Notes: generated from the sequence alone by a model not told the origin. Numbered from the stretch's first letter, positions 1-64,000 are shown. The stretch: 64,000 nt of DNA from Convolutriloba macropyga (GCF_964194025.1 NC_134468.1:17422001-17486000); one strand, 5' to 3'. Program-made: numbers and translations.

Positions 1-202
1 CATTTCAAACAGGAGTTTTTTTCCGTTGCTAGCCTGACGTTTATCTTTTATAATCTTTTCGCAACATTGACTGAGTACTCATTGAAAACGCATTGTCAAA
101 ATTCGTCTCCATTCGCTGCGTCTATACCAGACGGACCAAGGCTGTCATGGGTTTTCCTGGCTGCAGTTGCAATCGTTTCACATATAGAGGGATGGTAGAG
201 GG

Positions 203-626
203 CCCAGGATGAAGTCCGCGACCCAAGACAGGTATTGGCCAGACCGACTTGGGTCGCGGACAGGGGGTCCGGTGCGACCGTCCACAATGGTCTGGAAAAA
301 ATTTGGGTCGCGCTTTCCGTCTGTTCGGTCTGGCCAATGCCCATATTTCGGTCTGTTCGGTCTGGCCAAGACCAATATTTCGGTCTGTTTGGTCTGGCCA
401 ATACTATTTTTCTGTCTGCTCGGTCTGCCCAATACCATTTTTCTGTCTGTTCCGTCTGGCCAATACCCACATTTTGGTGATGAGTATTAGTTGGGTATTC
501 GCCAGACCTTACAGACTTTGCCCAGACTTATGGCCTATCTTTGGGTATGGTCAGTCTGGCCAATGCCTGTCTTGGGTATGGTTGGTCCGGCCAATACCTG
601 TCTTGGGTCGCGGACTTCATCCTGGG
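203..626. mobile_element. MITE with CCC-terminal TIRs and 2-bp TSD (CACTA/CMC-like, non-autonomous)
   Basis: CCCAGGATGAAGTCCGCGACCCAAGACAGGTATTGGCC at 203 has its reverse complement ending at 626. GG flanks both ends. Internal ~33-bp tandem repeats contain TCTGTTCGGTCTGGCCAAT. Confidence 0.85.
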
Positions 627-899
627 GGCAACTGAAAGCAAATAAATGTTCTGGGGGACAACAATCAATTTTGGATCGCCTTTAGAGGGATTTTATTTCC
701 CATGGAGCATTTTGAGTAGAAACATTGTCCATTTATTGTATCTCTGGGTGAGAGAATCTCATGAGATTGAGAGAAAGGGATCAAAAGATTAGTCTAAAGA
801 GTCATTCAAAGAAGGCTTTGCACCCGTCATTCCGACGCAAATTGAGCCATTCTGAAGGGATTTGAAACAACCACAGTTGCAGAGCAAGGTTAAGAAAAA

Positions 900-2950
900 G
901 AGTTGACATCTGAGTAGAATATTTCAAATTTTTTTCAGTAATATTTTAATTAAAACTAATTATAAAAGTCAATTGATTTAATAATTGAGCATTACGATAC
1001 GATATCTAGTAATCTTATTTTAACCAAAGTTCTCATCAAACTTTAATGTGCTAAATTTATCTATGAGCTCATTTTGTCGTGCATTCATTGCATTTTCACT
1101 TAACTTAATTGAAAATTCGTTTAGCTCATTTGAATGTTGTTATTGCCCTGAATAAATTTATAACCGTTAGTACGTCATGGAGTTCGAACTGGTACAACGA
1201 CAGCAGAAGCTTCTGATTACCTCTTTCATAACTCATTTCCCAACGACTTAAAATTTATTGAGTTGGTTTCTTTGGATACATTTTTTTGAATTCAGTTTGT
1301 TTTACAAACCAAACCAATAAACAATATCTTTAACCAATATAAAAAATTACAAATAGGCTTTATGTTTTGTTATATCTTCGGGTAAAACAGAAATCTTACA
1401 TTTAGGAAAATAGAACGCCTTTAAAAATTTTTGACACCGCTTTTGGCGGTTTGCCTCGGTAATTTTTATCACAGCTCAGTCTGTTTTGTTAATTTTTTAC
1501 CTCAAAGTATTTTGATATTTGTTTATTTTGATGTTTGCTGTTTTGTTGTTATCTTGATGGTAAAACAATAGCTTTTATTGTTATTCAATTTTATTTCTTT
1601 ATATTCCGACTAAGTTTCAGTGGCTTGAAGATCCGATTGGATATCTGCTGGTTTTGCTGTTACTAAATTTTATGTCATTGGCACGTCCAAAATTCTGTAG
1701 TTTGCTCTTAATCTCGGGAACTTACCACTGATATGCAGCTGCTCAACTGTTCAAATAAAATATTGTGCTGTACGCTCTTTTAAATCTAAATAAAGGCGTG
1801 TTTTAAATCTAAATAAAGCAAATATAAATCCTTTTCTCTTCATCAAGTTATTTTAATAGAGTATTGGGCAAAACGCAGTGGCTCAGTCATAGCATACCTT
1901 TTGTTTCTTAAACTTATATTGGAAGATATCGAGAGATGGCTTAATTATTTGTGAACAACATTGAAAATTTCAAGACAATACAAACTAAGCTGATTGCCCT
2001 GTAGTTCCCAAGCATTGACCTGTTTTCGTTTTTGAAAATTGGAATTAGTTCGCTCGTTTTCAAAAATGATGGAAAATTCCCTTTCTTCAATGCATCTTGA
2101 AAAATTATAGGCAGTGATTTTGAAAGAGTTGGCAGTTTTTTTATGATCGTACTATTGATACGGTTAGATTGGCATGCTTTTTTGGTCTGAAGTTTGGGCA
2201 GTATTTCCCTGATTTTTGTTTAATCTTCAATTTTCAATTTGTTATAATTTGCTTTTTGTCTTTATTGTGTTTATTTGTAAGAAAATGCTGCAGAAGAAGC
2301 GCTAAAAAGTTTGGACTTCAATCTAGCTTAATTGCTGTTGTTATTCTAGTTAGACATTGTTTTGGGATATATTTTGCATTTCAAAAAAGATTTTATGGTT
2401 TTTCTTAATGATCGGAGAAACTCTAAAAAATTTTATCTTCAATAAACGTTTGATCTTTTTTAACTGATCTCGGAACTTCTTTTTGCTTTTTTCGGTTAAA
2501 TCAGTGTGCTGAAGCCTGGATTTTTGTTTTTAATTTAAGGGTAGTTATCACTTACATGAGATGTAAGGATACTTTTTTGGTGAATCGGGGGAAGATATAT
2601 CTGTGCAATGTGGTGTTCAGAACGTTTTTTCGCTAACACATCGTCAAGCTTTTATACCATTTCTTGACTAATTCATCAATATTTATGTAGCCATAAGGCT
2701 TAAAATTGTTTCTTTTGTATAGAGTCATTTGACCTTTTCCAATTTTCTTTATTTAGAGCAAGTTCACGCTGGGGGTAAATTTTTGTTGCAGTTTGCGGTT
2801 CAATCTACAATATGAAAACTTCAAAATTAGATCTGAAAGAATTTTGAACTCAACTTTTGTGTCAAGTCTTGCTTTGATGACATTTCTGGTATGAATCGGA
2901 AACCTACGAATATTCTTAAACAATTGCGGGTGTTCTACTTTTAGCATTTT
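900..2950 (-). mobile_element. Heavily degraded LINE reverse-transcriptase remnant
   Basis: Minus strand near 1965-2015 reads LGNYRAISLVCIVLKIF (NYRPISL-like), with an LDLxxAF-like remnant near 1795-1825. Many stops; boundaries approximate. Confidence 0.45.
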
Positions 2951-2967
2951 GATGTTTCAAGTAAAAA

Positions 2968-5900
2968 TTGCGCTGGATATTGTTATTTTTCTGGAATAGC
3001 TTATATAATTGTTTACTATTTGAACTATTGTTCAAGAGTTTTAAGAATTAAAGGACTGGGATTACTGAAAAATGGATAAAATATTCGAAGAGTATTAGGT
3101 AAGGCCGTGGTCTTCTGACGGAAGGAACCTATGGCTTATCTAATCAAAGCAGCACAAGAACACAAGAGGTTGCGGTCTCCCGACTGGAAGAACCTATGGC
3201 TCATCTAATAGCAGATACAGAGAAAAGGTAAGTACGTGGTCTCCTGGTGGAAGTATCATAAGGACTGTCTTCATCTGCAGTGAGTTTTCGTTAGTTCTGT
3301 TCTGGTTGTTATCTGTTCCAGCCCCCGCTCGTTGATTACCGCAAATTTTTTTGAATGAAAAACTATGGAATTCAGAAGGACGTTCTTTGTGTCGAGGCAT
3401 CTCTAGAACCAAAATTTTGACAAAAACCATTTCAATATGGTTATACTTGACGTGCAGAACTTCCAGAATGCTCAATTGCGCCGTACTTGAAGATGATATC
3501 ACAGAAAACGAAATTGATACAGCTCTTCGTTATGGCACTAACGGCTGCTCAATGGACAATGACGAAATCCAGCCAAGAGTGTTCAAGCATATCGACCCCA
3601 AACTCAAGAGCTTACTTCTCTGGCTCTATATCGAATGTTGGCAGAAATCTAATTGGCCCTGGTTGAAAGCAAGGTTATCCTTCATCAGAAAATCGAGCAA
3701 AAACTTCTATCTACTCTGCTCTAGCTTCAGACCACTGTCTATCTGCAGTCATATTGGTAAACTTTTTCAGAGAATAGTTGAACAAAGGATGAAGAAGTGG
3801 ATGGAAGCAAACAGTTGCATAAACCCAACCCAATAAGGCTGCCGACCCAAGAAAAGTACAGTAAGGTCACTTTATCGTCTCAACCTATTGGTAAAAAAAC
3901 AATTCAGGAATGGAAACCGGCGGCTCTGCTAAATATCGACAGGGAGAAAACGTTCGATAACGTTTGGATAAATGGAATGATCTACAAATTGAAAGTAAAG
4001 GGAATGGTTGGAAAACTATTTGCAATCTTGCTCACTTTTCTAAACAACAAATAAACATGATAATTTTGAATTCAAGATCGAAATGGGAAAACCACAAGGC
4101 AGTGTACTCTCACCTGTGCTATTCGTCCTTTACTTTGACGACTTCCTGATGACTAGAAATAACACTTTAAATTTGCGGATGACAGTTCGGTACTAATAGA
4201 AGCAGAGACATCTGGAAAATAGAGCGCGCAGCTCAACAATGCTTGTCGTGACCATGAGAGCTGGTGTTCCAAATGGAGAATGGCCGTGAACGGCTCAAAG
4301 ACTGAATTGATGCTATTGAAAAGCTCAGCAACAGTCATAGATGTACCAATTGTGAGAGGTGACAGCTGTGCAGTTACACAACAGACCAAATCGATTGCTC
4401 TGACTTAAAACGACAGACTTGAATACAAAGAGCATGCCTGGTCAATCATCCCTAAGGCAATGGGGACCTGAAACCATTTCAGGAGCAAATATTCCCGGAG
4501 GTGGGCACTACCATTACAAACCCATTCTTTGTTATACAGAACAGTAATCCGACCGCAGGGGTTGTATGCTTTCCCGGTATGGTGGCAAAAAATACCAAAG
4601 TTTTCCAAACTTTTCAAAACAAGGTCATTCGGTCCACACTACAAAACTGCCTCGCACCATCGGTTCTAGCAGCCGAGTGTCTCTTCGGTATACCACCGGT
4701 GGACTTCTTTGGCAAGAGCTAGAATGTAAAGTTCCTCATCAAAAAAAGACAATGGCCCAGACCTGATCTCTACTGCCCACAATGAAGCACTTCAATTAAA
4801 ACGGAGCACATGAATGTCATATCTTCCAGAGCGATCTAGAAAAATATCAAAAGCATATGGCCTCAAACATGCATCCACGGCAATACTCAGCGAAAGAAAT
4901 AACAGATTTTGTAAACAAAGAATGGACCAATAGATGGAAGAGTCACTACTCACTGCGATTGTTAAAGAATTTCCCGAGATGTCTCCCAGAGATAGGAACA
5001 ACAAGCCCACTGCTCCGCGGGCTGGACATTTGTTTGGAAACTCCTTGAAATACAAGGAGATGAAATGGGAATTTAGCCACCACTTTTTTTGTCGTTTGCA
5101 GGAACGACGATCATGCGCGGCCCTCGCAACCACAGCTACTGGAATTTCTGTGGTATCAGAACTGTCAACAACTTGTGACCTTCATCTATAACTCAGGTAA
5201 ACTGCAAGACTAGTCCTATCTTTCAACTGATGTTGCTAAGAACTCCAAGCCAAAAGTTCCCCTAAAACAGAGAAGACGGCTGCAATATTCGCCTGCAAGG
5301 AGGGGCTCATACGGGAACTATGTATATATATCAGGTTTGCATCGAACAATCTAAGATTTGTGGATGGGACTGTCACCCAACTTCTTTCGAGATTTGTTTA
5401 TAGAAAGTTATGTCTTTCAAATTGATTCCATTCTAGCTATGTCTGAGGTTGTTTGAGGGGACGCTATCAGGCTCATCAAATGAACAGTTTAGAGTTTCTT
5501 TTGGCAAAGCCTCGATAATCCTGGCGCGCAACCTTAACTCTCCTCGCAAGCGTACGGTTGACGGGGGTTTAGCAGTTAATTTGTCTTGAATGCTTTCTTT
5601 AGGAGCCTAGAACTCACGTTTGCAAAATGGGGTGGGTGGTATGAGGAGGTTTATTCCGATGACAAAAATTCTTCGCAACGTTTTAACAACTTTCTTCAAG
5701 ATCAATGATGATTGCTTCTGGAAGTGAGAAGGGTTGGAGTTAGCGAAGTGAAAATGTATGACCTAGGAGTCTCCAATTAGCAAGATATTTGGCTCAGCAA
5801 ATGAAGTTTTCAACGTATGATATCTCATTAATACAGTTTTTTCATTGAGAGGTTTTCACAACTTACAAAATCCATTTCACATGAAAAACTGTATTTAATA

Positions 5901-6100
5901 AGTCTATCTGATGAGAGCTCTCTTGTTAGGCACTGATTTGAGTTTGATATTTCCTGTTTCCATGCACTTGTTGTTTTTCAAGTCATAAAGCGAATAAACT
6001 GAAATTAAAAAACTTCGACAGAAACTGCAATACCTTTGTACCAGTTTGACCCGCCAAACGGACCTATTGTTCGTCCAGAAGTATTTCATGATTCTAATTT
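2968..6100. repeat. Dispersed repeat, copy 1 (interrupted by the LINE at ~3290-5330)
   Basis: About 2968-3270 plus 5330-6060 are colinear with about 11170-12170. Shared strings include AAGGAACCTATGGC, TTATTCCGATGACA, GCTCAGCAAATGAAGTTTTCAACGTATGATATCTCATTA and TCTGATGAGAGCTCTCTT. Confidence 0.75.
3290..5330 (+). mobile_element. Degenerate, 5'-truncated non-LTR retrotransposon (RT region)
   Basis: Frameshifted RT motifs: FRPLSICSHIGKLFQRIV, LNIDREKTFDNVWINGMIYKL, PQGSVLSP (~4093), FADD (~4172), then WCSKWRMAVNGSKT. Confidence 0.85.
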
Positions 6101-6899
6101 TGCTTTCCTCAAGATGAAGATTGTTGAGTCGATCTTTGAAGGCTTGTTGAAGGCGCCTAATTAGTGCTTCAGTCTCAAAGCAGTCGTTTACAGTTCTTAG
6201 GCATGTGAGTTTTTAATGCTGAAAACATGCTGCCACCTTGATCAATTAGCCTGACATTATTGCGTTCTCAGCTAGGGGCTTCAAAATTTTGTCAAAAGAA
6301 GCTACATTATTTGTCCTGTTTTTGTTGAGCACAATCAAGTTTGCTCGGCAATGGAAAATTTTATAAGTTTGCTAGAGCTGTTCATCGACAACATGACAGG
6401 TATTTGTTCTTCCACTTCCACCGGTAATTGATGGAACCCAAAATAGCTCTTTTAGGTTACTTGTATCAATCTTATATTCGGATTGCAGTGTAATTTGGCT
6501 GTATTTTGAATAGAGCTTACTCATTAGTGTTTTTAATTTCTACTCATTCTATGAGGTACGTTTCTAACCAAATTTATGGTTATCATTTTGTCTATTATTT
6601 TGATTGATGATAAAGACACCAAGAAATTTTTTTCAGACTGTCTAGAAGTTATCATTAGGAGCACCATGTCAGTCAAAGTCAGTCAAAAGGACCTGTCATC
6701 ATAAAAACCCGGGCATGCTCAACAACTCAAAAGAAAGGATTCAACAACAGAGAAGGAATTCAACAATAAAAATGACAGATTGAGTAACCGGAGTAAAGGC
6801 CAACAAAATTTTTTAAAAAACAAAAAAAAACATCTGCGCTACGAACATCAGCTGCAAACACTTTTTCAGAAAAAGATTACAAATAAAAAATCTCGTCAA

Positions 6900-9800
6900 A
6901 TGTCGTTTTGTTGTTAACAGTACCGAATATACAAGCAGCACTTGGATTGTAAGGGAGATTCTTCGTTTCAAGAAACTACCAGCTCAAGGCTCATTCATCA
7001 TAATACAGATGGATTTGCATAGGTCTTTCAAAAATTTCTCTCTGGACGGTCCCGTAGACCATTGAATTTCTAACGCTAAAGAATGAAACAAACAATTTTT
7101 TTCAACAACACATTTATATTTGACATTTTTTCTCTCCTCGGCTTCCACTGCACCAATTCCATGGTTACCAACAGAGCCAGCAGACAAAAGACTGGGAGCC
7201 AAAGCATCCACCACAGTTACATCGCACAAAAAATTGTTTGCCTTGTTTTCAGGGTACAAAAGTCATGCCATCAGGTCTTTTGTTGTCGGATTTGTAGAGA
7301 ATAGCTGGTTTTAAAACAGAGGGAACACGAACAAAGGCTAAAGTTTGTTTAAACATGTGGTACAAATTAGTGTGACGTGAGAATTTCCCTGCACTCCTTA
7401 CACAAGAAAGCCCATGCAACTCCAAGGATTCCACTTTTCTTCCACAAACACATAAGCGAGGCTCGCAAATTTTTGCACGCAAGCGAAGCCCTACCGAGAT
7501 TCTCAACTGTTGATTTAAAAACTTAAGATTAAAGTTTTTGCAAGGTACTACATTTAGCCATTGTGACGCAATTTTATCTTGATAGGCGTTTAACGGTTTC
7601 ACTCCGTCCTCACCTAACTTAGGCAACAAATCGGTAAGAACCTTTTGATAGAAAATCTTAGACCAATTCTTCTGATGTTTGTTGTCTGGTGCTTCAAGGG
7701 TTCCTATTACTGCATACCACTATTCCACACCACAATTGAACTCTTTGTCTTCGAACTTTTCTCTAAAATGCTGTTCCAGTGCTTTACGGGCACCTACTGC
7801 TGAAGCTAAAAAAGCGGAAAGAGCAAGTAGTTGCGCGAAAGAAACACCTAAACCACTCTGTGAGGAGGGAAGAACTGACTGAGCGAAGAGGGTATCAGTG
7901 AAATACACATTTGGGACTTTGCTTAGAGCGTTTTTCAAAATATCGCCATATTGTTTCAGTAGGTCTTTTTCAATTTAGGCATGCGAAAATAGTTTCGCAG
8001 AAGATAAAAACCATAATGTGCGTCCAGATACTCAACAGTGTTTGATATTTTGTTAGTTTTTTTGATTTTCGTAAACAAAAAGTCGCGCTTAACTACACGT
8101 CGAAGCGGGGCACCTAAAATAACAAGCTGGTCTTTGGCTGTCGCTTTTATACCCGGACACGTTTTTTCAAAATTGTTGCAGAATTGTGTTAGGCTGCTGA
8201 ACAGTATGATTTTCCACAAAACAGAGCCCATATTTAATAAAATTTAGACTCAAATCAAGATCTTTTTCAGAGCCCATAACCCGCTTAAGATCTTTTAACA
8301 CAATTTTTTAATCCTTGGCAAAATTTCTATCATCTAAGTACAATTCTTTAATTTCCGACATCATATCATTCCTAAGGCCTTGAATTGTCTCTGCAAAAAA
8401 TGGAGGGCTTCAGGATCACCCTGCTACGTCTCCTCTTCAGATGAGATGATTGTAACGCCGTAAATCAAGTAATTAGGCTTGCTGTAGGCTGAAAAAAGGA
8501 AATGGTACATACTGGGTCTTATAGTTTTCACATATTTTAACATAGTCTCGCGGTTCAGGGAATTAAATGCATTTTTAAAATTTAACTTGAGCAAAACATG
8601 AATTTTAGGAGACGGCTTTTCAAGAATGTTTCGGAAGAGATGGGCCGCGATCTCTGCTCCTTTTGCGAGTGCCACATCAAACTTGGGTTTTTCCAAAGTA
8701 TTCTTTTTGTTCTTCTGAGACTTTGGATACTGCACACTTTGCAAAAACTCTGCAAGCAAGGTGTTGCCTAGCGCAATGCGCCGTAAACCACCATATTCTT
8801 AACTAACGCGATTACTTTAGCTCCAATGAAAAACGATCTAACGTTTTTTGGGACTTTGTTATTTGCAATTAAAATTACCAGTCTTGTTAGACTCTTCAAA
8901 AACTCAAGCCCAGCACTTCCATTAAACTTACACACAAAATCTTTCAAGACTTGAAGAATCAAACCATTGGGGCCAGTGCCAGACCCATTAGGAAAAGATG
9001 TTTTGGTTTTGTAAACGTCGTACTCGCTGGCTTCAAAACTGTCTATATTGTCAAGGGAAGAAACATTGATGGAACTACGCTTCGGATGTTCAGAAAGCAA
9101 TTTCTCGTTGTTTTCATTGTTACAAGGCGCATAGGAGTCATCAGAGCTAGCTAAACATATTCCCGCTTTTACATTGCCTTCATCTAATTTAGCTGAAAAA
9201 AGTTTGGTACGCTTTTCAAAGTCCGAGTCGTACTTTGGAGTCCTTTTTATCAGCAGTCGGGAAGTTCAGATTATTGCATCGTATTTTTTGGTTGATTTGC
9301 AGAACTCATAATGTTACTTTTACCAGATGTTTTGGGTTGGCCCAAAAAAGACATGAAGGCATTAAAAAATCAACCAAATACGACACACGCTGACTCTCTG
9401 ATTAAATTATGAATTTTTTTGAATAAACAGTTAGGCACAGGAGCTCTAGAAAATCTAGGAAAATTGTAATCTTTAGGAACTCTTTTCAAAAACCGAGCTT
9501 TTGAGGCGTTCATCAAACTCTCAAGAGTGAGCTCATTAACACGCATGATCTCCTATTAAATGAACATTGGAACATTTTACATGATTGTAAAATTCTAGTT
9601 TCTCACTTTCAAAGAAATTTATTTTTCACAAACACATGGTACCAAGTTTTACAAAATTTGCATTGAATCCAGTTTAGGAGTCCAGATGGCTTAGAGCAGT
9701 TTTCAGCGTTGCACAAAACGATGGCTCTCTTTGGCTTAGGAGTAAAGGAGTAGAAGCGGAAAAAAACGAGCATAACCAAGTCAAAAGGCCCTAACAAAAA
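6900..9800 (-). mobile_element. Degenerate non-LTR retrotransposon with PHD-like finger, RT and restriction-like endonuclease (CRE-like)
   Basis: In order on the minus strand: CNAENC..WIQCKFCKTWYH, GSGTGPNG, KLNFKNAFNSLNR, QGDP, YLDD (~8340), SQSGLG, CVCG..HGLSC, KRPDGMT, LCDVTV. Many frameshifts. Confidence 0.85.
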
Positions 9801-11169
9801 TTCAACCGCAAAAAAATACTCACTGAACCGACTTTAAGTGGAAAAACGACTTAAAACACACAATACACGATAAAAACACACTATTCAAAGGAACGGTCTC
9901 ACTGGCTTGCAGTCGATGGAGGAAGATTCAGCTCAACTGTCGAGACAAACCAAAACAGCATCAGAGGGTTCCTACGATATTGATCGGGACAACAAAGAGG
10001 ACAATTGTAAAAGGAGCAAGATCAATATGATCATTTACATTCTCTGAAAATATTTAATAAGTTTATCACAACAATTAGGCTGAAAGTTTGGGTCTGCAGT
10101 TTCTCTAAGAAAAAGACCCTCTGGGGCCTGTGGTCTGCTAACCACATTTCAGTAAAACGGAAAGCCTCTTATGGCTGTGTCATTTTCAATTTCGTTTAAA
10201 TTTACGACGACCCACGTTTTGTTTATCTTTTTGGAGATAAGATTCCTTATTCTCAGAATTTTAGCACTTGCACCTCGATTTATAAGCCTTGTTATCATTT
10301 TTAGCATTTCTCTTTCTCCCGTTTGCTCCATTGGCATAAACTCTGTAGCTAAAAAGCAGTGGCCATAATATTTCAGTTTTTTAGGATGAGCCGCAGCATA
10401 ATCAGTATCTATCGTCAACAGCAGAGCTCGATGCATACCTTCAGAAAATTTAACAAACCGCTTGATACCAGTGATTTTGCAGGGAATTTTACGTGCTTCT
10501 TTGCTTATTTTATACCTTTCAAGTCATGCTCGGATGATATTTCTGCTATGCATCGGAACCTAATTCCAATGTATTGTTCTTTACCGACAGGGTTTTGTTC
10601 GATGGTTCTTCTATAATTGGGGTTCAGGAGTGGGAGCTGTGTTGTCAGTACTTTTCGCTCTGATTTCATGGTGCTCTGTGTTTAACGCTAAGATATTGAA
10701 TTTTTCTCTGCTCCAAGTTCTTCAATTTCGGTCTGCAGTTTACTGATCTTTTCACTTTCATTGCAATTGGCTAACTGATCAATCGTGACATCTTTTTGAA
10801 TTCCATGCAAAATTGGAATACTTGGGTACGTTGTTAATAATACTGCTATTGTACATTACCTTTCACTATGCTCTTTTTTGTTAGATGAGTGTAAGATGTA
10901 TATTTTGATCACATGCTCAGCAAAGGAAAACCTGTTTTCAATTTAATGTTGACCCAGAACGGTTTGCATCGTTGATTTTTCATTAAATATTTGGGTCCTT
11001 TCTATTATAGTCACCCATGAAATTATAGTGCCGCATTATGTTATAAGTACCACGAATGCGGGCTTTAGTTTACATGATCTCTAAGCTGGAGGGCTAGAAT
11101 GAAAAAGACACGAATATTCTTTACAAATTCCGGTTGTTTTACTTTATCGTATTGATATTTCAAGACAAA

Positions 11170-12170
11170 TTGCGCTGGCTATTGTTATTGATGAGGACTG
11201 TATTAGATAGTTGTTTACTATGTGATCACTCGTAAACAGATAAGTTTTCGAAGAGGACTAGATAAGGCCGCGGTCTCCTAAGGCCGGACGGAACGATTCT
11301 GTGGTTTATCTGACCCCAGAAGAACAAAAAATAGGGCCGCGGTCTCTTGACTGAAGGAACCTATGGCACATCTAATCGTAGATTAACGCGAAAAGATATG
11401 TTCGTGGTCTCCTGACGGAAGGAGCCTATGGACTATCTAAACTCCCGCACTGGCAACTGGTTTGATTCAAACACTCTAAGGTTTGTGGATGATACTGTCT
11501 CTCAAATTTCTTCGAGAATTATTTGTAGAAAGTTTTGTCTTTCAAATTGATTCCAATATGGCTAAGTCCGAAGGCCTTTAGATGGACGCTATCACGATGA
11601 ACAGCTGAAAACTTCGTTTGGCAATGCCTCGATAACCCCGGGGCGAAACCTCAGCTCTCCTTGCAAGCTTACGATTGACTGGGGCTTATCAGTTAATTTT
11701 GTCGTAAATGTATTTTTAAGCGCCTCGAACTCAAATTCGGGGAAGGTGTGGGTAGTATGAGGGGGGTTATTCCGATGACAAGAATTCTTCGCAACGTTTT
11801 AACAACTTTCTGCAAGATCAATGATGATCTCCTGGAAGCGAAAGAAAGCTGGAGTTGGCGAATTGAAAGTATCTGACCTGCGACTCTCCAATTAACAATG
11901 TATTCAGCTCAGCAAATGAAGTTTTCAACGTATGATATCTCATTAGTACGGTTTCTTCATTGAGGGTTTTCCACACCTTACAAAATCCATTTTACATGAA
12001 AAACTTTTTTAAATAAGTTTATCTGATGAGAGCTCTCTTATTAGGCACTGATTTGCGTTGGATATTTCCTGTTTCCATGAACTTGTTGTTTTTCAGGTCA
12101 TAAAGTGAATAAACTGAATTTGCTAAACTTAGACAAAAACTGCCATATCTATGTACCCGTTTGATCGTCC
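11170..12170. repeat. Dispersed repeat, copy 2 (uninterrupted)
   Basis: Colinear with the two halves of copy 1 at about 2968-3270 and 5330-6060. Confidence 0.75.
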
Positions 12171-12507
12171 GAATGGGTGGTCCGTAATTTTTCCATCAGT
12201 TTCAACGTAATTGATGGACCCAGAAATGGCAAATTTCAGTGTTCTTAGTTTTTGATAGCTTGGCACCTAAGAAAGTTTCTTTCACTTTCAAAGTTAATTG
12301 ATGGATCTAGAAATGACCATTTTTTGTGTTTGTTGGCTTTTTGTGGAGTAGTTTTAGTGAATTAACAGAAAAAGAAAGTTATTCGTGTTATGTAGCAATA
12401 AGATGTAAGTTAAATAATTATTTGTAGCATTTGGCCAAGAATATTTGAATTTCATAATACTGTGTGCTGATAGCCCTCTTTTCTCGCCTACTTATTGATT
12501 TCAGACA

Positions 12508-13158
12508 ATGAGTTCAATGGAAGAGGATATGATTTACCGTCGGCTTCTATTGGAAGGAGATACTGGGGGAGATGATAAACGAATGACTCAACTTTTGAGA
12601 TCCATTTTAAAATTAAGTGATCTCTCTGACAATGGTGGGGACGGTTCCGATAGTCCTTCTGAAGCTGCCTACAAAATAATTACAACTCTCAATCAAGCAG
12701 AAACCGCAGTGCGCAGGTGCACTTCTATCTGTGATATGAACGCCAACGAAGTGCAATTTTATGAGCAGGAACTAAGCAAAATAGAGAAATCCATTGAAGA
12801 ATCCAAGGCATCTGTCGAAAGTTTCAAAGAAGCTCTAGAAAATGCTAAAGTCGTTCGCAAGCATAAGCAAGCATTTGATTCGCTAGCGCAAACTATATTG
12901 AAGGAACCTGCTCGTGACCTTAGTGTGAAGCGTCTGGAGGCAATAAAAGGAGAGATGGAACAGCTGCATAAAACAGAGGGTCTGCTGATCGATGAGCAAC
13001 GAGATATTGATCGACATTTTAAATTGTTCACTTTTGCCCTTGCACAGTTGAAGTCTCATCTGAAAGTAAAGGAAGGAAAAGAAGCGGAAACAGGATCTGC
13101 AGATGCCAAACAATCAAATGACGATGATGAAATAATGGAAGTGACGCCATCTAAATAG
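12508..13158 (+). CDS. THOC7: THO complex subunit 7 homolog (single coding exon, 216 aa)
   Basis: N-terminal EEDMIYRRLLLEGDTGGDDKR matches the THOC7 D.EVIRKRLLIDGDG.GDDRR motif. Coiled coil with LENAKVVRKHKQAFDSLAQTI..EPAR. Splice acceptor TTTCAG lies 3 nt before the ATG. Confidence 0.9.
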   Translation: MSSMEEDMIYRRLLLEGDTGGDDKRMTQLLRSILKLSDLSDNGGDGSDSPSEAAYKIITTLNQAETAVRRCTSICDMNANEVQFYEQELSKIEKSIEESKASVESFKEALENAKVVRKHKQAFDSLAQTILKEPARDLSVKRLEAIKGEMEQLHKTEGLLIDEQRDIDRHFKLFTFALAQLKSHLKVKEGKEAETGSADAKQSNDDDEIMEVTPSK

Positions 13159-13699
13159 TTCCAATATTGCACTTCAGTACCAGTTATTTGTGTTCTCTGA
13201 TATTTACCTTTACAAGTTCATGTTTTCTTTGATTTATCTTTTTAAATCAACATGCTATGTCAGTAAGTTGGCAAAGTTTGATTGATAGCGCTTGAAAAGA
13301 TACTCTGGGCCAACGTTTGCAGGTGTTGTCCTGTTCTTATGTGGCTAACTGCATATTTTTGCTGGGGCTGATGGGCATTTTAATGATTTTTCGCCAATTG
13401 CGTATCGTCTGAAACAGTGGCTTTTTCGGTCACCTGAATATTTAATGGACGAAGATCTTGATACCTCGACCACACAAAACAAAAAAGTTCACTGGATTCT
13501 GTGCAGTGTAGGAAGATTTCACATTTTTTGAAAATGACACCAGGTGAAAAGGTTTGGTTTAATTTGGTGTTTACGCTCAATTTTTATCTTGATCGTAACA
13601 GCCAGTGTTAAAGATGTGTTACTAAATGATGACATAATTCTATAAAGTAGTGAAAATATTGTGTTTTTTTATATTGGCTTCATCATCCACCCTGTCGTT

Positions 13700-14540
13700 G
13701 CCTTTTTACTTTCTGACATTCAATATTTGAACAGATTCCTTTGAAGCAATCATTGTAAACTTGTGTGTCTTTTTATGCAAAATGTTCTGTGAGTGAATTT
13801 GAACAGGTGATACCAAGATTTTTGATAGTTTCACAGTAGGTAGCATTGATAACTGCATCATTCATTTTAATCCCTTAAATAAATTCTCCGGAACGCTGTT
13901 CTATTTCGCCGCACAGCTTCATTTGGCAGTGCAGGATGTTTTTAATTGCTCTCGAATTAAGTTTGAAGCAATTATTGTAAACGTGTAATAATTTTATGCA
14001 AACTTTTTGCTTGAAGATTTTTGGGCTTTTTTCTAGAACATGCTTTGACTTCTTGAGTGATCTTTTCACGCTTGAGTTCTTCATTTTTGACCAATCTTAG
14101 TTGCTCTCTTTCTGAAGTAAAAGTTGGTTATATAAAAAGGGTAAATATAAATCAGCGTTTTTCGCACCTATAAACAATTTCTAAGCCACGCCCCTCTTTA
14201 TTAAATTGCACCCGCCTGTCCTTCGATATCAATTCACCCAAAGTTACTCTGTTTATGTTTTTGATTGAATCTCTTAAAAGTTTCTCCTCGATGAAGGTTT
14301 CAAAATGTAGTCCCAATAGTGTGTATTGCCTCATCAAATCTACTGAAAACAGATACTGTCATTTTTTTGTTATTGATTTTGTCAAAAACAGTAACATTAA
14401 CTGAGTTGAAACAGAAAATTAACGTATTCCAAGTCTTGATAAACCACATTGCGTTGTCGTGCAATTTTTTGGAAAAAAGGTTTTTTTTTCCAATGTGTCA
14501 CTATACCGTGGATCTATTCATTAAGCATAAATGAGGTTTT
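13700..14540 (-). mobile_element. Possible degraded LINE RT C-terminal fragment
   Basis: Broken frames include NCFKLNSRAIK...IKNLGI, resembling the N.LKLN..K / VK.LGI RT C-terminal pattern. Confidence 0.3.
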
Positions 14541-16549
14541 TTAGAGCTGGAGTATTAGTTCCCGATCTGCAGCAATTCCGCGCTTCCATTTTACTTCGTT
14601 AGCGCTGGACGTTTTCAAGCATATGTTGAAAGCTGCCGAATTAAAACGCGTATTTGCAATGCCGGCTGTATCGTGTTTATTCTTTGTTAGTGTAGCGCAA
14701 ACCAATAACCAGACTCAAAACCGCCCAAATTTTTATTTAATTGCTCTAAAACGAAGTTTATCAATTATATTTGTCCTGTGGTTTTTTATGTGATTCTTTG
14801 CTTGACCGATTTTCATCTGATCCCTTTGACTTTTCGGTCTCAGAAAAGGGATAGAAAGCTAGAGCTCGGAGGGTGCAAACTGTTTTGAGGAGACAATTGT
14901 AGGGTGTGAAGGGCGGCCCTTAGTTTTAAAAGATTGAACCCCTCAGTCACCCTACTCACTCAACGCAACCCCCACAAGCTCTCTCACAACCCTATCCCTT
15001 ATCGCTTGGCCCCTGCTTCCCTAATATTAGCATCCCTAAGCCCCAGCTGACTACTACCGCCGCCAACCACTTGCCGTTCGTTAGAGCAATTCGCCTAACT
15101 TTAGTTGGTTATGTTTAAATATTTTTTGAGCTGTATTTGACACCAAAAAATCTTGCGAACCGGAAACTCGAACTGCAAACACCTGCAACGCAAAGCTGGT
15201 TACAACCTTTAAGTGAAAGGTTGAAATCCAAAGAATAATTTCGGAAGCAACTAATAAGTATATGGACGTTTACTGCTGAACAGCGTCCGTTTTTTTCCAA
15301 AGTATTGGGAAGAAAAAAGAGTTAGTGACCATCTAAGCGGCCTTCGGCATAATTAATTTTATCAAAATGTCACTAAATTTAAAGAATTGGATAACAATTA
15401 AATAAAAATTGTTTTTTTTGCGAAGGCGTTTCATTTTTCGAATATATTTTTTTCGTACTTTTGAACATGTATTTATAAACGGCGCTAGTGAAAATCTGTA
15501 AATTATAATAAGGACCACTTTGAACACAGGTATTCTGAATGCATGACAAAAGTATTATAGCAATTTTACTGAAATACTTGGTTTGGGGTCTCAAAAAACA
15601 AGGTACAATCTTCAAGGTGGTCAATTTAGGGACCTGCAGTCTAACAATACCTTTTTTGAAAAAAATATTTGCATGTTTTATAAAGAAAGTAAAAATTTCG
15701 GGATAAAACCGCATTTGTTGTTGGATGTACAAATATCAGCTCAGATAGTTAATAAATCAATTAAAATTAGTATTTGAAAACTTGTGTTCTTACAAATTAC
15801 TGCGACAGAGGACTAACGAACAGCTAAAATTTATGATCCATTCTAACTTTTTTCTCATGGTGTCGAAGAGGCAGTCGCAAAAGATACGAAAAGAAGGAAA
15901 ATGATACAAAATGCATGAAATGAACGGAAGGCCATATCACGAATGACCAAGAAAGGCAAATTTTTTTTCAAAAAGGAACAACACCTTATAATTACTGGAA
16001 TACTAGAATAATTAATGCTAAAATTTGATTTCTATACGACACAATCTGTGATATTATGTGTGAGTGAAAAATTAGTCAGGTTCGATTTGAAATTGCTAAA
16101 TCTATGTCGAAATTGGCTGAAATCTTGTTGGAATGTGCGATTTTATTCTTGATGATTCGTCATCTGATTGATGCTAACATATGGTAGATTTTCTGAGCTG
16201 GCGCTTTTCTTGAAAAAGGCTGGCGCTTAGAAAATCTACCAAATCAATTTAAGCACTCTGGTCTGTGTGCAATCGAGTAGACAGAATTTTAAACCAGGAT
16301 CTACTACGCTAAACCTGGACATGTTTGCTGACCAACACCACCCAAAGTGATCTACCGAAAAGAGGTTTAAATATTGAAACTGCAGTGATTCTGCGATATA
16401 AGGTTTTTTCGGCGGAGCCAAAAAAAAACAACTTTAAATGCTATTTTTCCATAAATGGGTTGCCTTTCAAGACTATCTTCGAGTTTAAATGAAATTTGTT
16501 CTCAGAGATTTTAATGCGGATGTCAATATTCTGCGTTACATTTTCAGAT

Positions 16550-17014
16550 ATGCAGTTGTTTATAAGAGGCTTAGAGGGTTGTACTGCGACCATTGATGCA
16601 AGTGAAATCACAAATGGAGAAGACTTGAAAGAGGCAGTTGAAGAGATTGAGGGCCTGGAAGAGGGGGAAATTCGACTGCTATTTGGAGGCAAACCTGTTG
16701 AGGATGATGATCTTCTTGAAGACCTCGGAATCGGCGATGAATCGACAATAGATGTCGTCCTGTCTCTGCTGGGAGGTGGTAAGAAACGAAAGAAGAAAGT
16801 GTACACGACACCCAAGAAGATTAAGAAGAAGCCAAAGAAAGTCAAGCTGCCAGTTTTGAAGTATTACAAAGTGGACGACAGTGGAAAGATAACTCGACTG
16901 AGGAAAGAGTGCGAGTCTGAATCGTGTGGTGCTGGTATCTTTATGGCAAACCATAAGGATAGGTACTATTGTGGCAAATGTGCTCTGACTTATGTCATTG
17001 ATACCAGCAAATAA
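16550..17014 (+). CDS. RPS27A: Ubiquitin-like domain fused to 40S ribosomal protein S27a (eS31), 154 aa
   Basis: A 76-aa Ubl ending LLGG precedes [26 protein letters not shown]....[21 protein letters not shown] at 16550 follows acceptor TTTTCAG. AATAAA at ~17076. Confidence 0.95.
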
Positions 17015-17635
17015 ACCACTAATTTGCAGGTGCAATGGTTTCAATACTGAATGACAGTGATGACGAATTGTTTTGAATAAAAACTTTTTTGAACTGTCAT
17101 TTTGGTAGAACAAGTCCTCGACGGACACGAGAAAGTCCAGATTATAGGTCCCTTTCAAGACGGAATTTGAGTTCCAACGTAACCCTAACTGCGTTTCAAT
17201 CTTTCCTTAGACTGACTTTGCTGAAAGTTCTGATAGGATTTTAAACTCGTTTTTCATCTCGGATTTTTATCATTTCGTAATGATTGCCATAAGATGTGTT
17301 GCCGTACCATGAAAAGTTGACAAAAACTAATCATTGTGAGGAGTATAACTAGCTTTTGATTTGTCTCGCTAGGGAAATTAGTTGTTGGAAATTTAATTTT
17401 TTAAAGTTCGCCTTATGATTTTCTGGAACTACTACTGAATTAATTTTTTTTGTCACTTATCCCATTGCAAAACATTGACGTCGCCTTCAAAGTTTATTAA
17501 CATCTGCCAGTACAAAGATGACAGATTTTTTCACTAAAAATTAATATCGACAAAATGTTCACCGATGACGGAGCTAAATAAGTGTGCTCACTTAAATCTG
17601 TACATGACACAGGATGTACTCAAGTTCCTGTTCGG

Positions 17636-20600
17636 CTAAATACTTTGCATGTAATCCTCCCTGAAGCAATTCTTAAGAGTTTTTCTTAAGTTTTGTTAAA
17701 TTAATGATACAGAAGCAAGGTTACTGAAAATTCACAATTCAATGTTTTTTTGGCTCACCTAAATAGGAAACTCAACTTAGGTCCCTTATGCTAAAGAATG
17801 TTTTGGAAGAACTTGTGTCTGTATACCATTTTTAAGGTACACGTATTCGTGTTTTCAAAATATTGTAAAAATTTAGTTTAGTGGAACCAAAGAGAAGGAC
17901 TCAAAAGTCTAGCAATATTTTAAATGAAATTAATAAATGCAATAAATCTAATGAAAAAATTGAGTTAGATTAGCAAGCAGCCCAGTGTTTTGTTTGGTTG
18001 CTCAAAGGTAGCACCGTGTGTTTTGTTTGGTTGCTCAAAGGTGGCCTTTCTATGAGCTTAAATCCTTGCGAGAGCTTAACTGATTGAAAATTATCAACAA
18101 GGCGGCTCGTTAATGTGCGTTCGCACATGATGTTCCGACCCGTGCTCATCTACATTTGTGACTAAATTGTCAACCAAATGAAGAGATAACAAAAATAGAT
18201 GTTTGAGTTTAAAGCAATCGTTACACAAATAATCTAATAATTGAATTACATAATGCCATCCCTCATTACAGCGCAAACGTGATCTGACATTTAAGAGACT
18301 AAGAGACAAAAAAAAACAAATAACAAAATTAGCACAAACAAAAATTTCACGGCAGAAACTGAATATCTAAATTTAAAAGCACCTAGTAGCAACGCCAAAG
18401 TGCAGTCAGGTGAAACCTAAACTACACAATTTAACTTTTTTCTAACAATACAGCAGATGGAAAGTTTTCGTAATGAGACTGGGTAAAAAGTCGACAAAAA
18501 GAGCGAACAGTGAGGTGAAACTTAAAAATTAATCAACATTTTTTACACCAAGAAATTTCAAAAATCTCAAAAATCATTAGCTTTTAACTAAACAATCCTT
18601 AATAAATTACTATAAACTCATTAAAAAACCAAAAGGAACTGTCCATAGAAGCGAACTAAAGAGAAACTCAAAATTACAAACGATTTGCGAAAACAGAAAC
18701 TATTGCTAGCATTGAAGTCACTAGCTATCATCTAAATATTTTGTATTTTTAATTCAATTGTTCGATTCTACTGATTGAGCTGAAGGATTTAAACTGACTG
18801 ATTGAATAAGTTTATTTGCGCCACATTTGAAAACCATTGGGATCTGTTATTACGCGATTGTTCTGAAAGAATAGAAAAAGAAACACAAAAATTGGCCACT
18901 CAATAAACTTTCAGAAAAACGCATATTGTCCAAGAAACAAAACGTCAAGGACAAATAATGTCAATAGATATGTTATCTCCTGAATTACAAGAAATTGGAT
19001 GGGACCTCTCATTGATGAAAATAAGTTACAATTTGACGAAAAGAACAAAAACTGAAAATTTTGAAAAAAACTTCAATATGGTTATCAGAAACTTTTAGAC
19101 TATTCGCCATAAACTGACTGCTTCGGGTAACATCATTCATTCAATATTCAATTATTGGCCTATGAGAACTGTCAGCAATTTACGGCTACCTAAAGAACAA
19201 AAACAGCAAATTCAAGAAAAAATTGAGCGAGAAAAGTGTCGAAGGCATTAAAAAAAATGAACTTTAAACTAAAAACTCTTCTGTTTTCAATCAGTTTCAA
19301 AGAGCAATGGGATTTCTCTTACTTATCAATATAATTTCAAAAAATCAACAAACATTAACAAATACATTAGAACCGCGAAAATTTCGATAAAACCCGTACC
19401 ATCAACGCATCATTAGCTTTCAACGCATGACAGTAAATACGCTAAATTATGCATCGATGGGACAATGAGTTTGTTTGCTAATCATATTTCATCAATAAGA
19501 CCTCACAACAAGTTATTGACTATGAAAACGACAACAGACACAGGCAAAAACCAAAAATTCTGTAGAAAAGTGCCAGAAGAATATGTAGAAGCAATACAAA
19601 TCCTAAGTTCTTCTCTGAAAACGTTATCTATGATTTGTTGAACTTTATCTCTAAAACAACGGGCAACATCTGCAGGAGGATGATGTGATAAGATTTCAAA
19701 AGGATCCAAAAATGCAATAAAGTACCCGAAAATTAAAAAAAAAATTTGAAATCTCGTGACGTTGAAGTTTTAAAACTAATAGGTAGAAGATAAAACCGCT
19801 AAACAGATTAATTTTGGCTGCAGTAGAACGGAAAGGGATTCTGCTAGTACTGACATTGACCAACAGTTCACGAAAAATTTTAGGATTGGTTAATATTCAA
19901 AAATTAATGGAGCTCAATATCTACGCTCAGATAAAACCCGGAAGGATACAACCTGGATTGAAAAGGATGTTTGTTTTGCATAGATAATTAACATGACATC
20001 ACAATAAGTCTTATAACTGTGAAAACAATAACAAAAACAGGCAAAAACCAAAATTCGATAGAAAAAGTGCGAGCAGAAAGTGTCGAAGCCAATTAAACCA
20101 TTAGCTTTTCTCTGAAAACTTTATCTGTGATCCACTGAACGTCCCCATGAAGCCAATGGGATAATATAAAATATAAAAGGTAAATAATGTTTGGATAATG
20201 TGTATAATGTTTGCAAAATGTGATAAGAGTTCAAAGGAACCAATAATAAAAATATCCAAAAAAAGTTGAAATCTTGTGTCATTGAAATCATATAACCAAT
20301 AGATAGATAATAAAACGGCTAACCAGAATAATTTTAGTTGCAGTATAAACCAAGTGGGTCCAGTCAATACTGACACTGATTAAAAGTTCACGAAAAAAGT
20401 TTAACATTTATTAGTATTCAAAAAAAAGTTTTCGAAAAATTATTTTTAAATTCTTAACAGCCATTAAATTCAATAGTTTTCAACGGAAGTCAATAAATAC
20501 ATTCAAAGATGCCCCGATAGGAGTATATTTATGTTTGTCATGCATAGGTAATCAACAAGACATCACAATAAGTCTTATGACTATTAAAACAACAACAAAA

Positions 20601-22919
20601 ACAGGCGAAAACCAAAAATTCAAAACAAAAGTGCGATAAGAAAGTGTCGAAGCCATTTAAACCATAAATTTATGAAATTTTTATCTGTGAGCCACGGAAT
20701 ATTTTCCTCAAGCCAATGGGAGCTATCAATCTTTGGATAATGTGATAAAATTTCAAAAGTAACCAATAATACGAAAATACCCAATTTTTTTTTTAAATTT
20801 TTTGAAATCTTGTGTCATTGAAGTCATATTATCAATAGTTAGAAGATAATACCGCTAACCAGATTAAATTTTGCAAGGTTGTAGTAAGAAGGAAGAGGGT
20901 GCTGTCACCCCTGGACTGACTTACAGTTCACGATAATAAGTTTGACTCTTTAATGTTCAAAAAAAATCGAAAAATTATTTTAAGTCTTAACAGCCGTTAG
21001 CAGTCCCCTCAAAGCACTAGATATGTTCACTTAATGCTCATTAAGGAACATATTGCACTGTTAGTCAATGAATCCATGCCATAGGACTCCATAAAATTAG
21101 TAAAACCTCAAAAAGACATCAAAATTTTTTTTAAAATTACGAACTCAGAATCAAAGCCAAAAAAAATATGAGCAATTCCTTGAAAACGATGTTTTTGTTC
21201 ATTCGGCTTAGTTTGACTGTAAAGGAGCTTAATTTGACTGTAAAGGAGTTTTGTCATTAATAGAACCTTGATATAAAAAGTGACTTGTCTCTAGGTGACT
21301 TAAAAAAAAGCAAAAAAAAAGAGAAAAGTTTTATAAAAAAAAAGCTGGTCCAGCGTAATTTTGAGTTTTACGCTGGACCAGCTTTTTAATGATACCACTC
21401 ACATTTCTCTACGACGAATATATCGATCGGCCAAAATTGACTGAACAAAAAGAAACATTTGAGTATATAGTTCCTCCCCCCACAAGTGGGGTCGGAACAA
21501 CAAGAAAGCTTTGGGCAGCTTATCAAAACCGTTATTAGATTATGGGAAAAAAGAGGCTCAGCTCGTAAACTGTGCTTGCACTTACCTGTCAAGTGACCTC
21601 TTCGCTGAAAGTTTTTAATGAAAATTTATCTCATTTGCAGAAAATGAATTTCAAACATTGAAAAACAGTTCCTACTAAAATAATTACACCAAAAAGATCC
21701 AAGCTGTAAAAATTTGAATATCAATATTAGTAGAAATGACAGCTGGAATTCCAAGGGGGAAGCTAAACGCTGTGCGGTGATGAGGTTTGCGTGATATAAT
21801 TACATTGCTCAGCTGGAACTGCTGGACCTAAAAACATTGTCCTAAAGAAATATGAAGGATGAGATCTCTGGCGAAATTTATTGTGGTTTCTTTTACTGAT
21901 TTTTGTTGTTGCAAAATTTCAACATTGTTTCTGCATGATTTAATTACATTACTTTAATTACAATGGAAAGATTGGTATGAAGGAATACGAAAGAGAAAAA
22001 ATCCATTGTTGTTTCTCTTAACATTTTATATCATTTTATAAACATCTTATACCAATGAAATCGCTCACAATCATTTGGTAATGCTTTCCGCAATGTTGAA
22101 AAAATAACGTCAATTCGACCAGAAAGTTATCACACTGATCATTTACTGTGGCAAATCAACGAGATCGCTTCAAAAGTTTTTGACTTTCGTTAAAATCGTT
22201 CCTATAAAAAATCGTTCCTCTGTGTGGTCTACTTGTAGCTTATTATTGTAGAAGAAAACAGAATAATGATCCGATATAGCACATTTATCAACAAACCAAT
22301 CTCCAGTAGTTTTTGAAAAATAGATCAATTGATGTCTGTGAATGAAAGGTTTCACGTGATACTAAGTTCGCATTAATTAATTTTAGTCCAAAATATGACA
22401 ACAATTCTGTAGATTTTGAACTCTTTCTGTTATTTAAATTATCTGTATTAAAATCCCCCCAAACTGTGTTTATGGACATAAATTAATCTAACAGGAAGTT
22501 TAAAAATTCATAAACTGGATAATTTGGCTATTTATAAACACTTGTCATAAAAAATGTCTGTTAGCAATATTTACAGTTAAAATTTAAACATTTCGAATAC
22601 TGCTCTTAATCGTGTTTATTATTTTCAACTTGTCTCACAAAAATACTCCTACACCGCAACCAGTTACGTCGCGATTGCATGTTTCTATTTGATGATACGT
22701 TGAAAGAGTATACGCTCCGGTTTGGATGTCATCGCTAGTCGCGGTTTCTGTAAGTACAAATATAAGTGCTTTTTGGTCTAGGTCTTCTAATAAAACTTCG
22801 AGTTGCTGGAAATTACGTCGTAACTTTTTTCATTTAATAGGCAAAATTGGTCGCTCATTCCGTTTGTCCCTCACGTTCGTTGTTGTGTAATTGTTATTTT
22901 TTATAGATATGAGCTATAC

Positions 22920-22989
<70 letters not shown>

Positions 22990-25196
22990 CATATGTTTTT
23001 ATGTTTTGTTGTTTCTTATATATATATATATAGTTTTTTCGAAAATATTTATACACACACATATATATATATATTAAATATAATAAATTAAAAAAATTNN
23101 NNNNNNNNNNNNNNNNNNNNNNNNNNNNNNNNNNNNNNNNNNNNNNNNNNNNNNNNNNNNNNNNNNNNNNNNNNNNNNNNNNNNNNNNNNNNNNNNNNNN
23201 NNNNNNNNNNNNNNNNNNNNNNNNNNNNNNNNNNNNNNNNNNNNNNNNNNNNNNNNNNNNNNNNCTTTTTCAAGTGCTGGAGTTTTCGAAAAAGTCATAT
23301 CTATATCAGTCGAAAATGTGACCTGACCCATCACTTATAGAAGTCTCTTTTATAGGGTTTAATACTTTTTCTGGTAAATAATGTGTTACTTACCTTTACT
23401 GGTGTCGATGGAAAGCTGAAAAATTAATGTGAGCTGAAATCTGTTATTGAAATAGTTAAATAACAAATTAATTTGTTTTCGTTTCAGGATTGCTGATGAA
23501 AAATTATTGTGAGCTGAAATCTATTGTTGAAGTGGTTCCCGATTGATAATTGTCTTGTAATAATCAGGCGCATATTTGCATAACTATTTATAGGAATGTT
23601 ACTTTTAATACTGCTTTAAGTTTTTATATCAGCTCAAAAGGTGTGACTCTTATCTTTCGAACTGCCCTAGTCTATTACCGACGGCTATCTTGCAAGATCT
23701 TGCAAGAATCTTGCAAGAATCTTGTAAGATTACGCACCATCTTGCAAGATCTTGCAAGATTCTTGCAAGATCTTGCAAGATAGCCGTCGGATATGCAAGA
23801 ATCTTGCAAGATAAGCGTCGATCTTGTAAGATTCTTGCAAGATAGGCGTCGAACTCTTGCAAGATTCTTGCAAGATAAGCGTCGAAGTCTTGCAAGAATC
23901 TTGCAAGATAAGCGTCTGATTTTTGCAAGGGTCTTGCAAGATAAGCGACGAATTCTTGCAAGACCCTTGCAAAATGGGCGTCCGGAAACTTAGTCTTAGC
24001 TTGAGCGCGGGCCTTTTTGGCTTCTTTGCTGTCTAGAGTCGGTGCATTACTATGCTCCAGAAGGAGCGCACCTGATCTCTAGCCACCAAAGAAAAAAAAG
24101 ACCCTAAAGAGCTAAGACTAATGCGCGAAGGGGCCACAAACAACGGCGGGGGGTTATCGCGCTGCGCAAAAGGGGTCACAAACAAGGGCGGAAATGTAGC
24201 CTTAGCTCGGGCGTGGGCCTTTTTGGTTTCTTTGATGTCTAGAGTCGGTGCATTACTATGCTCCAGAAGGAGCGCACCTGATCTCTAGTCACCAAAGAAA
24301 AAAAAAGACCCGAAAGAGCTAAGACTAATGCGCGAAGGGGCCACAAAACAAAGGCGGGGGGTTATCGCGCTGCGCGAAGGGGTCACAAACAAGGCGGGGG
24401 GTTATCGCGCTGAAGAAAGGAAGAGACAAACATATAAATGAACATCTAAATGCATCAGAAAGGGGGCACAGAGAGGGGTGGGGTTATAGCACCGAAAAAA
24501 AGAAACATAAATGAACATCTAAATGCACAAGAAAGGGGGCACAGAGAAGGGTGGGGGGTTCAAGCGAACGAAAAACGGGCGAGCAAAACAGAAACGAACG
24601 AAAAACGAGCGAACGAAAAAACGAGCGAGCGTGAAAGCAGGCGAACGAAAAACGAGCGAGCCCAAAGCGAGCGAAACAAAGACGAACGAGCGTGGAAAGC
24701 AGGCGAACGAAAAACGAGTTAGCCCAAAGCAAGCGAAACAAAGACGAACGAGCGTGAAAGCAGGCGAACGAAAAACGAGCGAGCCCAAAGCGAGCGAAAC
24801 AAAGACGAGCGAGCGTGAAAGCAAGCGAACGAAAAACGAGCGAGCGCAAAGCGAGCGAAACAAAGACGAGCGAGCGTGAAAGCTAGCGAACGAAAAACGA
24901 GCGAGCGAAACAAAGACGAACGAGCGTGAAAGCAGGCGAACGAAAAACGAGCGAGCCCCAAAGCGAGCGAAACAAAGACGAACGAGCGTGAAAGCAAGGG
25001 AACGAAAAACGAGCGAGCGCAAAGGAGAGAAACAAAGACGAGCGAGCGTGAAAGAAAGCGAACGAAAAACAAGCGAGCGCAAAGCGAGAGAAACAAAAAC
25101 GAACGAGCGAAACCGAATTTGCCCGGAAGGCAATCCTAGAGAGAAAAAACCTTTGCCCTAGGGCAAAGAAAAGGAACAAATGCCCGGAGCGCAACA

Positions 25197-25239
<43 letters not shown>

Positions 25240-28200
25240 GAGAGAGCGAGAAAGAGAGAGAGCGCGAGNNNNNNNNNNNNNNNNNNNNNNNNNNNNNNNN
25301 NNNNNNNNNNNNNNNNNNNNNNNNNNNNNNNNNNNNNNNNNNNNNNNNNNNNNNNNNNNNNNNNNNNNNNNNNNNNNNNNNNNNNNNNNNNNNNNNNNNN
25401 NNNNNNNNNNNNNNNNNNNNNNNNNNNNNNNNNNNNNNNNNNNNNNNNNNNNNNNNNNNNNNNNNNNNNNNNNNNNNNNNNNNNNNNNNNNNNNNNNNNN
25501 NNNNNNNNNNNNNNNNNNNNNNNNNNNNNNNNNNNNNNNNNNNNNNNNNNNNNNNNNNNNNNNNNNNNNNNNNNNNNNNNNNNNNNNNNNNNNNNNNNNN
25601 NNNGCAAGAGACAGGAGAGACAGAGCAAGAAAAAAGAAACAACGAAAAGAGAGAGCACGTGGCCATAAAGCAACACAAACTCAAGAGTGATCGCTAAAAA
25701 GATAAAAGCAAATAAACACATAAAAGGCAATCAGGCAATATCAGAATTTTCATTACCTTAACTGTCGGTTATGATTTCATTCATCACTTTGCCTGATCAA
25801 GGACAAAACCAGAAACGCGCTTCAAAAATCATTTTTCTCTTTGGAGCATGATCATCGAACATATGACAAGGAGTTTGAAAAGCAAAAAAGGAGAACAGCA
25901 AAAAGAGAAAGACAGAGAGAGAGAGAGAGCTCCCGGCAACAGAAACTGGAGAATGAACACAAGAAAATGATAAGCAAATAAAATTTATAAAAAGCAATCA
26001 GGCAATCAGAATTTTGATTATCCTAATTTAAGGTTATAATTTCCGTTCATCACATTGCCTGATTCAGAAGAAAACAAGAAAAGCGCAGCGAAAATCATTT
26101 TTTTCATCATAGCGCAATCATCGAACATATGACAACAAGGAGTTTAAATGGCAAAAAAAGAGAAGAGCAAAAAGAGAAAGACACAGAGAGAGAGAGAGAA
26201 AGAGAGAGAGAGGGAGCTCCCAGCAACAAAAACTGGAGACTGAACACAATAAGCAAACAAAATTTTAAAAAGGCATTCAGGCAATCAGAATTTTGATTAT
26301 CCTAACTTAAGGTTATAATTTCAGTTCATCACATTGCCTGATTCAGAAGAAAACAAGGAGCGCTCCGAAAATCATTTTTCTCGTTATAGCGCAATCATCG
26401 AACATATGACAAGGAGTTTAAAAAGCAAAAAAGGAGAACAGCAAAAAGAGAAAGACAGACAGAGAGAGAGAGAGAGAGAGCTCCCAGCAACAGAAACTGG
26501 ACACTTAACACAAGAAAAAGATAAGAAAAGAAAAACTATAAAAGGCAATAAGGCAATCAGATTTTTGATTATCCTAACTTAAGGTTATAGTTTCAGTTCA
26601 TCACATTGCCTGATTCAGGATAAAACAAGAAGAGCGCTCCGAAAAGCATTTTTCTCATCATAGCGCAATCATCGAACATATGACAAGGAGTTTAAAGGCC
26701 AAAAAAAGAGAACAGCAAAAAGAGAAAGACAGAGAGAGAGAGAGAGAGAGCTCACAGCAACAGAAACTGGAGACTGAACACAAGGAAAAGATGAGCAAAG
26801 AAAATTCATAAAATGCGATCAGGCAATCAGAATTTTGACTATCCTAACTTAAGGTTGTAATTTCAGTTCATCACTTTGCCTGATTTAGAAAACACAAAAA
26901 GCGCTCCGAAAATCATTTTTCTCATCATAGCGCAATAATCGAATAGAAGCCAAGAAACAAATGAAAAAAAAAACAAAACGAAAGAACAAGTAGGAAACCA
27001 GCCGAGACAGAACTACAGACAAAGAGCACGCGAGCTCAAAGCAACAAAAACTGAAGAGTGAACCCAAAGAAGATAGAAGCAAAGGAAACACATGTACCAA
27101 TCAGGCAATCAGAATTTTGATTATCCTAACTTAAGGTTGTAATTTCAGTTCATCACATTGCCTGATTCAGGAGAAAACACGAAAGGCGTTCCGAAAATCA
27201 GTTTTCTCATCATAGCGCAATAATCGAATAGAAGCCAAGAAACAAATGAAAAACAAAACAAAACGAAAGAACAAGCAGGAAATCAGCCGAAACAGACCTA
27301 CAGACAAATAGCACGCGAGCTCAAAGCAACAAAAACTGAAGATTGAACGCAACGAAGAGAGACAAACAAAGGAAACACACAAGAGAATCAGGCCATCAGA
27401 ATTTTGATTACGCACTATGGTTGTAATTTCATCACTTTGCCTGATCAAGGACAAAACCAAAAACGCACTCCGAGAACAAATTTTCTCATCAAAGAACAAA
27501 TATCGAATAATTTGGAAGAAGTTGAAAAATCAACTATTACTATACAACTTTTTATGAACAAATTCACAAATGAAGAAAAAGGCATCGAAGAGTTGATTCT
27601 ACATTTATCTGCAACAACAACAACCAATCCAAATCAAACAATATACAGAAAAAGCAAGAGTCAGAAGAAATTGAATCAAAAGACAAAAGCACTCCGAGAA
27701 TCAATTTTCTCATCAAAGCGCAACTATCGAATAAATAGGAACAAGTTGAAAAATCAATTATTACTATACCACATTCTTTATCTACAAAGGCAAAAAAGGA
27801 AACAGGCTGATTCTACAACCAACCCAAGAAAGACAACATCAACAAGTTGAAAGAAAAAGCAAGAGTCAGAATAAATTAAATCAAAAGACAAAAGCACTCC
27901 GAGAATCAATTTTCTCATCATAGCGCAACTATCGAATAAATAGAACAAGTTGAAAAATCAATTATTACTATACCACATTCTTTATCTACAAAGGCAAAAA
28001 AAGGAAACAGGCTGATTCTACAACCAACCTAAGAAAGACAACATCAACAAGTTAAACGAAAAAGCAGGAGTCAGAATAAATTAAATCAAAAGACAAAAGC
28101 ACTCCGAGAATCAATTTTCTCATCATAGCGCAACTATCGAATAAATAGAACAAGTTGAAAAATCAATTATTATTACACCACATTCTTTATCTACAAAGGC

Positions 28201-31200
28201 AAAAAAGGAAACAGGCTGATTCTAGAACCAACCCAAGAAAGACAACATCAACAAGTTGAAAGAAAAAGCAAGAGTCAGAATAAATTAAATCAAAAGACAA
28301 AAGCACTCCAAGAATCAATTTTCTCATCATAGCGCAACTATCGAATAAATAGGAACAAGTTGAAAAATCAATTATCACTATACCACATTCTTTATCTACA
28401 AAAGGCAAAAAAAGGAAACAGGCTGATTCTACAACCAACCTAAGAAAGACAACATCAACAAGTTGAAAGAAAAAGCAAGAGTCAAAATAAATTAACTCAG
28501 AAGACACAAGAAACATTCAAATTACTTGAAAACTCGTGTACAGATTAGCCTATTTAGAAGGGCGAGCAAGTCACGCTGGCCATCAAAGGTCATATGACAA
28601 GGATCATTAAGTTTAAAATGTTTTGGCTTTAGTTTTGGTGCAACATAAAACTCCTTTAGTTCATGGTAAAGAATCTTATTTACAGTCTCCACATTATGGC
28701 TTTCCATATGGCGCCTTTTCCACATTCCAATTACAAGAACATTAGTGCCCTCACGCGATGCACACCTTGCGAAGCTTACTAAGTTGAGAGCTACTTCTTC
28801 GGGTTTTTTGGCAGGTATATCACGCCAATCTGCTAGGTCATTGTTTCCCACAGCAACAATAACAAAGTCGTATTGCTTAGCAGTCAGACTGACACAAGGG
28901 CCAAGCTCATGAGAACGCATGCCACTCATCGCCAGGACGTCAATTTGATAAGCACAGAGTAGCGGATCATTGTAGAGATCTGTTTTCAAATGTTTGACGT
29001 TGGAGTCACCGATTAACAGGAACGAGCTGAACAAAAAATTAGTATGAGTTGGAGCACAAAAAGCAGACGCGCGAAAGCAGAACAATTCAGGAGAAACAAA
29101 AAAAGGTAGCTTAGACAGTCATCCGCAAAATATGCTAAATTATTGACCTATTTGGTAGAAAATTTCGAAAGCTTATTTTATAAACTCAAGTGAAAGAAAC
29201 TTACAAATTTCCAATCAACAGCTTTGAGCTCTTCTTCACCAGTAACCTAAAATGACTGCGCAGTATCTTGAGGTAAATAGAAAATAATTAACGGCCGAGT
29301 CAAGGATTTGCAAAAATATTGATTCTACAGTCAACAAAAAATAATAAAAACTTTTCCAAATTATGATTGAGGCCACCTGCAAAAAAAGTTACTGACTCTA
29401 CAATCAGCAACAAAAAATCAATTATGTTCGAACCCTTCTCTGATAACGCTGACTTTCAGAACATTAGGCAGCGGACAAACAATTGACTTATATAACAAAT
29501 TTTCAACAAGACACAAATCTAGCGGTCCTAGCGTACTTAATTCAAAGCAAAAATTATAAGGAAATATATGATGATCGGGAATAACATTAAGTATGGCGAC
29601 ATCCAAAAAATATCTGACAACAGCATAGATGATGCCTTCAATTTTTACAAAGCATTGAACTTGAACAAATTTTTCATCTTTAAGTTGAACAACACTTTCG
29701 CCTAAGTTATCATTGAGTCTTGTATACGAAAGAGAACAGAATTTTTTCCCTTTGTCATTTACAAATCGCGAAAACTTACTTTCGGCATTCCGTTCATGAC
29801 AAAACACGTTTACCTCTTGGGACATTTTAGTGAAATTTTCAAGGCACTTATTTTTATTATCACCACTTACTTTTAACTCATCGACAGAATTTTGGTAGTT
29901 TAGGAAACGTTCAACCATTTTTTCAGGATTTTTTATTGTTCCAGAAAGTGCTGATAGAAGTTGGTGATTAGCCGACTCAAAGCAAAAAGCAGAAAAAAGC
30001 CAGAGTGGACCATTTCTTCGGACTTGTTCTACTAAATGTCGCATTGTGTGGAAATTGTATGATTGGGATTCGGCCCCATATAACTCAATAAAGTTTTCAA
30101 AGAAAGAGTTAATCAATAATTCAGCGGGTTCAAGGTTTGTAACAGCAAAATTGCCATCGGATAAAAGTCTTATAGCAAAACTTAACTTACAAAAACTCTC
30201 CAGATGAAGATTTGAGATACCTAAATTATCGAAGACGAGTGGGCCAATATGAAAAAAAAGAGTTTGAAGTCAAACGCTTTCCAAAATGACAAATCTTTCA
30301 ATTTTTTTGTTCGATGAAGTATATCGAAGGGTATACAGCATTTTGAAACACGATATTCGAGCTCTTTTAATTTGTTTCCTTTTGCTAATGAAATGAGAAA
30401 TTTGGAAAGAACTTTTCCGGTGCCTAAAAAGACTTGATGCATGGGATCAATAGGACAATCCCACGGCAAATTAAAAAACGTAATGAGAGGGGTTAGAGAT
30501 TTTACGCCATTAACAGTTATTTGCTTTTGATCAGCTGTTTCACCACAAGCTCTGAACGTATCATTCTCGCGGAGAATAAAAGCCTTAGAGACCTTGAAGA
30601 GCATTCTATTACTCTGGTGGAAACCTTTTATGAAACAATGGGGACAACTTTGGTAACCCATATGCTGCTTCATACACAAGACGTACGCCGTCGCTGGTGC
30701 ATCACAAACAATACTTCTGTAACGGAAAAACACTCGCCCACATGCCTCTAGATTCACTCCACTGGAATAACTTTCTAACTCAAAGCAAATTCTTATTAAA
30801 AGTTCGGTAAAATCAGGCTTCAATTCGCCGTACCACAATCCAAGAAGACATATATTAGCATAGCATGACCTTAACACTGGAGGCAAATTGAATATTTGTA
30901 CCCAAATAGGCCATACTGACAACTTTTTTGATTTAAAAACTGGCGCTCCGTCGGTATTAAATACAAGCTGAAGTTCAAAGTTGCAGAAAGCGTCGGAAGC
31001 GGTCTCCCAATCGCAGGAACTAGACCAAGATCGCTGTATATAGGAAAAATGTTTTTTAACTATTCGATTTACCTGAGGAACTAAGTCAACCATAAGCAAT
31101 TTTGAGGCACCGAAAGATGTTGTTGACACTAACGGGAGATTTGAAGACGCAATTTCCGCAAAAACATTGTTGGGATAGGGCAAAACGCTGGCAAAAAGTT

Positions 31201-34200
31201 TCAAGAAGTCATTTCTTGCGGAGTCCGAGAGCTTATGCTTAATCGAAATCTTAGAAAATTTTTGCAAAAAATCATCATGAGATATATCAGTTCCCTCGTA
31301 AAGAAAACTACTTAAGCAGCCAAGCTCAGGCAAGTTTTGATCAACTAAGTCATTGGGCGCATTTTCATCTTCAAAACTACGTAAATTTGCAGGTGATGAG
31401 CAAACAAAATTTTCTGACTGAAATTGGCTGTCAGCTGTTGGCCGATTCAAAAAAACGTCAGATTCAGATGCATCAGGAGGAAGATTTTCGTCATTGCTTT
31501 CAGTCCCAACTGAAGACGTAGACGAGCTATAACACTTTTTAGTATAATCAAGTGAACTAAAGAGAGATTCATAGGTTAAGTATTCTGGTGTATCAGTTAG
31601 TTTTTCTTCGGGGAAGAACATTTTTAAGCGGGACGGAAAACTTTGGCGCGACGCTGGACCAATTTTTTTTTGCTTTTTTTACTTTACTTTTCTTATAACC
31701 CCTTCTTCGTTTAACTGCTATCTCAGGAAACGGATTTCCATGGCGGCTTTTATACGGACATAGACAATACTGATTGTTGGGACCAAAAAAATGATTTTGA
31801 TATGACACAGTTAGTTCCTCTCCTTCCTTTATCTCCCTTAAGGGAACACACACCATAATATTTTTAACATTAACATAGGCTACATTTGGCTTGCATGACG
31901 CATTGATAAAGGATATTGGCCCAAGCATTAACCATTGAACACCTTTTCTAGGGCTTTCCATTACTGAAAAATCATTGTAGCCGGGAACAATTTCATCTTC
32001 TTTTATGTCAACGAGAAAGCCTACAAGCCCGGGTATTTCTAATTTTGAGTCGATATCACATTTAGCAAAAACTCCTAGTTGGGAATAATTAGCGTCAGTT
32101 AGATAATCTACTGGACCAAAAATTACCAGTTTTTGACTTTTAGCATACTCTGAATCCAAAAAACTTTCGAGATCCGAGAGATAAGCGGGCGGGCAATCAA
32201 GATAAAGAGAAACCTTATGGGCTTGAACTCCAATAACGTCCACCCACTTCTCGGTCAACTTTGCGTCCACAAATGCTAGCTCCTGCCATGTAACAGGAAG
32301 ATTGCTCAATTGTTGCGCAATTGGAAGGTAGAGTTTGTACTTTTTGTGATCAAGTATAGACATTTCATCTGGAATTAATATTCAAGTCAGATAACGTAGA
32401 GAAAAATTTGAAAAAACAGAAGTAAAAAACATAACTGGCAGATTGCCAGAAAATGGCCGCAATAGCTTTGTAGATCTGCAGTCTCAAAAAAAGTAAAAAA
32501 AAAAAGACTTCATTGAGAGCTGAGATCTCACATTTTGATTAAGAATCTACAAGTAATTGCTGCCTCTATTAGCTGCTCTCAAATAATCTTCATTTAGAGG
32601 GACACACAATCAATTGACCTTAACTCTTTGAATTAGGGTAAACAACAGCTAGGAAATCATTTTCAGAGTGAGGTTAGTCACGTGTGACCAAAAACTTAAT
32701 CTCGTGAATGAACAGAAAACTCAGCGCTCCAAAACGAGCGAAAAATCAGGTCACGCACGCAATTGTTGAAATTGCATGAACAAAAGAAAAAAACGAGTTT
32801 GAAGTAATTGCTATGTCATATGGTCGTAACAAAAATCTTGAAGACGAAAAAAAACCAAGACAAGCCGAATAATAGACTCAGCTATCGCTTCGCGGCTATT
32901 AAAAAGGACAAAACTATTTTCATATTGAAAAAACATGGCATATTAATTTTCTTTATTCAGTTCAGCCTTCTCATGTCGTCCCAGAGAATTGGCGGCATCT
33001 TTAGCCCTTCTAAGCGCATAAAGGCTATCGCCGCAAATAAGCCTCACAGCTTCTGAAACAAAAAAAATGCAAGGGCAGAAAAATGGAATTAGAATTTAGA
33101 AATGTCGGGCACAACCTTTGAAATGATATTCGTCTTCCGCTGATGCTAGCTTGCGCGCCGGTTGTTTAACATTGTTCCTCTGAACAAACCAACAGAACTC
33201 CAATCTCTCCTCTTTTGAATGTATCGCTCTAGCGAGAAATCGGCCGACAGACGCATAATCATGGCGACAACCGGCATAACTTAGCAGATCGTTTCCTTTG
33301 TATACAAGTCTTTCGTTAGCCGAAGCTCTTTGTGCTTTCACGCGTTTATCATTCTAAAAAGAAAAAAACCATAGTTGCTACCAACTATAGAAAGAATAAA
33401 AGCCGCCAAAATTAATTGAACAAATACTTACAAGTTCTTTCAGGGCACGAGAAACATCTAACATCCGATTTCTCGACTCAACTTCAACAACATTACTTCG
33501 CCGTATACACCCCTCAAGGGTTTCTATATTAGTCAGAACTGTTTGCAACCCCTCATAGAGAGAAACCATTTTACTATCTAAAAAAAGATGACAAGTGAAG
33601 CCTCTAGTTTAAGGGGAAATTTAGCAGCCACAACATATAACTACAAAAAAATTACCGAAGAAATATTGAATTCCGGAAAGGCGTCAGTTTTTTTCTCAAA
33701 AAATCAACCACATCAGAAAACAACACAGCTTTTAGTCAAAACTACTCCTGACATTTTATTGCACACTAACAACTGCTCTTTTCTCTCGCAGACGTTGGTT
33801 AACAAGTTTTAATGAATCACGATACAATTTGTTGGTATATTGGTCACCAAATGCGAATTTCACTGCTTTTTGATACAGTTCCGTTCTTTCATGATCTCCC
33901 GGTTTTCGTCCACTTTGTGGGTCTAAGGTCTTTTTGGGATCGATGCAAAGAGACATTCTTTCTTCCTCGGTCCAAAGAGCTTTTGCAATATTGAAGGCTT
34001 TCTCAACAAATGTAGCGCCACCAACGTTAAACAGATTTTGATCGCCAAACATTAGAACAGGCACTTCCTCTTTGGCAGCCTCCTCGGAAACATAATCTTT
34101 CTCCGCATTACGAGACAAAAGAACAGGAGTTTCAGCGATTCGATAGATTTCATCTAAAGCACGTCTGGAGAACTTGGTCAGATCGTCTAGTAGCCGGTCA

Positions 34201-37200
34201 CTTCGATCCATTCGAGACTCGAGCCTTCCGATGACTCGCTCAAAACGTTTTGCCAAATCCATCTAAGAAACAAGAAGTCGGTTGCTACCAACCAACATCA
34301 AACTTTACTTATAAAAACCTAATTTAATACCAAATTTTGGGAGCGTCTAAATTTTATCTTAAATTAGCTAACGTCAAGCGAATTGCTCTCAAACAACAAG
34401 CGAGCGGCTGACACAGGCAGTTGGTAGCTAACGTTTAGTGAGGCTGAGCTAGGTTTATCGTAACTGAAGGTCCCTTGATTAAAACAACTCTTTATTTACA
34501 TCAAGAAATGTCTTAATGACAGTTTCGGCTTATCTTATAATTCAAGTAGAGAAAGCCGGAATTCCCTAAGAAAACTTAATTCCCTCCAAATTATGCCTGT
34601 TTATTCCGTTCTTAAGGACAAAAAGTCAAATGGGCAGAAAAACAGATCGCGCAAAAAATGGCATTAAAAGACCACAGGATTAATACAATTGCTTCGTTTG
34701 AGAGCAATTAGAAACTATGTACCTTTCGGGGAAAAAAATATATTAACCACTTGATTTGCAGTAAGCTCCGAATTTGCGGGTGTTTTTGAGGCACTCTTAC
34801 TCTTCCGAACCTCAGGCTCGGGTTGATCGGGCTCGTTATCATCCGTATCGTCATCAATCCAATCATCGCTATCCGATTTACCATCCGATTCAGCGTTGTC
34901 AACATCCTTATCTTTATTATTGACAAATATGCCATTCTGCTTTTCGTTTTGAATTTCAAGGTGCGCTTCTGCAAAAACTTTGGTTAGATTCATATCTCTA
35001 GGCTTAATGCCTTCGTTAAGCATAGCGTTCATTTTATCTCCCACTCGAACAAGAATATTTTCGGGTCCGTTTGTTATAACAAGACCATTCAAAAAGTCCT
35101 TTGGGTTCTTGTCAGATTTGAAATGAACGTCCTCATACTGCAATGACAGTTTAACAGAACTAGATAAATGAGTTGGCCACCCAGAATGATCCGGCTTAAC
35201 CAAATCAAACTTTCCATCGATATAAAAATAAACGAGAAAGCGGTGATTCTTTGGAAACACAAATTCGTTTTCTTTATCAGCGCATCTGGAGGATTTTGGT
35301 CGGACAGCAACTGGATTTCCCTTGGTTGCTGGTGCAGCTTTAGCTTTGACTGATCGCTGAGAGGAGCTCATTTTCGGATTACTAAACAAAAAAAAATTTT
35401 TTATTTGTTCCAATGGCTGTCCTGGCATTAACTTTGAACTGTAGTACCAGTAACTAAGTGGTAACTGCTACGTTAACTCCATTGTGAAGACAATGGACAG
35501 CGATCACAAACCAAAGAGGGGGAAAATTTTCGATCGATCAAAAGTTATTTCGCATAAAGTTATTTTGTATAAAAAAAAAGTTTTAAAAAAATTGTTAAAG
35601 AGCAGCAGAGAAAAGGTACTGTTGCCCTCATTGCCATCATGAGTAAGCAGGAGAGATTTCAGGGGACCTATAACTACCACTCTAATACCAAATTTGAGAA
35701 CATTATGCAAGGAAAACAAAAAAAAGGTTTTAAAAAACTTGATCGTTTTCCAATGATTAAAAAAAATCTTTCCAACTTTTCCATTGAAAGGTTAACAAAT
35801 CAGCCAATTCTAGAGCAAGAATAGCCAATACCGCAAGCAGAATTGCTATATTACCGCACGCAGCATTTGTTTCATTAAAAAACTAGATACATAATAAAGA
35901 TTTGACCATGACAAAACAAAGAAAAAAGCATATGAACGATTTTTTAAACAAATTTAGCAAAATTTTTCGCATTTTTGAAGTTTTGCGGACCTGACTGTCT
36001 AAGCTACCTTTGACGGTCATTTTAAGCAGAACAGAAAGAGATTTTTTACCTCATGGTGGTTGGGCTAAACACAGAACAGAAGTTATACAAATAAGATACA
36101 TCTAAAGAAAACATTTGGTCTCAATTCTACAATTGAGCCAAGAGCAACTAAGTAATGTAGGAAAGGTGGGGTAACACAAGCAAAAAACAGCGCGAGGAAG
36201 CAACTTACAGCTATTGTAGTGTTGATGCAGGCTGAAGAGAACTGATGTCAATTTGGCAAATTTCAAAGCTCAAAAGCCAAGATTTTCACGTAACAATATC
36301 TGAAAGGATCATGTGTTGTAGTAGTTATTAGTCACGATGATTCTTTTCAGACAAAATTTACCATACCAGCAATGTAAAGTGAGTAATAGGACACCATTAA
36401 TGGCATAGCATACTACATTTGACGCCGCTTTGTAAAAATTTAACGTGGTATGGGTCATTTTATTCGAGAATACTGGTGTCGATTTGGGCGAAATGGGATA
36501 ACCCCTGAAGGTCAATTTCTCCGCACTAACTTCGAAGCAGCAAACCTTGCACGAGTTAACGTTTATGCACAATCAATTTTGGGGTGGAACCAGAAAACAG
36601 AACTGCAATTGCTGCATTTTGCTAATAATTAATAGGGATTTTGCATACCCCCCTCCAAATCACCCCTAGTGGAGGGGATTTTCGCCCAAAATCGACCAAT
36701 TTCATAACCTAGACTTCAGCTATGACAATGAAACTTTGACATGACTTTTGGAACACTAACACACACCTATTCCAACAGAAATTAGGGTGAACAAACAATA
36801 TAATCTCAAAATTCATGACAAATACTCGGACGACCTGTCACCAATATGGCAAAAATGGCGGGGTGTGTTCCGGTCAATATCTCAAAACTGCCCGGACCAA
36901 ACCATACGTGACCTATATCAAATTAAAGTACATTTCATACTGATTCCAAATCTTTAAGCAAAATCAAAATCGGTACACTCTATAGGGAGATATTAAAAAG
37001 TTAAGGTATTGTACCAAATGCCATATATACAGCCGGTCGCTGACCAAAATACACTTATTTCGTCACCAAATATGCGAATAGAACGCTGAAACTTTGTGAC
37101 AACCTTTGTCACACATATACAGACCTAAATCAACCATAAAAAAAAGTCCGTACACGTATACACAGATTCTACACGTAGAAATACGTCATTGACATGGTGC

Positions 37201-40200
37201 CAAATGGCAAAAATGGCGGATCACGTCCTGCACAATTTCTCAAAGATGGCTCAACGAAACCATGCACTAACCTATATCACATTAAACTACATTTCAAGCT
37301 CAGTTCAAATCTTTAAACAAAATCAAAATCGGTGCACTCTACGGGGAGATATTAAAGATTTAAGACATTGTACCATGTGCCATATATGGCACCGGTCACC
37401 AACTAAAATACAGTTATTTCATCACCAAAACTGGGAATAGGAAGCTGAAACTTTGTCGCAACGTTTGTCACACTTATACAGACCTAAATCGACCATTAAA
37501 AATATTCCATACACGTAAACAGAGGTTTTACACGTAGAAACATGCCATTGACCGGACACTAATTGGCAAAAATGGCCAGTCGTGTCCTGGCCAATATCTC
37601 AAAGACGGCTCGATAAAACCATACACTAACCTATATCATATTAAAGTACATTTCAAGCTGCGCTCAAATCTTCAAACAGAATCGAAATTGGTTCACTCTA
37701 CGAGGAGAAATTTCAAAAACAAGGTATCGTACCAAATCGAGATATTGGCCAAGTACCAGACCTGTTTCGCCAAAATTTTCAGTGAAAACACTAAAATGAA
37801 CACTAAAACTGTGCTACAATTCTCTCAACACATACTGACAAAGATTTTGAACAGTTATTTGGGTATAGAAGGACATTTTAAGGACATGAATTTTCACACA
37901 ACAGGTACAGTACCAAATCAGCACATTTGACCACTACGATACGTGTTTTGCAAAAATTTTCACTGAAAACACTGTAATAACAACAGAAACTGTACTACAT
38001 CTCTCTCAGGACATACTAATAGACATATTGGGCCAATAATTGGGTATACGAATAAATTTCAGGGATATCAAAACAGTGTCCCCAACCCAGGTGGGTCATT
38101 TTGGCGAGGTTCGGGGGTGCCGGAGATCAGCTAAAATTTCCACATTAGAGTCGGACAACGCCATAACCAACCCTAATATTCTCAAACTAGAACTCATCAC
38201 AGGACTAGAACTTCAAACAGAACCAAAATCGGTGCATTCTACGATGAGAAATTACAAAATCCATGTACAGTGCCATGTACAGGACAAAAGCGACTACTCA
38301 AACGAGAGTAAAATTGACCTTTTAATTTCACTTTTGACAGTGCATAAGGAGGTGACGGGCGGACGGATAGCGCAACAGCAACAAAACAAGACTTTCCCAA
38401 ATAACATTCATTCGCTGTACGTGCAGATATTTGCATGTCAGTCAATAATGTAATATCGGGCATTATTTTTTTGACGAGGGTTCAGAAGAATGGACAAAGA
38501 CAATTTGAAGACAACAGTTCACTATTAATATACCTACAGAGCGCCATGCTCAACGCCAGCACAAAACGAAAATACCACTTTGCACTAGCAAAAACGTCGC
38601 AAACATTTGAGAACAAAGAAATTAAGAAGAAATGGACAAAATGTCAATTTTCAGAAAATTTTTGCACTTTCAAATTTGGCTGTACTTCTTTACAACAACA
38701 AAGTCTTTAAAGAAGTAGTTATTGATACTTAGAAGGAGACTTCCTAAGGACGATTAGCTATGTACAATTGTTTTGACTGCAATAATTTGGTCAGCATCAA
38801 GAAAATAACAGTAATTACTACTAATTCATGTGTCTTTTTTGGGTGAAAAATAGTGCAAAATTGAAGCCTTTAACACGGTTTTTTTTCTTACGCGCAACAA
38901 ACTGCCCTAATGGAACCTCTTTAAAATTATTTAGGGCTAAGTTTCATTTTTGGAACCAGAAAAGAATACGTTTTGAGCCTTAGGAAACTACCTTCAGCAG
39001 AATCAAAGATTAGAGATGTTTCAGTTTTTTGTTGAAAACTGCGGCCACAAATTGTCATTCTTACCGCCCATTTGATATCAAAATCTGGCGTAGAAGTACC
39101 GCCAGCATGATGGTCACAACAGGTCATCAGAAGATAAAATCAATACAAGAATTTTTGTACATAATTTCCGTTTCCGTGAAAACAATGATTACAAATGAAG
39201 ATAAATTGTTTTCTTTTTTTTTCACGTGAATGAGACAACAATTCTGGCCTCTCATTCTTACAAACACATTCAGCTCCAGATGTACAATCTGTAGGATGGT
39301 TATAACACTTACTAAAAGCCTAGGGAAACCTTTCAATGACAATTTTCGTGAAACTTTTTCTTACAAAGTAAAAAAAACATTTCCGCTGTACAAATCGCAA
39401 AATAAACCTTTCTACAAGCTACAAGTAATTTTGATGCCGGCGTAAAACTTGTTAACAGATTTTGTTGTTCTTGTCCTCTACGGTTTATTAAAAACGAATG
39501 GAGCAACAGAAAGGTCTCATTTGAAGAACAAAATTTCGAATAATTTTTTAATTGTTTTGGAAGGAACTGGAAGCTTTTCACTCCATTCCTAATGCTTAGC
39601 AACATCTTCACATTTGCTGTGATTTGCTCTGCACAGATGGAGTAATCACGGGGATTGTTGATTACTTTCTTCACAAACCTGTGGAAGGTTGATAAAAGTG
39701 ACCGTTTACGTATTTCGCCAGGTACATAAAACGTATGATTGACTATATTCGGTGTACTATATTATTTTTCTCTCTCAGTTGATTACTGACATTTGGTTTT
39801 TTGTGTCCTTGCTACCTATTAATGATTCAAAGTGAATGGACTCACAGAAAAGTCTCATTTAAGGAACAAAAAGTCGATTATAACATTGTATAGCATAAGC
39901 AGGAACGCTCTGGTCGCTTTTTTATGATCTATTTTAGTGTTTACCAAGTGATTCACACTTGGTGTGAATAGAATGAACCATTGAAACGATGATTAAAACT
40001 TTTTTGGGGAAACGAGTCTTTCAAACATGTTATCGACGGTAAAGTTAATATGAAACATTCCGATTAGGCCCGAGAGAAAAATAATTTTAAGGCAAAAAAT
40101 TTTTGGAACCTATTTTTCTTCCATAACCTGTGTGTTAGTTTCAGTAGAAGTGCCGTTAAGCTATAGGATTACTTTACAAGGGATTAGAAGGTTGATAAAA

Positions 40201-43200
40201 GTGACCGTTTACGTTTTTCGCCAGGTATATGTTTAATCATTGAAAAACGTTATAGTATCGTAACACAAAACGTATGATTGACTATATTGTGTGTACTATA
40301 TGTTTTTTCTCTCTCAGTTGATTACTGACATTTGGTTTTTTGTGTCCTTGCTACCTATTAATGATTCAAAGTGAATGGACTCACAGAAAAGTCTCATTTA
40401 CAGAACAAAAAGTCGATTATAACATTATATAGCATAAGCAGGAACGCTCTGGTTGCTTTTTTATGACCTATTTTAGTGTTTACCAAGTGATTCACACTTG
40501 GTGTGAATAGAATGAACCATTGAAACGATGATTAAAACTTTTTTGGGGAAACGAGTCTTTCAAACATGTTATCGACGGTAAAGTTAATATGAAACATTCC
40601 GATTAGGCCCGAGAGAAAAATAATTTTAAGGCAAAAAATTTTTGGAACCTATTTTTCTTCCATAACCTGTGTGTTAGCTTCAGTAGCAGTGCCGTTAAGC
40701 TATAGGATTACTTTACAAGGGATTAGAAGGTTGATAAAAGTGACCGTTTGCGTTTTTCGCCAGGTACATGTTTAATCATTGAAAAACGTTATAATATCGT
40801 AACACAAAACGTATGATTGAGTATATTGGGTGTACTATATGTTTTTTCTCTCTCAGTTGATTACTGACATTTGGTTTTTTGTGTCCTTGCTACCTATTAA
40901 TGATTCAAAGTGAATGGACTCACAGAAAAGTCTCATTTAAGGAACAAAAAGTCGATTATAACATTATATAGCTTAAGCAGGAACGCTCTGGTTGCTTTTT
41001 TATGACCTATTTTAGTGTTTACCAAGTGATTCACACTTGGTGTAAATAGAATGAACCATTGAAACGATGATTAAAACTTTTTTGGGGAAACGAGTCTTTC
41101 AAACATGTTATCGACGGTAAAGTTGATATGAAACATTCCGATTAGGCCCGAGAGAAAAATAATTTTAAGGCAAAAAATTTTCGGAACCTATTTTTCTTCC
41201 ATAATCTGTGTGTTAGCTTCAGTAGAAGTGCCATTAAGCTATAGGATTACTTTACAAGGGATTAGAAGGTTGACAAAAGTGACCGTTTACGTTTTTCGCC
41301 AGGTACATGTTTAATCATTGAAAAACGTTATAATATCGTAACACAAAACGTATGATTGACTATATTGGGTGTACTATATGTTTTTTCTCTCTCAGTTGAT
41401 TACTGAAATTTGGTTTTTTGTGTCCTTGCTACCTATTAATGATTCAAAGTGAATGGACTCACAGAAAAGTCTCATTTACAGAACAAAAAGTCGATTATAA
41501 CATTATATAGCATAAGCAGGAACGCTCTGGATGCTTTTTTATGACCTATTTTAGTGTTTACCAAGTGATCCACACTTAGTGTGAATAGAATGAACCATTG
41601 AAACGATGATTGAAACTTTTTTTGGGAAACGAGTATTTCAAACACGTTATTGACGTTAAAGTTGATATGAAACATTCAGATTAGGCCCGAGAGAAAAATA
41701 ATTTTAAGGCAAAAAATTTTTGGACCCTATTTTTCTTCCTTATTCTGTGTGTTAGCTTCAGTAGAAGTGCCGTTAAGCTATAGGATTACCTTAAAAGGGA
41801 TTAGAAGGTTGATAAAAGTGACCGTTTACGTTTTTCGCCAGGTACATGTTTAATCATTGAAAAACGTTATAATATCGTAACACAAAACGTATGATTGACT
41901 ATATTGTGTGTACTATATGTTTTTTCTCTCTCAGTTGATTACTGACATTTGATTTTTTGTGTCTTTGCTACCTATTAATGATTCAAAGTGAATGGACTCA
42001 CAGAAAAGTCTCATTTAAGGAACAAAAAGTCGATTATAACATTATATAGCATAAGCAGGAACGCTCTGGATGCTTTTTTTTGACCTATTTTAGTGTTTAC
42101 CAAGTGATTCACACTTAGTGTGAATAGAATGAACCATTGAAACGATGATTAAAACTTTTTTGGGGAAACGAGTCTTTCAAACATGTTATCGACGGTAAAG
42201 TTAATATGAAACATTCCGATTAGGCCCGAGAGAAAAATAATTTTAAGGCAAAAAATTTTTGGAACCTATTTTTCTTCCTTATTCTGTGTGTTAGCTTCAG
42301 TAGAAGTGCCGTTAAGCTATAGGATTACCTTAAAAGGGATTAGAAGGTTGATAAAAGTGACCGTTTACGTTTTTCGCCAGGTACATGTTTAATCATTGAA
42401 AAACGTTATAATATCGTAACACAAAACGTATGATTGACTATATTGGGTGTACTATATGTTTTTTCTCTCTCAGTTGATTACTGACATTTGGTTTTTTGTG
42501 TCCTTGCTACCTATTAATGATTCAAAAAGAATGGACTCACAGAAAAGTCTCATTTGAGGAACAAAAAGTCGATTATAACATTATATAGCATAAGCAGGAA
42601 CGCTCTGGTTGCTTTTTTATGACCTATTTTAGTGTTTACCAAGTGATTCATACTTGGTGTCAATAGAATGAACCATTGAAACGATGATTAAAACTTTTTT
42701 GGGGGAACGAGTCTTTCAAACATGTTATCGACGGTAAAGTTAATATGAAACATTCCGATTAGGCCTGAGAGAAAAATAATTTTAAGGCAAAAAATTTTTG
42801 GAACCTATTTTTCTTCCATAATCTGTGTGTTAGCTTCAGTAGAAGTGCCATTAAGCTATAGGATTACTTTACAAGGGATTAGAAGGTTGACAAAAGTGAC
42901 CGTTTACGTTTTTCGCCAGGTACATGTTTAATCATTGAAAAACGTTATAATATCGTAACACAAAACGTATGATTGACTATATTGGGTGTACTATATGTTT
43001 TTTCTCTCTCAGTTGATTACTGAAATTTGGTTTTTTGTGTCCTTGCTACCTATTAATGATTCAAAGTGAATGGACTCACAGAAAAGTCTCATTTACAGAA
43101 CAAAAAGTCGATTATAACATTATATAGCATAAGCAGGAACGCTCTGGATGCTTTTTTATGACCTATTTTAGTGTTTACCAAGTGATCCACACTTAGTGTG

Positions 43201-46200
43201 AATAGAATGAACCATTGAAACGATGATTGAAACTTTTTTTGGGAAACGAGTATTTCAAACACGTTATTGACGTTAAAGTTGATATGAAACATTCAGATTA
43301 GGCCCGAGAGAAAAATAATTTTAAGGCAAAAAATTTTTGGACCCTATTTTTCTTCCTTATTCTGTGTGTTAGCTTCAGTAGAAGTGCCGTTAAGCTATAG
43401 GATTACCTTAAAAGGGATTAGAAGGTTGATAAAAGTGACCGTTTACGTTTTTCGCCAGGTACATGTTTAATCATTGAAAAACGTTATAATATCGTAACAC
43501 AAAACGTATGATTGACTATATTGTGTGTACTATATGTTTTTTCTCTCTCAGTTGATTACTGACATTTGATTTTTTGTGTCTTTGCTACCTATTAATGATT
43601 CAAAGTGAATGGACTCACAGAAAAGTCTCATTTAAGGAACAAAAAGTCGATTATAACATTATATAGCATAAGCAGGAACGCTCTGGATGCTTTTTTTTGA
43701 CCTATTTTAGTGTTTACCAAGTGATTCACACTTAGTGTGAATAGAATGAACCATTGAAACGATGATTGAAACTTTTTTGGGGAAACGAGTATTTCAAACA
43801 CGTTATTGACGTTAAAGTTGATATGAAACATTCCGATTAGGCCCGAGAGAAAAATAATTTTAAGGCAAAAAATTTTTGGACCCTGTTTTTCTTCCTTATT
43901 CTGTGTGTTAGCTTCAGTAGAAGTGCCGTTAAGCTATACGATTACCTTAAAAGGGATTAGAAGGTTGATAAAAGTGACCGTTTACGTTTTTCGCCAGGTA
44001 CATGTTTAATCATTGAAAAACGTTATAATATCGTAACACAAAACGTATGATTGACTATATTGTGTGTACTATATGTTTTTTCTCTCTCAGTTGATTACTG
44101 ACATTTGGTTTTTTGTGTCCTTGCTACCTATTAATGATTCAAAGTGAATGGAGTCACAGAAAAGTCTCATTTACAGAACAAAAAGTCGATTATAACATTA
44201 TATAGCATAAGCAGGAACGCTCTGGATGCTTTTTTATGACCTATTTTAGTGTTTACCAAGTGATTCACACTTAGTGTGAATAGAATGAACCATTGAAACG
44301 ATGATTGAAACTTTTTTTGGGAAACGAGTATTTCAAACACGTTATTGACGTTAAAGTTGATATGAAACATTCCGATTAGGCCCGAGAGAAAAATAATTTT
44401 AAGGCAAAAAATTTTTGGACCCTATTTTTCTTCCTTAATCTGTGTGTTAGCTTCAGTAGAAGTGCCGTTAAGCCATAGGATTATCTTAAAAGGGATTAGA
44501 AGGTTGATAAAAGTGACCGTTTACGTTTTTCGCCAGGTACATGTTTAATCATTGAAAAACGTTATAATATCGTAACACAAAACGTATGATTGACTATATT
44601 GGGGGGAATATCTGCTTTATCCCTCTCAATTGGTTACTTGAATTTGGTTCTTTGTGTCTTTGCTACCTATTAATGATTCAAAGTGAATGGACTCACAGAA
44701 AAGTCTCATTTACAGAACAAAAAGTCGATTATAACATTATATAGCATAAGCAGGAACGCTCTGGATGCTTTTTTTATGACCTATTTTAGTGTTTACCAAG
44801 TGATTCACACTTGGTGTGAATAGAATGAACCATTGAAACGATGATTAAAACTTTTTTGGGGAAACAAGTCTTTCAAACATGTTATCGAGGGTAAAGTTGA
44901 TATGAAACATTCCGATTAGGCCCGAGAGAAAAATAATTTTAAGGCAAAAAATTTTTGGACCCTATTTTTCTTCCTCAATCTGTGTGTTAGCTTCAGTAGA
45001 AGTGCCGTTAAGCTATAGGATTACCTTAAAAGGGATTAGAAGGTTGATAAAAGTGACCGTTTACGTTTTTCGCCAGGTACATGTTTAATCATTGAAAAAC
45101 GTTATAATATCGTAACACAAAACGTATGATTGACTATATTGGGTGTACTATATGTATTTTCTCTCTCAGTTGATTACTGACATTTGATTTTTTGTGTCCT
45201 TGCTACCTATTAATGATTCAAAGTGAATGGACTCACAGAAAAGTCTCATTTACAGAACAAAAAGTCGATTATAACATTATATAGCATAAGCAGGAACGCT
45301 CTGGATGCTTTTTTATGACCTATTTTAGTGTTTACCAAGTGATTCACACTTGGTGTGAATAGAATGAACCATTGAAACGATGATTAAAACTTTTTTGGGG
45401 AAACAAGTCTTTCAAACATGTTATCGACGGTAAAGTTGATATGAAACATTCCGATTAGGCCCGAGAGAAAAATAATTTTAAGGAAAAAAGTTTTTGGACC
45501 CTATTTTTCTTCCTTATTCTGTGTGTTAGCTTCAGTAGAGGTGCCGTTAAGCTATAGGATTACCTTAAAAGGGATTAGAAGGTTGATAAAAGTGACCGTT
45601 TACGTTTTTCGCCAGGTACATGTTTAATCATTGAAAAACGTTATAATATCGTAACACAAAACGTATGATTGACTATATTGGGTGTACTATATGTATTTTC
45701 TCTCTCAGTTGATTACTGACATTTGATTTTTTGTGTCCTTGCTACCTATTAATGATTCAAAGTGAATGGACTCACAGAAAAGTCTCATTTACAGAACAAA
45801 AAGTCGATTATAACATTATATAGCATAAGCAGGAACGCTCTGGTTGCTTTTTTATGACCTATTTTAGTGTTTACCAAGTGATTCACACTTGGTGTGAATA
45901 GAATGAACCATTGAAACGATGATTAAAACTTTTTTGGGGAAACGAGTCTTTCAAACATGTTATTGACGTTAAAGTTGATATGAAACATTCCGATTAGGCC
46001 CGAGAGAAAAATAATTTTAAGGCAAAAAATTTTTGGACCCTATTTTTCTTCCTTATTCTGTGTGTTAGCTTCAGTAGAAGTGCCGTTAAGCTATAGGATT
46101 ACCTTAAAAGGGATTAGAAGGTTGATAAAAGTGACCGTTTACGTTTTTCGCCAGGTACATGTTTAATCATTGAAAAACGTTATAATATCGTAACACAAAA

Positions 46201-49200
46201 CGTATGATTGACTATATTGTGTGTACTATATGTTTTTTCTCTCTCAGTTGATTACTGAAATTTGGTTTTTTGTGTCCTTGCTACCTATTAATGATTCAAA
46301 GTGAATGGAGTCACAGAAAAGTCTCATTTACAGAACAAAAAGTCGATTATAACATTATATAGCATAAGCAGGAACGCTCTGGATGCTTTTTATGACCTAT
46401 TTTAGTTTTTACCAAGTGATTCACACTTAGTGTGAATAGAATGAACCATTGAAACGATGATTGAAACTTTTTTTGGGAAACGAGTATTTCAAACACGTTA
46501 TTGACGTTAAAGTTGCTATGAAACATTCCGATTAGGCCCGAGAGAAAAATAATTTTAAGGCAAAAAATTTTTGGACCCTATTTTTCTTCCTTAATCTGTG
46601 TGTTAGCTTCAATAGAAGTGCCGTTAAGCTATAGGATTATCTTAAAAGGGATTAGAAGGTTGATAAAAGTGACCGTTTACGTTTTTCGCCAGGTACATGT
46701 TTAATCATTGAAAAACGTTATAATATCGTAACACAAAACGTATGATTGACTATATTGGGGGACTATCTGCTTTATCCCTCTCAATTGGTTACTTGAATTT
46801 GGTTCTTTGTGTCTTTGCTACCTATTAATGATTCAAAGTGAATGGACTCACAGAAAAGTCTCATTTACAGAAGGAACAAAAAGTCAATTATAACATTATA
46901 TAGCATAAGCAGGAACGCTCTGGTTGCTTTTTTACGACCTATTTTAGTGTTTACCAAGTGATTCACACTTAGTGTGAATAGAATGAACCATTGAAACGAT
47001 GATTAAAACTTTTTTGGGGAAACGAGTCTTTCAAACTTGTTATCGACGGTAAAGTTAATATGAAACATTCCGATTAGGCCCGAGAGAAAAATAATTTTCA
47101 GGCAAAAAATTTTTGGAACCTGTTTTTCTTCCATAATCTGTGTGTTAGCTTCAGTAGAAGTGCCGTTAAGCTATAGGATTACTTTACAAGGGATTAGAAG
47201 GTTGATAAAAGTGACCGTTTACGTTTTTCGCCAGGTACATGTTTAATCATTGAAAAACGTTATAATATCGTAACACAAAACGTATGATTGACTATATTGG
47301 GTGTACTATATGTTTTTTCTCTCTCAGTTGATTACTGACATTTGGTTTTTTGTGTCCTTGCTACCTATTAATGATTCAAAGTGAATGGACTCACAGAAAA
47401 GTCTCATTTAAGGAACAAAAAGTCGATTATAACATTATATAGCATAAGCAGGAACGCTCTGGATGCTTTTTTTTGACCTATTTTAGTGTTTACCAAGTGA
47501 TTCACACTTAGTGTGAATAGAATGAACCATTGAAACGATGATTGAAACTTTTTTGGGGAAACGAGTATTTCAAACACGTTATTGACGTTAAAGTTGATAT
47601 GAAACATTCCGATTAGGCCCGAGAGAAAAATAATTTTAAGGCAAAAAATTTTTGGACCCTGTTTTTCTTCCTTATTCTGTGTGTTAGCTTCAGTAGAAGT
47701 GCCGTTAAGCTATACGATTACCTTAAAAGGGATTAGAAGGTTGATAAAAGTGACCGTTTACGTTTTTCGCCAGGTACATGTTTAATCATTGAAAAACGTT
47801 ATAATATCGTAACACAAAACGTATGATTGACTATATTGTGTGTACTATATGTTTTTTCCCTCTCAGTTGATTACTGACATTTGGTTTGTTGTGTCTTTGC
47901 TACCTATTAATGATTCAAAGTGAATGGACTCACAGAAAAGTCTCATTTAAGGAACAAAAAGTCGATTATAACATTATATAGCATAAGCAGGAACGCTCTG
48001 GATGCTTTTTTTTGACCTATTTTAGTGTTTACCAAGTGATTCACACTTAGTGTGAATAGAATGAACCATTGAAACGATGATTGAAACTTTTTTGGGGAAA
48101 CGAGTATTTCAAACACGTTATTGACGTTAAAGTTGATATGAAACATTCCGATTAGGCCCGAGAGAAAAATAATTTTAAGGCAAAAAATTTTTGGACCCTG
48201 TTTTTCTTCCTTATTCTGTGTGTTAGCTTCAGTAGAAGTGCCGTTAAGCTATACGATTACCTTAAAAGGGATTAGAAGGTTGATAAAAGTGACCGTTTAC
48301 GTTTTTCGCCAGGTACATGTTTAATCATTGAAAAACGTTATAATATCGTAACACAAAACGTATGATTGACTATATTGTGTGTACTATATGTTTTTTCCCT
48401 CTCAGTTGATTACTGACATTTGGTTTGTTGTGTCTTTGCTACCTATTAATGATTCAAAGTGAATGGACTCACAGAAAAGTCTCATTTAAGGAACAAAAAG
48501 TCGATTATAACATTATATAGCATAAGCAGGAACGATCTGGTTGCTTTTTTATGACCTATTTTAGTGTTTACCAAGTGATTCACACTTAGTGTGAATAGAA
48601 TGAACCATTGAAACGATGATTGAAACTTTTTTTGGGAAACGAGTTTTTGAAACACGTTATTGACGTTAAAGTTGATATGAAACATTCCGATTAGGCCCGA
48701 GAGAAAAATAATTTTAAGGCAAAAAATTTTTGGATCCTATTTTTCTTCCTTATTCTGTGTGTTAGCTTCAGTAGAAGTGCCGTTAAGCTATAGGATTACC
48801 TTAAAAGGGATTAGAAGGTTGATAAAAGTGACCGTTTACGTTTTTCGCCAGGTACATGTTTAATCATTGAAAAACGTTATAATATCGTAACACAAAACGT
48901 ATGATTGACTATATTGGGTGTACTATATGTTTTTTCTCTCTCAGTTGATTACTGACATTTGGTTTTTTGTGTCCTTGCTACCTATTAATGATTCAAAGTG
49001 AATGGACTCACAGAAAAGTCTCATTTAAGGAACAAAAAGTCAATTATAACATTATATAGCATAAGCAGGAACGCTCTGGTTGCTTTTTTACGACCTATTT
49101 TAGTGTTTACCAAGTGATTCACACTTAGTGTGAATAGAATGAACCATTGAAACGATGATTAAAACTTTTTTGGGGAAACGAGTCTTTCAAACTTGTTATC

Positions 49201-52200
49201 GACGGTAAAGTTAATATGAAACATTCCGATTAGGCCCGAGAGAAAAATAATTTTCAGGCAAAAAATTTTTGGAACCTGTTTTTCTTCCATAATCTGTGTG
49301 TTAGCTTCAGTAGAAGTGCCGTTAAGCTATAGGATTACTTTACAAGGGATTAGAAGGTTGATAAAAGTGACCGTTTACGTTTTTCGCCAGGTACATGTTT
49401 AATCATTGAAAAACGTTATAATATCGTAACACAAAACGTATGATTGACTATATTGGGTGTACTATATGTTTTTTCTCTCTCAGTTGATTACTGACATTTG
49501 ATTTTTTGTGTCCTTGCTACCTATTAATGATTCAAAGTGAATGGACTCACAGAAAAGTCTCATTTAATCAACAAAAAGTCGATTATAACATTATATAGCA
49601 TAAGCAGGAACGCTCTGGTTGCTTTTTTATGACCTATTTTAGTGTTTACCAAGTGATTCACACTTGGTGTGAATAGAATGAACCATTGAAACGATGATTA
49701 AAACTTTTTTGGGGAAACGAGTCTTTCAAACATGTTATTGACGTTAAAGTTGATATGAAACATTCCGATTAGGCCCGAGAGAAAAATAATTTTAAGGCAA
49801 AAATTTTTTGGACCCTATTTTTCTTCCTTATTCTGTGTGTTAGCTTCAGTAGAAGTGCCGTTAAGCTATAGGATTACCTTAAAAGGGATTAGAAGGTTGA
49901 TAAAAGTGACCGTTTACGTTTTTCGCCAGGTACATGTTTAATCATTGAAAAACGTTATAATATCGTAACACAAAACGTATGATTGACTATATTGTGTGTA
50001 CTATATGTTTTTTCTCTCTCAGTTGATTACTGACATTTGATTTTTTGTGTCTTTGCTACCTATTAATGATTCAAAGTGAATGGACTCACAGAAAAGTCTC
50101 ATTTAAGGAACAAAAAGTCGATTATAACATTATATAGCATAAGCAGGAACGCTCTGGATGCTTTTTTTTGACCTATTTTAGTGTTTACCAAGTGATTCAC
50201 ACTTAGTGTGAATAGAATGAACCATTGAAACGATGATTGAAACTTTTTTGGGGAAACGAGTATTTCAAACACGTTATTGACGTTAAAGTTGATATGAAAC
50301 ATTCCGATTAGGCCCGAGAAAAATAATTTTAAGGCAAAAAATTTTTGGACCCTGTTTTTCTTCCTTATTCTGTGTGTTAGCTTCAGTAGAAGTGCCGTTA
50401 AGCTATACGATTACCTTAAAAGGGATTAGAAGGTTGATAAAAGTGACCGTTTACGTTTTTCGCCAGGTACATGTTTAATCATTGAAAAACGTTATAATAT
50501 CGTAACACAAAACGTATGATTGACTATATTGTGTGTACTATATGTTTTTTCTCTCTCAGTTGATTACTGACATTTGGTTTTTTGTGTCTTTGCTACCTAT
50601 TAATGATTCAAAGTGAATGGACTCACAGAAAAGTCTCATTTAAGGAACAAAAAGTCGATTATAACATTATATAGCATAAGCAGGAACGATCTGGTTGCTT
50701 TTTTATGACCTATTTTAGTGTTTACCAAGTGATTCACACTTGGTGTGAATAGAATGAACCATTGAAACGATGATTAAAACTTTTTTGGGGAAACTAGTCT
50801 TTCAAACATATTATCGACGGTAAAGTTAATATGAAACATTCCGATTAGGCCCGAGAGAAAAATAATTTTAAGGCAAAAAATTTTTGGAACCTACTTTTCT
50901 TCCATAATCTATGTGTTAGCTTCAGTAGAAGTGCCGTTAAGCTATAGGATTACTTTACAAGGGATTAGAAGGTTGATAAAAGTGACCGTTTACGTTTTTC
51001 GCCAGGTACATGTTTAATCATTGAAAAACGTTATAATATCGTAACACAAAACGTATGATTGACTATATTGTGTGTACTATATGTTTTTTCTCTCTCAGTT
51101 GATTACTGACATTTGGTTTTTTGTGTCTTTGCTACCTATTAATGATTCAAAGTGAATGGACTCACAGAAAAGTCTCATTTAAGGAACAAAAAGTCGATTA
51201 TAACATTATATAGCATAAGCAGGAACGATCTGGTTGCTTTTTTATGACCTATTTTAGTGTTTACCAAGTGATTCACACTTGGTGTGAATAGAATGAACCA
51301 TTGAAACGATGATTAAAACTTTTTTGGGGAAACTAGTCTTTCAAACATATTATCGACGGTAAAGTTAATATGAAACATTCCGATTAGGCCCGAGAGAAAA
51401 ATAATTTTAAGGCAAAAAATTTTTGGAACCTACTTTTCTTTCATAATCTATGTGTTAGCTTCAGTAGAAGTGCCGTTAAGCTATAGGATTACTTTACAAG
51501 GGATTAGAAGGTTGATAAAAGTGACCGTTTACGTTTTTCGCCAGGTACATGTTTAATCATTGAAAAACGTTATAATATCGTAACACAAAACGTATGATTG
51601 ACTATATTGGGTGTACTATATGTATTTTCTCTCTCAGTTGATTACTGACATTTGATTTTTTGTGTCCTTGCTACCTATTAATGATTCAAAGTGAATGGAC
51701 TCACAGAAAAGTCTCATTTAAGGAACAAAAAGTCGATTATAACATTATATAGCATAAGCAGGAACGCTCTGGTTGCTTTTTTATGACCTATTTTAGTGTT
51801 TACCAAGTGATTCACACTTGGTGTGAATAGAATGAACCATTGAAACGATGATTAAAACTTTTTTGGGGAAACGAGTCTTTCAAACATGTTATCGACGGTA
51901 AAGTTAATATGAAACATTCCGATTAGGCCCGAGAGAAAAATAATTTTAAGGCAAAAAATTTTTGGACCCTATTTTTCTTCCTCAATCTGTGTGTTAGCTT
52001 CAGTAGAAGTGCCGTTAAGCTATAGGATTACTTTACAAGGGATTAGAAGTTTGATGAAAGTGACCGTTTACTTTTTTCGCCAGGTACATGTTTAATCATT
52101 GAAAAACGTTATAATATCGTAACACAAAACGTATGATTGACCATATTGGATGTACTATATGTTTTTTCTCTCTCAGTTGATTACTGGCATTTGGTTTTTT

Positions 52201-55200
52201 GTGTCCTTGCTACCTATTAATGATTCAAAGTGAATGGACTCACAGAAAAGTCTCATTTACAGAACAAAAAGTCGATTATAACATTATATAGCATAAGCAG
52301 GAACGCTCTGGATGCTTTTTTATGACCTATTTTAGTGCTTACCAAATGATTCACACTTAGTGTGAATAGAATGAACCATTGAGACGATGATTAAAACTTT
52401 TTTGGGGAAACGAGTCTTTCAAACATGTTATTGACGTTAAAGTTGATATGAAACATTCCGATTAGGCCCGAGAGAAAAATAATTTTAAGGCAAAAAATTT
52501 TTGGACCCTATTTTTCTTCCTTATTCTGTGTGTTAGCTTCAGTAGAAGTGTCGTTAAGCTATAGGATTACCTTAAAAGGGATTAGAAGGTTGATAAAAGT
52601 GACCGTTTACGTTTTTCGCCAGGTACATGTTTAATCATTGAAAAACGTTATAATATCGTAACACAAAACGTATGATTGACCATATTGGATGTACTATATG
52701 TATTTTCTCTCTCAGTTGATTACTGACATTTGATTTTTTTGTCCTTGCTACCCATTAATGATTCAAAGTGAATGGACTCACAGAAAAGTCTCATTTAAGG
52801 AACAAAAAGTCGATTATAACATTATATAGCATAAGCAGGAACGCTCTGGTTGCTTTTTTATGACCTATTTTAGTGTTTACCAAGTGATTCACACTTGGTG
52901 TGAATAGAATGAACCATTGAAACGATGATTAAAACTTTTTTGGGGAAACGAGTCTTTCAAACATGTTATTGACGTTAAAGTTGATATGAAACATTCCGAT
53001 TAGGCCCGAGAGAAAAATAATTTTAAGGCAAAAAATTTTTGGACCCTATTTTTCTTCCTTATTCTGTGTGTTAGCTTCAGTAGAAGTGCCGTTAAGCTAT
53101 AGGATTACCTTAAAAGGGATTAGAAGGTTGATAAAAGTGACCGTTTACGTTTTTCGCCAGGTACATGTTTAATCATTGAAAAACGTTATAATATCGTAAC
53201 ACAAATTGTATGATTGACTATATTGTGTGTACTATATGTTTTTTCTCTCTCAGTTGATTACTGACATTTGGTTTTTTGTGTCCTTGCTACCTATTAATGA
53301 TTCAAAGTGAATGGAGTCACAGAAAAGTCTCATTTACAGAACAAAAAGTCGATTATAACATTATATAGCATAAGCAGGAACGCTCTGGATGCTTTTTTAT
53401 GACCTATTTTAGTGTTTACCAAGTGATTCACACTTAGTGTGAATAGAATGAACCATTGAAACGATGATTGAAACTTTTTTTGGGAAACGAGTATTTCAAA
53501 CACGTTATTGACGTTAAAGTTGATATGAAACATTCCGATTAGGCCCGAGAGAAAAATAATTTCAAGGCAAAAAATTTTTGGACCCTATTTTTCTTCCTTA
53601 ATCTGTGTGTTAGCTTCAGTAGAAGTGCCGTTAAGCTATAGGATTATCTTAAAAGGGATTAGAAGGTTGATAAAAGTGACCGTTTACGTTTTTCGCCAGG
53701 TACATGTTTAATCATTGAAAAACGTTATAATATCGTAACACAAAACGTATGATTGACTATATTGGGGGGACTATCTGCTTTATCCCTCTCAATTGGTTAC
53801 TTGAATTTGGTTCTTTGTGTCTTTGCTACCTATTAATGATTCAAAGTGAATGGACTCACAGAAAAGTCTCATTTACAGAACAAAAAGTCGATTATAACAT
53901 TATATAGCATAAGCAGGAACGCTCTGGATGCTTTTTTATGACCTATTTTAGTGTTTACCAAGTGATTCACACTTGGTGTGAATAGAATGAACCATTGAAA
54001 CGATGATTAAAGTTTTTTTGGGGAAACAAGTCTTTCAAACATGTTATCGACGGTAAAGTTGATATGAAACATTCCGATTAGGCCCGAGAGAAAAATAATT
54101 TTAAGGCAAAAAATTTTTGGACCCTATTTTTTTCCTCAATCTGTGTGTTAGCTTCAGTAGAAGTGCCGTTAAGCTATAGGATTACCTTAAAAGGGATTAG
54201 AAGGTTGATAAAAGTGACCGTTTACGTTTTTCGCCAGGTACATGTTTAATCATTGAAAAACGTTATAATATCGTAACACAAAACGTATGATTGACTATAT
54301 TGGGTGTACTATATGTATTTTCTCTCTCAGTTGATTACTGACATTTGATTTTTTGTGTCCTTGCTACCTATTAATGATTCAAAGTGAATGGACTCACAGA
54401 AAAGTCTCATTTACAGAACAAAAAGTCGATTATAACATTATATAGCATAAGCAGGAACGCTCTGGATGCTTTTTTATGACCTATTTTAGTGTTTACCAAG
54501 TGATTCACACTTGGTGTGAATAGAATGAACCATTGAAACGATGATTAAAACTTTTTTCGGGAAACAAGTCTTTCAAACATGTTATCGACGGTAAAGTTGA
54601 TATGAAACATTCCGATTAGGCCCGAGAGAAAAATAATTTTAAGGAAAAAAATTTTTGGACCCTATTTTTCTTCCTTATTCTGTGTGTTAGCTTCAGTAGA
54701 AGTGTCGTTAAGCTATAGGATTACCTTAAAAGGGATTAGAAGGTTGATAAAAGTGACCGTTTACGTTTTTCGCCAGGTACATGTTTAATCATTGAAAAAC
54801 GTTATAATATCGTAACACAAAACGTATGATTGACTATATTGGGTGTACTATATGCATTTTCTCTCTCAGTTGATTACTGACATTTGATTTTTTGTGTCCT
54901 TGCTACCTATTAATGATTCAAAGTGAATGGACTCACAGAAAAGTCTCATTTACAGAACAAAAAGTCGATTATAACATTATATAGCATAAGCAGGAACGCT
55001 CTGGATGCTTTTTTTTACCTATTTTAGTGTTTACCAAGTGATTCACACTTGGTGTGAATAGAATGAACCATTGAAACGATGATTAAAACTTTTTTGGGGA
55101 AACAAGTCTTTCAAACATGTTATCGACGGTAAAGTTGATATGAAACATTCCGATTAGGCCCGAGAGAAAAATAATTTTAAGGCAAAAAATTTTTGGACCC

Positions 55201-58200
55201 TATTTTTCTTCCTCAATCTGTGTGTTAGTTTCAGTAGAAGTGCCGTTAAGATATAGGATTACTTTACAAGGGATTAGAAGGTTGATAAAAGTGACCGTTT
55301 ACGTTTTTCGCCAGGTACATGTTTAATCATTGAAAAACGTTATAATATCGTAACACAAAACGTATGACTGACTATATTGGGGGGACTATCTGCTTTTTCC
55401 CTCTCAATTAATTACTTGAATTTGGTTCTTTGTGTCTTTGCTACCTATTAATGATTCAAAGTGAATGGACTCACAGAAAAGTCTCTTTACAGAACAAAAA
55501 GTCGATTATAACATTATATAGCATAAGCAGGAACGCTCTGGATGCTTTTTTATGACCTATTTTAGTGTTTACCAAGTGATTCACACTTGGTGTGAATAGA
55601 ATGAACCATTGAAACGATGATTAAAACTTTTTGGGGGAAACAAGTCTTTCAAACATGTTATCGACGGTAAAGTTGATATGAAACATTCCGATTAGGCCCG
55701 AGAGAAAAATAATTTCAAGGCAAAAAATTTTTGGACCCTATTTTTCTTCCTCAATCTGTGTGTTAGTTTCAGTAGAAGTGCCGTTAAGCTATAGGATTAC
55801 CTTAAAAGGGATTAGAAGGTTGATAAAAGTGACCGTTTACGTTTTTCGCCAGGTACATGTTTAATCATTGAAAAACGTTATAATATCGTAACACAAAACG
55901 TATGATTGACTATATTGGGTGTACTATATGTATTTTCTCTCTCAGTTGATTACTGACATTTGATTTTTTGTGTCCTTGCTACCTATTAATGATTCAAAGT
56001 GAATGGACTCACAGAAAAGTCTCATTTACAGAACAAAAAGTCGATTATAACATTATATAGCATAAGCAGGAACGCTCTGGATGCTTTTTTATGACCTATT
56101 TTAGTGTTTACCAAGTGCTTCACACTTGGTGTGAATAGAATGAACCATTGAAACGATGATTAAAACTTTTTTGGGGAAACAAGTCTTTCAAACATGTTAT
56201 CGACGGTAAAGTTGATATGAAACATTCCGATTAGGCCCGAGAGAAAAATAATTTTAAGGCAAAAAATTTTTGGACCCTTTTTTTCTTCCTCAATCTGTGT
56301 GTTAGTTTCAGTAGAAGTACCGTTAAGCTATAGGATTACTTTACAAGAGATTAGAAGGTTGATAAAAGTGACCGTTTACGTTTTTCGCCAGGTACATGTT
56401 TAATCATTGAAAAACGTTATAATATCGTAACACAAAACGTATGATTGACTATATTGGGGGGACTATCTGCTTTATCCCTCTCAATTGGTTACTTGAATTT
56501 GGTTCTTTGTGTCTTTGCTACCTATTAATGATTCAAAGTGAATGGACTCACAGAAAAGTCTCATTTACAGAACAAAAAGTCGATTATAACATTATATAGC
56601 ATAAGCAGGAACGCTCTGGATGCTTTTTTATGACCTATTTTAGTGTTTACCAAGTGATTCACACTTGGTGTGAATAGAATGAACCATTGAAACGATGATT
56701 AAAACTTTTTTGGGGAAACAAGTCTTTCAAACATGTTATCGACGGTAAAGTTGATATGAAACATTCCGATTAGGCCCGAGAGAAAAATAATTTTAAGGCA
56801 AAAAATTTTTGGACCCTATTTTTCTTCCTCAATCTGTGTGTTAGCTTCAGTAGAAGTGCCGTTAAGCTATAGGATTACCTTAAAAGGGATTAGAAGGTTG
56901 ATAAAAGTGACCGTTTACGTTTTTCGCCAGGTACATGTTTAATCATTGAAAAACGTTATAATATCGTAACACAAAACGTATGATTGACTATATTGGGTGT
57001 ACTATATGTATTTTCTCTCTCAGTTGATTACTGGCATTTGATTTTTTGTGTCCTTGCTACCTATTAATGATTCAAAGTGAATGGACTCACAGAAAAGTCT
57101 CATTTAAGGAACAAAAAGTCGATTATAACATTATATAGCATAAGCAGGAACGCTCTGGATGCTTTTTTTTGACCTATTTTAGTGTTTACCAAGTGATTCA
57201 CACTTAGTGTGAATAGAATGAACCATTGAAACGATGATTGAAACTTTTTTGGGGAAACTAGTCTTTCAAACATATTATCGACGGTAAAGTTAATATGAAA
57301 CATTCCGATTAGGCCCGAGAGAAAAATAATTTTAAGGCAAAAAATTTTTGGAACCTACTTTTCTTTCATAATCTATGTGTTAGCTTCAGTAGAAGTGCCG
57401 TTAAGCTATAGGATTACTTTACAAGGGATTAGAAGGTTGATAAAAGTGACCGTTTACGTTTTTCGCCAGGTACATGTTTAATCATTGAAAAACGTTATAA
57501 TATCGTAACACAAAACGTATGATTGACTATATTGGGGGGACTATCTGCTTTTTCCCTCTCAATTGGTTACTTGAATTTGGTTCTTTGTGTCTTTGCTACC
57601 TATTAATGATTCAAAGTGAATGGACTCACAGAAAAGTCTCATTTACAGAACAAAAAGTCGATTATAACGTTATATATCATAAGCAGGAACGCTCTGGATG
57701 CTATTTTATGACCTTTTTTAATGCTTACCAAGTGATTCACACTTGTTGTGAACAGAATGAACCATTGAAACGATCATTGAACAATTTCTCCTGAAATGAG
57801 AGTTTCAAATATTTTGTTGAAAGCAGAAGTGATATGAAAGTTTCTGTTTTGAACAGAGAGCTCCCTTTGACGTCTGAACTCATAAGAGAAAAGGATCATT
57901 GAGTTAATAGGACTTTAAAATTTCACTTTTTTCTTGAACATTTTTCGACGTCTATCTTGCAAGATCTTGCAAGGTTCTTGCAAGATAGGCGTCCGGATCT
58001 TGCATCTTGCAAGATAAGCGTCATTTGCAAGAATCTTGCAAGATCTTGCAAGATAAGCGTCATTTGCAAGAATCTTGCAAGATCTTGCAAGATAAGCGTC
58101 GGAGTTCGACTAGGGTGATATAAAAATTAATGCAGTATTAAATAAAACATTCCTATTATAAGCGGTTTACTTTTCAAATTACCTCCAATTTTGTACGAGC

Positions 58201-58351
58201 GTTCTGTACAGCGTTACTAATTTTCTTGAGCTATAGCAAACCGCTAGGAGATAACTTCTGTTTAGAAGTTGGTTATTTCATTTGTGTTTTTGGCGGTTTA
58301 TAATGGGAAGCTACTTTTGTGACCCAAAATTTGTATTACGTCATCTCCCAT
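17636..58351 (-). CDS. Putative seven-micro-exon gene (68 aa) spanning the giant transposon
   Basis: Hand-built GT-AG exons: 58351-58340, 58230-58183, 23415-23394, 21604-21586, 18298-18250, 17790-17759, 17660-17636. They splice in frame to MGDDLKKISNAVQNARTKLELSIDTSKAKRSLDSLLNVRSRLRCNEGWHYHKGPKLSFLFREDYMQSI*. Exons were chosen by eye; no homolog recognised. Confidence 0.4.
19500..21000. repeat. Old diverged tandem repeat, about 3 units of ~500-560 bp
   Basis: CACAA(C/T)AAGT...AAAAC...ACAGGC(A/G)AAAACCAAAA recurs at ~19504, ~20000 and ~20564, with colinear downstream blocks such as GAAATCT(C/T)GTG and AGTTCACGA. Confidence 0.75.
21339..21387. repeat. Perfect 20-bp inverted repeat (hairpin, 9-nt loop)
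   Basis: AAAAAGCTGGTCCAGCGTAA-TTTTGAGTT-TTACGCTGGACCAGCTTTTT. Confidence 0.9.
22170..22860 (-). mobile_element. Degenerate LINE AP-endonuclease fragment
   Basis: Motifs VWGDFNTD, RET...TSIDLFF and ISDH occur in order across frameshifts. Confidence 0.75.
22922..22990. repeat. (TA)n microsatellite
   Basis: Direct reading; lies near an N gap at 23099-23263. Confidence 0.95.
23665..23975. repeat. Left TIR and subterminal array of the palindrome TCTTGCAAGA
   Basis: Many exact and near-exact TCTTGCAAGA copies, often followed by TA(A/G)GCGTC. Confidence 0.9.
23990..24420. repeat. ~205-bp direct duplication inside the element
   Basis: TGTCTAGAGTCGGTGCATTACTATGCTCCAGAAGGAGCGCACCTGATCTCTAG at ~24030 and ~24236. 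Confidence 0.9.
24560..25110. repeat. ~60-bp minisatellite
   Basis: Unit GCGTGAAAGCAGGCGAACGAAAAACGAGCGAGCCCAAAGCGAGCGAAACAAAGACGAACGA, about 8 copies, followed by (GA)n and an N gap at 25269-25603. Confidence 0.9.
25604..27520. repeat. Diverged ~270-300-bp tandem repeat, about 6-7 units
   Basis: Recurring CAGGCAATCAGAATTTTGATTATCCTAACTTAAGGTT..AATTTCAGTTCATCACATTGCCTGATT, with (GA)n tracts in the early units. Confidence 0.85.
27660..28505. repeat. ~205-bp tandem repeat, about 4 units
   Basis: AAAGCACTCC(G/A)AGAATCAATTTTCTCATCA at ~27687, 27891, 28096 and 28301. Confidence 0.9.
28522..29085 (-). CDS. SGNH/GDSL hydrolase-fold protein (true 5' end probably spliced)
   Basis: All four blocks are present: LLIGDS (I), AMSG (II), VAVGNND (III), DPCH (V). 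A TTTTTTGTTCAG acceptor lies just before block I. Confidence 0.8.
   Translation of the reverse strand: MFCFRASAFCAPTHTNFLFSSFLLIGDSNVKHLKTDLYNDPLLCAYQIDVLAMSGMRSHELGPCVSLTAKQYDFVIVAVGNNDLADWRDIPAKKPEEVALNLVSFARCASREGTNVLVIGMWKRRHMESHNVETVNKILYHELKEFYVAPKLKPKHFKLNDPCHMTFDGQRDLLALLNRLICTRVFK
29418..32363 (-). CDS. Suv4-20-like SET domain fused to a CACTA-type DDE transposase (reconstructed ~981 aa; two compensating homopolymer frameshifts)
   Basis: SET part: ELAFVD...VIGVQAHKV and NDFSVMESPRK..WLMLGPISFINASCKPN...LREIKEGEELTVSY..HFFGPNNQYCLC. Transposase part: NTDGAPVFKS..SVWP, NLPP..R, CDAPA, GYQSCPHC, PIDPMHQVFLG, WKA, YNFH...HL..QV...GPLW..SAFCFES. The three ORFs join by removing one base at 31663-31671 and adding one at 30252-30259. 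Confidence 0.8.
32943..33569 (-). CDS. BEN-domain-like protein 2 (3 exons, ~161 aa)
   Basis: Exons 33569-33432, 33353-33116 and 33052-32943 with GT-AG introns of 78 and 63 nt stay in frame. An N-terminal coiled coil precedes VGRFLARAIHSKEER...RKLASAEDEYHFKEAV...AKDAANSLGR. Confidence 0.6.
33756..35371 (-). CDS. BEN-domain-like protein 1 (probably 2 exons: 35371 to ~34748, and 34262-33756)
   Basis: Exon 1 has an acidic linker. Exon 2 follows the acceptor TTTCTTAG and encodes a coiled coil, then AFNIAKALWTEEER......RKPGDHERTELYQKAV......SLKLVNQRLR, a BEN-like helical pattern. The donor site is uncertain. Confidence 0.6.
36700..38300. repeat. Diverged ~360-bp tandem repeat (about 3 units plus relics)
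   Basis: TGAAACTTTG at ~36729, 37087 and 37446. AAAT(C/T)GGTnCA(C/T)TCTA at ~36967, 37326, 37685 and 38226. Confidence 0.8.
39684..57790. repeat. Satellite array of ~539-bp units, about 33.5 copies (~18 kb), inside the transposon
   Basis: GAAGGTTGATAAAAGTGACCGTTTACG starts at 39684 (shortened unit), then recurs about every 539 bp from 40187 to 57432. Units are highly similar. Confidence 0.97.
57947..58115. repeat. Right subterminal TCTTGCAAGA array and TIR
   Basis: Same palindrome and TAAGCGTC spacers as the left end; terminates GTCGGAGTTCGACTAGGG. Confidence 0.9.
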
Positions 58352-58658
58352 TATGAATCTAGTTAATAGCAGCAATTAACAAGGCTCAGCTCTTAACAGT
58401 TCAAATGTATTTTTCGCTTAGAATGGGCTGTCCAGAAATTTAGAATATGGCCAAATTGCAATAAACAACTGTTTTCAATGTTCGTTTACATTAATCTTTG
58501 ATTCAAATAATTTGACGTACATCTTATAGAGAGAAGTTGCTTCCTGTGTTAAAATTTGAGCTTCTTTTCAGAGGGTATTGTGTCATCGTTATCGACACTG
58601 GTTAAACGCCCGAAGTAACTGATAGTGCTCTTTTCATTACAACTCCAAATACTTCACA

Positions 58659-58808
58659 ATGGTTGCCGACGATACTTTGTACCAGGTGCTGGAAGTTCCT
58701 TCGTCCGCCTCGGAAGCCCAAATTAAGAAACAGTACCACAGACTGGCCAAAAAATACCACCCTGACAAGAACACCAACAACAATCCAGATGCAGAGGAAA
58801 AGCTCAAG
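58659..58808 (+). CDS. DnaJ/Hsp40 (DNAJA-type) first coding exon; remaining exons not found in the window
   Basis: [13 protein letters not shown]...[17 protein letters not shown]...AEEKLK is a J-domain with the HPD motif, followed by a phase-0 donor AAG|GTAAAG. Confidence 0.85.
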
Positions 58809-60708
58809 GTAAAGCTCCGCTCAGAGCATTATATATTGAATTTTCAGGATGATCTGACTTATGTGAAAAGCTGATACAAAGGATTACAAGAAGGCTCGCT
58901 TGTTAGCATCAAACAATGTTTTTATCACGATGTTACGAAACGAAAAAAGCTAAAGTTATTTAGCTGAAGTTTGAAACAGAAAACATGGAAAAATATTTCA
59001 GGTTTCAGAGGAACCAAAAAAACCTGGTCAACTTTCAATTAGGAAATACTTAGTTGCACTTAAATTATGATAATTATTATCGAAAAAGTCTTCCTAAAAC
59101 GTCTTTTAGCCTTCTTTCTTTCCATTTTTTGTTATGCACTTTTGAACAATTTTGGCTCAAAGATGCATTCAATTATTTGACTAAAAGCTTTGAAAATTGG
59201 GACAGATATTTTTGTAAAAATACTAAGATGTAAAATCAAAATGCACTGAAGTAAACAGTTTTAGCCAAGAAAACAGTCTGTTGTTGGTTTCGATAGAACA
59301 ATTGTACATGAATGGAAAAGCCATCTTTCGATTTTTGTTGTTTTGGGCTAATAAATAGTTATAAAACCGAGGGAAAATGCTTTTTGTTAATTTATCATTG
59401 AAAATAAAATCATTATTTTTGGAAGTTTTTTTAAAAAAACAGGATTTTCAATTGTATTCAATGAATGTGTATTGTTTTTGTTTTATTTTTTGAAAATCTC
59501 GGTGAAACAAGCTATTTAGAAAAGGCAGTTTGAGGTTTCTTCTGTGACTTATATTTCTTTTCGTCAATTCATTAGAAATCAAAAGCGCGTTATTTTTGAA
59601 AATCGATCTTATTTTACAAATTTTTGTAGCTTCTCGGCTGATCGTAATAATATATCCTCCAAAGTTGATTTTGGATGTTGGAACTTCTTGTGCAGCGCAG
59701 TTAAGTCAGTAATAGCTCTTATTCATGCTAGAAAATTCCTATGATTTTGTATGGAAGAGGGCAGATTCATTTCTTTATTGAGCGATTTAATTTTTTTTTT
59801 CGATAGAAGTTCAAAATCCTGATTTCAATATTTTAGAGAAAAGCCGAAAAATTCAAGGTATTTGTACTTTTCCTATGATTGAATCTGGTTCATTTCCCCG
59901 CTATCGTGTTTTAACCAAAGATTTTAACCAGAAAATTTAATTCCCTGTTAAAGGGGCATATTTGACTATGGATCAATCCAGGCCGTGTTCTTTTGTATCT
60001 CCTTTTTCCTTCTCTTTTAGCTTCCTGATTGTTTCATGAGATTTTTATTGTCCAATTTACAAAGATAATTTTTAAATTATGATGGGTTTTCCCATCTGCA
60101 GCCTTAGCTGAGTGGGGCCAGAGTGTTCACCTCCCTTGCACCCAGTTGCCGTTAATATACACCATAGTTCTGCATAACGGGGAAAACCCATTTTGTGGTG
60201 AAAAGATGAAAGACCTGCAATCATACTGATTTTGTATTTTTTAAATTCTATAGTCTGGAATACAGATAGAATTCTGTCTGGAATACAGGAGTTTGTCAAA
60301 AACTCTGAGTATATAAATTGTGATGTTAAATGTTCGAAATCAACCTTCTTCTCAATTTACTGCAATATGTCTTCCAGCTAATCTTAGTCACATGGAAACA
60401 AAATTGTTATTGCTTCTGAGTATGTGTCAGCAAGTTTATCAAAAACGCTGAATATCAATGATCAAATTTTCGATGATTATGGAAGAATATATTACGAGAG
60501 GCTTAAGAAAATTTAAGAAGATATTTTGCGCATATTAGCTATCATGTGACTCTAATATACACCGGGTTACTGCATATTGAGGTATCTTGTTTGAAACAAG
60601 GCTGGTAGACTACTGAGCAAAAGCATTATAAAGAGTGCCGTACAGTAGCGTTCTAATGTGCATAATTTACTCGAATATGCACCTGTTTTGCTCGTACTCA
60701 TATGTAAG

Positions 60709-60832
60709 AGTAGTGGATAAAACAAGGATTCCAACCACCAGTAAAATTTGTCCATTTCTCCTAACGCTAATCGCGCATGTCGAATCGGGCCAAATTTTAC
60801 TGTTTGTTGGAATCCTTGTTTTATCCACTACT
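60709..60832. mobile_element. ~124-bp foldback/MITE-like element
   Basis: AGTAGTGGATAAAACAAGGATTCCAAC...CAGTAAAATTTG pairs with CAAATTTTACTG...GTTGGAATCCTTGTTTTATCCACTACT. Confidence 0.75.
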
Positions 60833-62215
60833 ATATTCACCACTATAAATACATATTACACGCTCAATTTTGTGTACAAAAATGTACATAGCCAGTATAA
60901 TTTATGTATTCCATACGCTAATATCCAAAAGTTCTCAAAGCCAGATTTAAGCCTAATTTCATATCTAATATGCCAAACTATACTGAAATAAATCAGGTCA
61001 ATCATCTCTCAAAGTTTTTTTTCAATAGAATCGGATGGACTGAAAATAACTCAAAATTGCTTAGAATTGGATAATAAGAAACAAGTTTCTTTAAAATTTT
61101 TGACTTTAACCAGGAGACGATTGATCTATGATGTTTAATTGAGTGATTCTATGTACCTGGTTACATTTTTTAGCCGAGTCTTGGGAGGTCTTGATAAAAG
61201 GTTGACTCGCCTTTACCACGCTACGGCAGTACTGCTCGGCCTTTCTTAATGGCAACTGTGGGGGAGGGTGCAACTACAGAATGCTTGAACACTTTTAATT
61301 TTAATTATTAGGCTGACTGAAGTTCAATATTAAGCTGACTGAACAGTATTAATGTATCATTTTACAGTTTTTGTAGTCAAATGAAACTCATGATGAATAG
61401 CCAAAAAGTGCCGTGGAGAATAAAGGTCCCCACGTGGAGAATTATTCTAGAACATTCTTTTTTCTAGAATATTCTGACATGATTTTTAAGTTAAAATTAG
61501 TTATCATTTCCCAAGTAATTGCATGTTTTAAAGTAAAATAATAATTAAATCCTTCTATTAAATTGAATGATTTGTATAATCTATAAAAAATTAAATTCAG
61601 ATTTTAATAAATACTCACTTTACTAGCTAATCTTTAAGGGTATCTTATATTCGAAATTTTCACTTGATTTCATTCTGTTAGTGGTGGTGGCTTTCTTTGT
61701 CAATGGTGGCGGCCATTTTAGCATGACATGCACTTTTCATTCGATCTGCTAAGCAGTGTAATGCGATGTTAAACCAAGCTTGTTGACTTCTTGTACTATT
61801 AGGGGTTGCTAAATATGAAAGAAAGTGAACAAAAAGAGCACAGTCAAAAACATTGATATCGGTGGATACACAGTGATTAGTGTTTTTCTATGTCTTCTTG
61901 AATATTATACTTATAAACATGCTCTCTTGAATTGATTTCTAGTATGACCATATCTATATCTATGAAGATAAATACAGTCTACATTTCCTATTTCTAAATC
62001 TATATAATGATATATGTTTATAAACATTACACATACTACATGTTAGATATTGATCAGGATCAGAATAATGATATCCGAAATGTTCTATAAAATCTTTAAC
62101 CTTAACCATATTTTTAGATACATAACAAGAATATTCTAATTCTTTACAATTATTACAACATTCTTTCCAAGTTTTATTTATACACTTATCGCATTTCATT
62201 TTCATTTTTCGAAAA

Positions 62216-64000
62216 ATGTCTCAGTCAACAAATACTAATGTTATAAACTTCTGTGATGTCTGTAATTTATCCTTTGAATCAAAGAATGCTTTATACAGGC
62301 ATCAATCATACGATCTCAAACATAAGGAACTATTGGAGAAAATGTTTCAGTCTGAAGAAGAGGAAATCTCGGAGCGGGTGTATAATTCGGATGAAGATGA
62401 TTATATTATTAAAACTAAACCAGCCACCAAACCTAAAACTAAAACTGAAGAGGATATCTACACCCGAATTAAGTATGAATGTGAAGAATGTCATGAAGAA
62501 TTTGGAAGTAAAGTAGCTCTAACTACTCATATAGTCACAATCGCATGTATCTAGAAAACACAGAAGACTTCGATATAAACTCAAGTCAGAACATGAGAGA
62601 GTTTTATATTACAGATAAAGGTGGGAATTACACCGAAGATATAGACGAAGCAACTAATTACTCTTTAGAAGAAATTAAAAACTGTTACCAGTTCAGAAAA
62701 GTTAAGAGTTTTAAATATAAGATCACGGCTGAATCTGATTATAAGAAGAGAACCAAAGAAGAAGTTAAAACTACTAAAATATTTTTCAATACTGATTATA
62801 TTAATAATAATGCAATATATGAATATGGTGACTTCAATCGGTGGCTAGATTTCGAAAAGGAAATATATGAAGGTTATGGTTATGATTTTGAGTTTCTTGG
62901 AATAAGAAGTATTCAGTTAAACATTGAACCAACTAAAGCATCTATTGGTAGTTATATAGATTTACCTCCTGATCTCAAAAACTCTAAATCGATATTAAAT
63001 ATACGTAGTTATAAATACAATTGCTTACAACTAACTATAACTGCTTGGCTACATCCCGCCCCACACCATGCAACTCGAGAAAGTAAATATGTAGATAAAC
63101 TAATTGAACCAAGACAACAACATGAAGATGATTTTGCTTATATAATAAGAATACAGAAATTGTATAATTTTAATATTTGGGTATACACACCTTGTGGTAA
63201 TGGTAAAATAGAATTGTTTAAACAAGTGGATGATTTTAATAAAGATAGAAAAGATGTAAGAATACTAGTTTGGAGTAGTGGTCAAATAGAACACTATGCC
63301 CTAATAAGAAACCTTGTTAGAACGAACAAATAAAAACAACATTAAATATTATTATTGTGATAGGTGTACCTATTGGTTTAACTCTCAAATTAAATATGAT
63401 AAACACGAATGCAGCACCTCATTCAAACCAGAGATTGTTTGTCCTAAGAAAAAACATATTACTTTTATAAATGAACACAAACGTCAGAATATAAAAAATA
63501 TAACTGCCGATATAGAATGTTGCATTGTTGATCCGCGAAGCGGTTTCACCGATGTCTCAACTAATGACTGTAAATATGTAATAGCTGAACATATTCCAAT
63601 AGCTGTGGGTTACACCTGGCAAGGTAACTTCAAACACTACTTCGGTCTAGGCTGCATCAAAAGATTTGCTAGAGATCTGTTAGAAATAGAAACTGAGAAT
63701 AATTTCAAACATAATGAAAAGATGATATTCACAGAAGAAGATAAATTATATCATGAAACTAATGACACTTATCATATCTGCAGCAAAACATGTATTAATA
63801 AAGTAAGAGATCACTGTCATGAAACTGGTAAATATAGAGGACCAGCATGTAAAATATGTAATCTAAGATACAAACAACAAAACTTCATTCCAGTAATATT
63901 CCATAATGGCTCTGGCTATGATTTCAATCTGCTATATAGCGAACTCTTCAAACAGAATAATGATAAAAGAAAAGTAGATAACATACCACTAGCTGCTGGT
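62216..64000 (+). mobile_element. Frameshifted Polinton/Maverick-like protein-primed DNA polymerase B (N-terminal part; runs off the window)
   Basis: C2H2-like fingers, then GSYIDLPPDLKNSKSILNI....NC, HYALIRNL, YYCDRC, ADIEC, KVRDHCHETGKYRGPACKICNL and IPVIFHNGSGYD. Several frameshifts. Confidence 0.85.

Follow-up and report, generated by a model that had tools for sequence, protein, structure and literature searches.

A recently mobile 34.5-kb CMC-type DNA transposon carrying a Suv4-20-like SET domain fused to its transposase, predicted BEN-fold proteins, an SGNH hydrolase and an 18-kb satellite array

Transposons that carry their own epigenetic enzymes are rare, and those known come from fungi, oomycetes and plants. 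Fungal KDZ, Plavaka and other DNA transposons, including CMC-related ones, carry TET/JBP dioxygenases, and plant VANDAL elements carry the anti-silencing factor VANC (PMC12730594); these modifiers act on DNA methylation and are not fused to the transposase. HarbingerS and MuDR families of Phytophthora, which belong to other superfamilies, carry SET-domain histone methyltransferase genes (Kojima & Jurka 2014, as cited in PMC12730594), although the citing paper says only that SET genes were ‘incorporated’ and does not report a fusion to the transposase or a Suv4-20-type SET. A SET domain lying N-terminal to a DDE-type transposase in one protein occurs in primate SETMAR/Metnase, but SETMAR is a single-copy, immobile, domesticated host gene, in which a host exon was joined to a mariner transposase. 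SGNH/GDSL esterases are encoded in non-LTR retrotransposon ORF1 (PMC3905857), bdelloid LTR retrotransposons (PMC5408684) and a Helitron capture (PMC4021074), all of them cases in which the function has not been established. The CMC (CACTA/Mirage/Chapaev) superfamily, including maize En/Spm, is characterized by 5'-CMC termini, a short target duplication, dense subterminal repeats, large size, internal tandem repeats and, in En/Spm, a second element-encoded DNA-binding protein (TnpA) beside the transposase. Here we analyzed a 64,000-nt stretch of the 1.18-Gb Convolutriloba macropyga genome (GCF_964194025.1 NC_134468.1:17422001-17486000; hereafter, the window). A preliminary description made from this sequence alone had reported a CACTA-type element at 23665-58115 packaging a histone-methyltransferase/transposase fusion, two BEN proteins, an SGNH hydrolase and a satellite, and our analysis confirmed that this observation is real.

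We first examined the boundaries of the unit. The terminal inverted repeats lie at 23665-23716 (plus strand, starting CCCTAGTC) and 58064-58115 (minus strand, ending GACTAGGG); they are 52 nt long and 87% complementary, and the dinucleotide TG flanks them at 23663-23664 and 58116-58117. The boundary at 23665 is shared by at least 30 genomic copies and that at 58115 by about 40 genomic matches, and the ends are sharp in at least 30 copies at 93-100% identity. All 20 paired copies that we checked have matching, copy-specific 2-bp duplications, comprising nine different dinucleotides. An inverted repeat that flanks the insertion in the window proved not to be a general target feature. The termini (CCC...GGG) and the 2-bp duplication agree with the 5'-CMC termini and 2-5-bp duplications of the CMC superfamily, but differ from the 3-bp duplication and CACTA ends of En/Spm, and also from the 3-4-bp duplication and invariable CAC...GTG termini that define Chapaev (PMC4079192).

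Next, we asked whether the same ends enclose the same contents elsewhere in the genome, which had been set beforehand as the condition that could overturn the description, and found that they do so in many other copies. At least 15 end-paired copies are 21-47 kb long, and 12 of these 15 have a scored gene-block match; matches were also scored next to single ends of further copies. The satellite was read directly in one complete copy of a second subfamily (B; the window copy belongs to subfamily A) and was seen in three other copies in a monomer search in which 3 of 1049 candidate places were scored, whereas for most long copies its presence is inferred from coordinates and lengths. Short copies, including some of 0.8-1.4 kb, are internal-deletion derivatives with different breakpoints that still hold part of the last satellite monomer. 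An assembly gap at 25269-25603 lies between GA-rich low-complexity stretches in the non-coding left arm and breaks no gene, so that reading frame is not at issue. The distance from the left end to the gene block is 4736 bp in the window, 4736 bp in another copy (C5) and 4399-5841 bp in five other subfamily-A copies; judged from this spacing, order and orientation across the gap match other copies.

All of the genes are on the minus strand. The largest, at 29418-32363, encodes the SET-transposase fusion. In the window copy this frame is split into three pieces, at 31593-32363 (SET) and at 30221-31621 and 29418-30116 (transposase), a point on which the preliminary description needed correction. 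The breaks are two 1-nt length differences in homopolymer runs, an A7 run at 31680 and a T8 run at 30260, which may be real or may be assembly errors; the T8 break is shared by 8 of 9 subfamily-A copies examined. In less damaged copies the SET and transposase parts form one reading frame of about 980 aa (a single 984-aa ORF in L021 and a continuous 976-aa open frame in L030), many copies in this genome have intact frames, and full-length homologues of 985-1008 aa exist in lineages that are only 42-47% identical. The fusion is genuine. In an alignment of six fusion proteins, the CMC transposase motifs, read by eye against the published pattern (PMC12730594), are all invariant: NTDG, CDAPA, C-x-H-C, H-TMR-H and FESAN, that is, D (30941-30958), D (30692-30706), CxxC (30635-30646), H(3)H (30036-50) and E (29967-84). 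Pfam DUF1258 and Transposase_21 are the only transposase models hit; these hits have E-values of 4e-6 to 2e-3 but lie below the curated cut-offs, and the same two families are recorded for many homologues.

The SET core is most similar to KMT5B/KMT5C (SUV420H1/H2), with E-values of 3e-19 (KMT5B) to 2e-17 for KMT5B/C chains against 1.6e-3 for the next SET family, and an NDFSVM.S.RK strand aligns with the H4-tail-contacting residues of KMT5B (PMC10697951). However, the canonical NHxC cofactor-binding motif and post-SET cysteine cluster are not retained: in all six aligned sequences FINASC stands in place of FINHDC, so that His is replaced by Ala, and CLCPYKS stands in place of CECYTC, with loss of the third Cys of CxCxxC. 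The Asn of the NH motif and the Tyr of the EL...Y motif are kept, and the N-terminal domain and C-terminal arginine anchors of KMT5B/C did not align. The altered NHxC motif and the incomplete cysteine cluster leave catalysis by this domain in doubt.

We also analyzed the smaller genes. The BEN1 exon (33756-34262; 168 aa) encodes a coiled coil and a domain whose AlphaFold2 model has a mean pLDDT of 87. The top 11 PDB hits and the top 24 Swiss-Prot hits of this model are all BEN domains, with probabilities of mostly 0.7-0.99 in the PDB list and 0.25-0.97 in the Swiss-Prot list, and most compact domain alignments have an rmsd of 2.5-3.7 A over 76-97 columns, although the Foldseek E-values are weak (0.2-1). 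Atlas feature hits to BEN clusters score 0.87-0.88. In contrast, none of 30 family members matches the Pfam BEN profile (PF10523) at E 0.01, and a family profile found no BEN chain in the PDB. Thus, the BEN assignment, which the preliminary description had made without this qualification, rests on predicted fold only. The BEN2 gene (32943-33569; 161 aa) consists of three exons (33569-33432, 33353-33116 and 33052-32943) joined by GT-AG introns; it is a paralogue of BEN1 (profile search E 7e-11) and is 74% identical between subfamilies A and B, with saturated synonymous sites. The SGNH/GDSL-type hydrolase gene (28522-29085) contains catalytic blocks I, II, III and V in order, namely GDSN (28999-29010), G (28918-28932), GNND (28837-28848) and DPCH (28594-28605). 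Pfam GDSL models match only weakly (E 0.02-0.06), whereas the nearest Atlas clusters are GDSL families at 0.94. This separate small gene is conserved downstream of the fusion in every lineage examined.

A further conserved coding exon, absent from the preliminary description, lies upstream at 34748-35428 (ORF 34715-35428) and is predicted to encode a small beta-barrel plus an acidic linker. It probably splices onto BEN1 (donor 34747, acceptor 34263), since the homologues P0034 and P0054 carry this domain fused to a BEN1-like part, and since in subfamily B, where BEN1 has no ATG, the donor and acceptor are conserved and in phase. The exon is conserved in five lineages. The core of the predicted barrel (residues 55-170) has a pLDDT above 90, and the Tudor domains of KDM4A/B/C and ARID4 are among its best hits, but these matches are weak, with E-values of 0.1-0.5 and only one chain reaching Z 5; Y67, F68, D71 and W84 are invariant in the five-lineage alignment, without an aromatic cage having been demonstrated. 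The same gene order occurs in ocean-metagenome contigs. Between the two subfamilies, pN is 0.16-0.29 and pS is 0.72-0.95 for all genes, indicating purifying selection.

The non-coding arms contain the 539-bp satellite, of which about 33.7 monomers with a mean identity of 96% lie at 39724-57860 (18.1 kb). The same array, 89% identical and about 22 monomers long, is present in the complete subfamily-B copy, and another subfamily-A copy has 9 monomers. In a distant lineage, an array with nearly the same period (about 528 bp) lies at the equivalent end-proximal place; nhmmer and blastn found no similarity between the two arrays. The two subfamilies thus share near-identical ends and the satellite while the synonymous sites of their genes are saturated, which points to modular exchange between elements. 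The subterminal fields hold a palindrome, TCTTGCAAGA, with 15 copies at 23687-23972 on the left and 7 copies at 57955-58092 on the right. The window holds 22 copies in all against 0.18 expected by chance, they occur only in the subterminal fields, and the palindrome is absent from the satellite. The same 10-mer clusters at the end of a lineage whose fusion protein is only 44% identical. The best structural match of BEN1, BANP, recognizes TCTCGCGAGA (PMC10206803).

Based on these results, we propose, with a probability of about 0.85, that the region is one copy of a large autonomous-type cut-and-paste transposon of the CMC superfamily that was mobile very recently. It differs from En/Spm in its duplication and ends, in having BEN-fold proteins as putative accessory binders instead of TnpA, in the N-terminal SET domain of its transposase and in its SGNH gene. 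It also differs from SETMAR in that the fusion lies inside hundreds of mobile copies and the SET is of another family. A literature search, which did not extend to Repbase or Dfam, found no description of a Suv4-20-type SET fused to a CMC transposase. What the analysis demonstrates is the defined ends, the target duplication, the many copies and a gene set conserved under purifying selection (a two-exon gene for a small barrel, a coiled coil and a predicted BEN fold; a three-exon paralogue with a coiled coil and a predicted BEN fold; the SET-transposase fusion; and the SGNH hydrolase), whereas the mechanism, including expression and splicing of the proposed exons, methyltransferase activity and DNA binding, is inferred. 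In this view, the transposase would cut at the CCC termini and insert with a 2-bp stagger. The BEN proteins, as dimers, would act like maize TnpA by binding the 22 subterminal palindromes and bringing the ends together; this binding is pure inference, and we regard it as only slightly more likely than not. The SET domain would dock the transposase on the nucleosomal H4 tail, and either methylate H4K20 around the donor or target site, for example to steer break repair or self-silencing, or serve only as a tether, these two alternatives being about equally likely. The satellite array would expand and contract by unequal exchange and travel with the element; a role for it is possible but not shown. 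If the two frame breaks in the window copy are real, then this copy depends on transposase supplied by other copies.

We also considered other explanations. The preliminary description had interpreted the element as a mobile chromatin-programming cassette carrying a writer, sequence-specific binders and a satellite substrate, and this interpretation is only partly supported: the CMC-type transposon, the fusion, the Suv4-20-like SET, the two BEN-fold proteins (by predicted fold) and the SGNH hydrolase hold, but the SET domain as an active H4K20 writer, binding of the satellite by the BEN proteins, and the satellite as a substrate rather than a tolerated or structural expansion remain hypotheses. 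The Suv4-20-like character and strong conservation of the SET domain, the conservation of the gene module over deep divergence, the 528-bp array of the distant lineage and the weak matches of the barrel to H4K20me-binding Tudor domains are in favor of an element whose SET domain di/tri-methylates H4K20 on its own BEN-bound satellite, so that each insertion seeds a heterochromatin island. However, the NH motif reads N-A in all lineages and the likelier BEN target is the palindrome, which is absent from the satellite, and the Tudor match is weak; this reading seems unlikely. A broader form, equally unlikely, is that a widespread family of marine-animal transposons carries its own chromatin toolkit, comprising a Suv4-20-type SET domain fused to the transposase, a barrel-BEN and a BEN DNA binder, and an end-proximal array of about 530 bp that different lineages acquired independently, writing or reading H4K20 methylation at its own ends or arrays to control break repair or self-silencing; if this speculation is true, then each jump would plant a new satellite or heterochromatin island on chromosome arms.

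Alternatively, the SET domain may be a catalytically dead module that binds the nucleosome or H4 tail and only tethers the transposase to chromatin, for target choice or retention. The altered NHxC and post-SET motifs and the retained H4-contacting strand agree with this, but the retained Asn and Tyr, and conservation as strong as expected for an enzyme, do not, and we hold this possibility only tentatively. It is somewhat more likely than not that the satellite and other internal repeats are passengers without function, arising by unequal exchange or slippage in a large element that tolerates cargo. Monomer number varies widely (9, about 22 and about 34 in three copies, with other values inferred from copy lengths), several unrelated tandem repeats fill the non-coding arms, and deletion derivatives lacking nearly all of the array still have intact ends and target duplications, which suggests that they moved. 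On the other hand, the array is retained in both subfamilies despite the saturation of synonymous sites, and an independent array occupies the equivalent place in the distant lineage. The possibility that the unit is an artefact (two short elements flanking unrelated DNA, genes belonging to a nested insertion, or a misjoin at the gap) is suggested by the gap and by the existence of short copies, but it is already largely refuted, because the same order of left arm, gene block, spacer, satellite and right end recurs in many copies on different chromosomes, the duplications match across the whole unit, and the spacing across the gap equals that of other copies. The element offers a natural system for asking what a SET domain does for transposition, which immobile SETMAR cannot answer. 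In addition, satellite arrays of 10-25 kb are moved around chromosome arms by cut-and-paste, which bears on how satellites spread and how new heterochromatin or centromere-like arrays are seeded.

Tandem repeat analysis of the window copy also detected subterminal 10/33-bp units, a 40-bp repeat (x2), a 61-bp repeat of about 8 units (24563-25112), (GA)n, a 270/285-bp repeat of about 4 units (26169-27431), a 359-bp repeat of 2.4 units in the 4-kb spacer (36875-37737), a 39-bp unit at the right end, and a 205-bp repeat of 4.2 units (27647-28510) whose copy number varies between copies of the element.

We first examined the run of N at positions 25269-25603, which lies between GA-rich low-complexity stretches in the non-coding left arm of the element, about 3 kb from the nearest gene. 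The only ORFs that cross it are mechanical ones that read through N, so that reading frame is not at issue. Coordinates alone argue against a misjoin at this point: the left end lies 4736 bp from the gene block here, 4736 bp in the copy designated C5, and 4399-5841 bp in five other copies of the same subfamily (subfamily A, see below). In addition, a complete copy of a second subfamily (subfamily B), which contains no N, shows the same order of parts.

Next, we analyzed the ends of the element. The two arms, at 23665-23716 and 58064-58115, are 52 nt long and 87% complementary. A search of the element's own genome showed that similarity to other copies starts exactly at 23665 in at least 30 places and stops exactly at 58115 in about 40 places, at 89-100% identity. 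When the ends were paired by contig, we obtained 15 long copies of 21-47 kb and about nine short copies of 0.7-1.4 kb. In all 20 pairs with both ends readable, the two flanking bases were the same on both sides and differed between copies (TT, TA, AA, AT, TG, CG, AG, GA and CC), which represents a 2-bp target duplication. The target duplications of these 20 insertions (among loci L002-L066, the numbered genomic loci) are W-rich, 15 of 20 being TT, TA, AA or AT, and there is a mild target preference, in that upstream positions -7 to -3 tend towards T-G-A-A-C, with A at position -4 in 15 of 20 sites. The left flank is single-copy in the genome. The insertion sits inside a 42-nt host inverted repeat (23590-23631 and 58116-58156; alignment score 57, against a maximum of 30 in shuffles), which lies 33 nt from the left arm and directly abuts the right arm. 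However, only one other of the 20 insertions shows such a flank repeat, so it is not a general target feature. The satellite consists of about 33.7 monomers of 539 bp (39724-57860), with a mean identity of 96% and no distance decay, and the other tandem repeats are as the preliminary description had given them.

It had been proposed beforehand that the element could be tested by asking whether other copies of its ends enclose the same genes. To investigate this, we used a 7.2-kb query of the gene block, and found the block between or beside paired ends on many chromosomes, in two forms. Subfamily A, of about 10 copies, is 94-100% identical to the window, whereas subfamily B, of about 13 copies, is only 66-73% identical, and only in coding parts. 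The complete subfamily-B copy is 27,188 bp long; its left arm is 97% identical to the window and its satellite, of about 22 monomers, is 89% identical. In the genes, however, synonymous sites are saturated between the subfamilies (pS 0.72-0.95) while pN is 0.16-0.29, and the 4-kb spacers are unrelated (loci L021-L024 compared with 23665-58115). Therefore, all the genes are under purifying selection, and the cis-acting parts have been exchanged or homogenised between the two lineages; this mosaic implies recombination or module swapping between element lineages. The short copies are internal deletions with different breakpoints that still hold part of the last satellite monomer, and another subfamily-A copy has only nine monomers.

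We then analyzed the gene that encodes the SET domain and the transposase. In the window, the SET ORF (31593-32363), the transposase ORF (30221-31621) and a C-terminal ORF (29418-30116) are in different frames. In the subfamily-B copy L021 they form one 984-aa ORF, and in the subfamily-A copy L030 they form one 976-aa open frame. Against L030, the window differs by single bases in an A7 run at 31680 and a T8 run at 30260, although L030 itself differs near its start. The frame break at the T8 run is shared by eight of nine subfamily-A copies, even though these copies are 99-100% alike and evidently moved recently, and about half of all indels among copies lie in homopolymers. The differences may be real mutations or systematic assembly error, and the shared break could reflect a systematic homopolymer under-call, mobilisation in trans, or slippage at the run. 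If the breaks are real, this copy is non-autonomous, or slippage at the run is used. Full-length fusions of 985-1008 aa that are only 42-47% identical exist in public assemblies, and one of them is encoded 100% identically in this same genome, which holds many further lineages, many with uninterrupted frames.

The SET core matches KMT5B/KMT5C at E-values of 3e-19 to 2e-17, while the next SET family is at 1.6e-3, and the strand NDFSVM.S.RK aligns with the KMT5B residues that hold the H4 tail (PMC10697951). However, the NHxC motif reads N-A-S-C in all six aligned sequences, and the post-SET CxCxxC lacks its third Cys. The transposase part has the CMC pattern of D, D, C(2)C, H(3)H and E, and among profile models it gives hits to DUF1258 and Transposase_21 only, both of them sub-threshold.

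For BEN1 (33756-34262), neither the protein nor any of its 29 aligned relatives matched the Pfam BEN model, and a search of the PDB with its profile found no BEN chain. A confident structural model (pLDDT 87) nevertheless shows a long coiled coil plus a helical domain, and the best 11 PDB matches and the best 24 Swiss-Prot matches of this model are all BEN domains, namely those of BANP, Insv, NACC1/2, BEND2-7 and Elba2. The BEN assignment is therefore supported at the level of the predicted fold and not by sequence. BEN2 is, as predicted from sequence, a three-exon gene with GT-AG introns and is a paralogue of BEN1 (E 7e-11). An identical 12-mer (GTTGGTAGCAAC on the minus strand, at 34281-34292 and 33374-33385, and at positions 173 and 1272 of L021), with arms GTTG/CAAC that are extendable to GGTTG N4 CAACC, lies 20-30 nt upstream of the 3' splice sites of the BEN1 intron and of BEN2 intron 1. 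It is perfectly conserved between subfamilies whose surrounding DNA is about 70% identical, and it occurs nowhere else in the window and not in more distant lineages, so that it could be a splicing or regulatory signal.

An ORF upstream of BEN1 (34715-35428) is conserved in five lineages. Its core is a predicted small barrel with weak Tudor matches, and in the AlphaFold cluster library its best matches are the N-terminal parts of invertebrate proteins annotated as BEN-domain proteins. Two relatives, P0034 and P0054, carry this domain and a BEN1-like part in one protein. In subfamily B, BEN1 has no ATG, and a conserved, in-phase donor (34747) and acceptor (34263) would join the two exons into a protein of about 395 aa. 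With that splice there are four genes, which is the number given in the preliminary description. The SGNH gene has all four catalytic blocks, together with weak GDSL profile hits and GDSL neighbours in the Atlas. The order barrel-BEN1, BEN2, SET-transposase, SGNH recurs in contigs from ocean metagenomes, including Tara.

We also analyzed the subterminal regions. The palindrome TCTTGCAAGA occurs 22 times in the window against 0.18 expected, and all copies lie in the subterminal fields, 15 on the left and seven on the right, with none in the satellite. The same 10-mer is clustered nine times at the end of a distant lineage in the same genome, whose fusion protein is only 44% identical. There it follows an array of at least 7 kb with a 528-bp period (L046, positions 15588-22958, and L045, positions 8611-16115, two loci of this lineage), which lies downstream of the SGNH gene of that lineage and has no detectable similarity to the 539-bp satellite. 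BANP, the closest structural match of BEN1, recognises TCTCGCGAGA (PMC10206803), which differs from the palindrome at two symmetric positions. From this we infer, by analogy alone, that the BEN proteins may be the end-binding factors of the element, comparable to TnpA of En/Spm.

These results confirm the observation that was made from the sequence alone: the ends, the 2-bp target duplication, the recurrence of the gene block between them and the purifying selection on its genes all come directly from the comparison of copies, and the element is real and recently mobile. The interpretation that accompanied the observation is supported only in part. That the element acts as a chromatin writer remains a hypothesis, which is weakened by the N-A motif, and methyl transfer by the SET domain and any role of the satellite are to be regarded as possible only, whereas binding of the ends by the BEN proteins and the probable splice that joins the barrel exon to BEN1 are inferred. 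The independent array with nearly the same period, at the same place in a distant lineage, is the most intriguing unexplained point.

The element belongs to the CMC superfamily, but it is not Chapaev, since it has a 2-bp duplication and CCC ends (PMC4079192). SET genes in DNA transposons have been reported for HarbingerS and MuDR of Phytophthora, and TET/JBP genes for fungal CMC-related elements (PMC12730594). SGNH esterases are found in retroelements (PMC3905857, PMC5408684), and a SET-transposase fusion occurs as the immobile host gene SETMAR. In a literature search, which did not extend to Repbase or Dfam, we found no description of a Suv4-20-type SET fused to a mobile CMC transposase together with BEN proteins and end-proximal satellites. 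It is this combination, within a superfamily that is already established, that appears to be new.

Host genes near the insertion appear as single open frames, namely THOC7 (12508-13158; E 4e-23), ubiquitin-ribosomal protein S27a (16496-17014; E 5e-25) and a C2H2 zinc-finger fragment (62216-62554). Therefore, the element sits in gene-bearing DNA and not in a repeat desert. A (TA)36 microsatellite (22922-22994) lies about 670 bp left of the element. Elsewhere in the window we found a small MITE-like unit (203-626) with 46-nt inverted arms (96% complementary) enclosing a 31-bp tandem repeat (314-478), and a 45-nt inverted repeat (60709-60832; 93% complementary) with a 34-nt loop.
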